64,000 bases of DNA from Gemmatimonadota bacterium (GTDB lineage: Bacteria; Gemmatimonadota; Gemmatimonadetes; Gemmatimonadales; GWC2-71-9). Position numbers and translations under genes: made by a program. Under the pieces are notes generated by a model that was not told the origin of the DNA, did no database searches, and worked only from the letters and a program-made list of their open reading frames with translations. Numbering within the stretch: the stretch's first letter is position 1; the number at the start of each line of letters is the position of its first letter. Location: positions 24,725-88,724 of the forward strand of contig JBDHKN010000026.1 in NCBI GenBank assembly GCA_039586365.1, given 5' to 3'. Of the stretch, positions 1 through 64,000 are shown in pieces.

Positions 1-1
1 C

Positions 2-643
2 GTGGCCGTGCAGGACGGCGCCCTGCTGAGACTCAGGATCGCAACCGGCCTGCGACAGGTTGCCTTTTTTGCCATCCCGTCGGCATTCGCCCTCGCGGCG
101 CTTGGACCCCAGCTCGCGGGGGCATTGTTCCAGACGGGTGCCTTTGATTCACGGGACACAGAACTGGTGGGCGGCGTATTGGCGGCGTACGCACTTGCGG
201 TACCCGCACAAGCCTCGATCAAGCTATTGGCTTCGGGTCACTACGCGCAGGGGAACACCAAAACCCCTGTGCGCATCGCGGTCGTCGCGGTCGTGTTCGC
301 GGCCGCCTCGGCCTTCCTGCTGATGCGATATCTGGGTGCTGCAGGCATCGCCTTGGGAGCCGCTGCCGGTGCATACACCAATGCGTTCCTAAACTATGCT
401 AAGCTCAGAAGTAGGTTGGGTAGCATCACGGGACCTCTCGAAATACGCGCTCTAGCTACCGTTGGCCTTGCGTGCACTGTTGCTGCAGCGGGCGCCATGG
501 GAGTAGTCGTCTGGCGGCCTGCGGACCCGGTCTGGCTCGTGGCAGTCGCTGCCTCGGTCACGTTCTGCTTGCTGTACGGTGCTGTGACAGTCGCGCTCGC
601 CAACCCTGAAGCCCGCAAGATCCTAAGCACTCTGCAGAGGTAA
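2..643 (+). CDS. murJ: MurJ/MviN lipid II flippase, C-terminal part (5' truncated by window)
   Basis: Hydrophobic ORF with LFQTGAF..DT and ASGHYAQGNTKTPVR motifs typical of the MviN C-terminal half. Confidence 0.9.
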   Translation: MAVQDGALLRLRIATGLRQVAFFAIPSAFALAALGPQLAGALFQTGAFDSRDTELVGGVLAAYALAVPAQASIKLLASGHYAQGNTKTPVRIAVVAVVFAAASAFLLMRYLGAAGIALGAAAGAYTNAFLNYAKLRSRLGSITGPLEIRALATVGLACTVAAAGAMGVVVWRPADPVWLVAVAASVTFCLLYGAVTVALANPEARKILSTLQR

Positions 644-719
644 GCGTAGGGAGAGGTGTGCAGGGGGCAGGGCATTCCACGGACGAGCCTGGCCCACGAA
701 GACTCGTTAGGTTTCTCGC

Positions 720-2528
720 ATGTCGGAGCCTCCATCCAAGATCGCACTCAAGATAGGGTCGCTACCGAACGGTCCGGGGGTGTACCTCTGGAAGGACCGA
801 GGAGACAAGGTCCTGTACGTGGGGAAAGCGAAACGGCTCCGCCAGCGGGTGCGCAGTTATTTCGCCAGCGACCACTCCGCCAATCCCAAAGCTCGCATCC
901 TGGCCCGCCTGATCGATGACCTGGAGACTATCGTCGTCAGATCGGAGGCCGAAGCCCTGTTGCTGGAAAACAACCTGATCAAGGAACACAGGCCGCGGTT
1001 CAACATTCAGCTGCGTGACGACAAGAGTTATCCTCATGTTGCGGTTACCCTGAATGAGCCGTTCCCGCGACTCCTCGTCGTGAGGAGGCTCGACATCCCG
1101 GGGGCCCGCTACTTTGGACCGTACACAGATGTGATGGTCCTGCGCCGTACACTGAGGGTGATTCGGAGAGTATTCACGGTCCGTTCTTGTCACTATGCGC
1201 TCCTCGAAGAGGTTCCCGAGCGACCTTGTCTGGATTACCACATAAACAGATGTCTTGCGCCGTGCGCCGGGCTTCAGTCCAAGAACTCCTACAAGAGTAT
1301 GATCGAGGATGTGGTGGCATTCCTGGAGGGAAGGACCGTCGAGGTGCGGACCCGGTTGCGGCGTCGCATGGAGGAAGCCTCTGGAGGACTCGAGTTCGAG
1401 CGAGCGGCGGAAATCCGTAACTCGCTCAAGTGGCTCGACCAACTCGAACAGCCGCAGACGGTTCAGGTCGTTGGCGGCGGTGATGCCGACGCGATCGGAT
1501 TCGCGCGCGACGGCGACGATGCTGTGTGCACCGTCATGCGAGTGAGGGGTGGCAAGATCGTCGGGAGCGAGCAGAGGTTCCTGCGCAACGTGGAACACGA
1601 GGCTGACGACAGTATCTTGAGAGCATTCCTATTGCGCCATTACCTCCCCTCGGCAACCAGCGCCGGACGAGTCATTCTCCCGTTCCTTCCCAGCGAGCTG
1701 GAGGCTGTGGCGGCGTTGTTGGAGCACACGGAGTTGGTGGTTCCGCAGCGGGGGAGGAACCGACGCTTGGTGGAACTCGCTGATCAGAATGCGCGTCACG
1801 CGCTCGAGAGTTTTCTCATCGAATCGTTCGAAACGGACGAAAGGGCAGAGGACCCGGTGTACGCACTGGGGCGCGACCTGGGCCTGACGGTGCTGCCTCG
1901 GAATCTCGTCTGTGTTGATGTGTCGACTGCTCAGGGATCCGATACGGTAGGGTCGCTAGTCTGGTTTGAGGGTGGCCGGCCGAAGCGAAGTGAGTATCGT
2001 CGCTTCAAGATCAAGGGCGCAGGGCAACAGGACGATTTCGCCGCTGTCCACGAGGTCCTGACGCGGTACATTACCCGTCGGCTGCATGAGGACAAGGTAC
2101 TACCGGATCTGGTCATAGTTGACGGTGGAAAAGGCCAGCTTGCCGCAGCTCAAGCAGCACTCGAGGCAACGGGATATCAGGACCTGGCGATAGCGAGTTT
2201 GGCCAAGAGAGAGGAAGAGGTGTTTCTGCCCGGTAGGAAAGAGAGCCTCCGGCTGCCTCGGCGTGCGCCATCTTTGCGACTGCTGCAGCGCGCTCGCGAC
2301 GAGGCACACCGAGTCGCTGTCACATACAATCGCAAGCGCCGGAGACAACGCACCATCACCTCGGCTCTCTTGGAGATCCCCGGAGTTGGCGACAAGCGAC
2401 GCCGGCTGCTGCTGGAGAGATTCGGAAGTCTAGCAGGTGTTGCGTTGGCCACGCCGGACGAAATAGCGGCGCTACCAGGCTTCTCGCTGAAGCTGGCTCA
2501 ACGGATACTCGAACAGGTGAAGAAATGA
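720..2528 (+). CDS. uvrC: Excinuclease ABC subunit C
   Basis: GIY-YIG (PGVYLWKD..LYVGKAK), UVR domain, PDLVIVDGGKGQ, C-terminal HhH. Confidence 0.98.
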   Translation: MSEPPSKIALKIGSLPNGPGVYLWKDRGDKVLYVGKAKRLRQRVRSYFASDHSANPKARILARLIDDLETIVVRSEAEALLLENNLIKEHRPRFNIQLRDDKSYPHVAVTLNEPFPRLLVVRRLDIPGARYFGPYTDVMVLRRTLRVIRRVFTVRSCHYALLEEVPERPCLDYHINRCLAPCAGLQSKNSYKSMIEDVVAFLEGRTVEVRTRLRRRMEEASGGLEFERAAEIRNSLKWLDQLEQPQTVQVVGGGDADAIGFARDGDDAVCTVMRVRGGKIVGSEQRFLRNVEHEADDSILRAFLLRHYLPSATSAGRVILPFLPSELEAVAALLEHTELVVPQRGRNRRLVELADQNARHALESFLIESFETDERAEDPVYALGRDLGLTVLPRNLVCVDVSTAQGSDTVGSLVWFEGGRPKRSEYRRFKIKGAGQQDDFAAVHEVLTRYITRRLHEDKVLPDLVIVDGGKGQLAAAQAALEATGYQDLAIASLAKREEEVFLPGRKESLRLPRRAPSLRLLQRARDEAHRVAVTYNRKRRRQRTITSALLEIPGVGDKRRRLLLERFGSLAGVALATPDEIAALPGFSLKLAQRILEQVKK

Positions 2529-3676
2529 CACAGTTCGCTTGGCACTTGGAATGCTCCGATTGCACGAAAACAGCCAGCCCTGCCGGACTTCCCACGGTAT
2601 GTCCGGATTGTGGCGCTCCGTGGCTCGTAAGATATCAAACGAAGCCCGACCCGCAGCTGAAGGCTACCTATGCGGATCGGCCGTGGTCCATGTGGCGGTA
2701 CCGGGAGTGGCTTCCCCTCGTTGGCAGTGAGAGCCCGGTGACGCTGGGGGAGGGAGCGACACCGCTCGTGGCGGTGCCCGAACTTGGCGCACCTCTCGGG
2801 ATGGAGCGTCTCTGGATCAAGGACGAGGCTCTCAACGCCACGGGGTCGTTCAAGGCACGCGGACTCTCGGCTGCGGTCACCCGTGCGAGCCTGGGAGGAG
2901 CCAAACTCCTCACGACACCGACGGCCGGAAATGCGGGAGTGGCGTTGAGCGCTTACGGTAGGCGAGCCGGACTCACCGTTCGGGTGTTTGCCCCACGTAC
3001 CACTCCCCCAACGATTCTCGAGCAGATTCGCATTTTCGGGGCTGACCTGGAGCTGATTGAGGGTCACATCGGTGACTGCGGCAAGGTGGCCCGTGCGTAT
3101 TCAACCGAGCACGGCGGTTTCGATGTGTCAACACTGCGCGAGCCGTATCGCATTGAGGGCAAGAAGACGTTGGGCCTCGAGGTGGCGGAGCAGTTGGGTT
3201 GGCGGCTGCCGGACGTGCTGATCTACCCGACAGGTGGAGGAACCGGCCTCATCGGGATGTGGAAGGTATTCAACGAGCTGCGTGAGGCCGGCTGGATTGA
3301 CGACGACATGCCGCGGCTCTATAGCGTGCAGTCTGATGGCTGTGCGCCAGTTGTGCGGGCGTTCGAGCAGCAGGCGGAACGGCCCGAGCCCTGGCCCGAT
3401 CCAGTCACTATCGCCTGGGGCTTGCGCGTTCCCGGACCGCTCGGCGGCAAGCTCATGCTTTCGGCCATTCGCGAGACGAACGGTGGCGCAGTGGCGGTGA
3501 GCGACGAGACCCTGTCGAACGCGGCTAGGAGAATAGCGTCTACTGCAGCGATCGACGCGTCGCCGGAGGGCGGGGCGACGCTTGCAGCACTGGAGGTCTT
3601 GCTCGATCGCGGCGCAGTGAAGCAGGACGAATCGGTCGTACTGTTCAATACAGGAGCTGGCTGGCTATACCGCTGA
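2525..3676 (+). CDS. thrC: Threonine synthase family PLP enzyme with N-terminal Zn ribbon
   Basis: CSDC..CPDC, WRY, TLGEGATPL, NATGSFKARG (PLP Lys), EGKKT, PTGGGTG; substrate not certain. Confidence 0.85.
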   Translation: MTQFAWHLECSDCTKTASPAGLPTVCPDCGAPWLVRYQTKPDPQLKATYADRPWSMWRYREWLPLVGSESPVTLGEGATPLVAVPELGAPLGMERLWIKDEALNATGSFKARGLSAAVTRASLGGAKLLTTPTAGNAGVALSAYGRRAGLTVRVFAPRTTPPTILEQIRIFGADLELIEGHIGDCGKVARAYSTEHGGFDVSTLREPYRIEGKKTLGLEVAEQLGWRLPDVLIYPTGGGTGLIGMWKVFNELREAGWIDDDMPRLYSVQSDGCAPVVRAFEQQAERPEPWPDPVTIAWGLRVPGPLGGKLMLSAIRETNGGAVAVSDETLSNAARRIASTAAIDASPEGGATLAALEVLLDRGAVKQDESVVLFNTGAGWLYR

Positions 3677-3712
3677 TGTACAGGGATATTTAGCCCGAGG
3701 TCTTACAGGCTA

Positions 3713-4912
3713 ATGCGGATTGCGATACTAGACCCGTTTGCGGGAATCAGCGGAGACATGCTACTCGGCTCGTTGGTTGACGCCGGGGTGGACTCTTCAT
3801 GGCTCGAGGAGCTGCCGCGGTTGTGTGGGTTTCCCCAGGTCGAGGTTCGCATCAGCCGCGTGACCCGCTGTGCGCTGGCGGCCACTAAGGTTGATTTTCG
3901 GATTCCGGAAGGGCCGCACTCGCACGAGCACGGCCATGGCCGTACGATCCGTCAGCTCAAGGAGATCGTGGCGGCGGCTCAAGTTCAGCATGGGACGAAG
4001 CAGTTAGCCCTGCGGGCCTGCGACCTGCTGGGGCAAGCCGAAGGTGCGATTCACGGTATGGCGGCGGACGCGGTACACCTGCATGAAGTGGGCGCGATCG
4101 ACGCAGTGCTCGACATCGTGGGAGTGATAGAGGGTTTTGGACAACTCGGGCTGGCCGCCATATACAACCTACCAGTGGCCGCAGGAGACGGTTGGGTTAC
4201 TGCTGCCCACGGCAAGCTGCCGGTTCCTGCCCCAGCCACCTTGAAGCTGTTGGAAGGCATCGTGGTCCGCAGCGGTGGCCCGGTAACTGGTGAGGCCACC
4301 ACCCCCACGGGCGCTGTCCTGGTCCGCGTGTTGTCCGGCGGACGCCCGCCGGGTTACTGGCGTATCGCGGGTTGTGGTTGGGGCGCCGGGCAGCGCGACC
4401 CAAGCGACTATCCCAATGTCCTCCGGTTGATACTGGCCGAGCAAGCCGACGAGGCCGGATTGGTGCAGGTGGTCGCCACCGACATTGATGACATGGAACC
4501 CGAATACCTAGAGCCATTGCGTCAGGCGCTGTTTGAAGCAGGTGCGTTGGACTGTCAAGTCTGGCCCACCCAGGGGAAGAAAGGGCGCATCAGCCTCAGG
4601 CTGGAGGCACTGGTACCGGAAGGCGCCTCCGACAGGGTAGTACAGGCATTGTTCGACAACTCCACGACGACCGGATTACGGAGCTGGTCGACCGTTCGGT
4701 CCACCCTGGCGCGCAAGGAATTGGTGGTCGAGCTGAACCCTGCGGTAAAGGTTCGGGTAAAAGTACGGGAGGGTCCCCGAGGCGCCGGGGTCAAACCCGA
4801 GTACGATGACGTAGTCCGGGCCGCCCGAGACCTGGGAATTCCAGTGATCGAAGCTGCTCACGAGGCATGGAAGAAGGCTCGGGACGTTCTGGATAGCGGT
4901 CAAGGCGTGTAG
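3713..4912 (+). CDS. larC: Nickel-pincer cofactor nickel insertase LarC
   Basis: DPFAGISGDMLLG, His-rich HSHEHGH, VHLHEVGAIDA, TTPTGA, IDDMEPE, KPEYDDV. Confidence 0.95.
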   Translation: MRIAILDPFAGISGDMLLGSLVDAGVDSSWLEELPRLCGFPQVEVRISRVTRCALAATKVDFRIPEGPHSHEHGHGRTIRQLKEIVAAAQVQHGTKQLALRACDLLGQAEGAIHGMAADAVHLHEVGAIDAVLDIVGVIEGFGQLGLAAIYNLPVAAGDGWVTAAHGKLPVPAPATLKLLEGIVVRSGGPVTGEATTPTGAVLVRVLSGGRPPGYWRIAGCGWGAGQRDPSDYPNVLRLILAEQADEAGLVQVVATDIDDMEPEYLEPLRQALFEAGALDCQVWPTQGKKGRISLRLEALVPEGASDRVVQALFDNSTTTGLRSWSTVRSTLARKELVVELNPAVKVRVKVREGPRGAGVKPEYDDVVRAARDLGIPVIEAAHEAWKKARDVLDSGQGV

Positions 4913-4966
4913 ATTAATGGGTTGTAGTTGTACCGTGATATTTGGAGAGATTGAGAGGAGATTCTG

Positions 4967-6364
4967 ATGAACAGGTTGGTCTTCGCGGTCGGACTCGCGG
5001 TCGGTATCGGGCTCGCGGCCAGCGGCCTCTCGGCCCAGGCGGACGAGTGGCGACGTCCTGCATGCGAACTCGATATGGGGCACTTCCTGGTGAAGAACGC
5101 CACCACGTACATGCAGGCGGCAACGGAAGAGGTGGATCCGAGCAAACGCGAGCAGCTGATGACGGATGCTTTCCGGAATCTGGCCGAGGCCATCTCCACC
5201 GACCAGGCCGAGAATCCGTCCGTCTGGTACTTCCTGGGACGATACTACGTGATGGCGAATGACGGAGTCGGAGCAGACTCGGCTTTTGCTCACGTGGAGC
5301 AGACGGTACCGGAATGCCAGGAGGACATCACCTACTACCGACAGTCCACTTGGGTGAACGCGGTCAATCGCGGCATCGATTCGCTGCGTGACGGGGCTTA
5401 TGAGGGTGCGAAGTGGGAGTTTCGCAACGCTGCGGGAGTGTGGGACCGCTCCAACGTTCCGTTCTTCTACATGGCGAGCGTCTACGGGGACGAAGGTGAA
5501 ATGGACTCGGCGCTCTACTATTTCAAGAAGGTCACGGACATAGGAACAGCAGACACCTCCCACCTCGACAATTACGAGACGGCTGTTGAGAACGTGGCCG
5601 TATTGTATCAGATGCTCGAGGATTGGGATTCCACGGTGGTATGGTATAGGAAGGTCCGGGAGCTCGATCCGGGTAACACGGATGCGCTGTTTGGAATAGC
5701 TGAGGCGTACACCTACATGGGAGACACTGAGAACGCAGTCATGATCTATGACAGCGTCCTGGCCGATCCGGCGGCCATGAGCGACCTCGATCTGTTCAAT
5801 GCCGGTGTGAAGTTGTTCAACGTCGATGACTTCGACCGTGCGGTGAGAGCATTCGAGGCCGGACTAGCCAAGAACCCGAATCACCGCGACGCACTCTACA
5901 ACATTGCCAATACATACCTGGCAATTGCGAACGACCAGACTCGCCCGCAGGCCGAGCGTGACGAGGCCCTGAGAGACATGGACCGCGTTACACATGAGCT
6001 CTTGGACATCGACCCGCAGAACCGGCTGGCCTACCGCATCCTGGCAGCAGCCCACACAATGCAGGGAATGGACGACTCAACAGCCATAGTCATGGATGCG
6101 ATAGACGCTCTCGATTTCGAGGTGACCGTTGATCTGTCCAGGCCTGAATCGGGCAGCTACCTCCTGGCGGGTCGTGTGTTGAACCTGAGAGAGTCGGAGC
6201 TGGCGTTCCCGACAATAACGTTCGAGTTCCTCGATAGCGCAGGAACAGTGATCACGACAGCCTCCGTTCCCGGTGAAGCTCTGGAAGCAGGTGGCTCAAA
6301 GAGGTTCTCGTTCAATCAACCTGAAGCAGGCATAGCGGCCTGGAGATATCGGATCGGGTCGTAA
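4967..6364 (+). CDS. Secreted TPR protein with C-terminal FxLYD-like Ig domain
   Basis: SD GAGAGGAG; signal peptide; TPR-like repeats (LDPGNTDALFGIA, NPNHRDALYNIA); C-terminal GRVLN..ITFEFLDSAG. Confidence 0.8.
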   Translation: MNRLVFAVGLAVGIGLAASGLSAQADEWRRPACELDMGHFLVKNATTYMQAATEEVDPSKREQLMTDAFRNLAEAISTDQAENPSVWYFLGRYYVMANDGVGADSAFAHVEQTVPECQEDITYYRQSTWVNAVNRGIDSLRDGAYEGAKWEFRNAAGVWDRSNVPFFYMASVYGDEGEMDSALYYFKKVTDIGTADTSHLDNYETAVENVAVLYQMLEDWDSTVVWYRKVRELDPGNTDALFGIAEAYTYMGDTENAVMIYDSVLADPAAMSDLDLFNAGVKLFNVDDFDRAVRAFEAGLAKNPNHRDALYNIANTYLAIANDQTRPQAERDEALRDMDRVTHELLDIDPQNRLAYRILAAAHTMQGMDDSTAIVMDAIDALDFEVTVDLSRPESGSYLLAGRVLNLRESELAFPTITFEFLDSAGTVITTASVPGEALEAGGSKRFSFNQPEAGIAAWRYRIGS

Positions 6365-6525
6365 GCAGTCACTGGTGTTCTGCGGGAGTAGCAGCCTACA
6401 TCCTGCAGATAGACTTGTCGGGTCGGTGTCCTGCAGTTCTCCGTGTGGATGCCGACCCGTCCGCGTTCTGGTCTGCGCCTTGTCATGCAACGCGGGTGCG
6501 GGTGGGGAGCACTGGACTGCTAGGC

Positions 6526-6553
6526 TTGCTGTTGGCGCGTTTCTTGATATGTT
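6526..6553 (+). promoter_or_regulatory. Putative sigma70 promoter of tRNA-Gly
   Basis: TTGCTG-16-TATGTT with TGn extended -10, 12 nt before the tRNA. Confidence 0.35.
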
Positions 6554-6565
6554 TTTGCGACGCGC

Positions 6566-6637
<72 letters not shown>

Positions 6638-6640
6638 TCG

Positions 6641-6668
6641 CGAAGAGCCCCCATCCGGGGGCTTTTCG
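6641..6668. terminator. Hairpin terminator after tRNA-Gly, possibly bidirectional
   Basis: CGAAGAGCCCCC-ATCC-GGGGGCTTTTCG stem-loop followed by TTT, between convergent genes. Confidence 0.75.
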
Positions 6669-6736
6669 TTTCGCTGCAGTTGTTGCATCCTACCCTCCAG
6701 GATCGCAGCGCGACCGGCTGGACCTTGAGTCCGCGG

Positions 6737-7399
6737 TCACGCTCGCTTGTGCTGTCGGCTGTAACTCCGCGCTCCAGCTTCCTCTCTGCTTCGTATAGCG
6801 GCCGATCCAGTGAGATATGGCAGGTCCATGTTGCCAAGTTCCTTGCGCTCTTGCCGATCGATCTCCTTGAGTATGCTCGCCACCCGGCGCTCCATTTCCG
6901 GACTCAGCGACGGCGTCCGCAGCAACCCGCGGTATAGTTCCCGCCGGTTCTCAAACTCCCGCCTGTCCCGCTCAACCTTCTCCACCGTTGCACCGACCTT
7001 GCGCTTGACATCGAGCCACAGCAAGGGAGCCCCAGGCGTGTTCGAGTGGACCCGCTCTCGATCCATTCCCCAGTTGGCTGCCATCTCAGTGATCAGCTGT
7101 TCTCGCATCTGTTCGCGGACCGACTCCGCAGGGGTGACCTCTGCGCGCCACATGCTGCCGGTGCCGAGCAGCAGCCAGTCAAGCGACAGCTGGCCTCTGC
7201 GCGCCAGGACCAACAGACTCGGCAGATCCGGCACTGACGAACCGGCTGAGTGCTCTTTCGGTTTCCATCCACTTACCGTGGTACGACCAATTCCGAACGC
7301 AGTCGTGAGTTTGTCCCAACTGCCCCCGAGCGCAGCGTCAACGTACTGCCCCAACCGCTGCCGAATCGCTGCTGCGTTGTCTACTGCGTTCCTGCCCAT
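6737..7399 (-). CDS. XRE/phage CI-like HTH transcriptional regulator, no S24 peptidase domain evident
   Basis: LTTAFGIGRTTVSGWK..VPDLPSLLVLARRGQLSLDWLLLGTGSM resembles the CI-like HTH with its SLDWLL.G signature. Confidence 0.7.
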   Translation of the reverse strand: MGRNAVDNAAAIRQRLGQYVDAALGGSWDKLTTAFGIGRTTVSGWKPKEHSAGSSVPDLPSLLVLARRGQLSLDWLLLGTGSMWRAEVTPAESVREQMREQLITEMAANWGMDRERVHSNTPGAPLLWLDVKRKVGATVEKVERDRREFENRRELYRGLLRTPSLSPEMERRVASILKEIDRQERKELGNMDLPYLTGSAAIRSREEAGARSYSRQHKRA

Positions 7400-7431
7400 G
7401 CCACAGTCCTGTTCAATTAATTGACGATCTG

Positions 7432-7460
7432 TTGACGGCTAATTGCCGCTAATGTAAAAC
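7432..7460 (+). promoter_or_regulatory. Putative sigma70 promoter divergent from the CI-like gene
   Basis: TTGACG-17-TAAAAC; perfect palindrome TCAATTAATTGA at 7413-7424 just upstream. Confidence 0.5.
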
Positions 7461-7767
7461 CATAAGTGGCGCGGGCGCCAGTAGCTGTGCCAGCCGGAAG
7501 AGCCATGACCCTGGGCCGCCAACCGTGAGGTGGCTGGGCCAAGATCACGCGGGCACAGTGCCGCCCGATTGGTGGGTACGGTGGCGGGGTCACTCTTCGT
7601 ACCGGACCGCATGAGGTCCGCCGCCGACTCCTGCCATACCTTGTGCTAAGGATATGTAATTTATACACTTATCTCATCACGCCTGGCGTCGCAGGCGGTA
7701 CGCCGGGCCACCGCTCGGAACCCCGAAGCGGACTCACGGAACCACGTGTCTGGGACGGAATGGTGCG

Positions 7768-8202
7768 ATGGTTAGAGCAAGCTCGGTCGTCGAACTGAGC
7801 CTGGAGGGTTACAGCGGGCGCGCCAACCGCGTCACCGTGACAGTCTCATCGTACGATCGATCGACGCGGATCCGTCGTGCGCTCGTCGGTCTGACCGTCG
7901 GTTGGGGACTCGCGCTGGTATCCCTGGCAGTGCCGCTGGCCCATTTCCTACTCGTCCCCGGCTTTCTGGTGTTCGGCATAATCCTGTTCACGCAGCGCAT
8001 ACGGCTGCGCCGGACCGCCAGTGACGCACACGGGACGTGTCCCGACTGCGGAGAGGCTCAGGAGTTCGATCTGCCGACCCGGTGGCAGCTTCCAGCGCGG
8101 ACAGCTTGTCGGCGGTGCCAACGTGTTCTCGAGCTTCGTGAAGCGAGCCGTGCACCATTACCACCCACTCACACCGAAGGCAGCGCTCCCTACAGTTCGT
8201 AG
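7768..8202 (+). CDS. Hypothetical membrane protein, two TM segments plus C-terminal Zn ribbon
   Basis: Hydrophobic hairpin then CPDC..CRRC. Confidence 0.7.
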   Translation: MVRASSVVELSLEGYSGRANRVTVTVSSYDRSTRIRRALVGLTVGWGLALVSLAVPLAHFLLVPGFLVFGIILFTQRIRLRRTASDAHGTCPDCGEAQEFDLPTRWQLPARTACRRCQRVLELREASRAPLPPTHTEGSAPYSS

Positions 8203-8235
8203 CAATGAACAGAGTCGGCAATTAGCTTTAGCCGT

Positions 8236-9570
8236 TTGCTGGAATCGCTGGCTCAGCCGAAAGTCCCGTGGTTCTTTCCCCTTTTACGCAGTGAAACCGT
8301 TGTGATTCTAGTGAAGTCCGTCGCGCCGGGCTCGCTCGGTGCGGAGCTTGGTCTGATTCCCGGCACGGAGTTGCTCACGATCGATGGTCGTGGACTGAAC
8401 GACTTCCTGGACTGGGAGTTCCTCGCCGCAGAGGAGCGTTTCGTACTGCTCGTCCGAGCGCCGGACGGCACGACAACGGAGTACGACATTGAACGCTCCG
8501 AGGGCGATTCCCTCGGTATCGAATTGGAGCCACCTCGCGTGCGTCGCTGTGCGAACCGTTGTGATTTTTGCTTCGTGGATGGCAACCCTGAAGGGATGCG
8601 CCCAGCGCTCTACATCCGTGACGACGACTATCGCCTTTCATTTCGGTATGGAAACTTCGCCACTCTGACCAATCTGAAGCAGGGTGACATCAATCGGATC
8701 GTCGAGTACCGTCTGAGCCCGCTTTATGTTTCGGTACACGCCACTGATCCTGTCACTCGGCGGCGACTGCTCCGCAATCCCAAGGCCCCGGACATACTGT
8801 CACAACTCAGGTTCTTTGGTGAGACGGCCATACAGTGCCACACTCAGATCGTGCTCCAGCCTGGGGTCAATGACGGAGCGGTACTGCGCCAGAGTCTAGC
8901 AGACCTGTTCGAACTCGGCGACACGGTGCTGTCCGTCTCGGTGGTGCCTGTCGGACTCACCGAGTTTTCCAGGCACGACCTGGTCCGCGAACTCACTGCG
9001 GCAGAGTGCCTTGCCGCAGTGTCGACTATAGATGAGCTCGCCGCACGTGCGCTGAAGGATCGCGCGTATCACTGGGCCTACGGATCGGACGATCTCTATT
9101 GCGAGGCCGGTTTGCCCCTGCCGCCCGCGAGCCGCTACGACGGATTCGAACAGGTTGAGAACGGTGTGGGTAGCGTACGCTACCTCCAGCGGTGCATCTC
9201 GGGCCTCGACGCCGACTGGTCGGGTAGTCGCATCGGTGTCGCCACCGGCGCAGCGATGGGGCGTCTGATGCCGCAGGTGATCTCCCACGTGGCGGCGGCC
9301 ACTCACGCTTCGTTCGAACTCTTGGTACTGCAAAACGACTTGTTCGGGCCATCCGTTACCACCGCCGGGCTCTTGGCGGGCAGGGCATTTGTAAAGGCGC
9401 TAGATGGACGCGGTGATCTTGACCTCGCTCTGATCCCCGCAGAGGCAGTGAACGACGACGGGGTCTTCATTGACGACATGACGCTGGACGAAGTGGAGGG
9501 TTCGGTGCCGCTACAAGTTCGGCTTTCCTACCACTTCTCAGATGCGTTGGGGGGGCAGGGCGACCGGTGA
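8236..9570 (+). CDS. DUF512-family radical SAM-like Fe-S protein with N-terminal PDZ-like domain (true start may be ~8302)
   Basis: CANRCDFCFVD, DDDYRLSF.YGNF.TLTN, SPLYVSVHAT, ENGVG; typical position upstream of der. Confidence 0.9.
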   Translation: MLESLAQPKVPWFFPLLRSETVVILVKSVAPGSLGAELGLIPGTELLTIDGRGLNDFLDWEFLAAEERFVLLVRAPDGTTTEYDIERSEGDSLGIELEPPRVRRCANRCDFCFVDGNPEGMRPALYIRDDDYRLSFRYGNFATLTNLKQGDINRIVEYRLSPLYVSVHATDPVTRRRLLRNPKAPDILSQLRFFGETAIQCHTQIVLQPGVNDGAVLRQSLADLFELGDTVLSVSVVPVGLTEFSRHDLVRELTAAECLAAVSTIDELAARALKDRAYHWAYGSDDLYCEAGLPLPPASRYDGFEQVENGVGSVRYLQRCISGLDADWSGSRIGVATGAAMGRLMPQVISHVAAATHASFELLVLQNDLFGPSVTTAGLLAGRAFVKALDGRGDLDLALIPAEAVNDDGVFIDDMTLDEVEGSVPLQVRLSYHFSDALGGQGDR

Positions 9571-10883
9571 ACACGCCCACGGTAGCGATCGTAGGCCGGC
9601 CGAACGTAGGAAAATCGACGCTGTTCAACAGGATAACGGGCGGGCGCCGCGCCATTGTGGATGACCGATCCGGCGTTACCCGAGACCGGAATTTCGCCAC
9701 TGCCGAGTGGGCTGGTCACCGCTTCTGGCTGGTCGATACGGGGGGATGGACGTCCGGCGATGAAATAAGTGCGGCGATCAGGCGGCAAATCCAGCTGGCC
9801 ATCGAACAGTCGAACGCGATCATCTGTGTAGTCGATATTCAGACCGGGGTGCATCCAGCTGACCTAGAGATCGCCGAGGTTCTGAGACCCCACCGGGCAC
9901 GAGTGCTCGTCGCCGTCAACAAAGCGGACCACCTGCCCGATGAAACGGGCCATCACGCGTTTCACGAGTTGGGCCTGGGAGAGCCGCTACCGGTATCAGC
10001 CGCCACCGGTAAGGCGAGCGGCGACTTGTTGGACCGCCTGGTCCAGTTGCTGCCCCAGGCCTCCCCAGAAGCAGCGGCGGATGCTGTGGAAGTGGCCGTG
10101 CTGGGACGTCCCAACGTGGGCAAGTCCAGCCTGATGAATCGGCTGCTTGGACAGGAACGGTCGGTGGTCGCCGAACAGGCCGGCACGACAAGAGATGCTG
10201 TGGACTCCCCCTTGCAATACCATGGAAGATCCCTCAACTTCATTGACACCGCAGGGTTACGGAAGCGATCGAAAGTAGAAGATGAGATCGAGTTCTACTC
10301 GACCCTGCGCACTGAACGGGCGATTCAGAGGGCGGACGTGTGTGTCCTGGTGGTCGATGCCGTGGTGGGGGTCCATGCGCAGGATCTCAAGATCGCACAT
10401 CGGGTGTTGGATAGGGGAGCGGGGCTGATTGTGGCAGTCAACAAGTGGGACCTGGTTGCCGAGAAGGACACCACGACGGCCCAGCGGGGGGAACGCGCCG
10501 TATTGGAGAAGGCCCCCTTCCTCGCGGCTTACCCGTTCGTGTATGTGTCGGCTCTAACCGGGATGCGCACTCGGAAGGTTCTTGACTTGATAGTGCAGGT
10601 CGCGACAGCGAGGGAGAGTCGCGTCGGTACGGCGGCAGTGAATCGCGTGGTTGAGGCCTTGGTGGCCCGCAGCCAACCACCGCAGAAATCCGGCAAGGAG
10701 GTCAAGCTGTTGTATGCGTCGCAGGTCGGCACCAAGCCGCCGACATTTGCGATAGTCTCCAACCGCCCAGCAGATATCCCGGAATCGTACCGTCGTTTCT
10801 TGGAGCGAGGATTCAGGGAAGCTTGGGACTTCACGGGAGTGCCGCTGCACATCAAGTATCGTCGCAAACGGGGCAGGGAATGA
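9567..10883 (+). CDS. der: Ribosome biogenesis GTPase Der/EngA
   Basis: Two GRPNVGKS P-loops, DTGG/DTAG, NKAD/NKWD, KH-like tail. Confidence 0.98.
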   Translation: MNTPTVAIVGRPNVGKSTLFNRITGGRRAIVDDRSGVTRDRNFATAEWAGHRFWLVDTGGWTSGDEISAAIRRQIQLAIEQSNAIICVVDIQTGVHPADLEIAEVLRPHRARVLVAVNKADHLPDETGHHAFHELGLGEPLPVSAATGKASGDLLDRLVQLLPQASPEAAADAVEVAVLGRPNVGKSSLMNRLLGQERSVVAEQAGTTRDAVDSPLQYHGRSLNFIDTAGLRKRSKVEDEIEFYSTLRTERAIQRADVCVLVVDAVVGVHAQDLKIAHRVLDRGAGLIVAVNKWDLVAEKDTTTAQRGERAVLEKAPFLAAYPFVYVSALTGMRTRKVLDLIVQVATARESRVGTAAVNRVVEALVARSQPPQKSGKEVKLLYASQVGTKPPTFAIVSNRPADIPESYRRFLERGFREAWDFTGVPLHIKYRRKRGRE

Positions 10884-11485
10884 CACTGGCGCTGTGGATT
10901 CTCGCCGCCTACGCGATGGGGTCGATCCCAACGAGTTATCTGGCCGGACGGGTCGCCGGAGTAGATCTGCGCCAGCACGGCAGCAAGAACCTGGGCGCCA
11001 CCAACGTGTACCGCGTGCTGGGTTGGAGGTATGCTGTTCCAACCGGGCTAGTGGATGTGGCGAAGGGAGCGATCCCGGTGGTCCTGTTCGCACCGCGAGC
11101 TGGCTCGGCATCGTGGATCCCGATGCTGATCGGGGTGGCCGCAGTCCTGGGACACGTCTTCTCGATCTTCTTGAAGTTCCGCGGCGGGAAGGGCGTCGCG
11201 ACGGCAGCCGGCGCGGTGCTCGCTCTCGCCCCAGCAGCGCTCGGTGTTAGTGCTCTGGTGTGGGTTGGGATCCTGCTGGTATCCGGTTACGTGTCCTTGG
11301 CGTCCATCCTCGGTGCCCTGGCATTTCCGGTCGCCGCACGAATCACCGAGCCGGAAGACAGCTATGCCTTCGGCATCGGTCTGGTGTTGGTGTTGTTTAT
11401 CATCTTCACACACCGGTCCAACATCCGGCGCCTGGCAACGGGCACGGAGAACCGCTTTGGTCGGCGTGCCAGGGAGCGGGTATAG
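10880..11485 (+). CDS. plsY: Glycerol-3-phosphate acyltransferase PlsY
   Basis: GSIP, GSKNLGATNV, FRGGKGVAT, HRSNIRRL..G.E; ATGA overlap with der stop. Confidence 0.97.
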   Translation: MTLALWILAAYAMGSIPTSYLAGRVAGVDLRQHGSKNLGATNVYRVLGWRYAVPTGLVDVAKGAIPVVLFAPRAGSASWIPMLIGVAAVLGHVFSIFLKFRGGKGVATAAGAVLALAPAALGVSALVWVGILLVSGYVSLASILGALAFPVAARITEPEDSYAFGIGLVLVLFIIFTHRSNIRRLATGTENRFGRRARERV

Positions 11486-12483
11486 TGGACGTCGCTGTGG
11501 TGGGCGCCGGAAGCTGGGGAACGACACTGAGCCACCTGCTTGCAGGACGCGGCCACCGGGTTCGCATTTGGGCTCGGGAGACTGAGGTCGTTGAGTCTAT
11601 CAATCGCGAGCGGCTGAACAGCGTCTTTCTCCCCGATTGCCCTCTGGACCCGGCAATCAGAGCTTCAAATGAGATAGAGGAGACCGTTCAGGGGGCCGAG
11701 GTAGTCGTTTCCGCCGCTCCTTCGCACGCCGTCCGAGACGTGACTGCCCAGGTGCATGCGGCACTGAGGGGAGCTGAGCCGCTGGTGGTCAGCGTCTCCA
11801 AAGGTCTCGAGACGGGCACACTCGACACCATGACCCAGGTTATGGAGCAGACCCTTCCGGGTCTGCGTGCTGTCGCTCTGTCAGGTCCGAGTTTTGCGGA
11901 CGAGGTATACGCAAAGCGGCCAACCGCCGTGGTCGCGGCGGGCGTTGATCCCACCCTGACGAGGCTGGCACAGCAGGTCTTCTCTACAAGCCACCTGCGC
12001 GTCTACACCAGCCGCGATCCCCTGGGAGTACAACTTGCAGGTGCTCTGAAGAACGTGATCGCGATAGCGTCCGGCATTCTGGATGGGCTGGGCCTGGGAA
12101 ACAACGCCCGGGCAGCGCTGATCACACGTGGCTTGGCTGAGATAGCGCGGCTGGGACAGAGTCTCAGGTGCGACCCGATGACCTTTGCAGGCCTGGCGGG
12201 CATGGGCGACCTGATCCTCACTACTTCCGGTGCCCAAAGTCGCAACAGGTCTCTAGGCATGGAACTCGCCTCGGGCAAGTCGCTGGAACAGATACTGGCG
12301 AGTCGGCGGACAGTAGCAGAGGGTGTCCTCACGACCCGAGCGGCTGTGGTGCTCGGTGAAAGAACTGGAGTTGAGCTGCCCATTGCCCAGGAAGTAGGGA
12401 ATGTGCTGTTCCACCAAAAGGAGCTTACACAGGCGATCAGTGACCTGATGGAGCGCGAACTCAAGCCTGAGCAATGGTCATGA
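11485..12483 (+). CDS. gpsA: NAD(P)H-dependent glycerol-3-phosphate dehydrogenase
   Basis: GAGSWGT, SKGLE, SGPSFA, GALKNVIAI, GMGDL, SRNR; GTG start overlaps plsY stop. Confidence 0.97.
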   Translation: MDVAVVGAGSWGTTLSHLLAGRGHRVRIWARETEVVESINRERLNSVFLPDCPLDPAIRASNEIEETVQGAEVVVSAAPSHAVRDVTAQVHAALRGAEPLVVSVSKGLETGTLDTMTQVMEQTLPGLRAVALSGPSFADEVYAKRPTAVVAAGVDPTLTRLAQQVFSTSHLRVYTSRDPLGVQLAGALKNVIAIASGILDGLGLGNNARAALITRGLAEIARLGQSLRCDPMTFAGLAGMGDLILTTSGAQSRNRSLGMELASGKSLEQILASRRTVAEGVLTTRAAVVLGERTGVELPIAQEVGNVLFHQKELTQAISDLMERELKPEQWS

Positions 12484-12857
12484 CCGTACCGCATCCCGTA
12501 CAAGAGTACTTCTCGATCGGTGACGTGTGCCAGCTTACGGATCTCAAGCCGCATGTGTTGAGGTATTGGGAGAGCCAGTTCCGCTTCTTGAATCCAGTCA
12601 AGAACAGATCGGGCAACCGCGTTTATCAGCGCCGCGAGATCGAGTTGATCATGCTGGTAAAGCACCTGCTATACACGGAGAAATTCACTATCGAGGGTGC
12701 GCGCAAACGAATTGAGCAATACCGTCGAACCGGATCGCTTAAGACCGAAGCTCGCTTTGCCCTGCAACACGAGAGCATTGAGAATCTGACCCGCGAACTC
12801 CGGGTTATCCTCGCCATCATCGACGGAACCACTCCAGTTGAAGATCCTGATCACTAA
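12480..12857 (+). CDS. MerR-family transcriptional regulator
   Basis: YFSIGDV..LKPHVLRYWE..F, GNRVY, FTIEGAR. Confidence 0.92.
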   Translation: MTVPHPVQEYFSIGDVCQLTDLKPHVLRYWESQFRFLNPVKNRSGNRVYQRREIELIMLVKHLLYTEKFTIEGARKRIEQYRRTGSLKTEARFALQHESIENLTRELRVILAIIDGTTPVEDPDH

Positions 12858-13593
12858 CGACGACGGTATCAACGCCCGGGGCCTCGAGATTCTGGCTGAG
12901 GTGTGCCGGCGGGTGGCACAGGTGGACGTTGTGGCACCGGACCGGGAGCAAAGCGGCTCGAGCCACTCACTTACCCTCCACCGGCCACTGAGGCCAGTGC
13001 TCCGGCCTGACGGCTCCTTTCAGGTCGATGGGACTCCCACCGATTGTGTCCTCCTCGCTCTGGGCGAGCTCCTGGCAGACAAACCCGATTTCGTGTTCTC
13101 CGGTGTGAACCACGGGCCCAACATGGGAGAGGACGTGCTGTATTCGGGAACTGTGGCGGCCGCAATGGAGGGTTTGACGTTGGGGATACCCGGTGTGGCA
13201 ATATCCTTGGCCGGCTTCACCCTGGATGTGATGGAAAGTCACCGAGAGTGGTTGGAACAGCTGGTGGCGCGCATCGTCCAGATCGAAGATTTCCCGAAGG
13301 AAACCCTGCTCAACGTGAATCTTCCACCAATACCGGGGGACGAGATCAAGGGAATCCGTACCACGACGCTCGGCAAGCGGGTCTACTCGGAGTCATTGGT
13401 GGAAACGCAGGATCCTTGGGGCCGCACTGTCTACTGGATTGGAGGAGGGCAGATCTCTTGGTCGGGCCGCGGCAGGGAAGACTGCGACTTCCGGGCGATT
13501 CAGGACGGTTTCGTATCTGTGACACCCCTGCACGTGGACCTGACCAACTACCCACTGCTCGAAGACGTTCAGCAATGGCACCTGGGAGATTAG
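12838..13593 (+). CDS. surE: 5'/3'-nucleotidase SurE
   Basis: ILITNDDG, GTPTDCV, SGVNHGPN, YSGTVAAA. Confidence 0.98.
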   Translation: MKILITNDDGINARGLEILAEVCRRVAQVDVVAPDREQSGSSHSLTLHRPLRPVLRPDGSFQVDGTPTDCVLLALGELLADKPDFVFSGVNHGPNMGEDVLYSGTVAAAMEGLTLGIPGVAISLAGFTLDVMESHREWLEQLVARIVQIEDFPKETLLNVNLPPIPGDEIKGIRTTTLGKRVYSESLVETQDPWGRTVYWIGGGQISWSGRGREDCDFRAIQDGFVSVTPLHVDLTNYPLLEDVQQWHLGD

Positions 13594-14258
13594 CTGACGG
13601 CTTCGGCGGATACCGGACCCGCCTCGTCGAGCAACTACGAGAGAACGGCATTCGCGATCTCGCGGTGCTACATGCGTTCGGAGAGACCGCCAGGCATTTG
13701 TTTGTCCCTGAGGCGCTCAGACGCCGTGCGTACGAAGATGTGGCACTCCCAATAGGTAACGGTCAGACGATTTCCCAACCGACGACCCAGGCTCGCTATC
13801 TGGAGGCTCTCAAGTTCGAGGGCACTGAACGAGTGCTCGAGGTCGGCACAGGTTCAGGCTACCAGTCGGCCCTGCTAGCCCACTTGGTAGTGCGAGTTAT
13901 CACCATTGAGAGGATCGCCGGACTCGCCGCTCGGGCCCGCGCTGTCCTTGCGGAGATCGGTGCCCACAGGGTCCAGGTCGTCCACGGGGACGGATCACTC
14001 GGCTGGCTTCCCGAGGCGCCCTACGAGGCCATTCTGGTCGCTGCCGCAAGCCCAACGGTACCCGAGCCTCTGGTGCGACAGCTGGCAGCCGGTGGCAGTC
14101 TAGTGATACCGCTGGAGCGTTCCGGCTCTCAGATTCTGTGTCGGATCACGAGGTCAGGCAGCGAGCTCGTCGAGCAGGAGTTGGGCCCGGTACAGTTCGT
14201 ACCACTACTGGGAAAACACGGCTATCCCACGGAACCAAATCCCTCGGGACCCTACTGA
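13575..14258 (+). CDS. pcm: Protein-L-isoaspartate O-methyltransferase
   Basis: RHLFV, GQTISQP, VLEVGTGSGYQ, GDG, FVPL; follows surE. Confidence 0.95.
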   Translation: MAPGRLADGFGGYRTRLVEQLRENGIRDLAVLHAFGETARHLFVPEALRRRAYEDVALPIGNGQTISQPTTQARYLEALKFEGTERVLEVGTGSGYQSALLAHLVVRVITIERIAGLAARARAVLAEIGAHRVQVVHGDGSLGWLPEAPYEAILVAAASPTVPEPLVRQLAAGGSLVIPLERSGSQILCRITRSGSELVEQELGPVQFVPLLGKHGYPTEPNPSGPY

Positions 14259-14944
14259 TGATAGAGACAGCGGTTCAATGGCTCACCGAAGTAGTCTTCC
14301 AGCTTGGCTACCTGGGAATCATGCTGCTAATGACCTTGGAGTCGTCTTTCGTACCGTTTCCTAGCGAGGTTGTCTTGCCGCCCGCCGGATACCTGGCTGC
14401 CCAAGGTCGTATGAGTGCTCCCGTCGCCCTTGCTGCGGGGCTGACGGGAAGTCTGATCGGGGCTCTGCTGAACTACGTGCTGGCGGTGAAACTCGGCCGC
14501 CCGCTGCTGCACCAGTATGGGAAGTACTTCTTGATCAAAGAGAAATCACTCGATCGGGCCGAAGCGTTTTTCCAACGCCATGGCGAGATCAGCACGTTCA
14601 TTGGACGTTTGATACCGGTGATCAGGCAGCTCATCTCGTTGCCAGCGGGGGTCGCGCGGATGCGCCTGGATCGGTTCATTGCCTACACGGCACTCGGTGC
14701 CGGAATCTGGTGTGCAATCTTGACTTACATAGGCTGGTATGTGGGGAAACATGCCACGATCGTGGCTGATTTTGACGAACTGCTGACCAGCCCTGAGGTG
14801 CGTAGCCTCTCCCGTCAGGCGTTGCTAGTCATCATCCCGCTTATCGCCGTAGTGCTCGCCGTCTACATGTACCACTACCGGCGCCGGCGTAAGCTTCGCG
14901 AGGCCAGCGGGGCAGGGCACCTGGAATCGGGAGACGTAGGATGA
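14258..14944 (+). CDS. DedA family membrane protein
   Basis: [27 protein letters not shown]. Confidence 0.93.
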
Positions 14945-15225
14945 GCCACGGGGACACAGCTAGCCGGTGGCTCATATCGGGCAGAGTGCAGGGCGTTGGC
15001 TTTCGGTGGTTCGTGTACCGGTATGCCGAAGAACTCGGCGTGCAGGGATGGGCCAGGAACCTGCCGGATGGGCGGGTCGAGGTTGTAGCCACGGGGGAGC
15101 CGAGGGTCGTGGAGCAGTTCGAGCAAGTACTCCATCGGGGGCCACTCCTAGCCAGAGTTGAGCATGTGGAAAAGGAGGATTATCCACATGAACTGGCGGC
15201 CTCCAAGCCATTTGATATCAGGTAA
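14941..15225 (+). CDS. acyP: Acylphosphatase
   Basis: [21 protein letters not shown]. Confidence 0.95.
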
Positions 15226-15469
15226 TTAGGGCATCGACAATACCTCCTGGTAGAAGTTGATGTCGCTGCGGCAAGCGAGCAGCCTGGCTGGCTGGAGGAG
15301 CCACACCTCATGAGGCTTGACCGGTCGATTGAGTTCGGACCGCAGTTTTGGCAGAATATGGCTGTGGGTTGATAGCAGACTCGTTTGCGGAGCGGAATAC
15401 GAGTGCTGGCCTATCCCTGGAGTGGGAGTTGGACGGCAACGGGCTTGTGGTTAGTTTTTCTCCGCTCAC

Positions 15470-15543
15470 GCCCCTGTAGCTCAGTTGGATAGAGCAGCGG
15501 TTTCCTAAACCGTTGGCCGGGTGTTCGAGTCACCCCAGGGGCA
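15470..15543 (+). tRNA. tRNA-Arg (anticodon CCT), CCA not encoded
   Basis: Acceptor GCCCCTG/CAGGGGC, D arm GCTC-AGTTGGATA-GAGC, anticodon loop TTCCTAA, T loop TTCGAGT. Confidence 0.96.
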
Positions 15544-15618
15544 TTTGGAGGTGTCGAGCGGCCCGGACACGATTTTTCTCCATTAGTACGCAATGGAAGA
15601 AGGTTGAGAAGGACGAAC

Positions 15619-16329
15619 GTGGCCAAGAAACAGCAGGTACAGAAAAGTCAGGCTCCGAAGAGTCAGGCTCCGATTCATACCGAGGAGCGAGATCCCGTAG
15701 TCAAGGCTCTCGACTGGATAAAAGGCCACCGGAATCCACTAGCGGCGGGCGCGGCCATCTTTGTCGTGGTCGCAGCTTCGGTTTGGTTCATGGTAGCCGC
15801 GCAGCAGAGAAAAGAAGCGTTTGCCGCGGCCGCACTATCGAATGCCCGAGCGATAGCTGAGGCAGGCAACCTGGCCCTGGCGGCTAGCGATCTCTCTCAG
15901 TTGGCCCGCACGTACGGCGGTACCGCGGCCGGTGAGGAAGCTGTGATTCTGTTGGGACAGATTCGTCTCTCAGAGGGTCAGAGTGAGAGTGCGATCGAGG
16001 AGCTCAACAGCTTCATCGAGTCCGGTCCAAGTGACCAGTTCAGGGCTGCCGCTTATGCCTTGCTGGGGAATTCGCTCGATCAGGCAGGTCGCTATGCCGA
16101 AGCGGCCGATGCCTTTCGAACTGCTGCCACCGCGGCGTGGTACGACTTCCTACGCGCTGAGTACCTTATCGAAGCGGCTCGCGTTTCAGAGTTGGCCGGA
16201 GACACTTCAGCAGCAGTTGCCACATATGAGGACGTAATCCGGAATTTCTCCGACGAAGCCGAGTCTGTGACCGAAGCGCGTGTCCGTCTGGCAGAACTCC
16301 GTCCGGGGCAGAGCGCGATAGGCAGTTAG
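15619..16329 (+). CDS. YfgM-like membrane-anchored TPR protein
   Basis: One N-terminal TM helix, YGGTAAG motif, TPR-like helices. Confidence 0.75.
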   Translation: MAKKQQVQKSQAPKSQAPIHTEERDPVVKALDWIKGHRNPLAAGAAIFVVVAASVWFMVAAQQRKEAFAAAALSNARAIAEAGNLALAASDLSQLARTYGGTAAGEEAVILLGQIRLSEGQSESAIEELNSFIESGPSDQFRAAAYALLGNSLDQAGRYAEAADAFRTAATAAWYDFLRAEYLIEAARVSELAGDTSAAVATYEDVIRNFSDEAESVTEARVRLAELRPGQSAIGS

Positions 16330-16501
16330 TGGTCGGGGAGCCGGCAGCGGGTAGCGCACCTGCCCGCCTCTCAGGTCTGCGGTTTCGGCTCCCTTTGTTG
16401 ATATCTTAACAACTCCCTGGTCGCCACTCAGAGCGCTGCCGCATCGGCCGTCTGTATGCCGAAAACACCTGATTTTGACCCCCTGCTGCGGTTTCCGACC
16501 A

Positions 16502-16529
16502 ACTGCGTATAAGATATGTTATGTTAAGT
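16502..16529. other. dif: dif site (XerC/XerD chromosome dimer resolution)
   Basis: ACTGCGTATAA-GATATG-TTATGTTAAGT versus E. coli dif GGTGCGCATAA-TGTATA-TTATGTTAAAT; lies at the convergent strand switch. Confidence 0.92.
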
Positions 16530-16718
16530 TGGCCGGGCTAACCGTGTGGACAAGTGTTGAAGCCCTGTTTGCCTCCCCCGCGCAAGCTGTTGTGAGATAG
16601 ATACTTACTGTGCCCAACACAGTTTCGTGTAACCTTCGGAGTGAGACCGTGGCGAGCTACAGTGATAGTTACAAATGAGGTGAGGTCCTTCAGCTCAAGT
16701 GCTTGATAGGAAATACGG

Positions 16719-17564
16719 TTAGAACATGCGCTCTGGGAGGATGATTGCACGAAGCACCAGCCGGCCCTCGCCAATTAGGCAAGGTTGCTGGATCGCCCCT
16801 GCCGCCGTGACAGTTCCCGTCACCGTGAGAACGCGCCGCGACGACGTGCGTACGGTCCAAGGGATTGTCGTAACATGGCCCGACGCCACAAGGGCGGCAG
16901 CGCAGGCTACGGCCCCCGTTCCGCAAGCGAGTGTCTCTGCCTCGACCCCTCGCTCATAGGTCCGCATCGCCCAATCGGATCCTGCCGGCGACACGAAATT
17001 GACATTGGCTCCCAGCGGCGCGACCGCCGCATGATTGCGTAGCTGCCTGCCCCGCCGCTCTACGTCAATGGCCGCCACGTCTGCAACCAGCAGAACCAAG
17101 TGGGGCACACCAACGGTCGTGAAGTGAACCGAGTGCTCACCTTCGCGTCGTTCGATGCCGACCGGGCTGCTCAGCTCGGGCGTGATCCCCAGCTTCAGCT
17201 CTGAGCGCTGTTCCGGACCCGGCAGCGCTCTCGTGAGCATCTCTCCGGCGTCCGTCTCGAGCACCATTTCATCAGCACAAACCAGCTCGAGCCAGCGAGC
17301 CAAGCGAGTGGCACATAGTGTTCCATTCCCGCACATGGGCGCCCTGCAGCCGTCACTATTGAAGAAGTGGAACCGAACATGATTCGAAGGGCCCCCCGGC
17401 TCGAGTATCGCGAATCCGTCCGCTCCCAAACCGTTCCTGCGGTCACAGATCTCACGGATGCGAACGGCGTCCCACGTTTCCGGCGGGTTTGAGCGACCGT
17501 CTGCGAACACGAAATCGTTGCCCGAGCCCGTCATCTTGTAGAGGACGACGCCACCAACGTCCAT
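16719..17564 (-). CDS. dapF: Diaminopimelate epimerase
   Basis: KMTGSGNDF, GADG, MCGNG, GVPH, ERGVEAETLACGTGA. Confidence 0.96.
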   Translation of the reverse strand: MDVGGVVLYKMTGSGNDFVFADGRSNPPETWDAVRIREICDRRNGLGADGFAILEPGGPSNHVRFHFFNSDGCRAPMCGNGTLCATRLARWLELVCADEMVLETDAGEMLTRALPGPEQRSELKLGITPELSSPVGIERREGEHSVHFTTVGVPHLVLLVADVAAIDVERRGRQLRNHAAVAPLGANVNFVSPAGSDWAMRTYERGVEAETLACGTGAVACAAALVASGHVTTIPWTVRTSSRRVLTVTGTVTAAGAIQQPCLIGEGRLVLRAIILPERMF

Positions 17565-18286
17565 CACAGCCGCCCTGCCAACGCCTGCAGCCGTAGACGC
17601 CAAACCATCCAGATGGCTTCTCGCACAATTGCTCCGGACATCTTGCTCTCGCCTTCGGCTCGATCGACGAACAGGACGGGAATCTCTCGGATCCGGAATC
17701 CCTTGCGTTTGGCCCTGAAGCTCATTTCAATCTGAAACGAATATCCATTGGACCTGACGGCATCCAAGTCGATGGCCTCCAACACCTTGCGCCTAAAGCA
17801 CTTGAAGCCCCCGGTGGCGTCCCACAGTCGATGCCCTGTGACGATCCGGGCATAGATGTTCGCTGCGTAGCTGAGTAGCAGCCGACCCATGGGCCAGTTG
17901 ACTACCGTTACTCGCCCCTCCAAATAGCGCGAGCCCAGCACCAGGTCGGCCTCGCCAATTGCCGCAAGGAACTCCGGAAGATGCTTCGGATCGTGCGAAT
18001 GGTCGGCATCCATTTCGAAGATGTAGTCGTAGTCCCGGTCCAGAGCCCAGCGAAAACCTGACAAATAGGCCGTGCCCAGCCCCAGCTTGACCTCTCGATG
18101 GATTACCTTGATGCGCGGCTGCTGGCGCGCCATTTCGTCGGCCAGCGCACCAGTGCCATCCGGTGAATTGTCGTCTACGACGAGTACGTCAATCCTCTCA
18201 TCTTGAGCCAGAACCTCAGGCACAATCTGCCCCAGATTACTGGCCTCATTGTATGTGGGGATGACCACGAGGGCCTTCTCAGGCAT
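17564..18286 (-). CDS. Polyprenol-monophosphomannose synthase-like GT2 (DPM1/Ppm1 type)
   Basis: VIPTYNE, DDNSPDGT, GLGTAY, EMDADHSH, DATGGFK, GYSFQIE, G.SKMS. Confidence 0.92.
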   Translation of the reverse strand: MPEKALVVIPTYNEASNLGQIVPEVLAQDERIDVLVVDDNSPDGTGALADEMARQQPRIKVIHREVKLGLGTAYLSGFRWALDRDYDYIFEMDADHSHDPKHLPEFLAAIGEADLVLGSRYLEGRVTVVNWPMGRLLLSYAANIYARIVTGHRLWDATGGFKCFRRKVLEAIDLDAVRSNGYSFQIEMSFRAKRKGFRIREIPVLFVDRAEGESKMSGAIVREAIWMVWRLRLQALAGRL

Positions 18287-20687
18287 TGCTCCTCCGACGG
18301 GCAAGAGGCGGCAGCACCAGACCCAGACAGACCAGCAGTACGCCTGCCAGAGTGACCGTCCTGCCCACGTGGTAGTCCCGGCTATCGAACCATAGCTCGA
18401 CGTCGCGCGCTCCTGCCGACACGGGAATCGTGAGCATCGAGACATTGCCGCGGATCACTTCAACAGGGACTCCGTCTACCGCTGCTTGCCAGTCCGGATA
18501 CCAGTTCTCGGCGATCACTAGATACGCCTCCTGATCAGCTGGCGGCTCGATCCGCAGCCTCATCCGGCCCGTTTCCCACGAGTCAAACGTCACCGAGTTG
18601 TCCAGCGCTTCGTAGACTCCCGAAAGCGGTGGGGGTTCGAGGTTGGCAGCGGGATCGAGCAGCACGAACAGGTCAGCCGAGAACCGCGGATCAATCACGG
18701 TGACGATGGCTTGATCGTCGGGCGCCTTCACGGCGGCCGGCAGCAAGCGAGCATAGCTGGCAGGCTCCCGTCGGCTATACAGGTCGACCGTTCCTCCGGC
18801 GGAGCTCGTGACTCCGCTCAGGGCCGGCTGGTACCGCTCCGCGAATCCGGCCAGTGCCTGCCCGATGTCAAACCCGCTCGGCACGATCACATGCTCGATA
18901 GCGTAAAGGTCCCACAGTGCAATGCTGCCTAAAACATTGCGCCACTGGTTCTTACCACCCATCAGCTCATCGAACCGATGAAGTTCCATTCCGTGGTGGC
19001 CCAGCAGCTGCGGAATATCGTGGGCCATCAGACTCGACCCCGGATAGTTGCCCCCGGTCTCTGCCAAGTTCAGGATCCTGTAGGGCTGAGGCGTGGCTTG
19101 AATCTGTCGGATAACCTCGTCCGGGGCATGTAGTTCGTGCTGCACTCGACTGAACACCCAAAAGTTTCGCGAGTTGCGCCACAGGTCCCCGCTCACGATC
19201 AGCGCCAGCCCGAGACTCACGACTGAAACAGCCCTCAGGTGCCCCCTCAGCCATGCCCACGCTAGCACCCCCAGGAGCAGCAGCGCGCCCCCACTGCCAA
19301 TCGCGCCCGCCATGATGGCAGATCCCGACCCGGCAGCTACGCCGGCCACCGCCATGCCGTACTCCTGCTCTATTCCCTGCGCCAAGAACGTGGCAATCCC
19401 ACCGAAGACACTGGCCAAGGCCAGGAGCACAACGAGTGCCCCGATGCCCAGCCAGGCAACCACGTGTCGATTCCCTTCCCTTCTCAGCAGCCGGTCGACC
19501 CCGAGCCCGGCGAACACGGCCATGATCAGAGCCACCACATAGAGCGCCATCCCGGGCGCCCGGGTTTGCTTCACGTAGGGCACGACAGCATACCAAAGAC
19601 GATAAAACGGGGTTGACGAACCGAGTGTAACGAGCAGAAAGAGGACCCCGATTCCACCGAGCCACAGCACCAACCTCTTCCGGTCACGAGTTGCCGCTCC
19701 CAACACGGCCAGGGCGACCAGCGGGAGACCCAGATACTCTGAATGCAGTTTCAGACCATTCGAGCCCCAATACGTCCGGCTCCCGCTGTCTCCCACAAAC
19801 CGGGATAGGAAGAACTCCGGTACATGCTCCCACGGAATTGCGAACGAGGTTGCGCCTTCAAAGCCGCGATAACTCTCCGCCCGCGGGGAATAGGGGATGT
19901 ATTGCCAGAACGGCCACAGCTGGATCGCGCTAATCAGGAATCCTACCACCACTGCGGCGAACGCCAGGCATATGTCCGCAATGCGACTCTGAATCGACCT
20001 ATCGCCAGACTCCCCGAACGTCAGGTAAAGGGTGAAAAAACCCGCCGCGATCAACATGTACTGGGTCATCTGCACTTGGGGGCTGAGCAGGGCTAGGCCC
20101 ACGGTCAGCGACAGCAGCGCATACCCCTCAAGCTTGCGTTCACGGATTGCCAGGAGCAACGCCAGCAACGCCAGGGGCAGCAAAGTGGTGACGTACAGCT
20201 TGCCGTCGTGCCCCGGCTGGACATATGAACCGATTACCCCAGCCAGTTGGTATCCCAGCCCTCCTACCACGGCCCCGGTCCACGAGATTCCCAGCCGCTT
20301 CAGCAGGAGGTACGCGAAGAAGCCGGCCAGCACGTAGTGCACGGCGAATCCCAGGTCCATTGCGAACGCGGTGGGTAGTAACAGCCGAATCCAGGCGGTA
20401 GGATAGAAGATGTCACCGTGGGATCCGGCGATGTAGGGAAGCCCACCGAAAATGTAGCCGTTCCACTGTGGGATGTGGCCCAGCGCTCGCCAGTGCTCAG
20501 CCTGCCAGTGCCTCCACACGTAACCAGTTGCGTATTGGTCGCTGAGCGGGCCGGCTAGTAGTTGCCCAGTCCACATCGGCAGCGAGAGAATCACGATCCA
20601 GAGCGTGCACAGCCCGAGCGCCGCCAGAGTGGGCCAGGGCGGCTCGAAGGACTGACCGTTCCCCGCATTGGTAGCAGTACTAGTCAC
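18279..20687 (-). CDS. YfhO-family GT-C multi-pass membrane glycosyltransferase
   Basis: IPQWNGYIFGGLP, FYP, many TM helices, C-terminal YLVIAENWYPDW.A.VDG plus final TM. Confidence 0.85.
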   Translation of the reverse strand: MTSTATNAGNGQSFEPPWPTLAALGLCTLWIVILSLPMWTGQLLAGPLSDQYATGYVWRHWQAEHWRALGHIPQWNGYIFGGLPYIAGSHGDIFYPTAWIRLLLPTAFAMDLGFAVHYVLAGFFAYLLLKRLGISWTGAVVGGLGYQLAGVIGSYVQPGHDGKLYVTTLLPLALLALLLAIRERKLEGYALLSLTVGLALLSPQVQMTQYMLIAAGFFTLYLTFGESGDRSIQSRIADICLAFAAVVVGFLISAIQLWPFWQYIPYSPRAESYRGFEGATSFAIPWEHVPEFFLSRFVGDSGSRTYWGSNGLKLHSEYLGLPLVALAVLGAATRDRKRLVLWLGGIGVLFLLVTLGSSTPFYRLWYAVVPYVKQTRAPGMALYVVALIMAVFAGLGVDRLLRREGNRHVVAWLGIGALVVLLALASVFGGIATFLAQGIEQEYGMAVAGVAAGSGSAIMAGAIGSGGALLLLGVLAWAWLRGHLRAVSVVSLGLALIVSGDLWRNSRNFWVFSRVQHELHAPDEVIRQIQATPQPYRILNLAETGGNYPGSSLMAHDIPQLLGHHGMELHRFDELMGGKNQWRNVLGSIALWDLYAIEHVIVPSGFDIGQALAGFAERYQPALSGVTSSAGGTVDLYSRREPASYARLLPAAVKAPDDQAIVTVIDPRFSADLFVLLDPAANLEPPPLSGVYEALDNSVTFDSWETGRMRLRIEPPADQEAYLVIAENWYPDWQAAVDGVPVEVIRGNVSMLTIPVSAGARDVELWFDSRDYHVGRTVTLAGVLLVCLGLVLPPLARRRSNA

Positions 20688-21649
20688 GGTACCTCATCAG
20701 GTGATGAGATGGACGATGCGACAGACGGTGATCTTCCGCAACCGAGCAGAAAGGGAGCTGCTGCCGCGAGTTCCGCAGCCGTCCACAACAACCTCGAGGC
20801 AATGGCCAATGCCGCTGCCAAACGGGCACCCACCAATCCTGTGAGCATCAGCACCATCACACCCTCACGGGCTCCCAACCCGGCAGGAGCCACGGCGACG
20901 AGGAACCCTACTATGTAGGCGCTACTGAAGATGCCAACCGCCTGCAGTAAACTCATTCCTGCACCAGGGGCCAGTCCTTCTGCCAATAGCAGGAACGCGA
21001 TGCCGTAGCCGACCCAGGCTACCAGATTCGCTCCTAAAGCGGCCAGCATTACGTGGGGTGGTACAATGCTAAGCTGGGGAATCCGGCTGGGAGAGAGCCT
21101 ATGGAGCCAGTTCAGAGCGGGCTGCCAGGTGAGTGAGAGAGCAGCGGTCACCGCGAGCGCGCCAACCATGAAAACGCCCAACATTCCTCCAACCCCGATC
21201 GTCTCCCTCAGGCCTGCACTGGCGGTGCCGGCAACCACGAGCACCCCACTGCTGAGAGCCAACGCCTGGAGCACTAGGGCTGCTGCCACGGCGGCAGCAG
21301 CCTGCACGCCGGCCTGGCGCGCCAGAGCCGCGGCGCCCACGACCGCCCAAACTTTCCCAGGTACGTACTTGCCTAGGCTGGCCAGTAGCCAAATGCGTGC
21401 TGCCCTTAGGAACGGCAGCGTCTCACCGTAGGCTACCACGACCCGTCGCCAGCCCTCTATGAGAACCGCAAATGATCCGAGCACCACCATGAGACTGCCA
21501 AGTACTGCCGGAACTGACAGATCGAAGTCCACTTGCTGCGCCCGCAGGTCCGACCAATTGGTCACCAGCGAGCGAACAGCCAGCACAACGACGACCACAG
21601 CGATCGTGGCCTGCAGGGCCCTCCAAGCGGTGCGCCGTACCACGGTCAT
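20684..21649 (-). CDS. Flippase-like membrane protein (LPG synthase TM/UPF0104 domain)
   Basis: SLGKYVPGKVW and PAGLGAREG motifs; ATGA overlap with upstream stop. Confidence 0.85.
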   Translation of the reverse strand: MTVVRRTAWRALQATIAVVVVVLAVRSLVTNWSDLRAQQVDFDLSVPAVLGSLMVVLGSFAVLIEGWRRVVVAYGETLPFLRAARIWLLASLGKYVPGKVWAVVGAAALARQAGVQAAAAVAAALVLQALALSSGVLVVAGTASAGLRETIGVGGMLGVFMVGALAVTAALSLTWQPALNWLHRLSPSRIPQLSIVPPHVMLAALGANLVAWVGYGIAFLLLAEGLAPGAGMSLLQAVGIFSSAYIVGFLVAVAPAGLGAREGVMVLMLTGLVGARLAAALAIASRLLWTAAELAAAAPFLLGCGRSPSVASSISSPDEVP

Positions 21650-23109
21650 GAGCGTTTGGCGGGCCACGACAGCTCGAGCACCGGTCGCCCAGCGCCATCC
21701 TCCAACACGAGCGGTGACCCATGTGCCGTGTCCGCCGAGAGCTCGAGTCGTCCGTCCTCCGATACCGTCGTGGCACATACGCTGCGCCGCGCGACCCTCC
21801 ACGAGACCAGCTCGGCGAGTGGCGCCGCAAAGGCACCTTGCGACATCACGTTGCGCACCATGTCACTCAGCGCTGCGAACGCGCCCGGGAATCCCAGCGG
21901 TGCCGTCAGGTTGGGGTGCCACAGGCCTACCCAAAGCCCCTCCTGAGCCCTGGCAGTATGCACCAGATCCAGCCCGTCCCGAGCCCAGGCCAGCGGATCC
22001 TCTTCCTTGGCGTACTTGCTGAGAGCGCGGTCCATCCAGGCGAGCGGTACCTCCTCCAGGGCGGCTGCCACACCGTATTGCGCATCCCAGCCGGGCACCG
22101 TGTCTGACAACCCCAAGCGAAAACCGTTGCGGTCCGAGAAGCCGTATGTGGCATCGTAGCTGAAACCGGCCGCCGTCATCAGTCTGTTGGTATGACCCGG
22201 CCGCATCCGCAGAAAGTGCTGGCGGATTCCGGTCACCGGCTGCCCCGTAACCTGCTCGAGCCGAGCCCGCTCCGCCGCCATGAGATCGCCATCGACCATG
22301 GTGGCGAAGCTCCCGTGCAAAGCCACCTCGTGATCGTGTCCCCTTAACAGTTCGATTATGCGGCGTGCGCGACGACTTTCCGGCCGATAGGTGACGTCGC
22401 CCTTGAGCAGAGTTGCCGCCGTGGGGACTCCCGCCATCACGAACCAAGTCGACCTCACTCCCAACTCGTGCTCGAGGGCCAGAATCCACCTTACGCCGGC
22501 CAACACCGGATCGCCTCTTACTGCCTTCATGGATTCTCGCAGCACCCCGGCCGCACCGGATACGTTGCCGCGAGCCAGCAGCTCCGTCAGCCGCAGTCCT
22601 GTGAACAAAGGCCACAGCGAGACGACGTCCACATCGTGCGTGAATCCGACGGCCCAGCGCTTACCGGCCGGCCACGGGGCCAGACAGCGAAACACCCTGC
22701 GACCCGCCGCCGCCTGGACCACCAACCGGAAGGCAGCCGCAACCAGTGAGACCACCGGGGTGCGTTCGAGGCCGGCCTGCACTAGGGGATTCTCGCTGGC
22801 CGGTACGCGGCCATGTTTGTCCCTTGCGGCGGAGGATTGCTCGGCCGCCGCCGTGGCCAAGTCGGCTGTGGTCTCGAGCAATGAACGCTGGACTGTAACG
22901 ATTGCATCGCGTTGACCAAACAACGAATCCGGGTTCCGCAGCTCGTCAGGCGCCAAGCCGCTGCGCTCGTCCGGCTCGATTTCCAGTCGGACCACGTCGG
23001 CGGTAGGGTCGTCCACGGGAAGGAGCCGGGAAAGATCGACCAGCAGGCCCAGCCCGAATCTCTGTTTGGGATCCAGGCGTTCGGTCACCGATCGCGCTAC
23101 GTGAATCAC
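21646..23109 (-). CDS. Polysaccharide deacetylase (CE4/NodB-like) family protein; start uncertain
   Basis: FTHDVD, STWF, EVALHGS, GIRQHFLR, YDAT.G, GFR.G, LWH. Confidence 0.8.
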   Translation of the reverse strand: MIHVARSVTERLDPKQRFGLGLLVDLSRLLPVDDPTADVVRLEIEPDERSGLAPDELRNPDSLFGQRDAIVTVQRSLLETTADLATAAAEQSSAARDKHGRVPASENPLVQAGLERTPVVSLVAAAFRLVVQAAAGRRVFRCLAPWPAGKRWAVGFTHDVDVVSLWPLFTGLRLTELLARGNVSGAAGVLRESMKAVRGDPVLAGVRWILALEHELGVRSTWFVMAGVPTAATLLKGDVTYRPESRRARRIIELLRGHDHEVALHGSFATMVDGDLMAAERARLEQVTGQPVTGIRQHFLRMRPGHTNRLMTAAGFSYDATYGFSDRNGFRLGLSDTVPGWDAQYGVAAALEEVPLAWMDRALSKYAKEEDPLAWARDGLDLVHTARAQEGLWVGLWHPNLTAPLGFPGAFAALSDMVRNVMSQGAFAAPLAELVSWRVARRSVCATTVSEDGRLELSADTAHGSPLVLEDGAGRPVLELSWPAKRS

Positions 23110-23512
23110 GACCAGCCGGTGCCACGTCCTTGTGCACCACGCTGTGGGCACCTACAACAGCACCGCGCCCCACCGTGACCCCGGGCAACACCGTGACGCC
23201 AACGCCGAGCCAAGCATCGGCTTCGATCACGATGCGGCCATGTTGGACCGGAGCGACTTGGCGGATCAACGAGTTGTTAGGATGCGAAGAGGTCACCAGT
23301 GTTACGTGTGGCGCAATGCTCACCCGATCACCGATCGCCAGATTCCCGCTGTCAGCGAGTTCCTCAACGACCAAGAAGTCGTCGGCTATGTAGACATCCC
23401 GCCCGATCTCGAACCCGCACCACCGCAGTAGCCGAACGCGCCAAGCTGGAAAGAATGCGTTTCGTGCCCAGCGTTTGAGCACCTTTTTTCGCAGCCGCCT
23501 CCAGAAGTGCAT
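22946..23512 (-). CDS. Hexapeptide-repeat O-acyltransferase with an abnormal C-terminus (possible frameshift or deletion near 23118)
   Basis: IGDRVSIAPHV, IEADAWLGVGVTVLPGVTVGRGAVVGAHSVVHKDV; family resemblance ends after KDVAP. Confidence 0.8.
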   Translation of the reverse strand: MHFWRRLRKKVLKRWARNAFFPAWRVRLLRWCGFEIGRDVYIADDFLVVEELADSGNLAIGDRVSIAPHVTLVTSSHPNNSLIRQVAPVQHGRIVIEADAWLGVGVTVLPGVTVGRGAVVGAHSVVHKDVAPAGRDSRSAIGDRTPGSQTEIRAGPAGRSFPAPSRGRPYRRRGPTGNRAGRAQRLGA

Positions 23513-23516
23513 TATT

Positions 23517-24563
23517 TCACCCCAGATAACGGTACAGCCAGCTCCCAAGGGCGGTAATCCGCCACGGTATGCGCGACCAAACCCGACCGCCAAGTGCCAG
23601 CAACCCCTGATCTCGTGCCGCGGTGTTCAATCCCGCAGCTCTCGGCCAATAATCATACGCCAGCGGAAGCGGCGCACCGCCCCAGCGGAGCTTGAACTGC
23701 ACCAGTCCTTGCTGCTCTGGCGCCGCCCTCCCCAGGTCGAACACGACACCCGCTTCCGCTGCCGTGCGCAACGCAAGCCACAAAACGGCGTGAACCGGCC
23801 GCAGCGACAGGTGCCTGCGCTCGGACGCACCGAATGCGTAGATCCACTCCCGCGTACCCTTCCAGATAACCACACCGGCGATCGCTCTCCCATCCACGCG
23901 ACGTGCCAGGTAGAGCTCGGCCAGTCCATCGCGCTGCAGTTGCCGGCAGGTTCGGATGAAGAACGCGCTGGGTGGAGCTGGCAAGCCCAACCGCGCCGAT
24001 GTCTGCTGCTGCAGCCGAGCCATGAGTCGCCAGGATTCCTCGGAATCCTCCTGCGAGGCGGCGACTCCCGACCGTTCTGCTTTGCGGATCCCTCTCCGTG
24101 TACTATCCGCGTGCAGCCGGTTCCAGACCGCGTCGGCTCCCCCCTCCGTAGCAACAACATATGTAGCATAGCGAACTGACCGTTCAAACCCGGCCAAGCA
24201 CGTCCCAGCTGTGTCGCGCCGCTTGATTTCCAGCCGCCGGATACCCCGCTCCAGCGCGATCTGTTGCGCCGCCACACACAGGCGCTCAATCGCGGTATCG
24301 CCGTCGGCGAGCGGACCTGCCGCGTAGCTGAACGGCAGGCTCACCAGTCGCCGCGGCCCTAAGAGACCCGGTACCTCGGCCAGCGGCAAGATCCCCAGAG
24401 TCACACCGTCGCTCAGCGCCGTGAGGCAGTGGACCCTGTACCCAAACTGAGCGGAGATCGCTTCGAGCCAACGTGGGTCGTGGTAGAACAGGCCGCGACC
24501 GGATACGAATGATCGCCAGGAGTCGGGCGGCGCTGAGTCCCTAGTGACGTTGAGCGAGGTCAC
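23517..24563 (-). CDS. FemAB-like GNAT protein; start uncertain
   Basis: FYHDPRWL, LVSLPF, RRGIRKA, FDLGR, GLVQFKLRWG. Confidence 0.85.
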   Translation of the reverse strand: MTSLNVTRDSAPPDSWRSFVSGRGLFYHDPRWLEAISAQFGYRVHCLTALSDGVTLGILPLAEVPGLLGPRRLVSLPFSYAAGPLADGDTAIERLCVAAQQIALERGIRRLEIKRRDTAGTCLAGFERSVRYATYVVATEGGADAVWNRLHADSTRRGIRKAERSGVAASQEDSEESWRLMARLQQQTSARLGLPAPPSAFFIRTCRQLQRDGLAELYLARRVDGRAIAGVVIWKGTREWIYAFGASERRHLSLRPVHAVLWLALRTAAEAGVVFDLGRAAPEQQGLVQFKLRWGGAPLPLAYDYWPRAAGLNTAARDQGLLALGGRVWSRIPWRITALGSWLYRYLG

Positions 24564-25725
24564 CGTAGAGTTCCAGGAAGACTGCCGCTGTTCGCTCCGG
24601 CGCGTGCAGCTCCCGCACTCGCTCACGACCGGTTGCTGTCAGCCTCAGTCTCAGGTCGTCGTCAGCCAGCAGCCGCTCCAATTGGTCGGCCAAGTCCAGC
24701 GGGTCATCCTCCTTGGTGAGCAGTCCGGTATGCTCGTGCTGGATCACCTCGGGGATACCACCTACCCTCGTGCCAACGACGGCACACCCAGCCAGCAAAG
24801 CCTCGACCAGAGTCAACCCGAGGCCCTCCGCCTTGGCCCGCGAGGGCAGCACAGTCACGCTGCTGCGGCCGTATTCGTCGGGCATCCTGCTCTGGTCCAC
24901 GAAATCAGACCACTCGACCATGTCAGTGATAGCGAGCCGACCGGCCAGGAGCTTGAGCGGGGCGGCCTCCGAACCCCGTCCAAGCACCCTGAGGCTGCAG
25001 GCCACCCCGCGCTGCTTGAGCACCGCGAGGGCCTCGAGCAACACGTCCACTCCCTTGCTCGCTACGAGATTCCCAGCGTACAGGATGCGCGGAGGAGCCA
25101 CCTTGTCGAGCTGGAGTCCTTGGCGGTATCGCTCCACGTCGATCGGCATTCTCGTTACCTGTACTGCAACCTTGTCCGCTCGGAGCAGTCGCTCCAGATC
25201 TCGCGCCAGGAAGTCGGATACGGCAGTCACCTTCCCTGCCTGGGCCAACACTCTCCGAGCCCGGGCGCGCAGGATCAGGGACCGCTCGATCAGTCGCACG
25301 TCGCTGCCGTGACTGGTCACCAGGTAGGGGCAACCGGTTTGAGACGCGATCCAGCCGCCGGGAATCCACCAGTGAGCGTGGACTACATTCGGCTGCCAGT
25401 CAGCGACCACCTGGGCCACTGCCCGGCGGAAGCCGCGCCAGAACAGTGGCAGCACCGCAACTCTCGCCGGGTGCAACAGGGCCGCCAAACTCACATCACC
25501 CACGAACGCCGCGCGTTCCCAGCGCTCGGAAGCGTAACGGAATCGCGTGACTTCCACACCGTTGTCGCACTCGCTCTCCTGGGTGGCAGGTGAGTGCGGT
25601 GCCACTACCTGCACGCCCCACCCCGCGTCCGCTACACTCCACGCCAACCTGGCTACGAACGCGCCCGCGGGATCGTCCCGGAACCTCGGGTAGTTGTGTG
25701 TGACGATGAGAACACGTCTGTTCAT
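24541..25725 (-). CDS. Glycosyltransferase family 4
   Basis: HAHWW, HGSD, KGVDVLL, EGLGLTLVEA, GGIPEVI. Confidence 0.93.
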   Translation of the reverse strand: MNRRVLIVTHNYPRFRDDPAGAFVARLAWSVADAGWGVQVVAPHSPATQESECDNGVEVTRFRYASERWERAAFVGDVSLAALLHPARVAVLPLFWRGFRRAVAQVVADWQPNVVHAHWWIPGGWIASQTGCPYLVTSHGSDVRLIERSLILRARARRVLAQAGKVTAVSDFLARDLERLLRADKVAVQVTRMPIDVERYRQGLQLDKVAPPRILYAGNLVASKGVDVLLEALAVLKQRGVACSLRVLGRGSEAAPLKLLAGRLAITDMVEWSDFVDQSRMPDEYGRSSVTVLPSRAKAEGLGLTLVEALLAGCAVVGTRVGGIPEVIQHEHTGLLTKEDDPLDLADQLERLLADDDLRLRLTATGRERVRELHAPERTAAVFLELYGDLAQRH

Positions 25726-26966
25726 CTTATTACGTGGACCCACCCGCTCTCATCAGCTACGAGCGCCGTCTGACCAAACAGGTCAAACGCAACCCGGCGG
25801 GGCTGCCCACCAGTGCTGATCGTCCTGCTCACTTGTCCCGACTCACGATCGATCACGAGCACCTGGCCCAGGCCTGGTACGGTCATGTAGAGCACTGCCC
25901 CACCCGGACTCTGCGCTAGTCCGAAGCCACCCAGCGCCCCGGAGGCAAACGACCGGACCGTGCCCGACGACAGCGTGACGACTTTGATGGGACCGGCTTC
26001 GTCAGCAACATAGAGTTCCGATCCGTCAGGCGACACCACCAAGCCCTGCGGGGTGGCCGTCGGCATCTCGAACACGCGCCGGCGCAGGTAGCCGGCGAAC
26101 TCCGTCACTGCGCTGCCCAGCGACGCACTCACGTAGAAACAGTCCTCCTCGTGGGGATGAAACACGATATCGTTGGGCGCCCCCTCCACTTGCATGACCG
26201 ACACCAATGAGTCAGCCGTCACGTCGATCCCCAACACCCAGTCATGACCGCTGGTCACCCACAGTTCCGTGCCCCCGGGATTCATGGTCACGATCAGCGG
26301 ATTGATGCCCAGCATGTAGCGACCGATCTCGACGTCTCGCCCCACGTCGACCACACTCACGCTCTGATCGAACTGATTGCTCACGTATGCAGTCGTGCCG
26401 GCATGATCGAACGTGACCGACGTGGGTACGCTTTGGACGGCGACGCCACCGGAGAGGGAGAGCGCAGGAAGATCAATGCGTGCTAGCTGCGCCGCGTCGA
26501 GCTGCGTTACGTAGGCAACTCCCTGCCAAGAGATCGCGATTCCAAAGGGTCGCGAATCCAGCGGCAGGCTAGTCGTCAATACGCCTTCCGGGTGAGTGAA
26601 GACCGCTACCGGAACCAGCACACTGGCCGAACCACTCGTTACCGTCAGGGAGGATGAGCCAATCCCCCCTGCCGACGAGACGGTTCCGGCGGAGGAAACC
26701 ACCACCAGGAACGGGTCGTTGGAACGAAACGCCGGCACCGCGTCAGCGATCACCGCGCTGTCCTCGTCAAGCACGGTGACCTCCAGTTGAACCCAGCCGG
26801 CCACCTCGAGGGGGACGCTGTCGGGACGGACAATTAGGTACGCCGCGTTCACCGCCGGATCGGTGGCGCCATCCCCACAAGCCAACGCAGCGAAAACGGA
26901 CAGAGCGGCTACCAGTGCCGCAGGGCAGTATGAGCCCGGAGGTGTCCTGCTATCCTTGGCGACCAT
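25722..26966 (-). CDS. Lipoprotein with Ig-like domain and YncE/YVTN-type beta-propeller
   Basis: Lipobox ALAC; propeller blades PFGIAIS..AYVT, AYVSNQ, VSPDGSELYVA. Confidence 0.8.
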   Translation of the reverse strand: MVAKDSRTPPGSYCPAALVAALSVFAALACGDGATDPAVNAAYLIVRPDSVPLEVAGWVQLEVTVLDEDSAVIADAVPAFRSNDPFLVVVSSAGTVSSAGGIGSSSLTVTSGSASVLVPVAVFTHPEGVLTTSLPLDSRPFGIAISWQGVAYVTQLDAAQLARIDLPALSLSGGVAVQSVPTSVTFDHAGTTAYVSNQFDQSVSVVDVGRDVEIGRYMLGINPLIVTMNPGGTELWVTSGHDWVLGIDVTADSLVSVMQVEGAPNDIVFHPHEEDCFYVSASLGSAVTEFAGYLRRRVFEMPTATPQGLVVSPDGSELYVADEAGPIKVVTLSSGTVRSFASGALGGFGLAQSPGGAVLYMTVPGLGQVLVIDRESGQVSRTISTGGQPRRVAFDLFGQTALVADESGWVHVIR

Positions 26967-27846
26967 TCCTCTCGACCAGGCGCTGGTCGACAGTCTGTGC
27001 GAGTCGCCGGATCTCTTCCCGCTGTCCCGCCAACAGCTCCCCTACGAAGCCGAATCCGAACAAGGCGACCACCAGAGCGACGACCCCGACCAGGAATCCG
27101 AGCAAGAACAGAGTGGCACCCAAGCCACCGAAGAACAGCAGCGGTTTGCGTCCAAAGCGGAGCTGAAACCAAACCGAAAGCAGGTCGAATACGCCAACCG
27201 GAATCCGCCCCAGGCCGAACTTCGACTCACCGGCACGGCGCGGATGCAGCGTCACCGGACGCTCGACCAAACGGAAACCCTCGGCGGTGGCAACCACGGC
27301 CATGTACCTGTGCCAGTCGGGACGCGACGGAATTGCGTCCATGACTTCGCGCCGGTAGGCTTTGACTGCGTTCAGGTCGGAAACTCGCACACCGAACATC
27401 CAGCGGCACAGCCGGTTGTACACCTGGGAGACGAACGCTTTCTCGTACTGCCCCTGTTTGGCGCCCGTCACCATGTCGGCGTCGCCGCGGCGGATCGGTT
27501 CCACCAACGCGGGGATCTCCGCGGGAAGGAACTGCAGATCGGCCGGGTAGAAGACCAGGATCCTTCCGCTGGCTACTTCTCCGCCCGACCTCAATGCCTC
27601 GGCTATGCCGCGTCGGGTCCGGTGCGTCACCGTTCTGACAAAACCATGTTCGGCGCGGATGCGGCGCAGCACCTCCGGCGTGTCGTCAGCGCTGCCATCG
27701 TCTACTACGACCACTTCGAACGAGAACTCAGCCGCACCGAGAGCCTCGCTGCACTGGCGGATGAATTCGGGTAGGTTCTCTGCCTCGTCCTTGGCTGGTA
27801 CCAGTACGCTGACTTCGACAGGTTCTGCTGTCTGCGTCAGCGTCAT
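26950..27846 (-). CDS. GT2 glycosyltransferase, ArnC/DPM-like with C-terminal TM region
   Basis: VPAKDE, VDDGSAD, ADLQF, HRY, R.AGESKFG. Confidence 0.9.
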   Translation of the reverse strand: MTLTQTAEPVEVSVLVPAKDEAENLPEFIRQCSEALGAAEFSFEVVVVDDGSADDTPEVLRRIRAEHGFVRTVTHRTRRGIAEALRSGGEVASGRILVFYPADLQFLPAEIPALVEPIRRGDADMVTGAKQGQYEKAFVSQVYNRLCRWMFGVRVSDLNAVKAYRREVMDAIPSRPDWHRYMAVVATAEGFRLVERPVTLHPRRAGESKFGLGRIPVGVFDLLSVWFQLRFGRKPLLFFGGLGATLFLLGFLVGVVALVVALFGFGFVGELLAGQREEIRRLAQTVDQRLVERNGRQG

Positions 27847-29303
27847 ACGCGCTTGCGCATGCGCGCCGGGAGGATGTTCAACTGATCCCGGTATTTGGCG
27901 ACGGTCCTCCGTGCGATTTGGATACCGCGTTCCTTGAGTGCCTTGACGATTGCTGAGTCGGTGAGGGGAGCGGACACATCCTCTTCGGATACCAGTTTTT
28001 GAATCTGTGCCTTGACGGCCCGCGAACTGGCATCCTCACCGGTCGTCGTGCCCAGGCTGCTCGAGAAGAAGAACTTGAGTGGATAGACACCGCGCGGCGT
28101 CTGCACGTATTTCTGGCTCGTCACCCTGCTCACCGTCGACTCATGCATCTCGATGACATCGGCAACTTCGCGCAACGTGAGTGGGTGTAGATGTTCAACT
28201 CCCTTTTCGAAGAAGCCACGCTGCCGATCCACGATGAAATTCATCACCTTCAGCATGGTCTGGCGTCGCTGCTCGATGGCCTGTATCAGCCAACTGGCGC
28301 TGTTCAATTTGTCTGTAATGAACTCTCGGTTCTCGCCGACGAACTTCTTCTTGTCACCAGCAATCTGCTGATAGATACGACTGATCCGCAGCCGCGGTAC
28401 TCCGCCATCGTTGAGGAAGACCCGGTAGTGGCCGTCGATCTTCTCGACCGTCAAATCGGGCACCACATAGGTGTCGCCTGCGCTCATGTGCCGGATACCC
28501 GGTTTCGGATCGAGTCTGGCCAATTCATCGGCAGCATCCTGAACCTCGCGCGGGTCGAGCTGGTAACGCTTGGCCAATTCGCTCCAGCGATGCGCAATGA
28601 GGTCGTCGAACGCCTCAGAGACCAGCTTGTAGGTGAGAGTGTCTTGCTCCCCCAGCTCCCTCATCTGTAGCAGCAGGCACTCTCTAAGATCACGCGCCGC
28701 TATCCCAGGTGGATCCAACAACTGCATGATCCGGAGCAACTCCTCTGCCTCTTCAACGGTGAAGTTTGCCGCGGCTTCATGCTCCACAGCAATGACGGGT
28801 GGAGCTTCCCCCTCCAGCAGGAGTCTGTTGGCTTCGTCTACGATCTCCTCCAATGTCGCGCGGAGATAGCCATCATCAGCGATGTTACCGATGAAGAAAT
28901 CAGCCAAGAAGCGCTGCCGGGCAGTGAGATCGAGCAACTGTAGCTGCTCGTAGAGGTAGTCGCTGAGGTCGTGCAGCTCAACGGGAGTTGGCTCATAGTA
29001 CTCCCGCTCTTCGAATTCGGCACGCATGCCTCCCGTGCTGAACCCGTCCAGGATGATGTCTTCCCAATTGACTTCGTCGTCGCCCTTGGACTCTTCCTTT
29101 TCCTGCTCCTTCTCAGCAGTGGTCTGTTCTTCCTCCTCGTCCGGTTCTTGCATTTCCAGGAAGGGATTGGTGAGCAGTTCCTGCTTGAGGTGTTGCTGCA
29201 GGTCCAACATTGGCATATACAACAGATCCATCGCCTGATAGAGGCGAGGATTCATCCTGAGTTCTTGCCTGAGTACCGCGCTCTGCTGTAACGTAGTCTT
29301 CAT
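27843..29303 (-). CDS. rpoN: RNA polymerase sigma-54 factor
   Basis: ARDLRECLLLQ, HESTVSRV, RpoN box ARRTVAKYR. Confidence 0.98.
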   Translation of the reverse strand: MKTTLQQSAVLRQELRMNPRLYQAMDLLYMPMLDLQQHLKQELLTNPFLEMQEPDEEEEQTTAEKEQEKEESKGDDEVNWEDIILDGFSTGGMRAEFEEREYYEPTPVELHDLSDYLYEQLQLLDLTARQRFLADFFIGNIADDGYLRATLEEIVDEANRLLLEGEAPPVIAVEHEAAANFTVEEAEELLRIMQLLDPPGIAARDLRECLLLQMRELGEQDTLTYKLVSEAFDDLIAHRWSELAKRYQLDPREVQDAADELARLDPKPGIRHMSAGDTYVVPDLTVEKIDGHYRVFLNDGGVPRLRISRIYQQIAGDKKKFVGENREFITDKLNSASWLIQAIEQRRQTMLKVMNFIVDRQRGFFEKGVEHLHPLTLREVADVIEMHESTVSRVTSQKYVQTPRGVYPLKFFFSSSLGTTTGEDASSRAVKAQIQKLVSEEDVSAPLTDSAIVKALKERGIQIARRTVAKYRDQLNILPARMRKRV

Positions 29304-30523
29304 GCAGCCGCTCCCAACCGTTCCCGTAACCGGCTCGTCAGAGTAGGCCCTAGATAAAGATCGGCCACTTGGTCGTTGAACACCAGTTCCCGAACCGTGC
29401 CCGCTACCTGGACCTTCCCCTCGAACATGATATATGCCCGGTCAACGATATCCAGGGTCTGTTCCACGTTGTGGTCGGTAATGAGCACGCCGATACCGCG
29501 CCGCCGCAGGCCGGCCACTATGGTCTGAATGTCGTTGACGGCGATCGGATCCACCCCGGCAAACGGCTCGTCCAGCAACATGAACTTGGGTGACGTGACC
29601 AGTGCTCTGGTGATTTCCAGGCGACGTCTTTCACCGCCTGAGAGTTTGTAGGCCGGCACCTTTCTGAGATACTTGATTGACAGCTCGTCCAACAGCGTCT
29701 CGAGACGGCTGTTCCGCTCGTCGTCCGACACCGGCAGTGTCTCGAGGATTGCCTTGACATTATCCTCTACGGTGAGCTTGCGGAACACTGAAGGCTCCTG
29801 AGCCAGGTAGCCAATGCCCCTGCGAGCCCGCTGGTACATGGGGAGCATCGAGATGTCGGCACCATCGATCTCGATCTTTCCCGCATTGGGTTTGACCAAT
29901 CCCGTGATCATGTAGAAAGTGGTGGTCTTGCCTGCACCGTTGGGACCCAGCAACCCCACTATCTCTCCCTGTTGTACATACAAGTCCACGTCGTCCACGA
30001 CCTTGCGCTTGCGGTATATCTTCGTCAACCCAAAGCCCGACAGGACGCTGCCGGTCAGCTCCGGCGTCACGGCCACTACCGGTGCCTCGATCTCCCGCAG
30101 GGACTCCAAGGCCAGATCCATCAATTCCTCATACAGGGTGGCGCGATCTTCGCTCAGCAGCTGCCAGACCTCCGGAACCACCCGCACGCCTTGCTCGGAT
30201 ACCTGCGTGTCTGACAGGGTCCACGCGCCATGGCTGTAGCTCACGCTCACGAGACCCGGTGCAATGATTCCCGCGGTTGCCAGCCGCGGCAGGACGGAAG
30301 ACAGCAGGTGGTGGCGCACCTCGTCGACCGAGAGAGTGCCTCGTTGGGTGGCAGCATCACCGCGCTCACGGCGTTGCAGCTCAAGGTGGGCCTCGCGGTA
30401 TGCTACGGCCAGGTCGTCGAACTTCGCAGCACCCGATTCGTCAGCGACCTTGAGCAGAGCGGCCGCAGCCAGAGGCGACGAGGAATCCCCGCCACCAAAC
30501 AAGGAGAACAACTGGCTGTTCAT
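29300..30523 (-). CDS. lptB: LPS export ABC ATPase LptB with an extra ~155-aa N-terminal domain
   Basis: GPNGAGKTT, YLAQEPSVFRKL, LSGGERRR, LLDEPFAGVDP, ITDHNV; upstream of rpoN. Confidence 0.93.
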   Translation of the reverse strand: MNSQLFSLFGGGDSSSPLAAAALLKVADESGAAKFDDLAVAYREAHLELQRRERGDAATQRGTLSVDEVRHHLLSSVLPRLATAGIIAPGLVSVSYSHGAWTLSDTQVSEQGVRVVPEVWQLLSEDRATLYEELMDLALESLREIEAPVVAVTPELTGSVLSGFGLTKIYRKRKVVDDVDLYVQQGEIVGLLGPNGAGKTTTFYMITGLVKPNAGKIEIDGADISMLPMYQRARRGIGYLAQEPSVFRKLTVEDNVKAILETLPVSDDERNSRLETLLDELSIKYLRKVPAYKLSGGERRRLEITRALVTSPKFMLLDEPFAGVDPIAVNDIQTIVAGLRRRGIGVLITDHNVEQTLDIVDRAYIMFEGKVQVAGTVRELVFNDQVADLYLGPTLTSRLRERLGAAA

Positions 30524-31974
30524 GAGGGCGGCTTCTTTATGGGTTCCAGATACACACCGTCAGCTTGTCCAATCACATCCACTCTCTCCACAGTCTCATT
30601 GGTGAACAGCGCGATGATAGTCAGTCCTCGCGAGTAGTTGAACGCCGGGGCCGCAGTACTGTCAGCTTCGTCGAAGATCTTGTAGAAGGCCTTGGCGTTG
30701 CCCCGAGCAATCAGCTCGGTCAGAGTACGAGCGCCCGTCTCCGTGCTGTCGAACCGCGCTACCACCGTGTCACCCGATATCCAGTCGGCTTCACGCTGCC
30801 ACGAGCCGACGTCAGGTGCTAACGAGTCAACCACAGCCGCCAACGAGTCGCCTTCTGTCGCCAGAGAGTCGACTTCCGTTACCAGCGAGTCGCCTTCAAT
30901 GGCCAACGAGTCGACCTCAGCTGCTGACGGGTCGACTTCGTTCGCTACCGAGTCAACCACAGCCACTACGGTCTTCGCGAGAGCGTTGCCGAAGCCCCGC
31001 ATCTCAGTAAGTTGCTGATCCGGCGTGTCCACCGCCAGAGAATCAGCCGTAATCGTATACTCCTGTGACCGCGCCTCCGGATGGGTGGAGTCCCCCCACG
31101 CCAGCGCCGTTTGGATCAAGTCGTCGGCCACCGAGAAGGCGATTGTGTCGGCGACGATGTCCCACTCGTTGCTCGTGGCACGAGCACTGTCCTGTGCCTG
31201 CACCCAGTCGAGCTTGTCGTCCACCAGATGGAACGCTATGCTGTGACCGTTAAGGTTGAACCCCAGAGAATCCTGCGAAGAGGCCTCCGCTGCCCCAACG
31301 ATCGTCCCTTCCCCTCCCTCGATATCGAGTGAGGCGCTATCGCCCTTGGCAGCAAAATCGCTGCGGGTGATAGTGACATTCCCTACAGCCCAAGTGGAGT
31401 TGCCCAGCAACCGCACTCGATCTGCCAGGATTATATATGGCTCTGCGCTGTCAGCTTCTGTGCGGTAGACCACAGTCGGCCGCAGGGTGGCCAGCAACTC
31501 GGCCGGCTCTCTGAGCCCCGCTACCTCCCGCAAATAGGTCAACCTCGGTCCCGTCAATACGGTGCCGGTGGCCCGGTTGGTCAGTCTAACGTGCCCCTGG
31601 GCCTCTAGCCGCTCACCTCGTTCGTGGTAAGTAGCACGATCGGCGATGAGTTCAGCAGTGGAATCCTGGAAGCGCACCCCTCCGACGAATTCAATGCGAC
31701 CAGCCGATACGAAACGGGCGACACTGTCCGCGTGAGCGTTCCACACAACCACCCCGGCGCTAGGTGTGCCCGGATTGGCCACGCAAGACCACCACACCCC
31801 TCCCGACCCGTACTCCCGAATCTGTCCTGTCGCAGTCACAATCCGGCGCCCAACCCTGCTGCTGTCCAGCGTCACCAGGCAATCGGAAGACTGCTGAGCT
31901 ACCGCCGGCTGCGCAGCAGACACTGCTACCAGCAGCGCGATTGTCGCTCCCGGCACCGCAACAGCAGGACGCAA
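30520..31974 (-). CDS. LptA/OstA-like periplasmic beta-jellyroll protein
   Basis: Signal peptide, OstA-like repeats (GGVRFQDST, AQGHVRL, GNVTI), located between lptC and lptB. Confidence 0.75.
   Translation of the reverse strand: MRPAVAVPGATIALLVAVSAAQPAVAQQSSDCLVTLDSSRVGRRIVTATGQIREYGSGGVWWSCVANPGTPSAGVVVWNAHADSVARFVSAGRIEFVGGVRFQDSTAELIADRATYHERGERLEAQGHVRLTNRATGTVLTGPRLTYLREVAGLREPAELLATLRPTVVYRTEADSAEPYIILADRVRLLGNSTWAVGNVTITRSDFAAKGDSASLDIEGGEGTIVGAAEASSQDSLGFNLNGHSIAFHLVDDKLDWVQAQDSARATSNEWDIVADTIAFSVADDLIQTALAWGDSTHPEARSQEYTITADSLAVDTPDQQLTEMRGFGNALAKTVVAVVDSVANEVDPSAAEVDSLAIEGDSLVTEVDSLATEGDSLAAVVDSLAPDVGSWQREADWISGDTVVARFDSTETGARTLTELIARGNAKAFYKIFDEADSTAAPAFNYSRGLTIIALFTNETVERVDVIGQADGVYLEPIKKPPS
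30818..30963 (-). repeat. Seven imperfect 21-bp in-frame tandem repeats encoding (E/V)(V/G)DS(L/V)xx
   Basis: GAGTC on + at 30824, 30845, 30866, 30887, 30908, 30950 and GGGTC at 30929. Confidence 0.9.
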
Positions 31975-32511
31975 CTAACGGCTCCCGGGCTCTCGCACCG
32001 AGCCTGCCAACGTCGTCCCCTCTACCTCCCGGAAGTCGGGATCGGCGATGAAGCTCTCACCGGTCAGGTGTTCGCCCGGGGCGTCATACACGAAGGCACA
32101 CGGCCCAGTGATCTCATCGTGATCCTGGCTGTAGGTGATGGAGCACGTCGTGAGGCGGCGCCCATCGGGTGTCACCGCAAGGACGCTGTCCCTTGCCTCC
32201 ATGTTGCCGGTCCGCCAATCGTAGGTACCTTCGCGTGCCGTCAGCGTCGACCGCCGTTCGCCCAGCGCTGAATAGAACTGGACTTCGAGTACATACAGCT
32301 CCCATTCCTCTCGTTCGGGATAGTGAAACGCTGAATCGGCCTCGAGTTCCACTCGCTGGACCCCCTCCACGGTGATGAACTTCCTGAAACCGTACGCCAC
32401 TTGATCTGCCGAATCAGGCAGTACCGACGAAGTCGGTGGTTGCTCGGGATCGGCACAGGCCCACAGGGCAGTGGCAAGCAGAGCTATAGCTATCTGTCGT
32501 CTAATGGGCAC
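31975..32511 (-). CDS. lptC: LPS export protein LptC (lipoprotein-like)
   Basis: LWAC lipobox-like; STLTAREG.YD, L.T..ITY; position after kdsC. Confidence 0.8.
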   Translation of the reverse strand: MPIRRQIAIALLATALWACADPEQPPTSSVLPDSADQVAYGFRKFITVEGVQRVELEADSAFHYPEREEWELYVLEVQFYSALGERRSTLTAREGTYDWRTGNMEARDSVLAVTPDGRRLTTCSITYSQDHDEITGPCAFVYDAPGEHLTGESFIADPDFREVEGTTLAGSVREPGSR

Positions 32512-33073
32512 CGCTCAACCTCGGTGTAGGGTCTCCTCGTTCCGCCAAGTAGCGGCGTACCACATCCTCCCACTCCCCGCGGGCGTGCAACAGCGCTTCC
32601 ACGAAGTCGCGCACTGCCCCCTGCCCTCCCGGCTTCCCTGTCACATATGCTGCTATTTCACGCACCTCAGGGCGTGCGTTCTGCACCGCCACTGGCAGGC
32701 CCACTCTACTCAACACGGGGAGATCGGGCAGATCGTCACCAACAAACGCCGCTTCCTCCATCCTGATACCCAGACGATCCAGCATCTCCTGGAATGCGGG
32801 CAGCTTGCGCGCTTTGGGGTCCTGCACGACCTCGTCGATACCGAGTTCCCGAGCTCGAATGTTGGTGGCTTCGGAATACCGTCCCGAGACGATCACCACC
32901 TTGATGCGCGCCACCTGCAGCAAATGGACGCCGACTGTGTCCTGAATATCGAACCGCTTCAACTCCGTAATCCCGCCATCGCCCATACCTATATACACCC
33001 CAGCATCCGTCATAACACCGTCCACATCCAGTCCGACCAGACGCACTCGCTTGGCCATTATTGGCTGGAGCAT
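32501..33073 (-). CDS. kdsC: KDO 8-phosphate phosphatase (HAD)
   Basis: LDVDGVMTD, SGR, FVGDDLPD, GGQGAVRDF. Confidence 0.93.
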   Translation of the reverse strand: MLQPIMAKRVRLVGLDVDGVMTDAGVYIGMGDGGITELKRFDIQDTVGVHLLQVARIKVVIVSGRYSEATNIRARELGIDEVVQDPKARKLPAFQEMLDRLGIRMEEAAFVGDDLPDLPVLSRVGLPVAVQNARPEVREIAAYVTGKPGGQGAVRDFVEALLHARGEWEDVVRRYLAERGDPTPRLSGAH

Positions 33074-33882
33074 GCTTCCCCCCTGTGCTGTACTCGCACC
33101 CAGATCTCCTTGGCGCTATCCAACAAGGACTCCAGATCCTGCAGCGGCCACATGGTTGCTCCGTCGCTGGGAGCACGGGCCGGATCAGGGTGGGTCTCGA
33201 CGAAGAACCCGTCCGCCCCAGCGGCGGCGGCGGCACGCAACAGGTCGGGCACATATTGCCGCTGGCCACCACTGCTCCCACCCGGTCCCATGCCGGGCAG
33301 CTGCACCGAGTGGGTCGCATCGAACAGGACTGGGACTCCCGTCGCCGACCTGATGCGGGCGAAGTTCCTCATGTCAACGACCAGGTCGCCATATCCGAAG
33401 AAGGTCCCGCGCTCGGTCACCGCGACATCGCCGCTCCCCGCTCGTTGTACCTTCTCCACCGCCCCCGCCATCGATTCCGGGTGCATCCACTGGCCTTTCT
33501 TGAGATTGACCGGCAACCCGGAGCCCCCCACCGCCGTCAGCAGATCGGTCTGCCGACACAGGAACGCCGGGACCTGGAGAGCATCGACAACCGCGGCCAC
33601 TCGATCCACCTGCCACGTCTCGTGCACGTCCGTTATGACTGCCAAGCTCGTCTCGTCGCGGACCCGCGCCAAACCCCGCAGGCCCGTCTCCAAGCCGGGT
33701 CCTCGTTGGGCATTGAGCGAAGAGCGGTTTGCCTTATCGAAGCTCGCCTTGTAGACGACTCTGATCCCCAGCCGCACCGCCAGCGCCGCAAGATGACGAG
33801 CGATCGTCAGGTTGAGAGCGTCATCCTCCAGGACACAGGGCCCCGCCAGGACGACCGGAGCCGGAGACCAAAATCCACCCAT
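33058..33882 (-). CDS. kdsA: KDO 8-phosphate synthase
   Basis: AGPCVLE, KASFDKANRSS, PAFLCRQTD, KKGQ, DATHSVQ. Confidence 0.97.
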   Translation of the reverse strand: MGGFWSPAPVVLAGPCVLEDDALNLTIARHLAALAVRLGIRVVYKASFDKANRSSLNAQRGPGLETGLRGLARVRDETSLAVITDVHETWQVDRVAAVVDALQVPAFLCRQTDLLTAVGGSGLPVNLKKGQWMHPESMAGAVEKVQRAGSGDVAVTERGTFFGYGDLVVDMRNFARIRSATGVPVLFDATHSVQLPGMGPGGSSGGQRQYVPDLLRAAAAAGADGFFVETHPDPARAPSDGATMWPLQDLESLLDSAKEIWVRVQHRGEACSSQ

Positions 33883-33883
33883 G

Positions 33884-36276
<2,393 letters not shown>

Positions 36277-36281
36277 AGTCC

Positions 36282-36311
36282 AAAGTAACATGTGCCAGGG
36301 CCGGCTGTCAA
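36282..36311 (-). promoter_or_regulatory. sigma70 promoter of the kdsB..rpoN..dapF run
   Basis: TTGACA-18-TACTTT with TGn extension, 5 nt before the kdsB GTG. Confidence 0.65.
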
Positions 36312-36390
36312 AAGTCGTGCCAATTGCAGGCAGTTCCCGGGGACCACACCTGAAATCATTTGATTACAGATAGTTACGGACAGGGTAACG

Positions 36391-36972
36391 CTACAGATAC
36401 CCCAGGTAATTGGCCATCAGTTGCTTCCCTATATCGGTCCCGATCGATTCCGGATGGAATTGCACACCGAAGGCCGGCTCGCTCACGTGCTGGATAGCCA
36501 TGATCTCGGCGCCGCGGGGTCGGTCGTTCGTCCAAGCCGTAACGCGCAGCTCCGCCGGCAGTGAAGCGGGGCTCACAATCAGCGAGTGGTAGCGCATCGC
36601 TCTGAACGGCGACGGCAGGCCCCGCAGTATTCCCTCGGCAGTGTGGGCAACTTCCGAGGTCTTGCCGTGCATCAGTCGCTCGGCTCTGACCACCTCACCG
36701 CCGAACGCCGCGGCAAGACCCTGGTGCCCCAAGCACACACCTAGCAATGGTACCCGCCCCACGCACCAGCGGATCAACGGGATCGTGATGCCCGCTAGTG
36801 ACGGGATGCCGGGCCCCGGTGAGATCACCACACCGGCCGGTGCCATGCGCTCCACGTCAGCAACCGCGACCTGATCGTTGCGGCGCACTAGGGGATCTGC
36901 GCCGAGCTCGCCCAGGTACTGCACCAGGTTGTAGGTGAACGAGTCATAGTTGTCCAGAACGAATATCATCAC
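36391..36972 (-). CDS. Glutamine amidotransferase, anthranilate/aminodeoxychorismate synthase component II (TrpG/PabA)
   Basis: DNYDSFTYNL, ISPGPG, GVCLGHQ, RYHSL, QFHPES. Confidence 0.95.
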   Translation of the reverse strand: MMIFVLDNYDSFTYNLVQYLGELGADPLVRRNDQVAVADVERMAPAGVVISPGPGIPSLAGITIPLIRWCVGRVPLLGVCLGHQGLAAAFGGEVVRAERLMHGKTSEVAHTAEGILRGLPSPFRAMRYHSLIVSPASLPAELRVTAWTNDRPRGAEIMAIQHVSEPAFGVQFHPESIGTDIGKQLMANYLGYL

Positions 36973-37886
36973 GCTCGAGGGTGATAGGTCTTGTGCACCG
37001 TCTGGAGGTATTCCCGGTCTACATGAGTGTATAGCTGGGTGGTAGCGAGGTTGGCGTGTCCCAGCATCTCCTGCACCGCGCGCAGATCTGCACCACCCTC
37101 CAACAGGTGTGTGGCGAACGTGTGGCGCAGAGTGTGTGGCGTCACCCGCTTGTCGATACCCGCTTGCGCCGCACAGCGCTTGATAATGCCCCAGGCCCCG
37201 ACGCGCGACAGCGGGCTACCCCTGGCGTTCAAGAAGAACCTGCCTTGCGCTTGCCCCCGGTCCAGAGTCGGCCGCGTTTCGCGAGAGTAGATGGCGGCGG
37301 CTCCCAGCGCCCTGCGACCTATCGGAACCAGGCGCTCCTTGGACCCCTTTCCCAGCACGCGGATCAGCGCTGCGTCAAACCACACGTCACTAGTTCCCAG
37401 GCCTACCAGTTCCGACACTCTCACCCCAGTGGCGTACGCCACCTCCAACAGGGCCCGATCTCTCCAGGCTAGGGTCCGATCCGGATCGGGGGCAGCCAAC
37501 AGATACTCCACTTCCGTCACGGTGAGAACGTCGGGCAAGGTGCGCCAAGCCTTGGGCGTCTCCAACCGGCCACTCGGGTCGGACGCCACCAGGCCCTCTC
37601 CGAGGAGAAACCGGTAGTAGGTACGGATAGCTGACACCTGGCGTCTGATACTGGTGACGGCGAAGCCGAGGTCCTTGAGGTGATACACGAAATCACGCAG
37701 CAACGCGTAGCTGACCGAGCCCGGCTCGTTAGCGCCGCGAGCAATGGCGTGCGCCGCCAGGCGGCGCACGTCCCGGCCGTAGTTGGTGACGGTGTTGGGA
37801 CTGTTGCCCGCCTCGAGCGCCAGATAGTCCTCGAAAGCCTCGATCCAGAAATCCCGCTCGACGGCCTGGTCCACCACTTTGCTCAC
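36969..37886 (-). CDS. xerD: Tyrosine recombinase XerD
   Basis: RDRALLE..YATGVRVSEL, GKGSKER, HTLRHTFATHLL, LGHA..TTQLYTH. Confidence 0.95.
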   Translation of the reverse strand: MSKVVDQAVERDFWIEAFEDYLALEAGNSPNTVTNYGRDVRRLAAHAIARGANEPGSVSYALLRDFVYHLKDLGFAVTSIRRQVSAIRTYYRFLLGEGLVASDPSGRLETPKAWRTLPDVLTVTEVEYLLAAPDPDRTLAWRDRALLEVAYATGVRVSELVGLGTSDVWFDAALIRVLGKGSKERLVPIGRRALGAAAIYSRETRPTLDRGQAQGRFFLNARGSPLSRVGAWGIIKRCAAQAGIDKRVTPHTLRHTFATHLLEGGADLRAVQEMLGHANLATTQLYTHVDREYLQTVHKTYHPRA

Positions 37887-38605
37887 CGTGGAGTTCCCGT
37901 CGGCGGACTTGCTTCATTCCCCTCCGGCCGCACCGTCGCGGCGGAATCGGAGGCGGACCTTCCGGCCAACTGCTTGAGCCGCTCGCTCAACAGCGCGGCT
38001 GCCCGTTTGCGACTGCGGGCAATCAACCAGCTCGCCAACGCTATCACGCTCACGCCAAGCAGCAGTCCAACCCAATTCAGATGCACCACGAAACCGGCAA
38101 TGTCATCGAGTTTGGGCAGCAAAGTGGCGGCAACGTAGGTCAGAGCGCCGTACCAGATGGCGGATCCCACAGCCAAAGGGATCAGCGAGCGGCCCCAGGT
38201 GAGGCCCGCTACGCCCGCGAAGATCGGGATCACGGCTCGTGCGCCGGGCACAAAACGGCTCGCAAACACGCCCCAAGTTCCATAGTCTGCATACAGCCGC
38301 TCCAACCTCAGGAGGTGTTTCGGGTTGAGCAATCTGCGTCCCAGACGCCCGGTGAAGAAGCGTCGCCCCAGTGTACGCGCAGCTACGTATACACCAGCTC
38401 CCGATGCGACGTTGGCTGCCCAGGTGACTCCAAACACCGACCAGGCCGATACGGCACCGGTGCTCGAGAGAAAAGCCCCCAACGCCACGGCCGTATCCGC
38501 CGGCACGGGAGGGAACACATTCTCAACACTCGCAAGCACTCCAATGACGGTGTAGACGACGCCGGGAGGAAGTGACTGAAGTAGTCGTAGCAGACTCTCG
38601 AGCAG
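37883..38605 (-). CDS. DedA family membrane protein (probable CTG start at 38605; first canonical start 38539)
   Basis: ENVFPPVPAD, SRFVPGAR; coding-like frame extends to a CTG preceded by GGAGG. Confidence 0.85.
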   Translation of the reverse strand: MLESLLRLLQSLPPGVVYTVIGVLASVENVFPPVPADTAVALGAFLSSTGAVSAWSVFGVTWAANVASGAGVYVAARTLGRRFFTGRLGRRLLNPKHLLRLERLYADYGTWGVFASRFVPGARAVIPIFAGVAGLTWGRSLIPLAVGSAIWYGALTYVAATLLPKLDDIAGFVVHLNWVGLLLGVSVIALASWLIARSRKRAAALLSERLKQLAGRSASDSAATVRPEGNEASPPTGTPR

Positions 38606-38606
38606 G

Positions 38607-39086
38607 CTAGGCGCCTCCGATCGACGCGACGGCGAAGACCTGAATTCCCTTGCCGCGGCCGACTGAATCCATCTTCTCGTTGGTCTTCGCCTTGATGGAC
38701 ACAGCGCGTGTCGGCAGCCCCAGAGCTCGCGACACGTTGTCGCACATGCTCTCGATGTACGGCGCCAGCTTGGGTGCCTCCAGGACGACAGTCACGTCTA
38801 CGTTCACGATCGTGTAGCTCGCGGCGTTCAAACGGTGCCGCACCTCTTTCAGCAGGGTTAGTGAGTCGGCCCCCTTCCAGCGCGCGTCAGTATCGGGGAA
38901 CAGCCTGCCGATGTCTCCCATCGCCGCGGCCCCGAGCAGAGCATCGACTACGGCATGGGTTACGGCATCCCCGTCCGAATGACCCTTGAGCCCCCTGTCG
39001 TGCTCCACCTCGACGCCACCGAGTATCAAGGGCCGCCCCGCTGCGAACAAGTGTGAATCGTAGCCGATGCCAAAACGTTGCCGCAT
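38607..39086 (-). CDS. ispF: 2-C-methyl-D-erythritol 2,4-cyclodiphosphate synthase
   Basis: GIGYDSH, GHSDGDAV.HA, GDIG..FPD, KAKTNE. Confidence 0.97.
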   Translation of the reverse strand: MRQRFGIGYDSHLFAAGRPLILGGVEVEHDRGLKGHSDGDAVTHAVVDALLGAAAMGDIGRLFPDTDARWKGADSLTLLKEVRHRLNAASYTIVNVDVTVVLEAPKLAPYIESMCDNVSRALGLPTRAVSIKAKTNEKMDSVGRGKGIQVFAVASIGGA

Positions 39087-39130
39087 GGGATGATGATATG
39101 GTATGAAGGAACGGAATGGAAGGCGAAGGC

Positions 39131-39161
39131 GGAGAGCGGAGAGGGAGAGCCGAGAGCGGAG
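39131..39161. repeat. Heptamer-type repeat (GGAGAGC)n directly after the aminotransferase stop
   Basis: GGAGAGC GGAGAG GGAGAGC CGAGAGC GGAG. Confidence 0.75.
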
Positions 39162-40319
39162 TTACTGTGCCTCCCTGATCTTACACAACCTGCGAGCCGC
39201 TTGCTCGAGTACCTCCGTTGTCTTACAGAAGGCGAATCTGACCAACTTTCTGCCCAGTTCAGGTCGCGAGAAGAAACTGGACCCCGGCACTACCGCAACT
39301 CCGATTACCTCGGTCAGCCAACAGGCGAACTCGTCGTCCGGTAGTTCGCTCAGCTCGGAGAAGTCGGCGAGAATATAGTAGGAGCCCTCCGGCGGCTCGC
39401 AGCGAAAACCTGCCGCTATCAAGCCGCGATACATGATCTCGCGGCGAGCCTGATACTCGCCGCGCAACCCCCGATAGTAGTCCACTCCCAACCGCTCCAA
39501 ACCGGCAGCGACTCCCTCCTGCAGCGGAGCGGGCGCACCGACCGTGAGGAAGTCGTGCACCTTCCGGATGGCATCAGTCTCCTCACGCCGTGCCACGATT
39601 GTCCCCACCCGCCAGCCCGTTACGCTGAACGTCTTGGACGCACCACTGATGGTTATGGTGCGCTCACGCATGCCGGGGAGCGTGGCGATCGGGATGTGCT
39701 CGCCCGTGTACACAATGTGTTCGTAGATCTCGTCGGTCACAGCATACGCGTCGTGCTGTATGCAGAGAGCGGCGATGCCGCGCAGCTCGTCCGCGGAAAA
39801 CACCTTGCCCGTGGGATTGTTCGGCGTGTTGATGATCACCGCGCGCGTGCGATCGGAAAACGCTGCGGCGATCCGGTCCATGTCCAGGGGCTGCCCCACG
39901 ACCATCGGGACGTATACCGGCCTGGCATCACACAGGATGGTGTCAGGACCGTAGTTCTCGTAGAACGGCTCGAACACCACCACCTCGTCACCCGGATTCA
40001 CCAGGGACAGCAGCGTCGTAGCCATCGCTTCGGTCGAGCCGCAAGTGATGGTGACTTCTGCTTCCGGATCGACGTCCATCCCGTACCAGTCGTGATACCT
40101 CAGGGCCAGGACATTGCGTAGCCGCTGGGAACCCCACGTGATCGCGTACTGATTGATGTCGGCGTCGATAGCGCCCGCAGCCTCCTGCTTCAGGACACTG
40201 GGCGCGGGAAAGTTGGGAAACCCCTGTGCCAGGTTGATGGCGTCGTGTTGGTTCGCCAGCCGGGTCATCCCACGGATGACCGATTCGGTGAAGCCTTGGG
40301 TGCGCTTGGCGGTGGGCAC
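39162..40319 (-). CDS. Class I/II PLP aminotransferase (YbdL-like)
   Basis: INLAQGFP, NTPNNPTG, DEIY, SKTFSVTGWRVG, RFAFCK. Confidence 0.93.
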   Translation of the reverse strand: MPTAKRTQGFTESVIRGMTRLANQHDAINLAQGFPNFPAPSVLKQEAAGAIDADINQYAITWGSQRLRNVLALRYHDWYGMDVDPEAEVTITCGSTEAMATTLLSLVNPGDEVVVFEPFYENYGPDTILCDARPVYVPMVVGQPLDMDRIAAAFSDRTRAVIINTPNNPTGKVFSADELRGIAALCIQHDAYAVTDEIYEHIVYTGEHIPIATLPGMRERTITISGASKTFSVTGWRVGTIVARREETDAIRKVHDFLTVGAPAPLQEGVAAGLERLGVDYYRGLRGEYQARREIMYRGLIAAGFRCEPPEGSYYILADFSELSELPDDEFACWLTEVIGVAVVPGSSFFSRPELGRKLVRFAFCKTTEVLEQAARRLCKIREAQ

Positions 40320-40325
40320 GATAAC

Positions 40326-40351
40326 AGCTAGCAGCTGTCAGCTGTCAGCTG
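40326..40351. repeat. Heptamer repeat (AGCTGTC)n spanning the purE stop
   Basis: AGCTAGC AGCTGTC AGCTGTC AGCTG. Confidence 0.6.
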
Positions 40352-40751
40352 AGGCCTGCAAAATCCGAATGGCGAGCAGCGCGGCATTCTTTGCATTGCC
40401 GATACCCACCGTACCCACGGGACAACCGCTGGGGAGTTGCGTCATGGCGTAGAGCGCGTCGACGCCTCGCAATGGACCGACATCGAAAGGGACACCGACG
40501 ACAGGCAGATCACTGTGCGCGGCGACCGTACCCGGAAGTGCGGCCGCCAGTCCGGCGCCGGCTATTATGACGCGATAACCGTTCTGTCTCGCCTGCTTGG
40601 CAAGCTGGGCGGTCTTATCGGGGTCGCGGTGCGCCGAGGAAACGACAAAGTCGTAACCTACACCCGCATCGTTCAAGACTGCGAATGCAGGTGCAATGCG
40701 CTCCTCATCACTCTGGGAGCCGACGACGATCAAGACCTGTTTCTGGCCCAT
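40338..40751 (-). CDS. purE: PurE (N5-CAIR mutase/AIR carboxylase), short form
   Basis: GSQSD, SAHRDP, LPG.VAA, PVVGVP, Q.P.G.PVGTV, NAALLA. Confidence 0.92.
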   Translation of the reverse strand: MGQKQVLIVVGSQSDEERIAPAFAVLNDAGVGYDFVVSSAHRDPDKTAQLAKQARQNGYRVIIAGAGLAAALPGTVAAHSDLPVVGVPFDVGPLRGVDALYAMTQLPSGCPVGTVGIGNAKNAALLAIRILQASADS

Positions 40752-40754
40752 GCT

Positions 40755-41996
40755 CTACTGTTGGTAGCGCCGCGCTGCCAGCGTGACGTTGTGGCCGCCG
40801 AACCCGAAGGAGTTCGACAAGACGGTATTGACTTCTCGCTGCACCGCTTGGTTCGGTGCGCAGTCCAAGTCGCACTCCGGATCCGGAGTGTCCAGATTGA
40901 TCGTAGGGGGTATGACGCCGTGGTTGATGGTCAACAGACTGATGGCGAACTCCAAGCCGCCGGCTGCTCCCAGTAGATGGCCGGTCATCGACTTCGTCGA
41001 GCCCATTATGAGGTTGGTGGCCTGCTCGCCGAGTACCTCTTTGACGGCTTTCGTCTCGGCAATATCCCCGTGAGGTGTTGCTGTTCCGTGAGCGTTGATG
41101 TAGTCGATCTCGCTGGGCGCCAGCTCGGCGTCCGCGAGGCACTGCTCCATGGCACGCCTGGCACCTTCACCGCCCGGCGCGGGCTGCGTCATGTGGAAGG
41201 CGTCGGCGCTCATCCCGTACCCCAATATCTCGCCGTAGATTCGTGCTCCCCGGTTTACCGCGCTCTCAAGATCTTCCAGGATGATCACGCCTGATCCATC
41301 CCCCATCACGAATCCGTCCCGATCCTTGTCAAACGGCCGCGAGGCCTTCTCCGGTTCGTCGTTGCGGGTCGACAGAGCCTTCATGTTGGAGAAGCCGGCG
41401 ATGGCGAGAGGTGTAACGGCTGCCTCGGCACCTCCGGTGATCATCATGTCGGCCACACCCGACTGCACCAGCCGGAACGACTCACCGATGGCGTGGGCAG
41501 AAGATGCGCAGGCAGATACGGTGCAGTAGTTGGGGCCCTTCGCTCCGAACCGAATGGATATCAGGCCTGAAGCGATGTCCGGGATGAACATGGGAACGAA
41601 GAAAGGCGACACCCGGCCCGGGCCCTTTTCCAGGTACAACTTGCACTGCTCCTCAAAGGTCCAGATACCGCCGATACCGCTGCCGATCAGCACGCCGGTT
41701 CGGTCGGGCTGGGGCACAGCGCCGTTCAGCCCGGTATCTTTGGCCGCCTGTTCGGCCGCCGCGATCGCGTACTGTGCGAACAGGTCAGCCCGCTTGGCTT
41801 CCTTGCGATCCATGTACTCTTGCGGATCGAAGCCCTTCACCTCGCAGGCAAAGCGCACATCCAGCTCAGTAGGATCGAAGCGCTGGATCCGCGCAGCACC
41901 GGAGCGGCCTTGGACTAGGGCATCCCAGGTCGCCACAGCGGTGCCGCCGAGCGGGGTGACGAGTCCCAGCCCGGTGACAACGACACGCCGCTTCAA
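40755..41996 (-). CDS. fabF: Beta-ketoacyl-ACP synthase II
   Basis: SACAS, NAHGT, KSMTGHLLGAAG, NSFGFGGHN. Confidence 0.98.
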   Translation of the reverse strand: MKRRVVVTGLGLVTPLGGTAVATWDALVQGRSGAARIQRFDPTELDVRFACEVKGFDPQEYMDRKEAKRADLFAQYAIAAAEQAAKDTGLNGAVPQPDRTGVLIGSGIGGIWTFEEQCKLYLEKGPGRVSPFFVPMFIPDIASGLISIRFGAKGPNYCTVSACASSAHAIGESFRLVQSGVADMMITGGAEAAVTPLAIAGFSNMKALSTRNDEPEKASRPFDKDRDGFVMGDGSGVIILEDLESAVNRGARIYGEILGYGMSADAFHMTQPAPGGEGARRAMEQCLADAELAPSEIDYINAHGTATPHGDIAETKAVKEVLGEQATNLIMGSTKSMTGHLLGAAGGLEFAISLLTINHGVIPPTINLDTPDPECDLDCAPNQAVQREVNTVLSNSFGFGGHNVTLAARRYQQ

Positions 41997-41999
41997 CGG

Positions 42000-42239
42000 C
42001 TAGTCCCCGATTTTGTCGTGTAGATACTTCAGAGCATCGCCGACGGTTCGGATCTTCTCTGCGTCCTCGTCGGGAATGTCGACGTCGAACTCCTTCTCGA
42101 AGGCCATTACCAGCTCGACCGTGTCGAGGCTGTCGGCGCCAAGGTCCTCCATGAAGCTGGCATCATCCACCACCTTGTCCCGTTCGACACCAAGTTCTTC
42201 TACGATGATGTCCTTGACCTTATCGTCGAGATCGCTCAT
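42000..42239 (-). CDS. acpP: Acyl carrier protein
   Basis: [12 protein letters not shown]. Confidence 0.98.
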
Positions 42240-42267
42240 TGCTGTCCTCTGTGTGAGAAAGGGAACG

Positions 42268-43008
42268 TCACATCACCATCCCGCCATCGACCACGAGCAC
42301 CTGGCCCGTAATGTAGCTGGCAAGGTCTGATGCAAGAAAGACCACGGCACTCGCAACGTCATCGGGTTGACCGAGCCGTTGCAGCGGTATTTGCGTGAGG
42401 AGTGCTTGCTTGGCGGTCTCGGGCAACTTCCGCGTCATCTCAGTGTCGATGAAGCCCGGGGCCACCGCATTCAGCAGCACGTTGCGCGACGCCAGTTCTT
42501 TCGCCACCGCCTTGGTGAACCCGATCAACCCGGCTTTGGAAGCCGCGTAGTTGGCCTGACCGGCGTTACCTGTAATGCCGACAACACTGGCAACGTTGAT
42601 GATCCGACCAGCACGCCGTTTCATCATGTCGCGACCGACCAGTTTCGTCATCAGAAACGGGCCCTTGAGATTGACGTCTAGGACCAGGTCCCAGTCACCT
42701 TCGCTCATGCGGATCAGGAGACCGTCTCTGGTGAGTCCCGCGTTGTTGACCAATATGTCGATGGGGCCGAGCTGCTGCTCGGCTGCGGCCACCGCGGTCT
42801 CCACCTGCGCGGCGGACGAGACATCGGCGCCCAGGCCGATCGCTTGCCCCTTGCCGCTCAATCCCCCAGCGGCTTGCCTGGCTCCAGCCTCGTCGACATC
42901 CAGGATCGCAAGACCGGCCCCGAGCTGATACAAGCTGGTCGCAATCGAGAGACCGATGCCACGGGACCCTCCGGTGACCATGGCGACTTTGCCAGTGAGA
43001 TCGATCAT
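42268..43008 (-). CDS. fabG: 3-oxoacyl-ACP reductase
   Basis: [23 protein letters not shown]. Confidence 0.97.
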
Positions 43009-43943
43009 CCCAACGCCTCCATGAAACCGGTGATGTCTCGAGCGCTCCCGAGACTCTGCGGCTCAGCTCCGGGAACGATGCGTTTTAGCAGTCCGGACAG
43101 CACCTTGCCGGGGCCGATCTCAAGGAACCGAACCGAGTCGCCGCTGGCTCGTGCGGCACACTGCATCGATGCCACCCAGTTGACCGGTGACGTGAGCTGG
43201 GCACCCAAGTTCGCCCGGGCCGTAGCGGCATCGCTCACTAGTTCCGCCGTCACGTTGGCGACTATGGGAAACGCCGGCTCTGCTAGCTCGACGGAGTCGA
43301 GCACCGTCTGTAATCCGAGTGCCGCCGGTTGCATCAGCGGGGAGTGGAAGGCACCGCTCACCTTGAGCGGCAGGACTCGCTTGGCACCGGCCTGTTTGCA
43401 GCGGGCTCCGGCACGCTCCACCGCATCAGGGTCTCCGGACAGGACAGTCTGGTCGGGAGCATTGATGTTCGCTGCCACGACCACGCTGCCGTCGACGCTG
43501 CTTTCCCGACAGATAGCTTCGACTTCAGCAGCGTTCAGGCCCAGCACGGCGGTCATCGTGCCGGTCCGCGCTTCGCCCGCCGCCAGCATCAACTCGCCGC
43601 GGCGCCGCACCAGACGAGCTGCGTCGGCCAGGGCGAGGCAGCCGGCAGTCGAGTAGGCGCTGTACTCGCCCAGTGAGTGGCCGGCGGCCAACACCGGATC
43701 GAGCGCCGGGCGCACCACCGCGTGAACGGCCAGCGAGTGCGCGAGGATAGCCGGCTGCGCGTTGTGGGTCAGCGTGAGCTCAGCTTCGGGTCCCTCCCAC
43801 ATGACCTGCGACAGACCGAACCCGAGCGCCTCATCTACAGCCTGGAACACCGTACGAGCCGCGGCAAACTGTTCCGCGACATCCCTGCCCATTCCCACGA
43901 ACTGCGCCCCCTGTCCGGGGCACAGCAGCACGCTCTTCACCAC
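43005..43943 (-). CDS. fabD: Malonyl-CoA:ACP transacylase
   Basis: PGQGAQ, GHSLGEY, SGAFHS. Confidence 0.97.
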   Translation of the reverse strand: MVKSVLLCPGQGAQFVGMGRDVAEQFAAARTVFQAVDEALGFGLSQVMWEGPEAELTLTHNAQPAILAHSLAVHAVVRPALDPVLAAGHSLGEYSAYSTAGCLALADAARLVRRRGELMLAAGEARTGTMTAVLGLNAAEVEAICRESSVDGSVVVAANINAPDQTVLSGDPDAVERAGARCKQAGAKRVLPLKVSGAFHSPLMQPAALGLQTVLDSVELAEPAFPIVANVTAELVSDAATARANLGAQLTSPVNWVASMQCAARASGDSVRFLEIGPGKVLSGLLKRIVPGAEPQSLGSARDITGFMEALG

Positions 43944-44926
43944 TTCACCACCGCGCTACCCCAAGTGAACCCTCCGCCGAACGCAACTAACAGCAGGGTT
44001 GCTCCAGGTCCGATCCGACCCGACCTGACGCCTTCATCCATGGCAATCGGGATCGACGCGGCCGACGTGTTGCCGTAGCGGTCCACGTTGACATAGACCT
44101 TCTCCATGGGAACACCGGCGTGCTTGGCAGTCGATTCGATGATCCTGATGTTGGCTTGGTGGGGTATCAGCAGGTCGATCTCGTCGCTGGTCAAGCCGGC
44201 CCGCTGCAGTGCTTGGTCGCAGGCGTCGGCCATGGAGCGTACGGCGGACTTGAACACCTCCCTACCGGCCATCTTGATGTAGTAGCTGTGGTCCTGCAGC
44301 AGCTGCTCGTCGGGCGGATGAATGCCCCCCCCACCGGGCCGGTACAGCAGTTCCGCCAGGGTACCGTCGGACTTCAAATAGGTGGAGAGGATGCCGCGCT
44401 TACCGTTGGAACACGGTCTGACCAGCGTCGCTCCCACACCGTCCCCAAACAAAATGGCTGTGCCACGATCGGTGTAGTCGGTGATCCTGGTGAGTCGGTC
44501 CGCTCCTATCACCAGCACGTTGCTGCCGGCTTCACCCACGATGATACCCTCGGCAACTGACAGGCCGTAGATGAAGCCGCTGCATGCTGCGCTGATGTCG
44601 AATGCGGCTGCGTTCTTGGCACCCAATTCGGCTTGCAGATCGCAGGCGGTGGCTGGCAGAAACCGATCGGGCGTGGCCGTGGCAACGATGATGGTGTCGA
44701 CATCGAGCGGTGTGATACCCACCTCGTCGAGCACCTGCTCGCACGCCCTGCTCCCCATATAGGCGATAGTCTCGTGATCTTCGGAGATGCGTCGCTCACG
44801 AATGCCCGTGCGCTCGCGAATCCACTGGTCGGAGGTGTCCACTATGCGCTCGAAATAGGCGTTGTCGAGCACCTTTTCCGGCGTGTAGCGACCGGTACCC
44901 ACGAGTTCGACCAGCGGTCGCTTCAC
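43937..44926 (-). CDS. fabH: Beta-ketoacyl-ACP synthase III
   Basis: AACSGF, PHQAN, GNTSAAS. Confidence 0.97.
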   Translation of the reverse strand: MKRPLVELVGTGRYTPEKVLDNAYFERIVDTSDQWIRERTGIRERRISEDHETIAYMGSRACEQVLDEVGITPLDVDTIIVATATPDRFLPATACDLQAELGAKNAAAFDISAACSGFIYGLSVAEGIIVGEAGSNVLVIGADRLTRITDYTDRGTAILFGDGVGATLVRPCSNGKRGILSTYLKSDGTLAELLYRPGGGGIHPPDEQLLQDHSYYIKMAGREVFKSAVRSMADACDQALQRAGLTSDEIDLLIPHQANIRIIESTAKHAGVPMEKVYVNVDRYGNTSAASIPIAMDEGVRSGRIGPGATLLLVAFGGGFTWGSAVVKW

Positions 44927-45915
44927 TGGGAGACTCCGCTCGCCATCTCAACACCGATATGCTGGCTCACGTGGCTCTCCACGGCTTGCAGCGCGACACC
45001 GATCGCATTCTTGAATGCACGGGCCGACGATCGACCGTGACAGATGATGGAGACACCCTTGACACCCAATAGCGGGGCACCACCGTACTCCGAGTAGTCC
45101 AGCACCTTGAGGACTCGGCCCATCGCCTCACTCTCCAATACGTCTTGTTCCATCTCTCGCCGGAGTAGGCCCACGAACAGCCGCGCCACCGACTCGTAGA
45201 ACTTGAGCAGCACATTACCGACGAATCCGTCACACACAGCCACGTCGAGGTCACCCTTCAGAACGTCGCCGCCCTCGACGTTGCCGATGAAATTGATGCC
45301 GGAATCGCTCTGCAACAAATCGAACGCTTGCCGCACCGCCTGGTTACCCTTCTCTTCTTCCTCGCCGATGTTCAGCAGTCCCACCTTCGGGTTGTCGCGC
45401 CCCAGTACGTCTTTAGCATAGACGTTGCCGATGTGGGCGAAGCCGCGCAGCTCACGTGGGCTACAGTCGATGTTGGCGCCGGCATCCAACACCAATACCG
45501 GCTTCGAGGCCGTAGGGAACAGCGCGCCGATGGCAGCCCGCTCCACCCCGGGATGCAATCCCAGGATCAGAGCGCTCGCAGCCATCATCGCACCGGTGTT
45601 GCCAGCAGACACAAAGGCATCAGCAGCGCCGCCCTTCTGCTTCTCCAGCCCAATCCGGATCGACGATTTGCGTTTCCCCCGCACCGCAGCCAGCGGCTTC
45701 TCGCTCATCTCGATGACCTCGGGAGCGTCGAGGATACCGAGCCGCTCGGGCCGCTCAATGCCTAGGTCATTGATAGCAGCCGTGATTTGCTCCGACCGCC
45801 CCACGAGAATGACCTCGCAAGACGGCGGCAGCGTATCTAGTGCTTCGATGGCTCCAGCAACCGGAGCGCTAGGTGCGGAATCGCCACCCATCGCATCCAG
45901 AGCGATCCGGGTCAC
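44923..45915 (-). CDS. plsX: Phosphate acyltransferase PlsX
   Basis: IALDAMGGD, SAGNTGA, LNIGEE..KG, CDGFVGN. Confidence 0.97.
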   Translation of the reverse strand: MTRIALDAMGGDSAPSAPVAGAIEALDTLPPSCEVILVGRSEQITAAINDLGIERPERLGILDAPEVIEMSEKPLAAVRGKRKSSIRIGLEKQKGGAADAFVSAGNTGAMMAASALILGLHPGVERAAIGALFPTASKPVLVLDAGANIDCSPRELRGFAHIGNVYAKDVLGRDNPKVGLLNIGEEEEKGNQAVRQAFDLLQSDSGINFIGNVEGGDVLKGDLDVAVCDGFVGNVLLKFYESVARLFVGLLRREMEQDVLESEAMGRVLKVLDYSEYGGAPLLGVKGVSIICHGRSSARAFKNAIGVALQAVESHVSQHIGVEMASGVSQ

Positions 45916-45917
45916 CG

Positions 45918-46100
45918 TCAGACTTCCTTTACCTCGACCCGCTTTTCGCCGCCGTAATAGCCGCAGGTGGGACAGACTCGATGGGGGCGCCGCGGATCAC
46001 CGCACCGTTCACACGGTTGGTGCGCCAGCGGAGCCGCCTGGTGATGAGTCCGGCGCTTACGCTTCCGACTCTTGGATGTTCTCCTCTTGGGTACCGCCAT
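45918..46100 (-). CDS. rpmF: 50S ribosomal protein L32 (Zn-binding type)
   Basis: MAVPKRRTSK, CERC..HRVCPTCGYY. Confidence 0.97.
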   Translation of the reverse strand: MAVPKRRTSKSRKRKRRTHHQAAPLAHQPCERCGDPRRPHRVCPTCGYYGGEKRVEVKEV

Positions 46101-46618
46101 TAACTCGCCTCTTGATCGGAAAGTTCGTTCCGCATTGCCTCCAGCTTCGCCCAGCGCGGATCGCTGGCGCGCTCGCAGCCGCACGTCTCGCTGTTCAGGT
46201 CGGCGCCACAGCGGGGACACAGCCCGCGGCACTCCTCGCTGCACAGGGCGTAGTCCGGAACCGCCAGTATCAGCTCTTCTCGTACGGCTTCGCTCGGGTC
46301 CAGCTCGGCACTGTTAGCCGGGATGACATAGGCCGCCGGATCCTCCGCTGTCACGTCCTCGGTGAACAACACGCTCACCTCCTGAGCGATGTCGATCTCC
46401 ACGCCGGCCAGGCACCTGCGGCAGGTCGTCCTCATGCGCGTACGCAAGCCTCCCTGCCAGTAGTACCGGCCAGTCCCGGCATCCATGAGCCGCCCGCTCA
46501 GGTGCACCGGCTCACTCAGTTCAAACTCGAGCTTGTCAAACGCGGGATCGTCCGCCGGCACCACCTGAGCCAACACGATGGGGCCCTGGCGCAGCGCACC
46601 GAGGTCAATCCGTAACAT
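46100..46618 (-). CDS. yceD: YceD/DUF177 protein
   Basis: CRRCL, LCSEECRGLCPRCG, DPRW; upstream of rpmF. Confidence 0.92.
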   Translation of the reverse strand: MLRIDLGALRQGPIVLAQVVPADDPAFDKLEFELSEPVHLSGRLMDAGTGRYYWQGGLRTRMRTTCRRCLAGVEIDIAQEVSVLFTEDVTAEDPAAYVIPANSAELDPSEAVREELILAVPDYALCSEECRGLCPRCGADLNSETCGCERASDPRWAKLEAMRNELSDQEAS

Positions 46619-46626
46619 AGCCGCTA

Positions 46627-46655
46627 AAGGTATTTAGGACCGATACTTGCGTCAA
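46627..46655 (-). promoter_or_regulatory. sigma70 promoter of the yceD-rpmF-plsX-fab operon
   Basis: TTGACG-17-TACCTT, 8 nt before the ATG. Confidence 0.65.
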
Positions 46656-47086
46656 CGAACCTCGGTAGCCCAAATCCGACTCAACTCGGCACGCGGGAAG
46701 AAGAACGCGACCTCCATCGCTGCGTTCTCGGGTGAATCCGAGGCGTGGATGGCATTGCGCTCCTTCGACTCGGCGTAGAGCCGCCGGACCGTACCCTCCT
46801 TCGCTTCGGCAGGATCCGTGGCACCTATGACCTCCCTCAGGTGGGCCACGGCGTCGTCCCGCTCCAGCACCAACGGCATGCAGGGACCGGACGTCATGTA
46901 GGCCACCAGCGACTGGAAGAACGGTCGTTCGCGATGCACCGCGTAGAACGCACGCGCCTCGGAGTCACTGAGCCGCAGCAGCCGAGCTGCCTTGATCCTG
47001 AATCCAGTCGCTTCGAGCAGTGCGATGATCTTCCCGCCCAAGGCGGCTTCAATTGCATCCGGTTTGAGAATTGCGAGTGTAAGCAT
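46652..47086 (-). CDS. ndk: Nucleoside diphosphate kinase
   Basis: TLAILKPDA, FY..H..RPFF, GAT.P, NAIHASDS. Confidence 0.97.
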   Translation of the reverse strand: MLTLAILKPDAIEAALGGKIIALLEATGFRIKAARLLRLSDSEARAFYAVHRERPFFQSLVAYMTSGPCMPLVLERDDAVAHLREVIGATDPAEAKEGTVRRLYAESKERNAIHASDSPENAAMEVAFFFPRAELSRIWATEVR

Positions 47087-47189
47087 GGCCTCTTAGAGAA
47101 GAGCATGTAGCAAGAGAAAAGAGAACCGGCCGGCCAATGCCGCACCACTCCACCCGCAAGACACCGTACCGGCCGGTTCCCGCCTCGGG

Positions 47190-48083
47190 TCAGCGACCGA
47201 ACAAGCCTCGCACGATGTCTCCTTCGGTCAGGAACCCAACAACCGTTCCGTCGCGCACGACGGGGAACCGGTCGATCTTGCGGTTCAAGATCATCGTGGC
47301 TACCTCCGCCACCGTCTGCCCCTCCGACACGCACAGCACGCTGCGGTCCATCACTTCCCTGACCGGGATGTCAAACGGGTCCGGCGTTGCCGCGTCACGA
47401 GCGATCCCAGCGGCCTCCTCGGTCAGCCGCTTTACCCGTGCCGGCAGCAGGTAGCGCAGCAGTTCCCTGTGTGTTACCAACCCCAACACCTCATTGGTGT
47501 CGGACACTACGAGCAGCGATGGCACGTCGTGCAACACCATCTTGTTCGCCGCTTCACCCAGCTTCGCGTCGGGCCGAATCGAGATCTGGCGCCGCACCAT
47601 CACGTCGCGCACGGTCACATAGTTCCACAACTCGATCTCACCCAGCGCCTGGATGGCCAGCACGTCCTCAGGCCGCTGGGCCGCCAACAGTGCTGCCACG
47701 ATTTCCTCGCGCCCCAGAGCGTGAGAGAATGCACTCACCGTTCTCAGGAACCGCGAAGTGTGCCGCGGCGGCGCTGAGATCAGCAGCACCATGCTGGCCT
47801 GTTTGGCGGGATCGTGCTCGCGGTGCATCGGCTTCCGGGCCACACCGAGCGCAACGGTGAGCCGGCGCACCGCCTCGGTGCGGAAGTAGAGCAAGAACGC
47901 CTGACCGACGGTTACCACATCCTGCGGCAGCGTCTCGCCTACCAACTCCTCGAACCGCGGCTGATCCGTGATCGCGCCGGAGCGAGACATGGCCTCGACC
48001 AACTCCACCGTCGCCAGCCGCAGGGTCTCCCCCTGGACCGGGATCACAATGTGGTCGACCGTAAGCAAGTCTAATAACTGCAA
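47190..48083 (-). CDS. PTS EIIA(Ntr/Fru)-like domain fused to a CBS pair
   Basis: N-terminal LLDLL..DHI, ALGVA..P, LL.A..PEDV; C-terminal VRDVM, VREVM, FPVV..G.VVGFLT. Confidence 0.8.
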   Translation of the reverse strand: MQLLDLLTVDHIVIPVQGETLRLATVELVEAMSRSGAITDQPRFEELVGETLPQDVVTVGQAFLLYFRTEAVRRLTVALGVARKPMHREHDPAKQASMVLLISAPPRHTSRFLRTVSAFSHALGREEIVAALLAAQRPEDVLAIQALGEIELWNYVTVRDVMVRRQISIRPDAKLGEAANKMVLHDVPSLLVVSDTNEVLGLVTHRELLRYLLPARVKRLTEEAAGIARDAATPDPFDIPVREVMDRSVLCVSEGQTVAEVATMILNRKIDRFPVVRDGTVVGFLTEGDIVRGLFGR

Positions 48084-48087
48084 TTAA

Positions 48088-48957
48088 TTACAGCCGTTCC
48101 TTGAGAAGTTGGATCACCTCCATCGGACGCTTCATGACCCCGATGTTCGCGGCCTCGAGCGCCGCCATCTTCTCGGCGGCGGTGCCGGCTGACCCGGAGA
48201 TGATCGCACCAGCGTGCCCCATGCGCCTGCCCGGAGGCGCCGTCTGGCCAGCAATGAAACCGACCACCGGCTTGGAGACGTGTTGCTCCACGAACTCAGA
48301 CGCCTCTTGCTCGGCGGTGCCCCCGATCTCGCCGATCATCACGATCGCCTCGGTGGCCGGGTCCGCCTCGAACTCCCGGAGGCAGTCGATGAAGTTGGTG
48401 CCGATGATCGGGTCACCGCCGATACCGATGCACGTGGACTGTCCGTAGCCGCTCTTGGTGAGCTGGTGGATGATCTCGTAGGTCAGGGTGCCGCTGCGGG
48501 ACACCACCCCCACCTTGCCCTCGGCGCAGATCTGTCCGGGCACGATGCCCACCTTCGACTGCCCCGGCGAAATGAGACCGGGACAGTTGGGCCCGATGAG
48601 GCGCGCTCCGCTGTCACGCACGAACGGCATCACCCGCGTCATGTCGAGCACGGGGACCCCTTCCGAGATACACACTATCAGGGCGATGCCGGCGTCCGCC
48701 GCTTCGTAGATTGCGTCGGCCGCAAAACGGGCGGGCACGTAGATCACCGAAGTGTTCGCGCCGGTCGCGGCTACAGCCTGCGCCACCGTATTGAAGATCG
48801 GGACTGAGCTGTTGAACTGCTGTCCCCCTTTGCCGGGCGTCACACCGGCCACCACCCGGGTGCCGTACTCTATCGCCTGTTGGGTATGAAACGAACCATC
48901 GCGACCTGTGATGCCCTGCACCACCAGCTTCGTGTCTCTATCGATGAATATGCTCAC
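48088..48957 (-). CDS. sucD: Succinyl-CoA synthetase alpha subunit
   Basis: [26 protein letters not shown]. Confidence 0.98.
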
Positions 48958-50093
48958 GCTGCCTCCTGCGCGAGTTTGACGGCCTGTTGCACCGCCTCGT
49001 CCATGTCGGTTAGCGCCTCGAATCCAGCCTGCTTGAGAATCTCGACCGCGACGTCCTCGTTGGTCCCGGTGAGCCTGATTACGATGGGCACGCTGAGCTT
49101 GGTCTGCCCGGTTGCCGCCACGATACCGTTGGCGACGTCGTCGCACCGGGTGATCCCGCCAAAGATGTTGAACAGAATGGCCTTGACGTTCGGATCGCTG
49201 GTAATGATCTCGAGGGCCGTGATCACCTTCTCCGGGCTACTGCTGCCGCCGATATCCAAGAAGTTGGCCGGCTCTCCGCCATAGTACTTGACCAGATCCA
49301 TGGTGGCCATGGCGAGTCCGGCTCCATTGACACAACAACCCACTTGGCCGTCCAGTTTGATGTAGGTCAGCCCGGCCTCGCGCGCTGCCACCTCGGCAGG
49401 AGCCTCAGACGACACGTCGCGCAGTACAGCGATGTTGGGCCGTCGCTCCAGTTCGTTGTCGTCCACACCGATCTTGGCATCCAACGCCACCACATCCCCA
49501 TCGGGCGTCGTGATCAGCGGGTTGATCTCCGCCAACGACGCGCCGGCATCCAAGAACGCCTGATACAGGCGCTGCATGATCATGGCTGCCTGGCGCACCT
49601 GCTTGATATCGGCGTACAGATTGAAGGCCAGGCTCATGGCCTGGTGCGGCAGCAGGCCGTATTTGGGGTCGATGGACTGCTTGAAGATCTGCTCCGGTGT
49701 CTTGGCGGCGACTTCCTCGATGTCCACACCGCCGGCCGGGCTAACCATGACGACAGCCCGCTCCGACGCTCGGTCCACGATCACGCCCACGTAACTCTCC
49801 GACGCGATCGCGGAAGTGGGGACCACCAGAACCTTCTCTACTGTCAGCCCCTTGATCTGCATGCCTAGGATCTGCTCGGCGTGGGCGCGCGCCTCTTTGG
49901 GGTCCTTGGCGAGCTTGACCCCACCCGCCTTGCCCCGCCCCCCGGAGTGCACCTGCGCCTTTACGACTACACCGCCACCCATTCGAGCGGCGATCTGCTC
50001 GACTTCGTCCGGCGACACCGCTACTTCACCGTCAGGAACCGGGATCCCCGCCTGTTTGAGTAGCCCGCGTGCCTGATATTCATGTAGGTTCAC
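48954..50093 (-). CDS. sucC: Succinyl-CoA synthetase beta subunit
   Basis: [33 protein letters not shown]. Confidence 0.98.
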
Positions 50094-51046
50094 TCAAGTT
50101 CTCCTGTAATTGTCGTACCTGTCTCACCGTGGATCGCTGCCATTCCCTGCGCCAGCTCCGCGATTACCGCGCGCTCACCACCTCCGCGCAAGAAGTCCAC
50201 GGCCGCCTCGACCTTGGGCCGCATGCTACCGCACCCCAGCTCGTCACCCTCCAGTAGCTGTTCGGCTTCCCGGATCCCGAGCCGCGCGAGCAGCTCGCGC
50301 TTGGGGGTACCCCAGCCGCGGTATACGCCCGCCACATCGGTCAGGATCAACAGCGTGTGCGCGCCCACCTTGCGGGCCACAATGCCGGCGACCCTGTCCT
50401 TGTCCACCACAGCATCTACTCCCTCCCAGCGACCCATGGCGTCCCGATACACGGGAGGGCCGCCACCGCCGCCCGCGATCACGATCTTGCCCTCGTTGAC
50501 GAGCTGGTGGACCGCATCGGTCTCAACCACGTCGAACGGCTCCGGACTGGGGCTCAGCCGCCGCAGGTTCCCCGAGCCGTCGCGGCCCACGGCAACACCA
50601 CGCTCGCTGAGCTTGTCGGCTTCCGCCTGACTGAGTACGTGTCCGATGGGTTTGGTGGGATTCTGCAACCGAACATCCCGCTGATCCACCACCGTTTGCG
50701 TGACGACGGTGAGGACCTCGCGGGGAATCCCGGCAAGTGTGAGGGCGTTCTGCAGCGACTGCTGGATCATGTAGCCGATCCACCCGGCGGTAGAGGCCAC
50801 CAGCACACCGAGTGGCAGCGGTTCCACGGCACTCAAAGCCATTTCGTTGCGCACGAGTGCATCACCAACCTGCGGGCCGTTGCCGTGGATTACTGCTATG
50901 CGCCATCCCTGTCGCGCCAGGTCGACTACCACGGCAAGCGACTCGCGCGTGTGGCGAAACTGATCGTAAATCGTTGCTCGCTCACCCGCCGGGGCAAGTG
51001 CATTGCCACCGACTGCGACAACGATGGTATTTGCTGTTGCGGTCAC
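50090..51046 (-). CDS. arcC: Carbamate kinase
   Basis: VAVGGNAL, HGNGPQVG, PTKPIG, GGGGPPV, AVVDKD, GSMRPKV. Confidence 0.95.
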   Translation of the reverse strand: MTATANTIVVAVGGNALAPAGERATIYDQFRHTRESLAVVVDLARQGWRIAVIHGNGPQVGDALVRNEMALSAVEPLPLGVLVASTAGWIGYMIQQSLQNALTLAGIPREVLTVVTQTVVDQRDVRLQNPTKPIGHVLSQAEADKLSERGVAVGRDGSGNLRRLSPSPEPFDVVETDAVHQLVNEGKIVIAGGGGGPPVYRDAMGRWEGVDAVVDKDRVAGIVARKVGAHTLLILTDVAGVYRGWGTPKRELLARLGIREAEQLLEGDELGCGSMRPKVEAAVDFLRGGGERAVIAELAQGMAAIHGETGTTITGELE

Positions 51047-51056
51047 GAGTGGCTGC

Positions 51057-51085
51057 AAGCTAGTGAGTACAATTACCAGCAGCAA
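51057..51085 (-). promoter_or_regulatory. Putative sigma70 promoter of arcC-sucCD
   Basis: TTGCTG-17-TAGCTT, 10 nt before the arcC GTG. Confidence 0.5.
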
Positions 51086-51114
51086 GGCGCGCTGCTGCCA
51101 CCTCCGCACCCCTC

Positions 51115-52497
51115 TCAATCGCCCTGCGGCGCTATTCCCTGCCCTGTGAGCCAGCTCTCGATTTCGCCCCGGTACTGCGCCAGCGTCTGCTCCGTCGCAG
51201 CCTCGAATCGCATCACCAGGACCGGCTGGGTGTTGGAGGCCCGAATCAGCCCCCAACCGTTGGGAAACGAGATTCGCACGCCGTCCAGAGTGAGCACCTC
51301 GTAGCGCGCCCCGAAGTACTGCGCGGCTTGCTCGACGATGGCGAACTTGCGGTCTTCCGGGCAGTCCACCCGGATCTCGGGCGTGGCAAACGTCTGCGGC
51401 AGATCGGAGAGCAGCCGCGACAGCGGGCCACCCTTGCGGGACACGTAGGCCAGCAGCCGGGCGGCAGCGAACACGGCGTCGTCATAACCGTAGTAGTCAC
51501 CGCCGAAGAACATGTGCCCGCTCATCTCGCCGGCCAACGTGGCTTTGGTTTCCTTCATCTTCGCTTTGATGAGGGAGTGGCCGGTCTTCCAGATGACCGG
51601 AGTGAGCCCCGCCTCGCGCAACTTGTCAGCGAGTATGTTGGAACACTTCACGTCGAAGATCACCGAGCCACCGGGGCCCGCCCGCTCGACCAGGTCGCGT
51701 CCGAACAAGATGAGCAGCTGATCGCCGTACACGACCTTGCCGCTCTCGTCCACTGCGCCGATGCGGTCACCGTCACCATCGAATGCGATCCCCAGCTCTG
51801 CCTCGGTACGCCGCACCGTTTGCTGCAGATCTACCAGGTTCTTCAATACGGTGGGGTCGGGGTGATGGTTGGGAAACGTGCCGTCGGACTCACAGAACAG
51901 CGGCACGACGTCCGCCCCGATGCGGGTCAGAATGGACTCGGCGACCAGGCTGGCAACCCCGTTGCCGCAATCGACTGCGACCTTCACCGGCCGCGCGAGC
52001 GGCCCAATCACCTCGGCTATCTTGTCGCAGTAGCGCCGCAGCACCGAGTCGTCGGCTGTGATCGTGCCGTAGCCGGAGTCCAGCTGGTCGTGCTGTATCA
52101 GCGAGTGAAGGTGCTGGATTGCCTCGCCATGCAGAGTCTCGTCGGCCATGACCATCTTGAAGCCGTTGAACTCGGGCGGATTGTGCGATCCGGTTACCTG
52201 GACGCCGCCGTCGACGGCCAACTCGTGCAGTGCGAAATACAGCGCGGGAGTCGGCAGCATTCCCACGTCGACGGCCGTGCCACCCGCCGCCGCGATGCCG
52301 TCACGCATGGCGCGGGCGAGCAGCTCCCCCGAGGGACGGTTGTCGCGTCCGACGGCGACGCGCGGATCGCGGCCCACCGCCTGCCGTCCCACCGTTGCCA
52401 GAGCGCGGCCCACGGCGTGCGCCAGCGGCGCGGAGAGCTCTTCGCCGACCAAGCCCCGGATGTCATATTGCCGAAAGATGACTGCGGGTATGTCCAT
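51115..52497 (-). CDS. Phosphomannomutase/phosphoglucomutase (AlgC-like)
   Basis: FRQYDIRG, TGSHNP, FDGDGDR, GEMSGH, RASNT.P. Confidence 0.96.
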   Translation of the reverse strand: MDIPAVIFRQYDIRGLVGEELSAPLAHAVGRALATVGRQAVGRDPRVAVGRDNRPSGELLARAMRDGIAAAGGTAVDVGMLPTPALYFALHELAVDGGVQVTGSHNPPEFNGFKMVMADETLHGEAIQHLHSLIQHDQLDSGYGTITADDSVLRRYCDKIAEVIGPLARPVKVAVDCGNGVASLVAESILTRIGADVVPLFCESDGTFPNHHPDPTVLKNLVDLQQTVRRTEAELGIAFDGDGDRIGAVDESGKVVYGDQLLILFGRDLVERAGPGGSVIFDVKCSNILADKLREAGLTPVIWKTGHSLIKAKMKETKATLAGEMSGHMFFGGDYYGYDDAVFAAARLLAYVSRKGGPLSRLLSDLPQTFATPEIRVDCPEDRKFAIVEQAAQYFGARYEVLTLDGVRISFPNGWGLIRASNTQPVLVMRFEAATEQTLAQYRGEIESWLTGQGIAPQGD

Positions 52498-52545
52498 CGT
52501 TACGCCTTTGAGCAGAACGGTCGGGAGTACCGACCTGGGAGGCTG

Positions 52546-54054
52546 TCAGTCCGTGAAAACCCGGGTCGGCGTCGGCTGCAGGCCTTCGGTCCCGCCTCTG
52601 GCGGCGTCCATCACCCGATTGGGCCAGACACCGAACAGCAGCAACACGACGGCTGCCACGCCGACTACCCAGCGGGCCGATCCGATCAGGTCAAAGCCCT
52701 TGTGGGCAGCCTCGGAAGGCGCGGGCTTCATGTACATCGCCATGATCACCGGCAGGTAGTATCCCGCCGACACCACACTGGCCAACACCAAGACTACGGC
52801 CAGCAGCCCCTGCCCGGTTTGCACCGCGGCTGAGAGTATGAGCCACTTGCCGATGAACCCGGCCGTGCCCGGGAAGCCCAGCAGTGACAGCATGAACACC
52901 GCCATGGCAAAGGCAATCCAAGGCCGCCGCGCCGCCAGGCCCGAGAGGTCGTCGATTTTGACGTCCCGCTCGCCGCCGCGACCCGCCGCCGCGAGGACGG
53001 CGAAAGCCCCCAACGTCACGAGTGTGTAGGCCAGAATGTAGAACAGGAAAGCGGCGGCTCCCGCCAGACTACCAGTGGCAACGGCCACCAGTATGTAGCC
53101 TGCGTGACCGATCGAGCTGTAGGCCAGCATCCGTTTCAGATTCGTCTGTGCCAGGGCGACCAGATTCCCCACGATCATGGTGAGAATTGCCAGCCACCAG
53201 ATTATCTCCTGCCATACCACTTCACTCGGACCGAGCGCTTGGAACAGGACCCGCAACAGAGCGGCGAACCCAGCCGCCTTGACGGCGGCTGCCATGAATC
53301 CGGTAACCGGTGTGGGGGCGCCGTCGTACACATCGGGCGCCCACATGTGGAACGGAACCGCAGCAACCTTGAAGCCAAAACCGATCAGCAGCAGACCGAT
53401 GCCAATGACCAGCATGACGTTGGACTGCAATCCATACCTCAGAATCGACTCGTGGATCCCGACCAGGTTGGTGGTACCGGTGGCCCCGTAGATCAGCGCG
53501 ACGCCGTACAAGAAGAATCCGGCGGCGAACGCTCCCAGCAGGAAGTACTTCACGGCTGCTTCAGCGGCGAAGGCGCTGCGCCGGTCGATGCCGGCCAGCA
53601 CATAGACCGACAGCGACATCAGCTCTAACCCCAAGAAGATCACGATCAGATCCGAGCCACCACCCATGAACATCATGCCCACGGTCGCCAACAACACCAT
53701 CACGTAGTACTCGGGCACCAGGACCCGCTCGCGCTCCAGATAGTTCACCGACAACATCACTGCCAAAATCGCACCGAGCAGGAACACGAAAGCCGTACCG
53801 TAGCGGAACGCGTCGAGCACGATCATGTGGGGCTCTACCGTGTACGCTCCTCTGCCCCACAGCCACAGGAGCACCAGCATCGTGGAGAGGAGTCCGAGTA
53901 GCGCCAGCTGACCCGTCATGGCTTGGTCGGCGTCGTTGCGGTGCCGCCACCCTACCACCAGCAGAAGAACCAGGGCCCAACCGGTCAGCACCAACTCCGG
54001 CAGTAGTGCCAGGGTGAGCCCTCCGGCCGTGCTCAGGTCGATCGCCATACCCAT
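52546..54054 (-). CDS. nuoN: NADH-quinone oxidoreductase subunit N
   Basis: EAAVKYF, FK.AAVPFHMWAPDVY.GAP, KRMLAYSS. Confidence 0.96.
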   Translation of the reverse strand: MGMAIDLSTAGGLTLALLPELVLTGWALVLLLVVGWRHRNDADQAMTGQLALLGLLSTMLVLLWLWGRGAYTVEPHMIVLDAFRYGTAFVFLLGAILAVMLSVNYLERERVLVPEYYVMVLLATVGMMFMGGGSDLIVIFLGLELMSLSVYVLAGIDRRSAFAAEAAVKYFLLGAFAAGFFLYGVALIYGATGTTNLVGIHESILRYGLQSNVMLVIGIGLLLIGFGFKVAAVPFHMWAPDVYDGAPTPVTGFMAAAVKAAGFAALLRVLFQALGPSEVVWQEIIWWLAILTMIVGNLVALAQTNLKRMLAYSSIGHAGYILVAVATGSLAGAAAFLFYILAYTLVTLGAFAVLAAAGRGGERDVKIDDLSGLAARRPWIAFAMAVFMLSLLGFPGTAGFIGKWLILSAAVQTGQGLLAVVLVLASVVSAGYYLPVIMAMYMKPAPSEAAHKGFDLIGSARWVVGVAAVVLLLFGVWPNRVMDAARGGTEGLQPTPTRVFTD

Positions 54055-55610
54055 TATGGAACCTGCTCCTCGGAACCGGTGACTTGAGCTACAGTCACCT
54101 GCTGTTCCTGCACAGTTGTCACCAGAGCCTCGGCGGAAGCCTCGATCCGATCGAGGAACGGCTTCGGATAGAGGCCAATCCACATTACGCACGCCAACAG
54201 CGGGCCGAGTACGAGCAGCTCCCGTTTGGAGAGGTCGGGGAGGTTCTCGTTCTCGGGGTTGTCGAGCTTGTTATAGATGATCCGCTGCAGGGCCCACAAC
54301 AGGTACGCCGCCGCGAAAATCACGCCGGTGGTCGCGATGGCGGTTGGCACCGGATAGCGGCCGAATGAGCCGACCAGCACCAGGAATTCGCCCACGAAAC
54401 CGTTGGTGCCGGGCAACCCGATCGAGGAGAGGGAAATGACGGTCAACACTACCGCGAATGCCGGCACGACGCGAGCCAGACCACCGAACGCGGCGATCTC
54501 CCGCGTGTGGCGCCGCTCACCCAGCATGCCGGCGAGAAAGAACAGCGCCCCGGTCGAGATGCCGTGATTGATCATGATGAGCACCGCGCCCTGGATGCTC
54601 TGCAGCGTGAGGGCCCAGATCCCCAGCATGACGAACCCGAGATGGCTCACCGACGAGTACGCCACCAGCTTCTTGAAGTCGGGCTGCACCATGGCCACCA
54701 GCGCCCCGTAGATTATCCCGACTATCGCGAGACCGACCACGATGTTCACCACGGTCGGGTGCAGTGCCACGCCCGGGAAGAACGGCAGGGCAAACCGCAG
54801 GAACCCATAGGTTCCCATCTTGAGCAGGATGCCGGCCAGAATCACGGAACCGGCGGTGGGCGCTTCGACGTGGGCATCCGGCAACCAGGTATGGAACGGG
54901 AACATCGGGACTTTGATCGCGAACGCCAGGGCGAAGGCACCGAACAGCCACAGCGCCCACTCCGCGACCAAGCCGATGTTCGCCAATAGATGATCGTAGG
55001 CGAACGAATAAGTACCGGTGCCACTTCCCACCATGTAGTACATCGTCAGGATCGCGACCAGCATCAACAGCGATCCCACGAAGGTGTACACGAAGAACTT
55101 GATGGCGGCGTAGAGCCGACGCGGCCCGCCCCACACCCCGATGATGAAGTACATCGGGATCAGCATGATCTCCCAGAACACGTAGAACATGAACAGGTCG
55201 AGGGAGATGAAAACGCCGAGCATGCCCGTCGTCAGTACCAGCAGCAGCACGTAGTAGGCACGCAGTTTCTGAGTGATGTAGTTCCAGCTGCCCAGCACCG
55301 CCAACGGCATGGTGAACGTGGTGAGCAGCACCATGAACAGCGAGATGCCGTCCAGTCCCACGCGGTAGTAGATGCCCCAGTCGGGAATCCAGGGATACTC
55401 GTGCTGGAACTGCATCTGGGCAGTCCCGATCTGGAATACCCACCAGAGCGGCACCGACAGCAGGAACTCCACCAGCGCCACACCGAGCGCCACCTTCTTG
55501 GCTTGGTCTTCCGGGCGCGACAGTACCAGCAAGCCACCCACCAGGGGGACGATCAGCAAGGCGTCCAGCACCCAGTCGCTGTAGCCCACGTTGGTCAGGA
55601 TCTCGTTCAT
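54054..55610 (-). CDS. nuoM: NADH-quinone oxidoreductase subunit M
   Basis: DGIS, FWE..LIP, HTWLPDAHVEAP, LKMG.YG. Confidence 0.97.
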   Translation of the reverse strand: MNEILTNVGYSDWVLDALLIVPLVGGLLVLSRPEDQAKKVALGVALVEFLLSVPLWWVFQIGTAQMQFQHEYPWIPDWGIYYRVGLDGISLFMVLLTTFTMPLAVLGSWNYITQKLRAYYVLLLVLTTGMLGVFISLDLFMFYVFWEIMLIPMYFIIGVWGGPRRLYAAIKFFVYTFVGSLLMLVAILTMYYMVGSGTGTYSFAYDHLLANIGLVAEWALWLFGAFALAFAIKVPMFPFHTWLPDAHVEAPTAGSVILAGILLKMGTYGFLRFALPFFPGVALHPTVVNIVVGLAIVGIIYGALVAMVQPDFKKLVAYSSVSHLGFVMLGIWALTLQSIQGAVLIMINHGISTGALFFLAGMLGERRHTREIAAFGGLARVVPAFAVVLTVISLSSIGLPGTNGFVGEFLVLVGSFGRYPVPTAIATTGVIFAAAYLLWALQRIIYNKLDNPENENLPDLSKRELLVLGPLLACVMWIGLYPKPFLDRIEASAEALVTTVQEQQVTVAQVTGSEEQVP

Positions 55611-55614
55611 TCGG

Positions 55615-57594
55615 CTACCCCATCACGGCGCGGAGTAGCGCCAACGTTCCGATCACGAACACGAACAGGTACCAGGCCAACCGGCCGGACTGAACGGCAC
55701 TGCCGACGTAGCCGACCATCTTGGCCGTCCAGGCGGATCCGTTGACGAAAGCCCCGTCGATCACGCCGGCATCGAAGAAGCGCCACAGGAAACTGCGCGA
55801 CAGCCACACGATCGGCCGCACGATGACGGCGTCGTAGATCTCGTCCACGTACCACTTGTGCAGCAACACCCGCTGAATACCGGTCTCGGCGATTGCCTCG
55901 CGCGCCGGCACCAGCTTGGTCAGGTCGAGAGCGCGCGCGGCGGCCACTATTCCCACCAGCGCTATCGCCGTGGCCAGTCCCAGCAGCACCCACTCGGTGT
56001 TGGCCGACAGGTGCCCTTCCGCGAAGTAGCGGTGGCTGAGTTCGGTGACCGGCTCGAGCTGGTGCTCCAGCCAGCCGGCCCCGGGCAGCACGGGCGGCAG
56101 GTTGAGCACACCCGCGCAGATGCTGCCCAGCCCCAGTACCACCAGCGGGCCGGTCATCACCCAGGGTGCTTCCTTCAGGTGCGGCCGTTCGGCCTCACCG
56201 GTCCGGTTGGGACCGTGGAAGGTGTAGATCATCATGCGCGTCATGTAGAACGCGGTGAGCAGCGCCGCCACCGCACCCACCGTCCACAGCACGTAGAACA
56301 CGGGATGCTCATGGCCCCGCAAGAATACCGCGGCGAGTATGCCGTCCTTGGAAAAGAATCCCGAGAAGCCGGGGATACCCGCGATAGCCAGCGTCGCGAC
56401 CCACATCAGGCCGGCCGTCCACGGCATGTGGTGCCTGAGCCCTCCCATGTTGCGCATGTCCTGCGCGTCCTCGTGGGAGTGCGTGTGGTGATACGCCTTG
56501 TGCAGAGCGTAGATCACGCTGCCCGAGCCGAGGAACAGCAGGGCCTTGAAGAACGCGTGTGTCGTGAGATGGAAGATGCCGCCGGCATAGGCTCCCACCC
56601 CCACACCCAGGAACATGTATCCCAGCTGCGACACGGTTGAGTAGGCCAACACCTTCTTGATGTCCCACTGCTTGAGCGCGATGGTGGCCGCGAACAGCGC
56701 CGTGGCCGCTCCCACGCTGGCGACCACGATGCTCGAGATCGGCGCCATCGCAAACAGCACGTTGGTGCGGGCGACCAGGTAGACGCCGGCGGTGACCATG
56801 GTGGCGGCGTGGATCAGTGCCGAGACGGGCGTGGGGCCCGCCATGGCGTCGGGCAGCCAGGTATACAGCGGAATCTGGGCCGACTTGCCGGTACAGCCGA
56901 GGAACAGGAACAGCGTGATCACGGTGATCGTGGTGCCGCCGATGGTGAAGCTGGCCGGCGCGGTCTCGAACACCTCCAGGAACGACAGGCTGCCCACGTG
57001 GTGGAAGATCATGAACATCGCGATCAGGAACCCGAAGTCCCCGATCCGGTTCATGATGAACGCCTTCTTGCCGGCGTCGGCCTTGAGCCTGTCCTCGAAC
57101 CAGAACCCGATCAGCAGATAGCTGCACAGCCCCACCCCCTCCCATCCCACGAACATGACCGGGAAACTGGCACCCAGCACCAACACCAGCATGAAGAAGA
57201 CGAACAGGTTCAAATAGGAGAAGTACCGGGCGTAACCGGGGTCGTCCTGCATGTATCCCACGCTGAACAAGTGGATCAGCATGCTCACGCCGGTGACTAC
57301 CAGGAACATCACCGCTGAGAGCTGGTCGATCTGGAAGGCCACGTCGATCTCCAGCTCGCCCACCGGCATCCAGGACCAGAAGCTGACTACGAACGGTGCT
57401 CCGTGGGGGTCACCCGCCAGCCCAGCCACTACGGCGAGCGCCACCGCGAAGCTGGCGACCAGCACCCCGACGCCAATGACGCTCACGGCCTGCTTGGCCT
57501 GCGGGCGGACGAAACTCATCAGTCCGTTGGCCAGGAACCCGGCGAACGGGAGTACGACCGCCAACCACACCCACCCTACCGAAGTCGGCATCAT
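55615..57594 (-). CDS. nuoL: NADH-quinone oxidoreductase subunit L
   Basis: [38 protein letters not shown]. Confidence 0.97.
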
Positions 57595-57911
57595 CCGCTC
57601 AATAAGTTGACCTTGTCGAGGTTGACCGTCTGCTTGTGACGGTAGATCGCAATGATGATGGCCAGTCCCACGGCCGCCTCGGCGGCCGCCACGGCCATCA
57701 CAAAGAACACCACAACCTGACCATCGTAGCCGAGCTGCTGTGCCAGCGCGACGAAGGTCAGGTTCACCGCATTGAGCATTAGTTCAATGCACATGAACAG
57801 CACGATGGCGTTGCGGCGGAGCAGCACACCCGCCACGCCGAGGCTGAACAGGATCGCCGACACGGCGAGCGCCGGCGCGAGCAGCTCCCCAGCCTGCTGT
57901 ACCGACTGCAT
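57591..57911 (-). CDS. nuoK: NADH-quinone oxidoreductase subunit K
   Basis: [21 protein letters not shown]. Confidence 0.96.
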
Positions 57912-58426
57912 TACAGCCTCCTCTTGGCCAGCACCACCGCTCCCACTACGGCTGCCAGCAGCAGTACCGACGTTATCTCGAACGGGACCAGGTAGTCGCG
58001 AAACAGCGGCTCGGCGATGACCATGATGGCCCCTTGATCTTCCGCCATGCGACCCACCGTGCGAGCCGGCAGCTGCAAGCCGCCCGCTGGCACGATCCGC
58101 GTGACCGCCCACAGCTCCGCCACCAGCACGGCACCCACGGCAACCACCACGACGTGCCCCAACCAGCCCGGCAGATCGCTGCTACCTCGTACGCCCAGGT
58201 TCAGCAACATGATCACGAACAGGAACAGCACCATTATGGCGCCGGCGTACAACAGCACCTGGATGGCCGCGACGAAGTGGGCGTCCAGCAGCACGAATAA
58301 CCCGGCCAGAGAGAACAGCGTGAGCACCAGCCACAGGGCACTGCCGATGGGACTCTTCCGCGTTATGCACAGGAACGCGGCGACTATCGCGGTGCCTGAG
58401 AACAACCAAAAGCTGAATAACTGCAT
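57911..58426 (-). CDS. nuoJ: NADH-quinone oxidoreductase subunit J
   Basis: [23 protein letters not shown]. Confidence 0.95.
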
Positions 58427-58428
58427 CC

Positions 58429-58935
58429 CTACTCGCCCCTGGGATCGGAGGGATCCCACAGAGATGAGACCGGATGGGTCTGAGCGCACAGCCGCTCGAG
58501 ATCGTACACGAAGCGCTCGCGCTGATATTCGGAGTTCTCGTAGTGCACCCCGACGTGGATGGCCTCCTCGGGACACACTTCCTGACAGTAACCGCAGAAG
58601 ATGCAGCGGAATTCGTCGATCTCGTAGATCAGCGGATAGCGATTGCCCGCTTCGTCCTCGCCGGGCACCAGCTTGATGCAGTTGGCCGGGCAGATCTGGG
58701 GGCACAAGCCGCAGGCAACGCACTTGGCGCGACCCTGTTCGTCGGTGAGCATCCGGTGAGTGCCCCGCCAGCGCGGCGCAATCGACCACTCGGGTTCGGT
58801 GATCTCCTCCGGGTACTCCATCGTCACTTTCTTGCGGAACAGGTGCTGGAACGAGAGCGCCATCCCTTTCATGCTGGCCCGGAGATAGCTGACATCCCGT
58901 TCCGGTCGCCGCACCACCTTCACTTCGATGGCCAT
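58429..58935 (-). CDS. nuoI: NADH-quinone oxidoreductase subunit I
   Basis: CVACGLCPQICP and CIFCGYCQEVCP. Confidence 0.97.
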   Translation of the reverse strand: MAIEVKVVRRPERDVSYLRASMKGMALSFQHLFRKKVTMEYPEEITEPEWSIAPRWRGTHRMLTDEQGRAKCVACGLCPQICPANCIKLVPGEDEAGNRYPLIYEIDEFRCIFCGYCQEVCPEEAIHVGVHYENSEYQRERFVYDLERLCAQTHPVSSLWDPSDPRGE

Positions 58936-60146
58936 TAGCTAGTACTCCTCCGCTGGTGCTGTCCCAACACGAGACGGTCAGAGTCCAGACCCCAGAACAG
59001 CAGGTACACGAACGGCAGGTTGACCGCAAAGAGAATCAGCGAATACACCAGGCCCCGCTCGATCCCCACGGTCTCCAGGATCCAGATCGCGGTGGCCAGA
59101 ATCATCAGGTAACCGAGCGACAGTGGCAGCAGGACCTTCCAGCCCAGTCCCATCAGCTGATCGTAGCGGAACCGCGGCAACGACCAGCGAATCCAGATGT
59201 ATATGGCCACGAAACTGAAGGTCTTGGCAACGAACGCCCCGAACGTGGCCAGCGACTTGACGATGGTGGGTTCCGTCTCATCCCAACTGGTGAACGGAAT
59301 GTCCCAGCCGCCGAAGAACATCGTCGCCATCAGGGCCGACATGGTTATCAACGCCGCGTACTCGCCCAGGAAGAACATGGCGAACTTCATGGCGCTGTAC
59401 TCGGTGTGATAGCCGAACACCAGCTCCGACTCTGCTTCCGGCAGGTCGAACGGCAGCCTATTGGTCTCGGCCAAGGCCGCTATGAAGAACAGTACGAAAC
59501 CCAGGATCAGCGGCAGCACGTACCACGACTCCACCTGCTGACGCTGCACCACCTCGGGCAGGGTCACGTCGCCGGCGATCAAGAACACCGCCACCACGGA
59601 GAGCCCCAGCGCGACCTCGTAGCTCACCATCTGGGCCGAAGAGCGCAGTCCCCCGAGGAACGAGTACTTGCTGTTGGACGACCAGCCCGCCAGCACGATG
59701 CCGTACACGCTGATGCTGGTTATCGCCAGCACGAACAGCAGGCCGATAGGCAGGTTGGCCACCATCATCGGCATGGCCCCGTCGTACACGAATCGGCCCA
59801 GCAGCGGCAGTGTGAAGTCGAACGCCACCGGCAGCGGGGCAGCGAACGGCACCACCGCGAACAGCAGCATGGCGGGACAGAACACCAGGGCGGGCGCCAG
59901 CAGGAACAGGAACTTGTCGCCCTGGTCCGGCACCACCTCTTCCTTGATGAAATTCTTGAGCCCATCCGCTATCGGTTGGAACAACCCGAACGGCCCCACC
60001 CGGTTGGGACCCAGCCGGTCCTGATGGAAGGCGGCCTGGCGCCGTTCCAGCCAGGTCACGAACGCCACAGCGAGCAGCAGCCCCACGAACCCGATCACCA
60101 CTTTGATCGCGGCGAGCAGCAGGAAACCCTTGAGTTCGGGCGTCAT
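58935..60146 (-). CDS. nuoH: NADH-quinone oxidoreductase subunit H
   Basis: GPNRVG, ADGLK, AETNRLPFDLPEAE, PRFRYDQLM. Confidence 0.97.
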   Translation of the reverse strand: MTPELKGFLLLAAIKVVIGFVGLLLAVAFVTWLERRQAAFHQDRLGPNRVGPFGLFQPIADGLKNFIKEEVVPDQGDKFLFLLAPALVFCPAMLLFAVVPFAAPLPVAFDFTLPLLGRFVYDGAMPMMVANLPIGLLFVLAITSISVYGIVLAGWSSNSKYSFLGGLRSSAQMVSYEVALGLSVVAVFLIAGDVTLPEVVQRQQVESWYVLPLILGFVLFFIAALAETNRLPFDLPEAESELVFGYHTEYSAMKFAMFFLGEYAALITMSALMATMFFGGWDIPFTSWDETEPTIVKSLATFGAFVAKTFSFVAIYIWIRWSLPRFRYDQLMGLGWKVLLPLSLGYLMILATAIWILETVGIERGLVYSLILFAVNLPFVYLLFWGLDSDRLVLGQHQRRSTS

Positions 60147-61738
60147 GCCGACACCTCCGCGGCACTCGGCCGGGCCGCTAGCGCCCCGGTGTAACCCACT
60201 GTCTCGTAGGACATCCCGGAGAACGCAGCCTCCCGCTCTGCCAGCAGCTGGAAGGCTTGGGCGGCGTCGCTCGAGGATTCGCCCCGGCCCAGCTCGGCCA
60301 GCAGCTCGCTCAGCACCCACCAGGCGGGCCGCGCCATGCCCGGCCCCGACTTGGCCTGGAAGTAGCGTTGCACCCTGTGGTCGCGGTTGACGAACGAGCC
60401 GTCTTCCTCCGCCGTATTCGTGATCGGAAGCACGACGGCGGCGCCGCGCACGGCGTCCTCCAGCACGGTGCCCAGATAGATCAGGTGGGCGGCACGCTCC
60501 AGCGTCTCGCGAGCCACCCCACTCGGTAATTCACCCAGCACGATCGCCACGGAGGCACCGTCCAGCGCCGCGACGGCTGCGGCGTAGTCAGTGGTGAACC
60601 CGAGCAACCGCGCTCCCGTGGCATTGGGGGCCCGTTCGCTCCGCAGCGCCAGGCCGGGCACTCCCGGCAGCGGCGCTTCGCCCGCGACCTGCTCTGCCTG
60701 GAACGCTCCTTTCACGGTGAAGTCCGCCAGCAGCTGGCGCAGCAGGAACAGCGCCTCGGTGGATACGGCGGGAGAGACCAGGGCCACAGCCGTGCCGCTC
60801 GACCCCTTGACGATCCGCGCCACCCGATCCAACGCGTGATCCCAGTCGGTGGCCACCGGAGCCGCGCCGTCCTTGATCAACGGAGCCTCGAGCCGATCGC
60901 CGCGATTGAAACCGCGATAGTTCAACCGGCCGTGGTCACACATGAAGTAGCGATTGACCTCCAGGTTGGCGCGCGGGTGCACGCGCACCACCGAGTTGTC
61001 GCGGGTCTCCAGCACGATGTTGCAGCCCTGCGAGCAGCCGGTACAGATGCTGGCGGTGCGGTCCACCTCCCAGGCGCGAGCCTTGTGCAGGAAATCCTTG
61101 GACAACAGCGAGCCCACCGGGCAGAGATCCACCACGTTGCCCGCCCAGGGATGATCCAGTTGCCGCTCGGGATGGATCCCGATGAACGCCCTGTCGCCGC
61201 GCTCGGCCACGCTGATCACGTCGTCGTCCGCCACGTGTTCCATGAACCTGACGCAGCGGGTGCACAGGATGCAGCGGTTCGGCACGTAGAGGATGTCGGG
61301 CCCGAAATCCTCCACCGGATCGAACCGCTTGGAGTAGGTGGGCGTGTAGCGCGTGCGGGGCCGCCCCTCACGGAACACGTAGTTCTGCAGCTCGCACTCG
61401 CCGGCCTGATCGCAGATGGGGCAGTCCAGTGGGTGATTGATCAGCAAGAACTCCAGCACGCTCTCGCGGGCCTTGAGGGCCTTGTCGCTGTAGACGCGTA
61501 CGTTCTGGCCTGCGGCGACCTGGGTGTGACAGCTGATCTGCAGGTTGGGCGCCCCTTCCACCTCCACCAGACACATGCGGCACACACCGGCAATGGGCAG
61601 GCTGGGGTGATAGCAGTAGTGGGGGATCACGATGCCCACCCGCTTGGCGGCCTCGAGGATGGTGGTGCCCTTGGGCACCGTCACCTCGCAGCCTTCGATC
61701 GTGAGAGTCACCATTTCCTGCTGGCCTGTCGCCGTCAT
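60143..61738 (-). CDS. nuoG: NADH-quinone oxidoreductase subunit G (short, 531 aa)
   Basis: CYH..CRMC, HPLDCPICDQAGEC, CILCTRC, CTGCSQGC. Confidence 0.95.
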   Translation of the reverse strand: MTATGQQEMVTLTIEGCEVTVPKGTTILEAAKRVGIVIPHYCYHPSLPIAGVCRMCLVEVEGAPNLQISCHTQVAAGQNVRVYSDKALKARESVLEFLLINHPLDCPICDQAGECELQNYVFREGRPRTRYTPTYSKRFDPVEDFGPDILYVPNRCILCTRCVRFMEHVADDDVISVAERGDRAFIGIHPERQLDHPWAGNVVDLCPVGSLLSKDFLHKARAWEVDRTASICTGCSQGCNIVLETRDNSVVRVHPRANLEVNRYFMCDHGRLNYRGFNRGDRLEAPLIKDGAAPVATDWDHALDRVARIVKGSSGTAVALVSPAVSTEALFLLRQLLADFTVKGAFQAEQVAGEAPLPGVPGLALRSERAPNATGARLLGFTTDYAAAVAALDGASVAIVLGELPSGVARETLERAAHLIYLGTVLEDAVRGAAVVLPITNTAEEDGSFVNRDHRVQRYFQAKSGPGMARPAWWVLSELLAELGRGESSSDAAQAFQLLAEREAAFSGMSYETVGYTGALAARPSAAEVSA

Positions 61739-63042
61739 ACCGCTGTCACCGCCACTCGCTGCGACCCATTGATGTACGCCTCGAATTCACCGCGGAACTT
61801 GTTGATGCCGCTCACCACCGGCGCCGCACAGGAGTCACACAGGGGGCAGATGGTGCGGCCGGTCATGTGGTGCGACAGATCGAGCAGCAGATCGAGATCC
61901 TCGAGCTGGCCCTGGCCGGCCAGAATCCGCCGCAGGATCCTGGTGGTCCAGGCGGTGCCCTCGCGACATTGGGTGCACTGGGCACAGGACTCGTGCGCGT
62001 AGAAGTGCGCCAGGCGCATGATCTGGTACACCATGTCGGCGCTGTCATCGAACACGATCACGCCACCCGACCCCAGCATGGTGCCGACTGCCACACAGCC
62101 CTCGTAGTCCAGCAGGCAGGCCTCGGTCTCCGCGCGGTTCAGAATCGGCACCGACGAGCCTCCGGGGATGCACGCCTTGAGCGTGCGGCCGTCCCGCATG
62201 CCGCCGCACAGATCGTAGATCAGGTCTTTCAAGGGGAAACCCAGCACCACTTCGTAGTTGCCCGGTTTGGCCACCTGGCCGCTGACAGAGAACAGTTTGG
62301 TGCCGGCGCTCTTGGGATTGGAGAGACTCAGCGATTTGTACCACTCAGCCCCGTTGTTGATGATGTACGGCACCGAGCTCAAGGTCTCGACGTTGTTGAT
62401 CGTGGTCGGCATGCCGAACAAGCCGCGGGCCGCCGGGAACGGCGGCCTGATGCGGGGATTGCCGCGCCTGCCCTCGATTGAGTTCATCAGCGCGGTCTCT
62501 TCACCGCAGATGTAGGCGCCCGCGCCGCGATGCACGTACATGTCGATGCGCTGTCCGGAGCCCATCGCGTTGTTGCCGAGCACCCCGTTGGCGTACGCCT
62601 CGGCGAGCGCCCGCTCCATTACCGCTATCGGCTCGGTGAACTCGCCCCGGATATAGATGTAGGTCACCTCGGCCGAAATGGCGTAGGCCGCGATGGCACA
62701 GCCCTCGATCAAGCCGTGCGGCGTCCAGCGCATGATCTCGCGGTCCTTGAACGTGCCGGGCTCCGACTCGTCCGCGTTACAGCAGAGATAGTGCGGCTTG
62801 GTGCGCTCCTTGGGCATGAACGACCATTTGAGGCCGGCCGGGAACCCGGCGCCCCCGCGGCCGCGCAGCCCCGACTCCTTCACCAGGTCGATGATCTGCT
62901 GGCGCTCCATGGACAGGGCCTGTCGCAGGGCCTGGTAACCACCCCGCTGGACCCAGCCGTCGTAGGATCTAGCCCCCGCGTCGCCGAAATACTTCGAGAG
63001 GACCTGGGTCTCCTTGGGATGGGGAGGATGCGGATAGCCCAT
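61735..63042 (-). CDS. nuoF: NADH-quinone oxidoreductase subunit F
   Basis: GRGGAGF, ADESEPGTFKDR, YICGEETAL, ESCAQCTQCREG. Confidence 0.97.
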   Translation of the reverse strand: MGYPHPPHPKETQVLSKYFGDAGARSYDGWVQRGGYQALRQALSMERQQIIDLVKESGLRGRGGAGFPAGLKWSFMPKERTKPHYLCCNADESEPGTFKDREIMRWTPHGLIEGCAIAAYAISAEVTYIYIRGEFTEPIAVMERALAEAYANGVLGNNAMGSGQRIDMYVHRGAGAYICGEETALMNSIEGRRGNPRIRPPFPAARGLFGMPTTINNVETLSSVPYIINNGAEWYKSLSLSNPKSAGTKLFSVSGQVAKPGNYEVVLGFPLKDLIYDLCGGMRDGRTLKACIPGGSSVPILNRAETEACLLDYEGCVAVGTMLGSGGVIVFDDSADMVYQIMRLAHFYAHESCAQCTQCREGTAWTTRILRRILAGQGQLEDLDLLLDLSHHMTGRTICPLCDSCAAPVVSGINKFRGEFEAYINGSQRVAVTAV

Positions 63043-63065
63043 TACCCAACCCTTCCCTTCCCCAC

Positions 63066-63146
63066 GGAGAGCGGGGAGCGGGGAGCGGGGAGCGGACCGC
63101 ACCACCCCACACCGCGCCGGGGAGCGGAGAGCCGGGAGCGGGGAGC
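63066..63146. repeat. Two arrays of four GG(G/A)GAGC-like heptamers separated by 25 bp, in the nuoE-nuoF gap
   Basis: Arrays at 63066-63093 and 63119-63146. Confidence 0.85.
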
Positions 63147-63151
63147 GGGCC

Positions 63152-63646
63152 TCACTTGTACCGCTCCAGCACTTCGGGTACAGTTTCCGGCGTCACGCTC
63201 TCGATGAAGTCGTCGTCGATGAGAATCGGCGTGGCGAAGCCGCAGGCGCCGAGGCATTCGACTTCGGCGACCGTGAACTTGCCGTCCGGAGACGTGGCGC
63301 CGAGTGAGCCGCAGCCGGTGTGTTCGAGCAGTGCCGCCACCACGGCTTCGGCACCGCACACGTTGCACGGCGAGGTGGTGCACACCTGGATGAAGTGTTC
63401 CCCCACCGGGTGCTCGTGATACATCGTATAGAACGTGACCACGCCCTTGACGTAGGCAGCCGTCAAGCCCAACACGTCCGCCACCTCGGTCATGGCCTCA
63501 GGCGCTATCCAGCCCCGCGCCTGCTGTACCAGCCACAGGGCGGGCAGCAGGGCGGCCTGCTTGTTCGGGTAGCGGGCGAGGATGGTGTCCAGCTGCTCGC
63601 GCGCCCCACCGGTAAAGACTTTTTCGTATTCCGTCGCTTGATGCAT
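63152..63646 (-). CDS. nuoE: NADH-quinone oxidoreductase subunit E
   Basis: VTFYTMY, CTTSPC, CLGAC. Confidence 0.96.
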   Translation of the reverse strand: MHQATEYEKVFTGGAREQLDTILARYPNKQAALLPALWLVQQARGWIAPEAMTEVADVLGLTAAYVKGVVTFYTMYHEHPVGEHFIQVCTTSPCNVCGAEAVVAALLEHTGCGSLGATSPDGKFTVAEVECLGACGFATPILIDDDFIESVTPETVPEVLERYK

Positions 63647-63682
63647 AGCTCCGTTACAATCTCCGGGTGCCGCTCCGACCGG

Positions 63683-64000
63683 CTAGCGGTCGATTTCCCC
63701 CATCACGATGTCCACGCTGGCATTGATCGCAATCAGATCGGCCAGCAGGTGCCCTTCGGCCATCTTGGGCAGGGCCGACAGATTGATGAACGACGGCGGC
63801 CGAATGCGCCATCTCACCGGCTTGGCGGTGCCATCGGAGACGAAGTAGTAGCCCAGTTCGCCCTTGCCGTTCTCGATCGACATGTAGGTCTCGCCCACCG
63901 GGGCCGGCACACCCTCCATGACCTGCTTGAAGTGGTGGATCATCGACTCCATATCGGTCATGGCCGCGGTCTTGGTAGGCAGAATGACCCGGTGGTCGTC
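63683..64000 (-). CDS. nuoD: NADH-quinone oxidoreductase subunit D, C-terminal part (truncated by window)
   Basis: MESMIHHFK, E.GKGELG, RIRPPSF, DIVMGEIDR. Confidence 0.95.
   Translation of the reverse strand, partial: DDHRVILPTKTAAMTDMESMIHHFKQVMEGVPAPVGETYMSIENGKGELGYYFVSDGTAKPVRWRIRPPSFINLSALPKMAEGHLLADLIAINASVDIVMGEIDR

Follow-up and report, generated by a model that had tools for sequence, protein, structure and literature searches.

A conserved YfhO-like GT-C gene module and a D-S sequon bias in exported proteins suggest Bacteroidota-type O-glycosylation in a Gemmatimonadota bacterium

The O-glycan of Bacteroidota begins with mannose, and the core machinery behind it, including the OTase and the ligase, is still being sought (PMC12871550). 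Its core, attached to the Ser/Thr, is of the Man(Rha)-GlcA type. The LFG locus for the outer glycan (metG, wzx and glycosyltransferases) is not conserved across Bacteroidota, and the part of that source cited here names sequon enrichment for Bacteroidota and Fibrobacterota only (PMC12871550). A 2026 preprint predicted in silico that Bacteroidota YfhO is the missing OTase (bioRxiv 10.64898/2026.07.27.740950), and its role as transferase is therefore already in print as a prediction. Meanwhile, the YfhO proteins that have been tested modify teichoic acids (PMC5836110), which counts against such a role.

Here we describe a locus with a YfhO-like GT-C glycosyltransferase from a Gemmatimonadota bacterium; the window, that is, the whole stretch of DNA analysed, spans 64,000 nucleotides. 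A first-pass annotation had proposed that this module glycosylates exported proteins at D-S/T sites, and this main inference survived every sequence test that was run. This bacterium likely has a general O-glycosylation system of the Bacteroidota type. That the YfhO-like GT-C module of the locus is the predicted transferase of this system is, on balance, somewhat probable.

The locus lies on the minus strand with the gene order and coupling first described: the 14 junctions from kdsC to dapF comprise 12 overlapping, one abutting and one with a 4-nt gap (Table 1). The family calls also held, with the YfhO-like protein over its cut-off, the "flippase-like" protein falling in PF03706 (LPG_synthase_TM) and the CE4 call resting on a VimE match below cut-off. 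The "O-acyltransferase" is an acetyltransferase, more exactly of the hexapeptide-repeat type; the 3' end of its gene diverges from the ortholog and overruns the CE4 gene by 143 nt. The best NCBIfam match of the ArnC/GtrB-like GT2 is ArnC PRK10714 (E 7e-26, below cut-off), and the lptB product is extended at its N-terminus by about 160 aa.

Table 1. Features of the YfhO locus and candidate substrates, in window coordinates
Feature	Coordinates	Strand	Evidence and placement
Exported TPR protein, 7 D-S sequons, candidate substrate outside the operon	4967..6364	+	Family search and count
DPM1/Ppm1-like polyprenol-phosphate-sugar synthase (GT2), 240 aa, no TM helix	17564..18286	-	PF00535; core module
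YfhO-like GT-C glycosyltransferase, 802 aa, candidate protein O-glycosyltransferase	18279..20687	-	PF09586; core module
PF03706 (LPG_synthase_TM) membrane protein, 321 aa, about 7 predicted helices, candidate flippase	20684..21649	-	PF03706 E 6e-10; core module
CE4-like deacetylase	21646..23088	-	NCBIfam VimE E 1.9e-20, below cut-off; accessory insert
Hexapeptide-repeat acetyltransferase	22946..23512	-	PF00132; accessory
FemAB-like GNAT	23517..24563	-	PF13480; TIGR03019 E 3.7e-36, below cut-off; accessory
GT4 glycosyltransferase	24541..25725	-	PF00534/PF13439; core module, variable clade
YncE-like beta-propeller lipoprotein, 3 sequons, candidate substrate	25722..26966	-	TIGR02276 repeats; accessory
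ArnC/GtrB-like GT2, C-terminal membrane segment, second lipid-carrier glycosyltransferase	26950..27846	-	PF00535; core module
lptB and rpoN, housekeeping neighbours outside the conserved module	27843..30523	-	TIGR04406 from residue 164; sigma-54 Pfams
Long LptA/OstA-like protein, 18 sequons (16 D-S, 2 D-T), candidate substrate	30520..31974	-	Weak PF03968/PF13100
LptC, 3 sequons, candidate substrate	31975..32511	-	TIGR04409 over cut-off

Sequon counts were compared with the expectation from composition (observed/expected, O/E), with gene calls and export classes from crude custom scripts. In the source genome, D-S-[AILVMT] had an O/E of 1.57 (714/456) in 788 predicted exported proteins and 1.02 (674/661) in 1741 cytoplasmic proteins, a composition-corrected ratio of 1.54 (protein bootstrap 1.35-1.75). 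The same ratio for D-T-[AILVMT] was 0.83 (0.73-0.95), so the D-S/T sequon first proposed is enriched for its D-S half and not for D-T; the whole motif D-[ST]-[AILVMT] reached 1.23 in exported and 1.04 in cytoplasmic proteins. After D-S in exported proteins, the third-residue O/E was 2.03 for L, 1.78 for T, 1.42 for A and V, 1.24 for I and 0.74 for G, and DSL ranked 2 among 8000 tripeptides. The motif in this organism is D-S-[LTAVI], enriched about 1.5-fold. Control motifs were flat in the exported-protein test (E-S-x 0.84, S-D-x 0.93); the bias is lost when Asp is swapped for Glu, by a statistical and not a biochemical criterion.

The sequon counts made by hand in the first pass were exact, both for exported proteins (LptA-like 18/484 aa, TPR 7/465, LptC 3/178, YncE 3/414) and for cytoplasmic ones (UvrC 2/602, RpoN 2/486, PyrG 2/546, FabF 0/413, SucC 0/379), as was the absence of sequons from the YfgM-like protein. 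The 8-fold contrast drawn from them (2 versus 0.25 per 100 aa) arose because the proteins were selected: proteome-wide, D-[ST]-[AILVMT] occurs at 0.383 per 100 aa in exported versus 0.266 in cytoplasmic proteins, and D-S-[AILVMT] at 0.247 versus 0.133. Two predicted cytoplasmic products of this locus, GNAT (4 sites/369 aa) and CE4 (3 sites/501 aa), had been omitted from that count. The LptA-like protein is the strongest sequon outlier in the proteome (p 9e-13), and the TPR protein has an excess relative to its own composition (p 6e-5).

The Bacteroidota control gave an exported D-S O/E of 1.65 (61/37) versus 1.03 in the cytoplasm, with D-T flat as in the source genome, while the Proteobacteria control displayed no exported bias (40/47=0.85 versus 0.78), although the bootstrap of its exported/cytoplasmic ratio (0.74-1.50) touches the source-genome interval, which counts against this contrast. 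Across ten E. coli/source-genome pairs of exported homologs, the D-S O/E was 1.01 in E. coli versus 3.74 in the source genome. The D-S bias appears compartment-specific and of Bacteroidota strength. Membrane proteins displayed the same sidedness. In 25 single-pass Ser/Thr kinases, the D-S O/E was 3.44 (65/18.9) past the helix versus 0.86 (10/11.7) on the kinase-domain side before it (bootstrap ratio 4.0, 2.2-8.3), with 19 of the 25 proteins in that direction. The few sites of ten two-helix sensors gave no enrichment in the loop (2/2.7) and 8/3.5 in the tail. D-S-[LTAVI] is enriched on the periplasmic side of proteins. In LptA, LptC, Pal and CpoB, low-complexity tails and linkers outside the folded domains repeatedly carry sites in tandem; a single tandem repeat of 7 residues (residues 341-385) accounts for six of the 18 LptA-like sites.

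The YfhO-like GT-C core gene was found in three phyla (298 of 301 Gemmatimonadota genomes, and 41/41 and 38/41 elsewhere) and is mostly single-copy per genome in Gemmatimonadota. Synteny was followed in 30 short loci, 18 syntenic 20-kb loci and 80 distant loci from other lineages. A Ppm1-like gene lies downstream of YfhO in all 30 short loci and in 57 of the 80 distant ones, and a PF03706 gene upstream in 26/30 and 15/80. GT4 is present in 18/18 syntenic loci (one reversed and weak) and 26/80 distant loci, and the ArnC-like GT2 in 18/18 and 49/80. By this synteny, the conserved module is GT2-GT4-flippase-like (PF03706)-YfhO-Ppm1-like synthase, a block kept into Zixibacteria, where it is separate from the LPS genes. 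The remaining genes (CE4 in 3/18 syntenic loci, hexapeptide acetyltransferase and GNAT in 2/18 each, YncE homologs in 1/18) are lineage-specific inserts; the first-pass module stands for five of its genes only, and its kds-lpt-rpoN linkage is found in class Gemmatimonadetes only.

As to co-occurrence of YfhO with sequon enrichment, suggested at first as a check, Bacteroidota and the Zixibacteria genome G301 (80/36=2.22 exported versus 1.33) were enriched. Against this, the YfhO-bearing genomes G059 (36/41=0.88) and G302 (73/65=1.13) displayed no clear enrichment in random samples, the signal of G056 depends on 2 of 28 proteins, and G350 stands at 0.65 (9/13.8) in 12 proteins only. In G379 neither a YfhO nor a Ppm1-like match was found (exported O/E 30/24.7=1.22, 0.82-1.74), and yet its LptA has 8 sites versus 1.6 expected. 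That G302, G368 and G381 have YfhO and no Ppm1-like match at E 1e-40 also counts against the proposal.

The YfhO-like protein scores 31.6 bits against PF09586 (gathering cut-off 28.5) in the protein search and falls below cut-off in the six-frame genome search. Its AF2 model (pLDDT 93.4, pTM 0.92) predicts the GT-C type of membrane fold, in which a conserved acidic residue opens the first outer loop. The comparison with PglB, AglB and PMT suggested at first recovered a shared GT-C fold, all of AftD, STT3, AglB, PglB, Pmt and ArnT matching at Z 16-25; the best match was AftD, a glycan-acceptor enzyme (Z 25.3, rmsd 5.0, 595 aligned), followed by STT3 (Z 21.6, rmsd 5.7, 469 aligned), PglB (Z 19.1), Pmt4 (Z 17.4) and ArnT (Z 16.9). 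D50, W75, R269 and R376 are invariant in 30/30 relatives and 9/9 Bacteroidota YfhO, and the position of D50, where the first outer loop begins, suggests a catalytic role. The protein aligns over its full length with a sahH-adjacent Bacteroides YfhO (probability 99.8, E 8e-28, identity 24%). A Bacteroidota YfhO profile scores this clade at 112-230 bits and Microvirga YfhO, whose existence counts against the proposal, at 62-74. A quick tree, rooted at the midpoint and with long branches to its only outgroups (Microvirga and two paralogs), places Bacteroidota YfhO as sister to this clade (SH-aLRT 95) and points the same way as the alignment and the profile scores.

The Ppm1-like synthase is probably a synthase of the lipid-linked mannose donor: of its 12 matches in a plasmid collection, the best four by bit score are from Bacteroidota (about 50% identity), and all those with annotation are named polyprenol monophosphomannose synthase. 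At the cytoplasmic face, this enzyme would charge polyprenol phosphate with a hexose (probably mannose) taken from a nucleotide sugar, and the ArnC-like GT2 and GT4 might add or supply further core sugars. The PF03706 protein, presumably a flippase given the family naming, might flip the lipid-linked sugar. In the periplasm, YfhO would then transfer it, via the invariant Asp50, to the Ser of D-S-x in exported proteins, and in some genera the accessory GNAT, acetyltransferase and deacetylase might tailor the glycan. An N-oligosaccharyltransferase (STT3/PglB/AglB) was rejected as a candidate: the source genome, 86% complete, has no STT3 (PF02516) match, and N-[^P]-[ST] is not enriched in the exported classes (O/E 0.95-0.96).

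It had been argued that, since this organism is not expected to have LTA, the module may act on a protein acceptor. This does not follow, since GT-C enzymes of diderms can act on LPS, as ArnT does; conservation, homology and elimination are the stronger arguments. The source genome encodes kds, lpt and lpxA/B/D genes. The sequon might be glycosylated by another enzyme, with the GT2-flippase-YfhO block an Arn/Gtr/CsbB-type system decorating LPS or another envelope glycan. We regard this as unlikely, although in class Gemmatimonadetes the block and kdsBAC-lptCAB form what looks like a single operon, the genes of the block include an ArnC-like GT2 and here an ArnD-like CE4, and both the glycan acceptor of AftD and the sequon-rich LptA of G379 fit it. 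Porphyromonas gingivalis, moreover, glycosylates (PMC8729774), yet reportedly has no YfhO (bioRxiv 10.64898/2026.07.27.740950). Set against these points, lptB and the block lie apart both in G301, where YfhO is separated from rpoN too, and in the further Gemmatimonadota classes that were examined. A separate ArnT-like gene of the source genome (with both PMT and Arnt_C matches, where YfhO has a weak PMT_2 match and no Arnt_C match) has the patchy distribution typical of LPS modifiers (33/81 genomes), whereas YfhO is near-universal. Among the GT-C families searched, none besides YfhO is common to all sequon-bearing genomes: six single-contig genomes have no PMT_2 match and three of these no Wzy_C match. 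Since genomes without such matches keep the motif in Pal or LptA, these families hold no second transferase candidate. The same observation speaks against a reading in which YfhO, as a "ligase" or extender, adds sugar to a core glycan already on the protein and is not the enzyme behind the Ser linkage, which we consider quite unlikely. [quoted passage not shown]

A structural or compositional origin of the D-S-x bias (from beta-jellyroll turns, helix caps or low-complexity repeats), or another modification behind it, in either case unrelated to the locus, is improbable. At four jellyroll columns, 21-25 of the 26 aligned LptA orthologs have the motif, but 122 of their 351 sites lie in columns common to fewer than four sequences, many in tails. 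Removal of the 23 richest proteins lowers the D-S O/E to 1.37 and that of D-[ST] to 1.08, and an O/E of 1.85 was likewise seen in the tails of kinases in which no helix was detected. E. coli CpoB has 4 sites and E. coli LptC 2, which makes LptC a poor marker. Nevertheless, proteobacterial exported proteins lack the bias, helical Pal linkers carry sites in 11/15 Gemmatimonadetes genomes versus 0/3 proteobacterial linkers, and the third-residue preference falls within the Bacteroidota motif set.

We tentatively postulate, at somewhat short of even confidence, that D-S/T protein O-glycosylation is ancestral to the FCB group (Gemmatimonadota, Zixibacteria, Bacteroidota) and that this operon keeps the whole missing core together: a polyprenol-phosphate-mannose synthase, a PF03706 flippase and a YfhO-family sequon-specific O-mannosyltransferase. 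If so, this transferase would represent a new class of protein-glycosylating GT-C, and the scattered Bacteroides homologs of all these genes would be the core machinery sought since 2009.

Among known systems, ArnC/ArnD/ArnT/ArnEF also combines an ArnC-like GT2, a CE4 deacetylase, a GT-C and a membrane transporter, as here beside LPS genes; it differs in that ArnT is a weaker fold match, a separate ArnT-like gene exists here and the CE4 is accessory. To our knowledge, Pmt has no D-S-x sequon, and the GT-C here is not a Pmt, Pmt4 aligning only over residues 14-512. Actinobacterial Ppm1/Pmt O-mannosylation is otherwise alike, with a Ppm1-like synthase (the one here has 44-54% identity to actinobacterial matches) feeding a GT-C that would act on Ser/Thr of exported proteins (PMC5882110). 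The CsbB/GtcA/YfhO system of Bacillus and Staphylococcus shares the lipid-carrier GT2, the flippase and an outward-facing GT-C whose last helix is preceded by a large loop (PMC5836110, PMC11983588), but has a teichoic-acid acceptor and monoderm hosts, and the YfhO described here barely passes PF09586; it probably belongs to a YfhO-like group clustering apart from B. subtilis YfhO (PMC10584680). The Bacteroidota YfhO of the preprint is of the same family, with full-length homology, the same four invariant residues and a phylum-wide conservation argument, although it is distant in sequence and the part of the preprint cited here covers Bacteroidota only, naming no donor synthase, flippase or other phylum (bioRxiv 10.64898/2026.07.27.740950). 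Bacteroidota O-glycosylation itself shares an enriched D-(S/T)-hydrophobic motif in non-cytoplasmic proteins with Ser preferred, at similar strength (1.65 versus 1.57 here), sequon-rich TPR and, by sequence inspection, PPIase- and SecD-like proteins, and homologous YfhO and Ppm1-like genes. Apart from the phylum, what differs is the third residue (L/I in the Bacteroidota sample, L/T/A/V here) and the gene neighbourhood: in the Bacteroidota records seen, yfhO adjoins sahH and ppm1-like adjoins dihydroorotase, whereas here the two genes are adjacent.

Exported proteins of the source genome (5.44 Mb, 86% complete) carry an excess of the D-S form of the sequon D-[ST]-[AILVMT]. Genes were called by a self-trained model (4577 genes) and by a second caller, and export classes were taken from hydrophobicity rules; gene calling and sorting are both crude. 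With the second caller, the observed/expected ratio (O/E, expectation from composition) of D-S-[AILVMT] was 1.57 (714/456; 1.45-1.69) among 788 exported proteins and 1.02 (674/661) among 1741 cytoplasmic proteins, and the controls E-S-x, N-S-x, and S-D-x were flat. The D-T form displayed ratios of 0.88 and 1.05, respectively. The first-pass annotation had proposed glycosylation of exported proteins at D-S/T sites, and the proteome-wide enrichment held for the Ser form and not for the Thr form. The first caller agreed (D-S 1.46-1.61 exported versus 1.02 cytoplasmic). With 1605 membrane or ambiguous proteins excluded, the exported/cytoplasmic D-S ratio was 1.54 (1.35-1.75) by protein-level bootstrap, and O/E was still 1.37 after dropping the 23 exported proteins with at least six sites. 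When all 8000 tripeptides were scanned without bias, D-S-L came second; the one ahead of it was S-P-D, which we take to be a beta-propeller repeat motif. The D-S enrichment is real, Ser-specific, and about 1.5-fold. N-glycosylation was considered and rejected. All nine hand counts of the first-pass annotation were exact on recount, but the 8-fold contrast built on them was due to the choice of extreme proteins. Its cytoplasmic controls were favourable, omitting the predicted cytoplasmic GNAT (four sites) and CE4 deacetylase (three sites) of the same locus.

The location of the sites within proteins was also informative. No class found was richer in sequons than the outer domains of the single-pass Ser/Thr kinases, of which the genome encodes at least 25. 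Across 25 of them O/E was 3.44 past the helix and 0.86 in the kinase part, 19 being higher past the helix. Tails of 18 Ser/Thr kinases with no detected helix displayed 1.85, and the loops of ten two-helix sensors were not enriched (2/2.7 in loops; 8/3.5 in tails). Ten exported homolog pairs gave a D-S O/E of 1.01 in E. coli versus 3.74 in the source genome, and six pairs with S. meliloti displayed no D-S enrichment in either partner. The 26 LptA-like orthologs held 351 sites (7-28 each versus 1.6-3.5 expected). Their alignment contains four near-invariant site columns at jellyroll positions, and 122 sites fall in columns common to fewer than four sequences, many of them tandem copies in low-complexity tails. 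LptA and LptC were discarded as clean sequon markers, as sites also occur in the jellyroll columns, in E. coli LptC, and in the LptA of genome G379. Pal linkers, counted without two further unparsed loci, had sites in 11 of 15 Gemmatimonadetes genomes, none of three from other classes, one of five Zixibacteria-like or unlabelled genomes, and none of three proteobacteria.

The same scripts were run on other taxa, with Proteobacteria as the only negative controls and with gene calls of genome G059 and Shinella resting on pooled training. Four Bacteroidota records (78 exported proteins) displayed a D-S ratio of 1.65 (61/37) versus 1.03 in cytoplasmic proteins, and a D-T ratio of 1.03. Taken alone, the Prevotella record was nearly flat (whole motif 31/31), which means that flatness in a small sample is no proof of absence. 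Meanwhile, Proteobacteria (E. coli, S. meliloti pSymB, and Shinella; 119 proteins) gave 0.85 (40/47) versus 0.78, with a bootstrap interval of the ratio (0.74-1.50) that touches that of the source genome. The Zixibacteria genome G301 displayed 2.22 (80/36) versus 1.33, its D-T form being enriched too, and 49 pooled Zixibacteria-like loci gave 2.12 versus 1.14. Against a general enrichment stand the exported D-S ratios of G059 (0.88) and of the Latescibacteria-titled G302 (1.13); genome G350 gave 0.65 on 12 proteins only. Genome G056 reached 1.86, falling to 0.77 once its two richest proteins were removed, which weakened an elimination argument built on it. The signal of the source genome is real, and its size and Ser bias match those of a known glycosylating phylum. 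Judging from these frequencies, a Bacteroidota-type O-glycosylation is likely to operate in this Gemmatimonadota bacterium.

The locus itself points to a candidate enzyme. Gene coupling is tight from kdsC to dapF, in line with the first-pass annotation. The window, positions 24725-88724 of contig C48, contains kdsB/A/C and lptC/A/B, and lpxD, fabZ, lpxA, and lpxB lie elsewhere on that contig, from which it follows that LPS is made. Of 20 Gemmatimonadales loci of 20 kb, 18 have the arrangement kds-lpt-rpoN-GT2-GT4-(PF03706)-yfhO-ppm1-like-dapF. The remaining two (L041 and L042), from one genus of family f2, have a yfhO copy that stands alone and lacks the module; the genome of L042 (G255) also has a syntenic copy. 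The GNAT, the hexapeptide-repeat acetyltransferase, and the CE4 deacetylase occur together in two of the 18 syntenic loci, CE4 alone in one more, and the YncE-like lipoprotein in one. Synteny thus ruled these four out as core parts, against the first-pass annotation, which had included the first three in the YfhO system. In other lineages 80 loci were compared, many of them truncated at the end of a contig: 57 have the Ppm1-like gene, 49 the GT2, 26 a GT4, and 15 PF03706; true lptA/rpoN neighbours were found in only six, all Gemmatimonadota. As the module is kept elsewhere mostly without lptA/rpoN, the five-gene block predates its linkage with LPS transport.

Several other features of the window were observed. 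LptB has an N-terminal extension of about 160 residues without family match before its ABC domain (TIGR04406 from residue 164), and similar open frames lie upstream of lptB in several Gemmatimonadetes families. The hexapeptide acetyltransferase diverges from its ortholog in locus L033 past about residue 135 and overruns CE4 by 143 nt, reflecting a small deletion, a frameshift, or an assembly error. A DUF512 radical-SAM gene is coupled to der/engA.

The Ppm1-like protein had 12 matches in the plasmid collection (four Bacteroidota, seven actinobacteria, and one Pseudomonas), the Bacteroidota ones having the best bit scores (49-53% identity). All five annotated matches are named polyprenol monophosphomannose synthase, and the homologs of about 50% identity belong to Bacteroides, Parabacteroides, Phocaeicola, and Prevotella. 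Records L146, L188, L292, and L294-L297 of this collection are chromosomes or chromosome contigs (ribosomal protein operon, pyrG). The gene was present in 18 of 26 chosen genomes and was not found in three YfhO-bearing Latescibacterota-like genomes.

The YfhO-like protein is nearly universal in these phyla. Among Gemmatimonadota genomes, 298 of 301 have it, mostly in single copy. All 41 genomes of the G304 phylum, which record titles and scores suggest to be Zixibacteria, carry it too, as do 38 of 41 genomes in the G302 phylum. Loci L071 (G303) and L084 (G304), titled Ignavibacteriales and Terriglobales, fall in that first 41-genome phylum with Zixibacteria-type YfhO, and their titles look like automatic mislabels; records labelled Ignavibacteria or Terriglobales were therefore unsuitable as controls for those groups. 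The three Gemmatimonadota misses, one of them the unpublished G155, which some denominators include, also lack matches to the Ppm1-like gene and dapF, and one contig stops just past rpoN; they are probably assembly gaps, which voids a natural-loss test in this phylum. Named homologs of the protein are Gemmatimonadota, and ESM Atlas matches were only YfhO clusters, mostly Chloroflexota in two of the top three. A search of the 72,556 plasmid-collection records gave a single match, a yfhO on the chromosome of Bacteroides finegoldii adjoining ahcY/sahH (profile alignment over residues 62-794, probability 99.8, E 8e-28, 24% identity). A broad FCB profile scored Bacteroidota YfhO at 295-377 bits, two paralogs at 337-369, and Microvirga proteins at 226-242; a Bacteroidota profile scored the FCB clade at 112-230, the paralogs at 65 and 118, and Microvirga at 62-74. 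A quick tree built on 38 out of 45 rows, none of them Bacillus YfhO, placed Bacteroidota YfhO as sister to the FCB clade (SH-aLRT 95); its outgroup branches are long. D50, W75, R269, and R376 are invariant across 30 relatives, nine Bacteroidota YfhO, and four Microvirga proteins. D501, R537, Trp at column 282, and Glu at column 288 are common to the FCB consensus and Bacteroidota and not to Microvirga; the protein of the window has Phe and His at these two columns. Orthology with Bacteroidota YfhO is likely on these grounds.

Unusual relatives were also observed. Proteins P0215, P0218, P0245, and P0255 (1227-1289 aa) contain a whole YfhO-like protein as their C-terminal part, and the N-terminal part of P0215 is a PMT_2-type GT-C, joining two GT-C enzymes in one chain. 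The Microvirga gene is kept across that genus and has D50, R269, and R376 in common.

Coordinates of GT-C genes and of other features observed (bare positions refer to the window)
Feature	Location	Strand	Remark
GT-C gene, ArnT-like	G000:C91:16476-18188		patchy in phylum: 33/81 genomes
GT-C gene	G000:C69:35787-37355		further GT-C of the source genome
GT-C gene	G000:C62:1291-3237		adjoins two GT2 genes
LptB	29300-30523	-	
Hexapeptide acetyltransferase	22946-23512	-	
DUF512 radical-SAM gene	8236-10883	+	
Stand-alone yfhO (L041)	G134:C1:1419518-1421821		
Stand-alone yfhO (L042)	G255:C1:2291925-2294198		
Microvirga YfhO-like gene	L191:3973-6435		adjoins type I secretion system

Other enzymes or another acceptor might account for these observations. 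The source genome encodes three PMT_2 and two Wzy_C proteins as further GT-C candidates, and no STT3 was found in its 86%-complete assembly. The tabulated frequency of the ArnT-like protein, searched singly among the PMT_2 proteins, is for that protein alone; any PMT_2 protein was found in 67 of 81 genomes and none in six single-contig genomes, and Wzy_C in two of five genomes searched. YfhO is the sole universal candidate among the GT-C families searched. The AF2 model (pLDDT 93.4) has a GT-C fold, in agreement with the GT-C call of the first-pass annotation, but the fold leaves the acceptor undecided: AftD ranks top (Z 25.3), ahead of STT3 (21.6), AglB (20.3), PglB (19.1), Pmt4 (17.4), and ArnT (16.9), Foldseek also being used. 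YfhO acting instead on LPS or another glycan acceptor is a live rival. A role as the ligase of a protein glycosylation pathway is another. Published work places YfhO in teichoic-acid glycosylation (PMC5836110, PMC11983588) and links a YfhO-like family to STT3/PglB (PMC10584680).

A test for natural loss in the Latescibacterota-like phylum drew on two genomes. G379 has no YfhO match at E 0.01 and no Ppm1-like match, and displays eight LptA sites and an exported O/E of 1.22 (0.82-1.74); the gene may have gone unassembled or been lost recently, the LptA signal may be partly structural, or the enzyme may not be YfhO. In G377, LptA carries 13 sites and no YfhO match was found, but its LptA is near-identical to those of the YfhO-bearing G302, G368, and G381, making a gap likelier. 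Overall, the YfhO module is the best candidate, and we lean modestly towards it as the transferase.

In the portions available of a recent review, the Bacteroidota motif is defined and called unique to that phylum, with similar enrichment in Fibrobacterota; the reducing-end sugar is mannose; the OTase, ligase, core flippase, and core-sugar genes are stated as undiscovered; O-mannosylation homologs are suggested as a place to look; and neither Gemmatimonad-, FCB, nor YfhO is mentioned (PMC12871550). Site preferences are treated, as far as its available text goes, in PMC10897501. A 2026 preprint, in its available part, predicts YfhO as the Bacteroidota OTase solely on the grounds of fold, conservation, and essentiality; by its account, P. 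gingivalis and some Alistipes lack the protein (bioRxiv 10.64898/2026.07.27.740950). The locus adds an independent type of evidence, a gene neighbourhood kept across two other phyla, and names the Ppm1-like synthase and the PF03706 membrane protein as partners. Our literature search, with subscription papers mostly outside its scope, found, among the papers listed, none that treats such a system in either Gemmatimonadota or Zixibacteria and none that links Ppm1 with YfhO, and the GTDB-wide figure of PMC12871550 may include these phyla unnamed.

The new elements are the extension of the motif system to Gemmatimonadota and Zixibacteria, and a conserved operon naming a putative donor synthase and a candidate flippase. 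With these partners named, a few depletion and reconstitution experiments could address what has been an open question in dominant gut bacteria. The system would then have originated in an ancestor deeper than Bacteroidota, and glyco-engineering would gain a bacterial O-glycosylation tag of three residues together with a defined enzyme. The predicted system of this bacterium would be alike in its working to the O-glycosylation of Bacteroidota.
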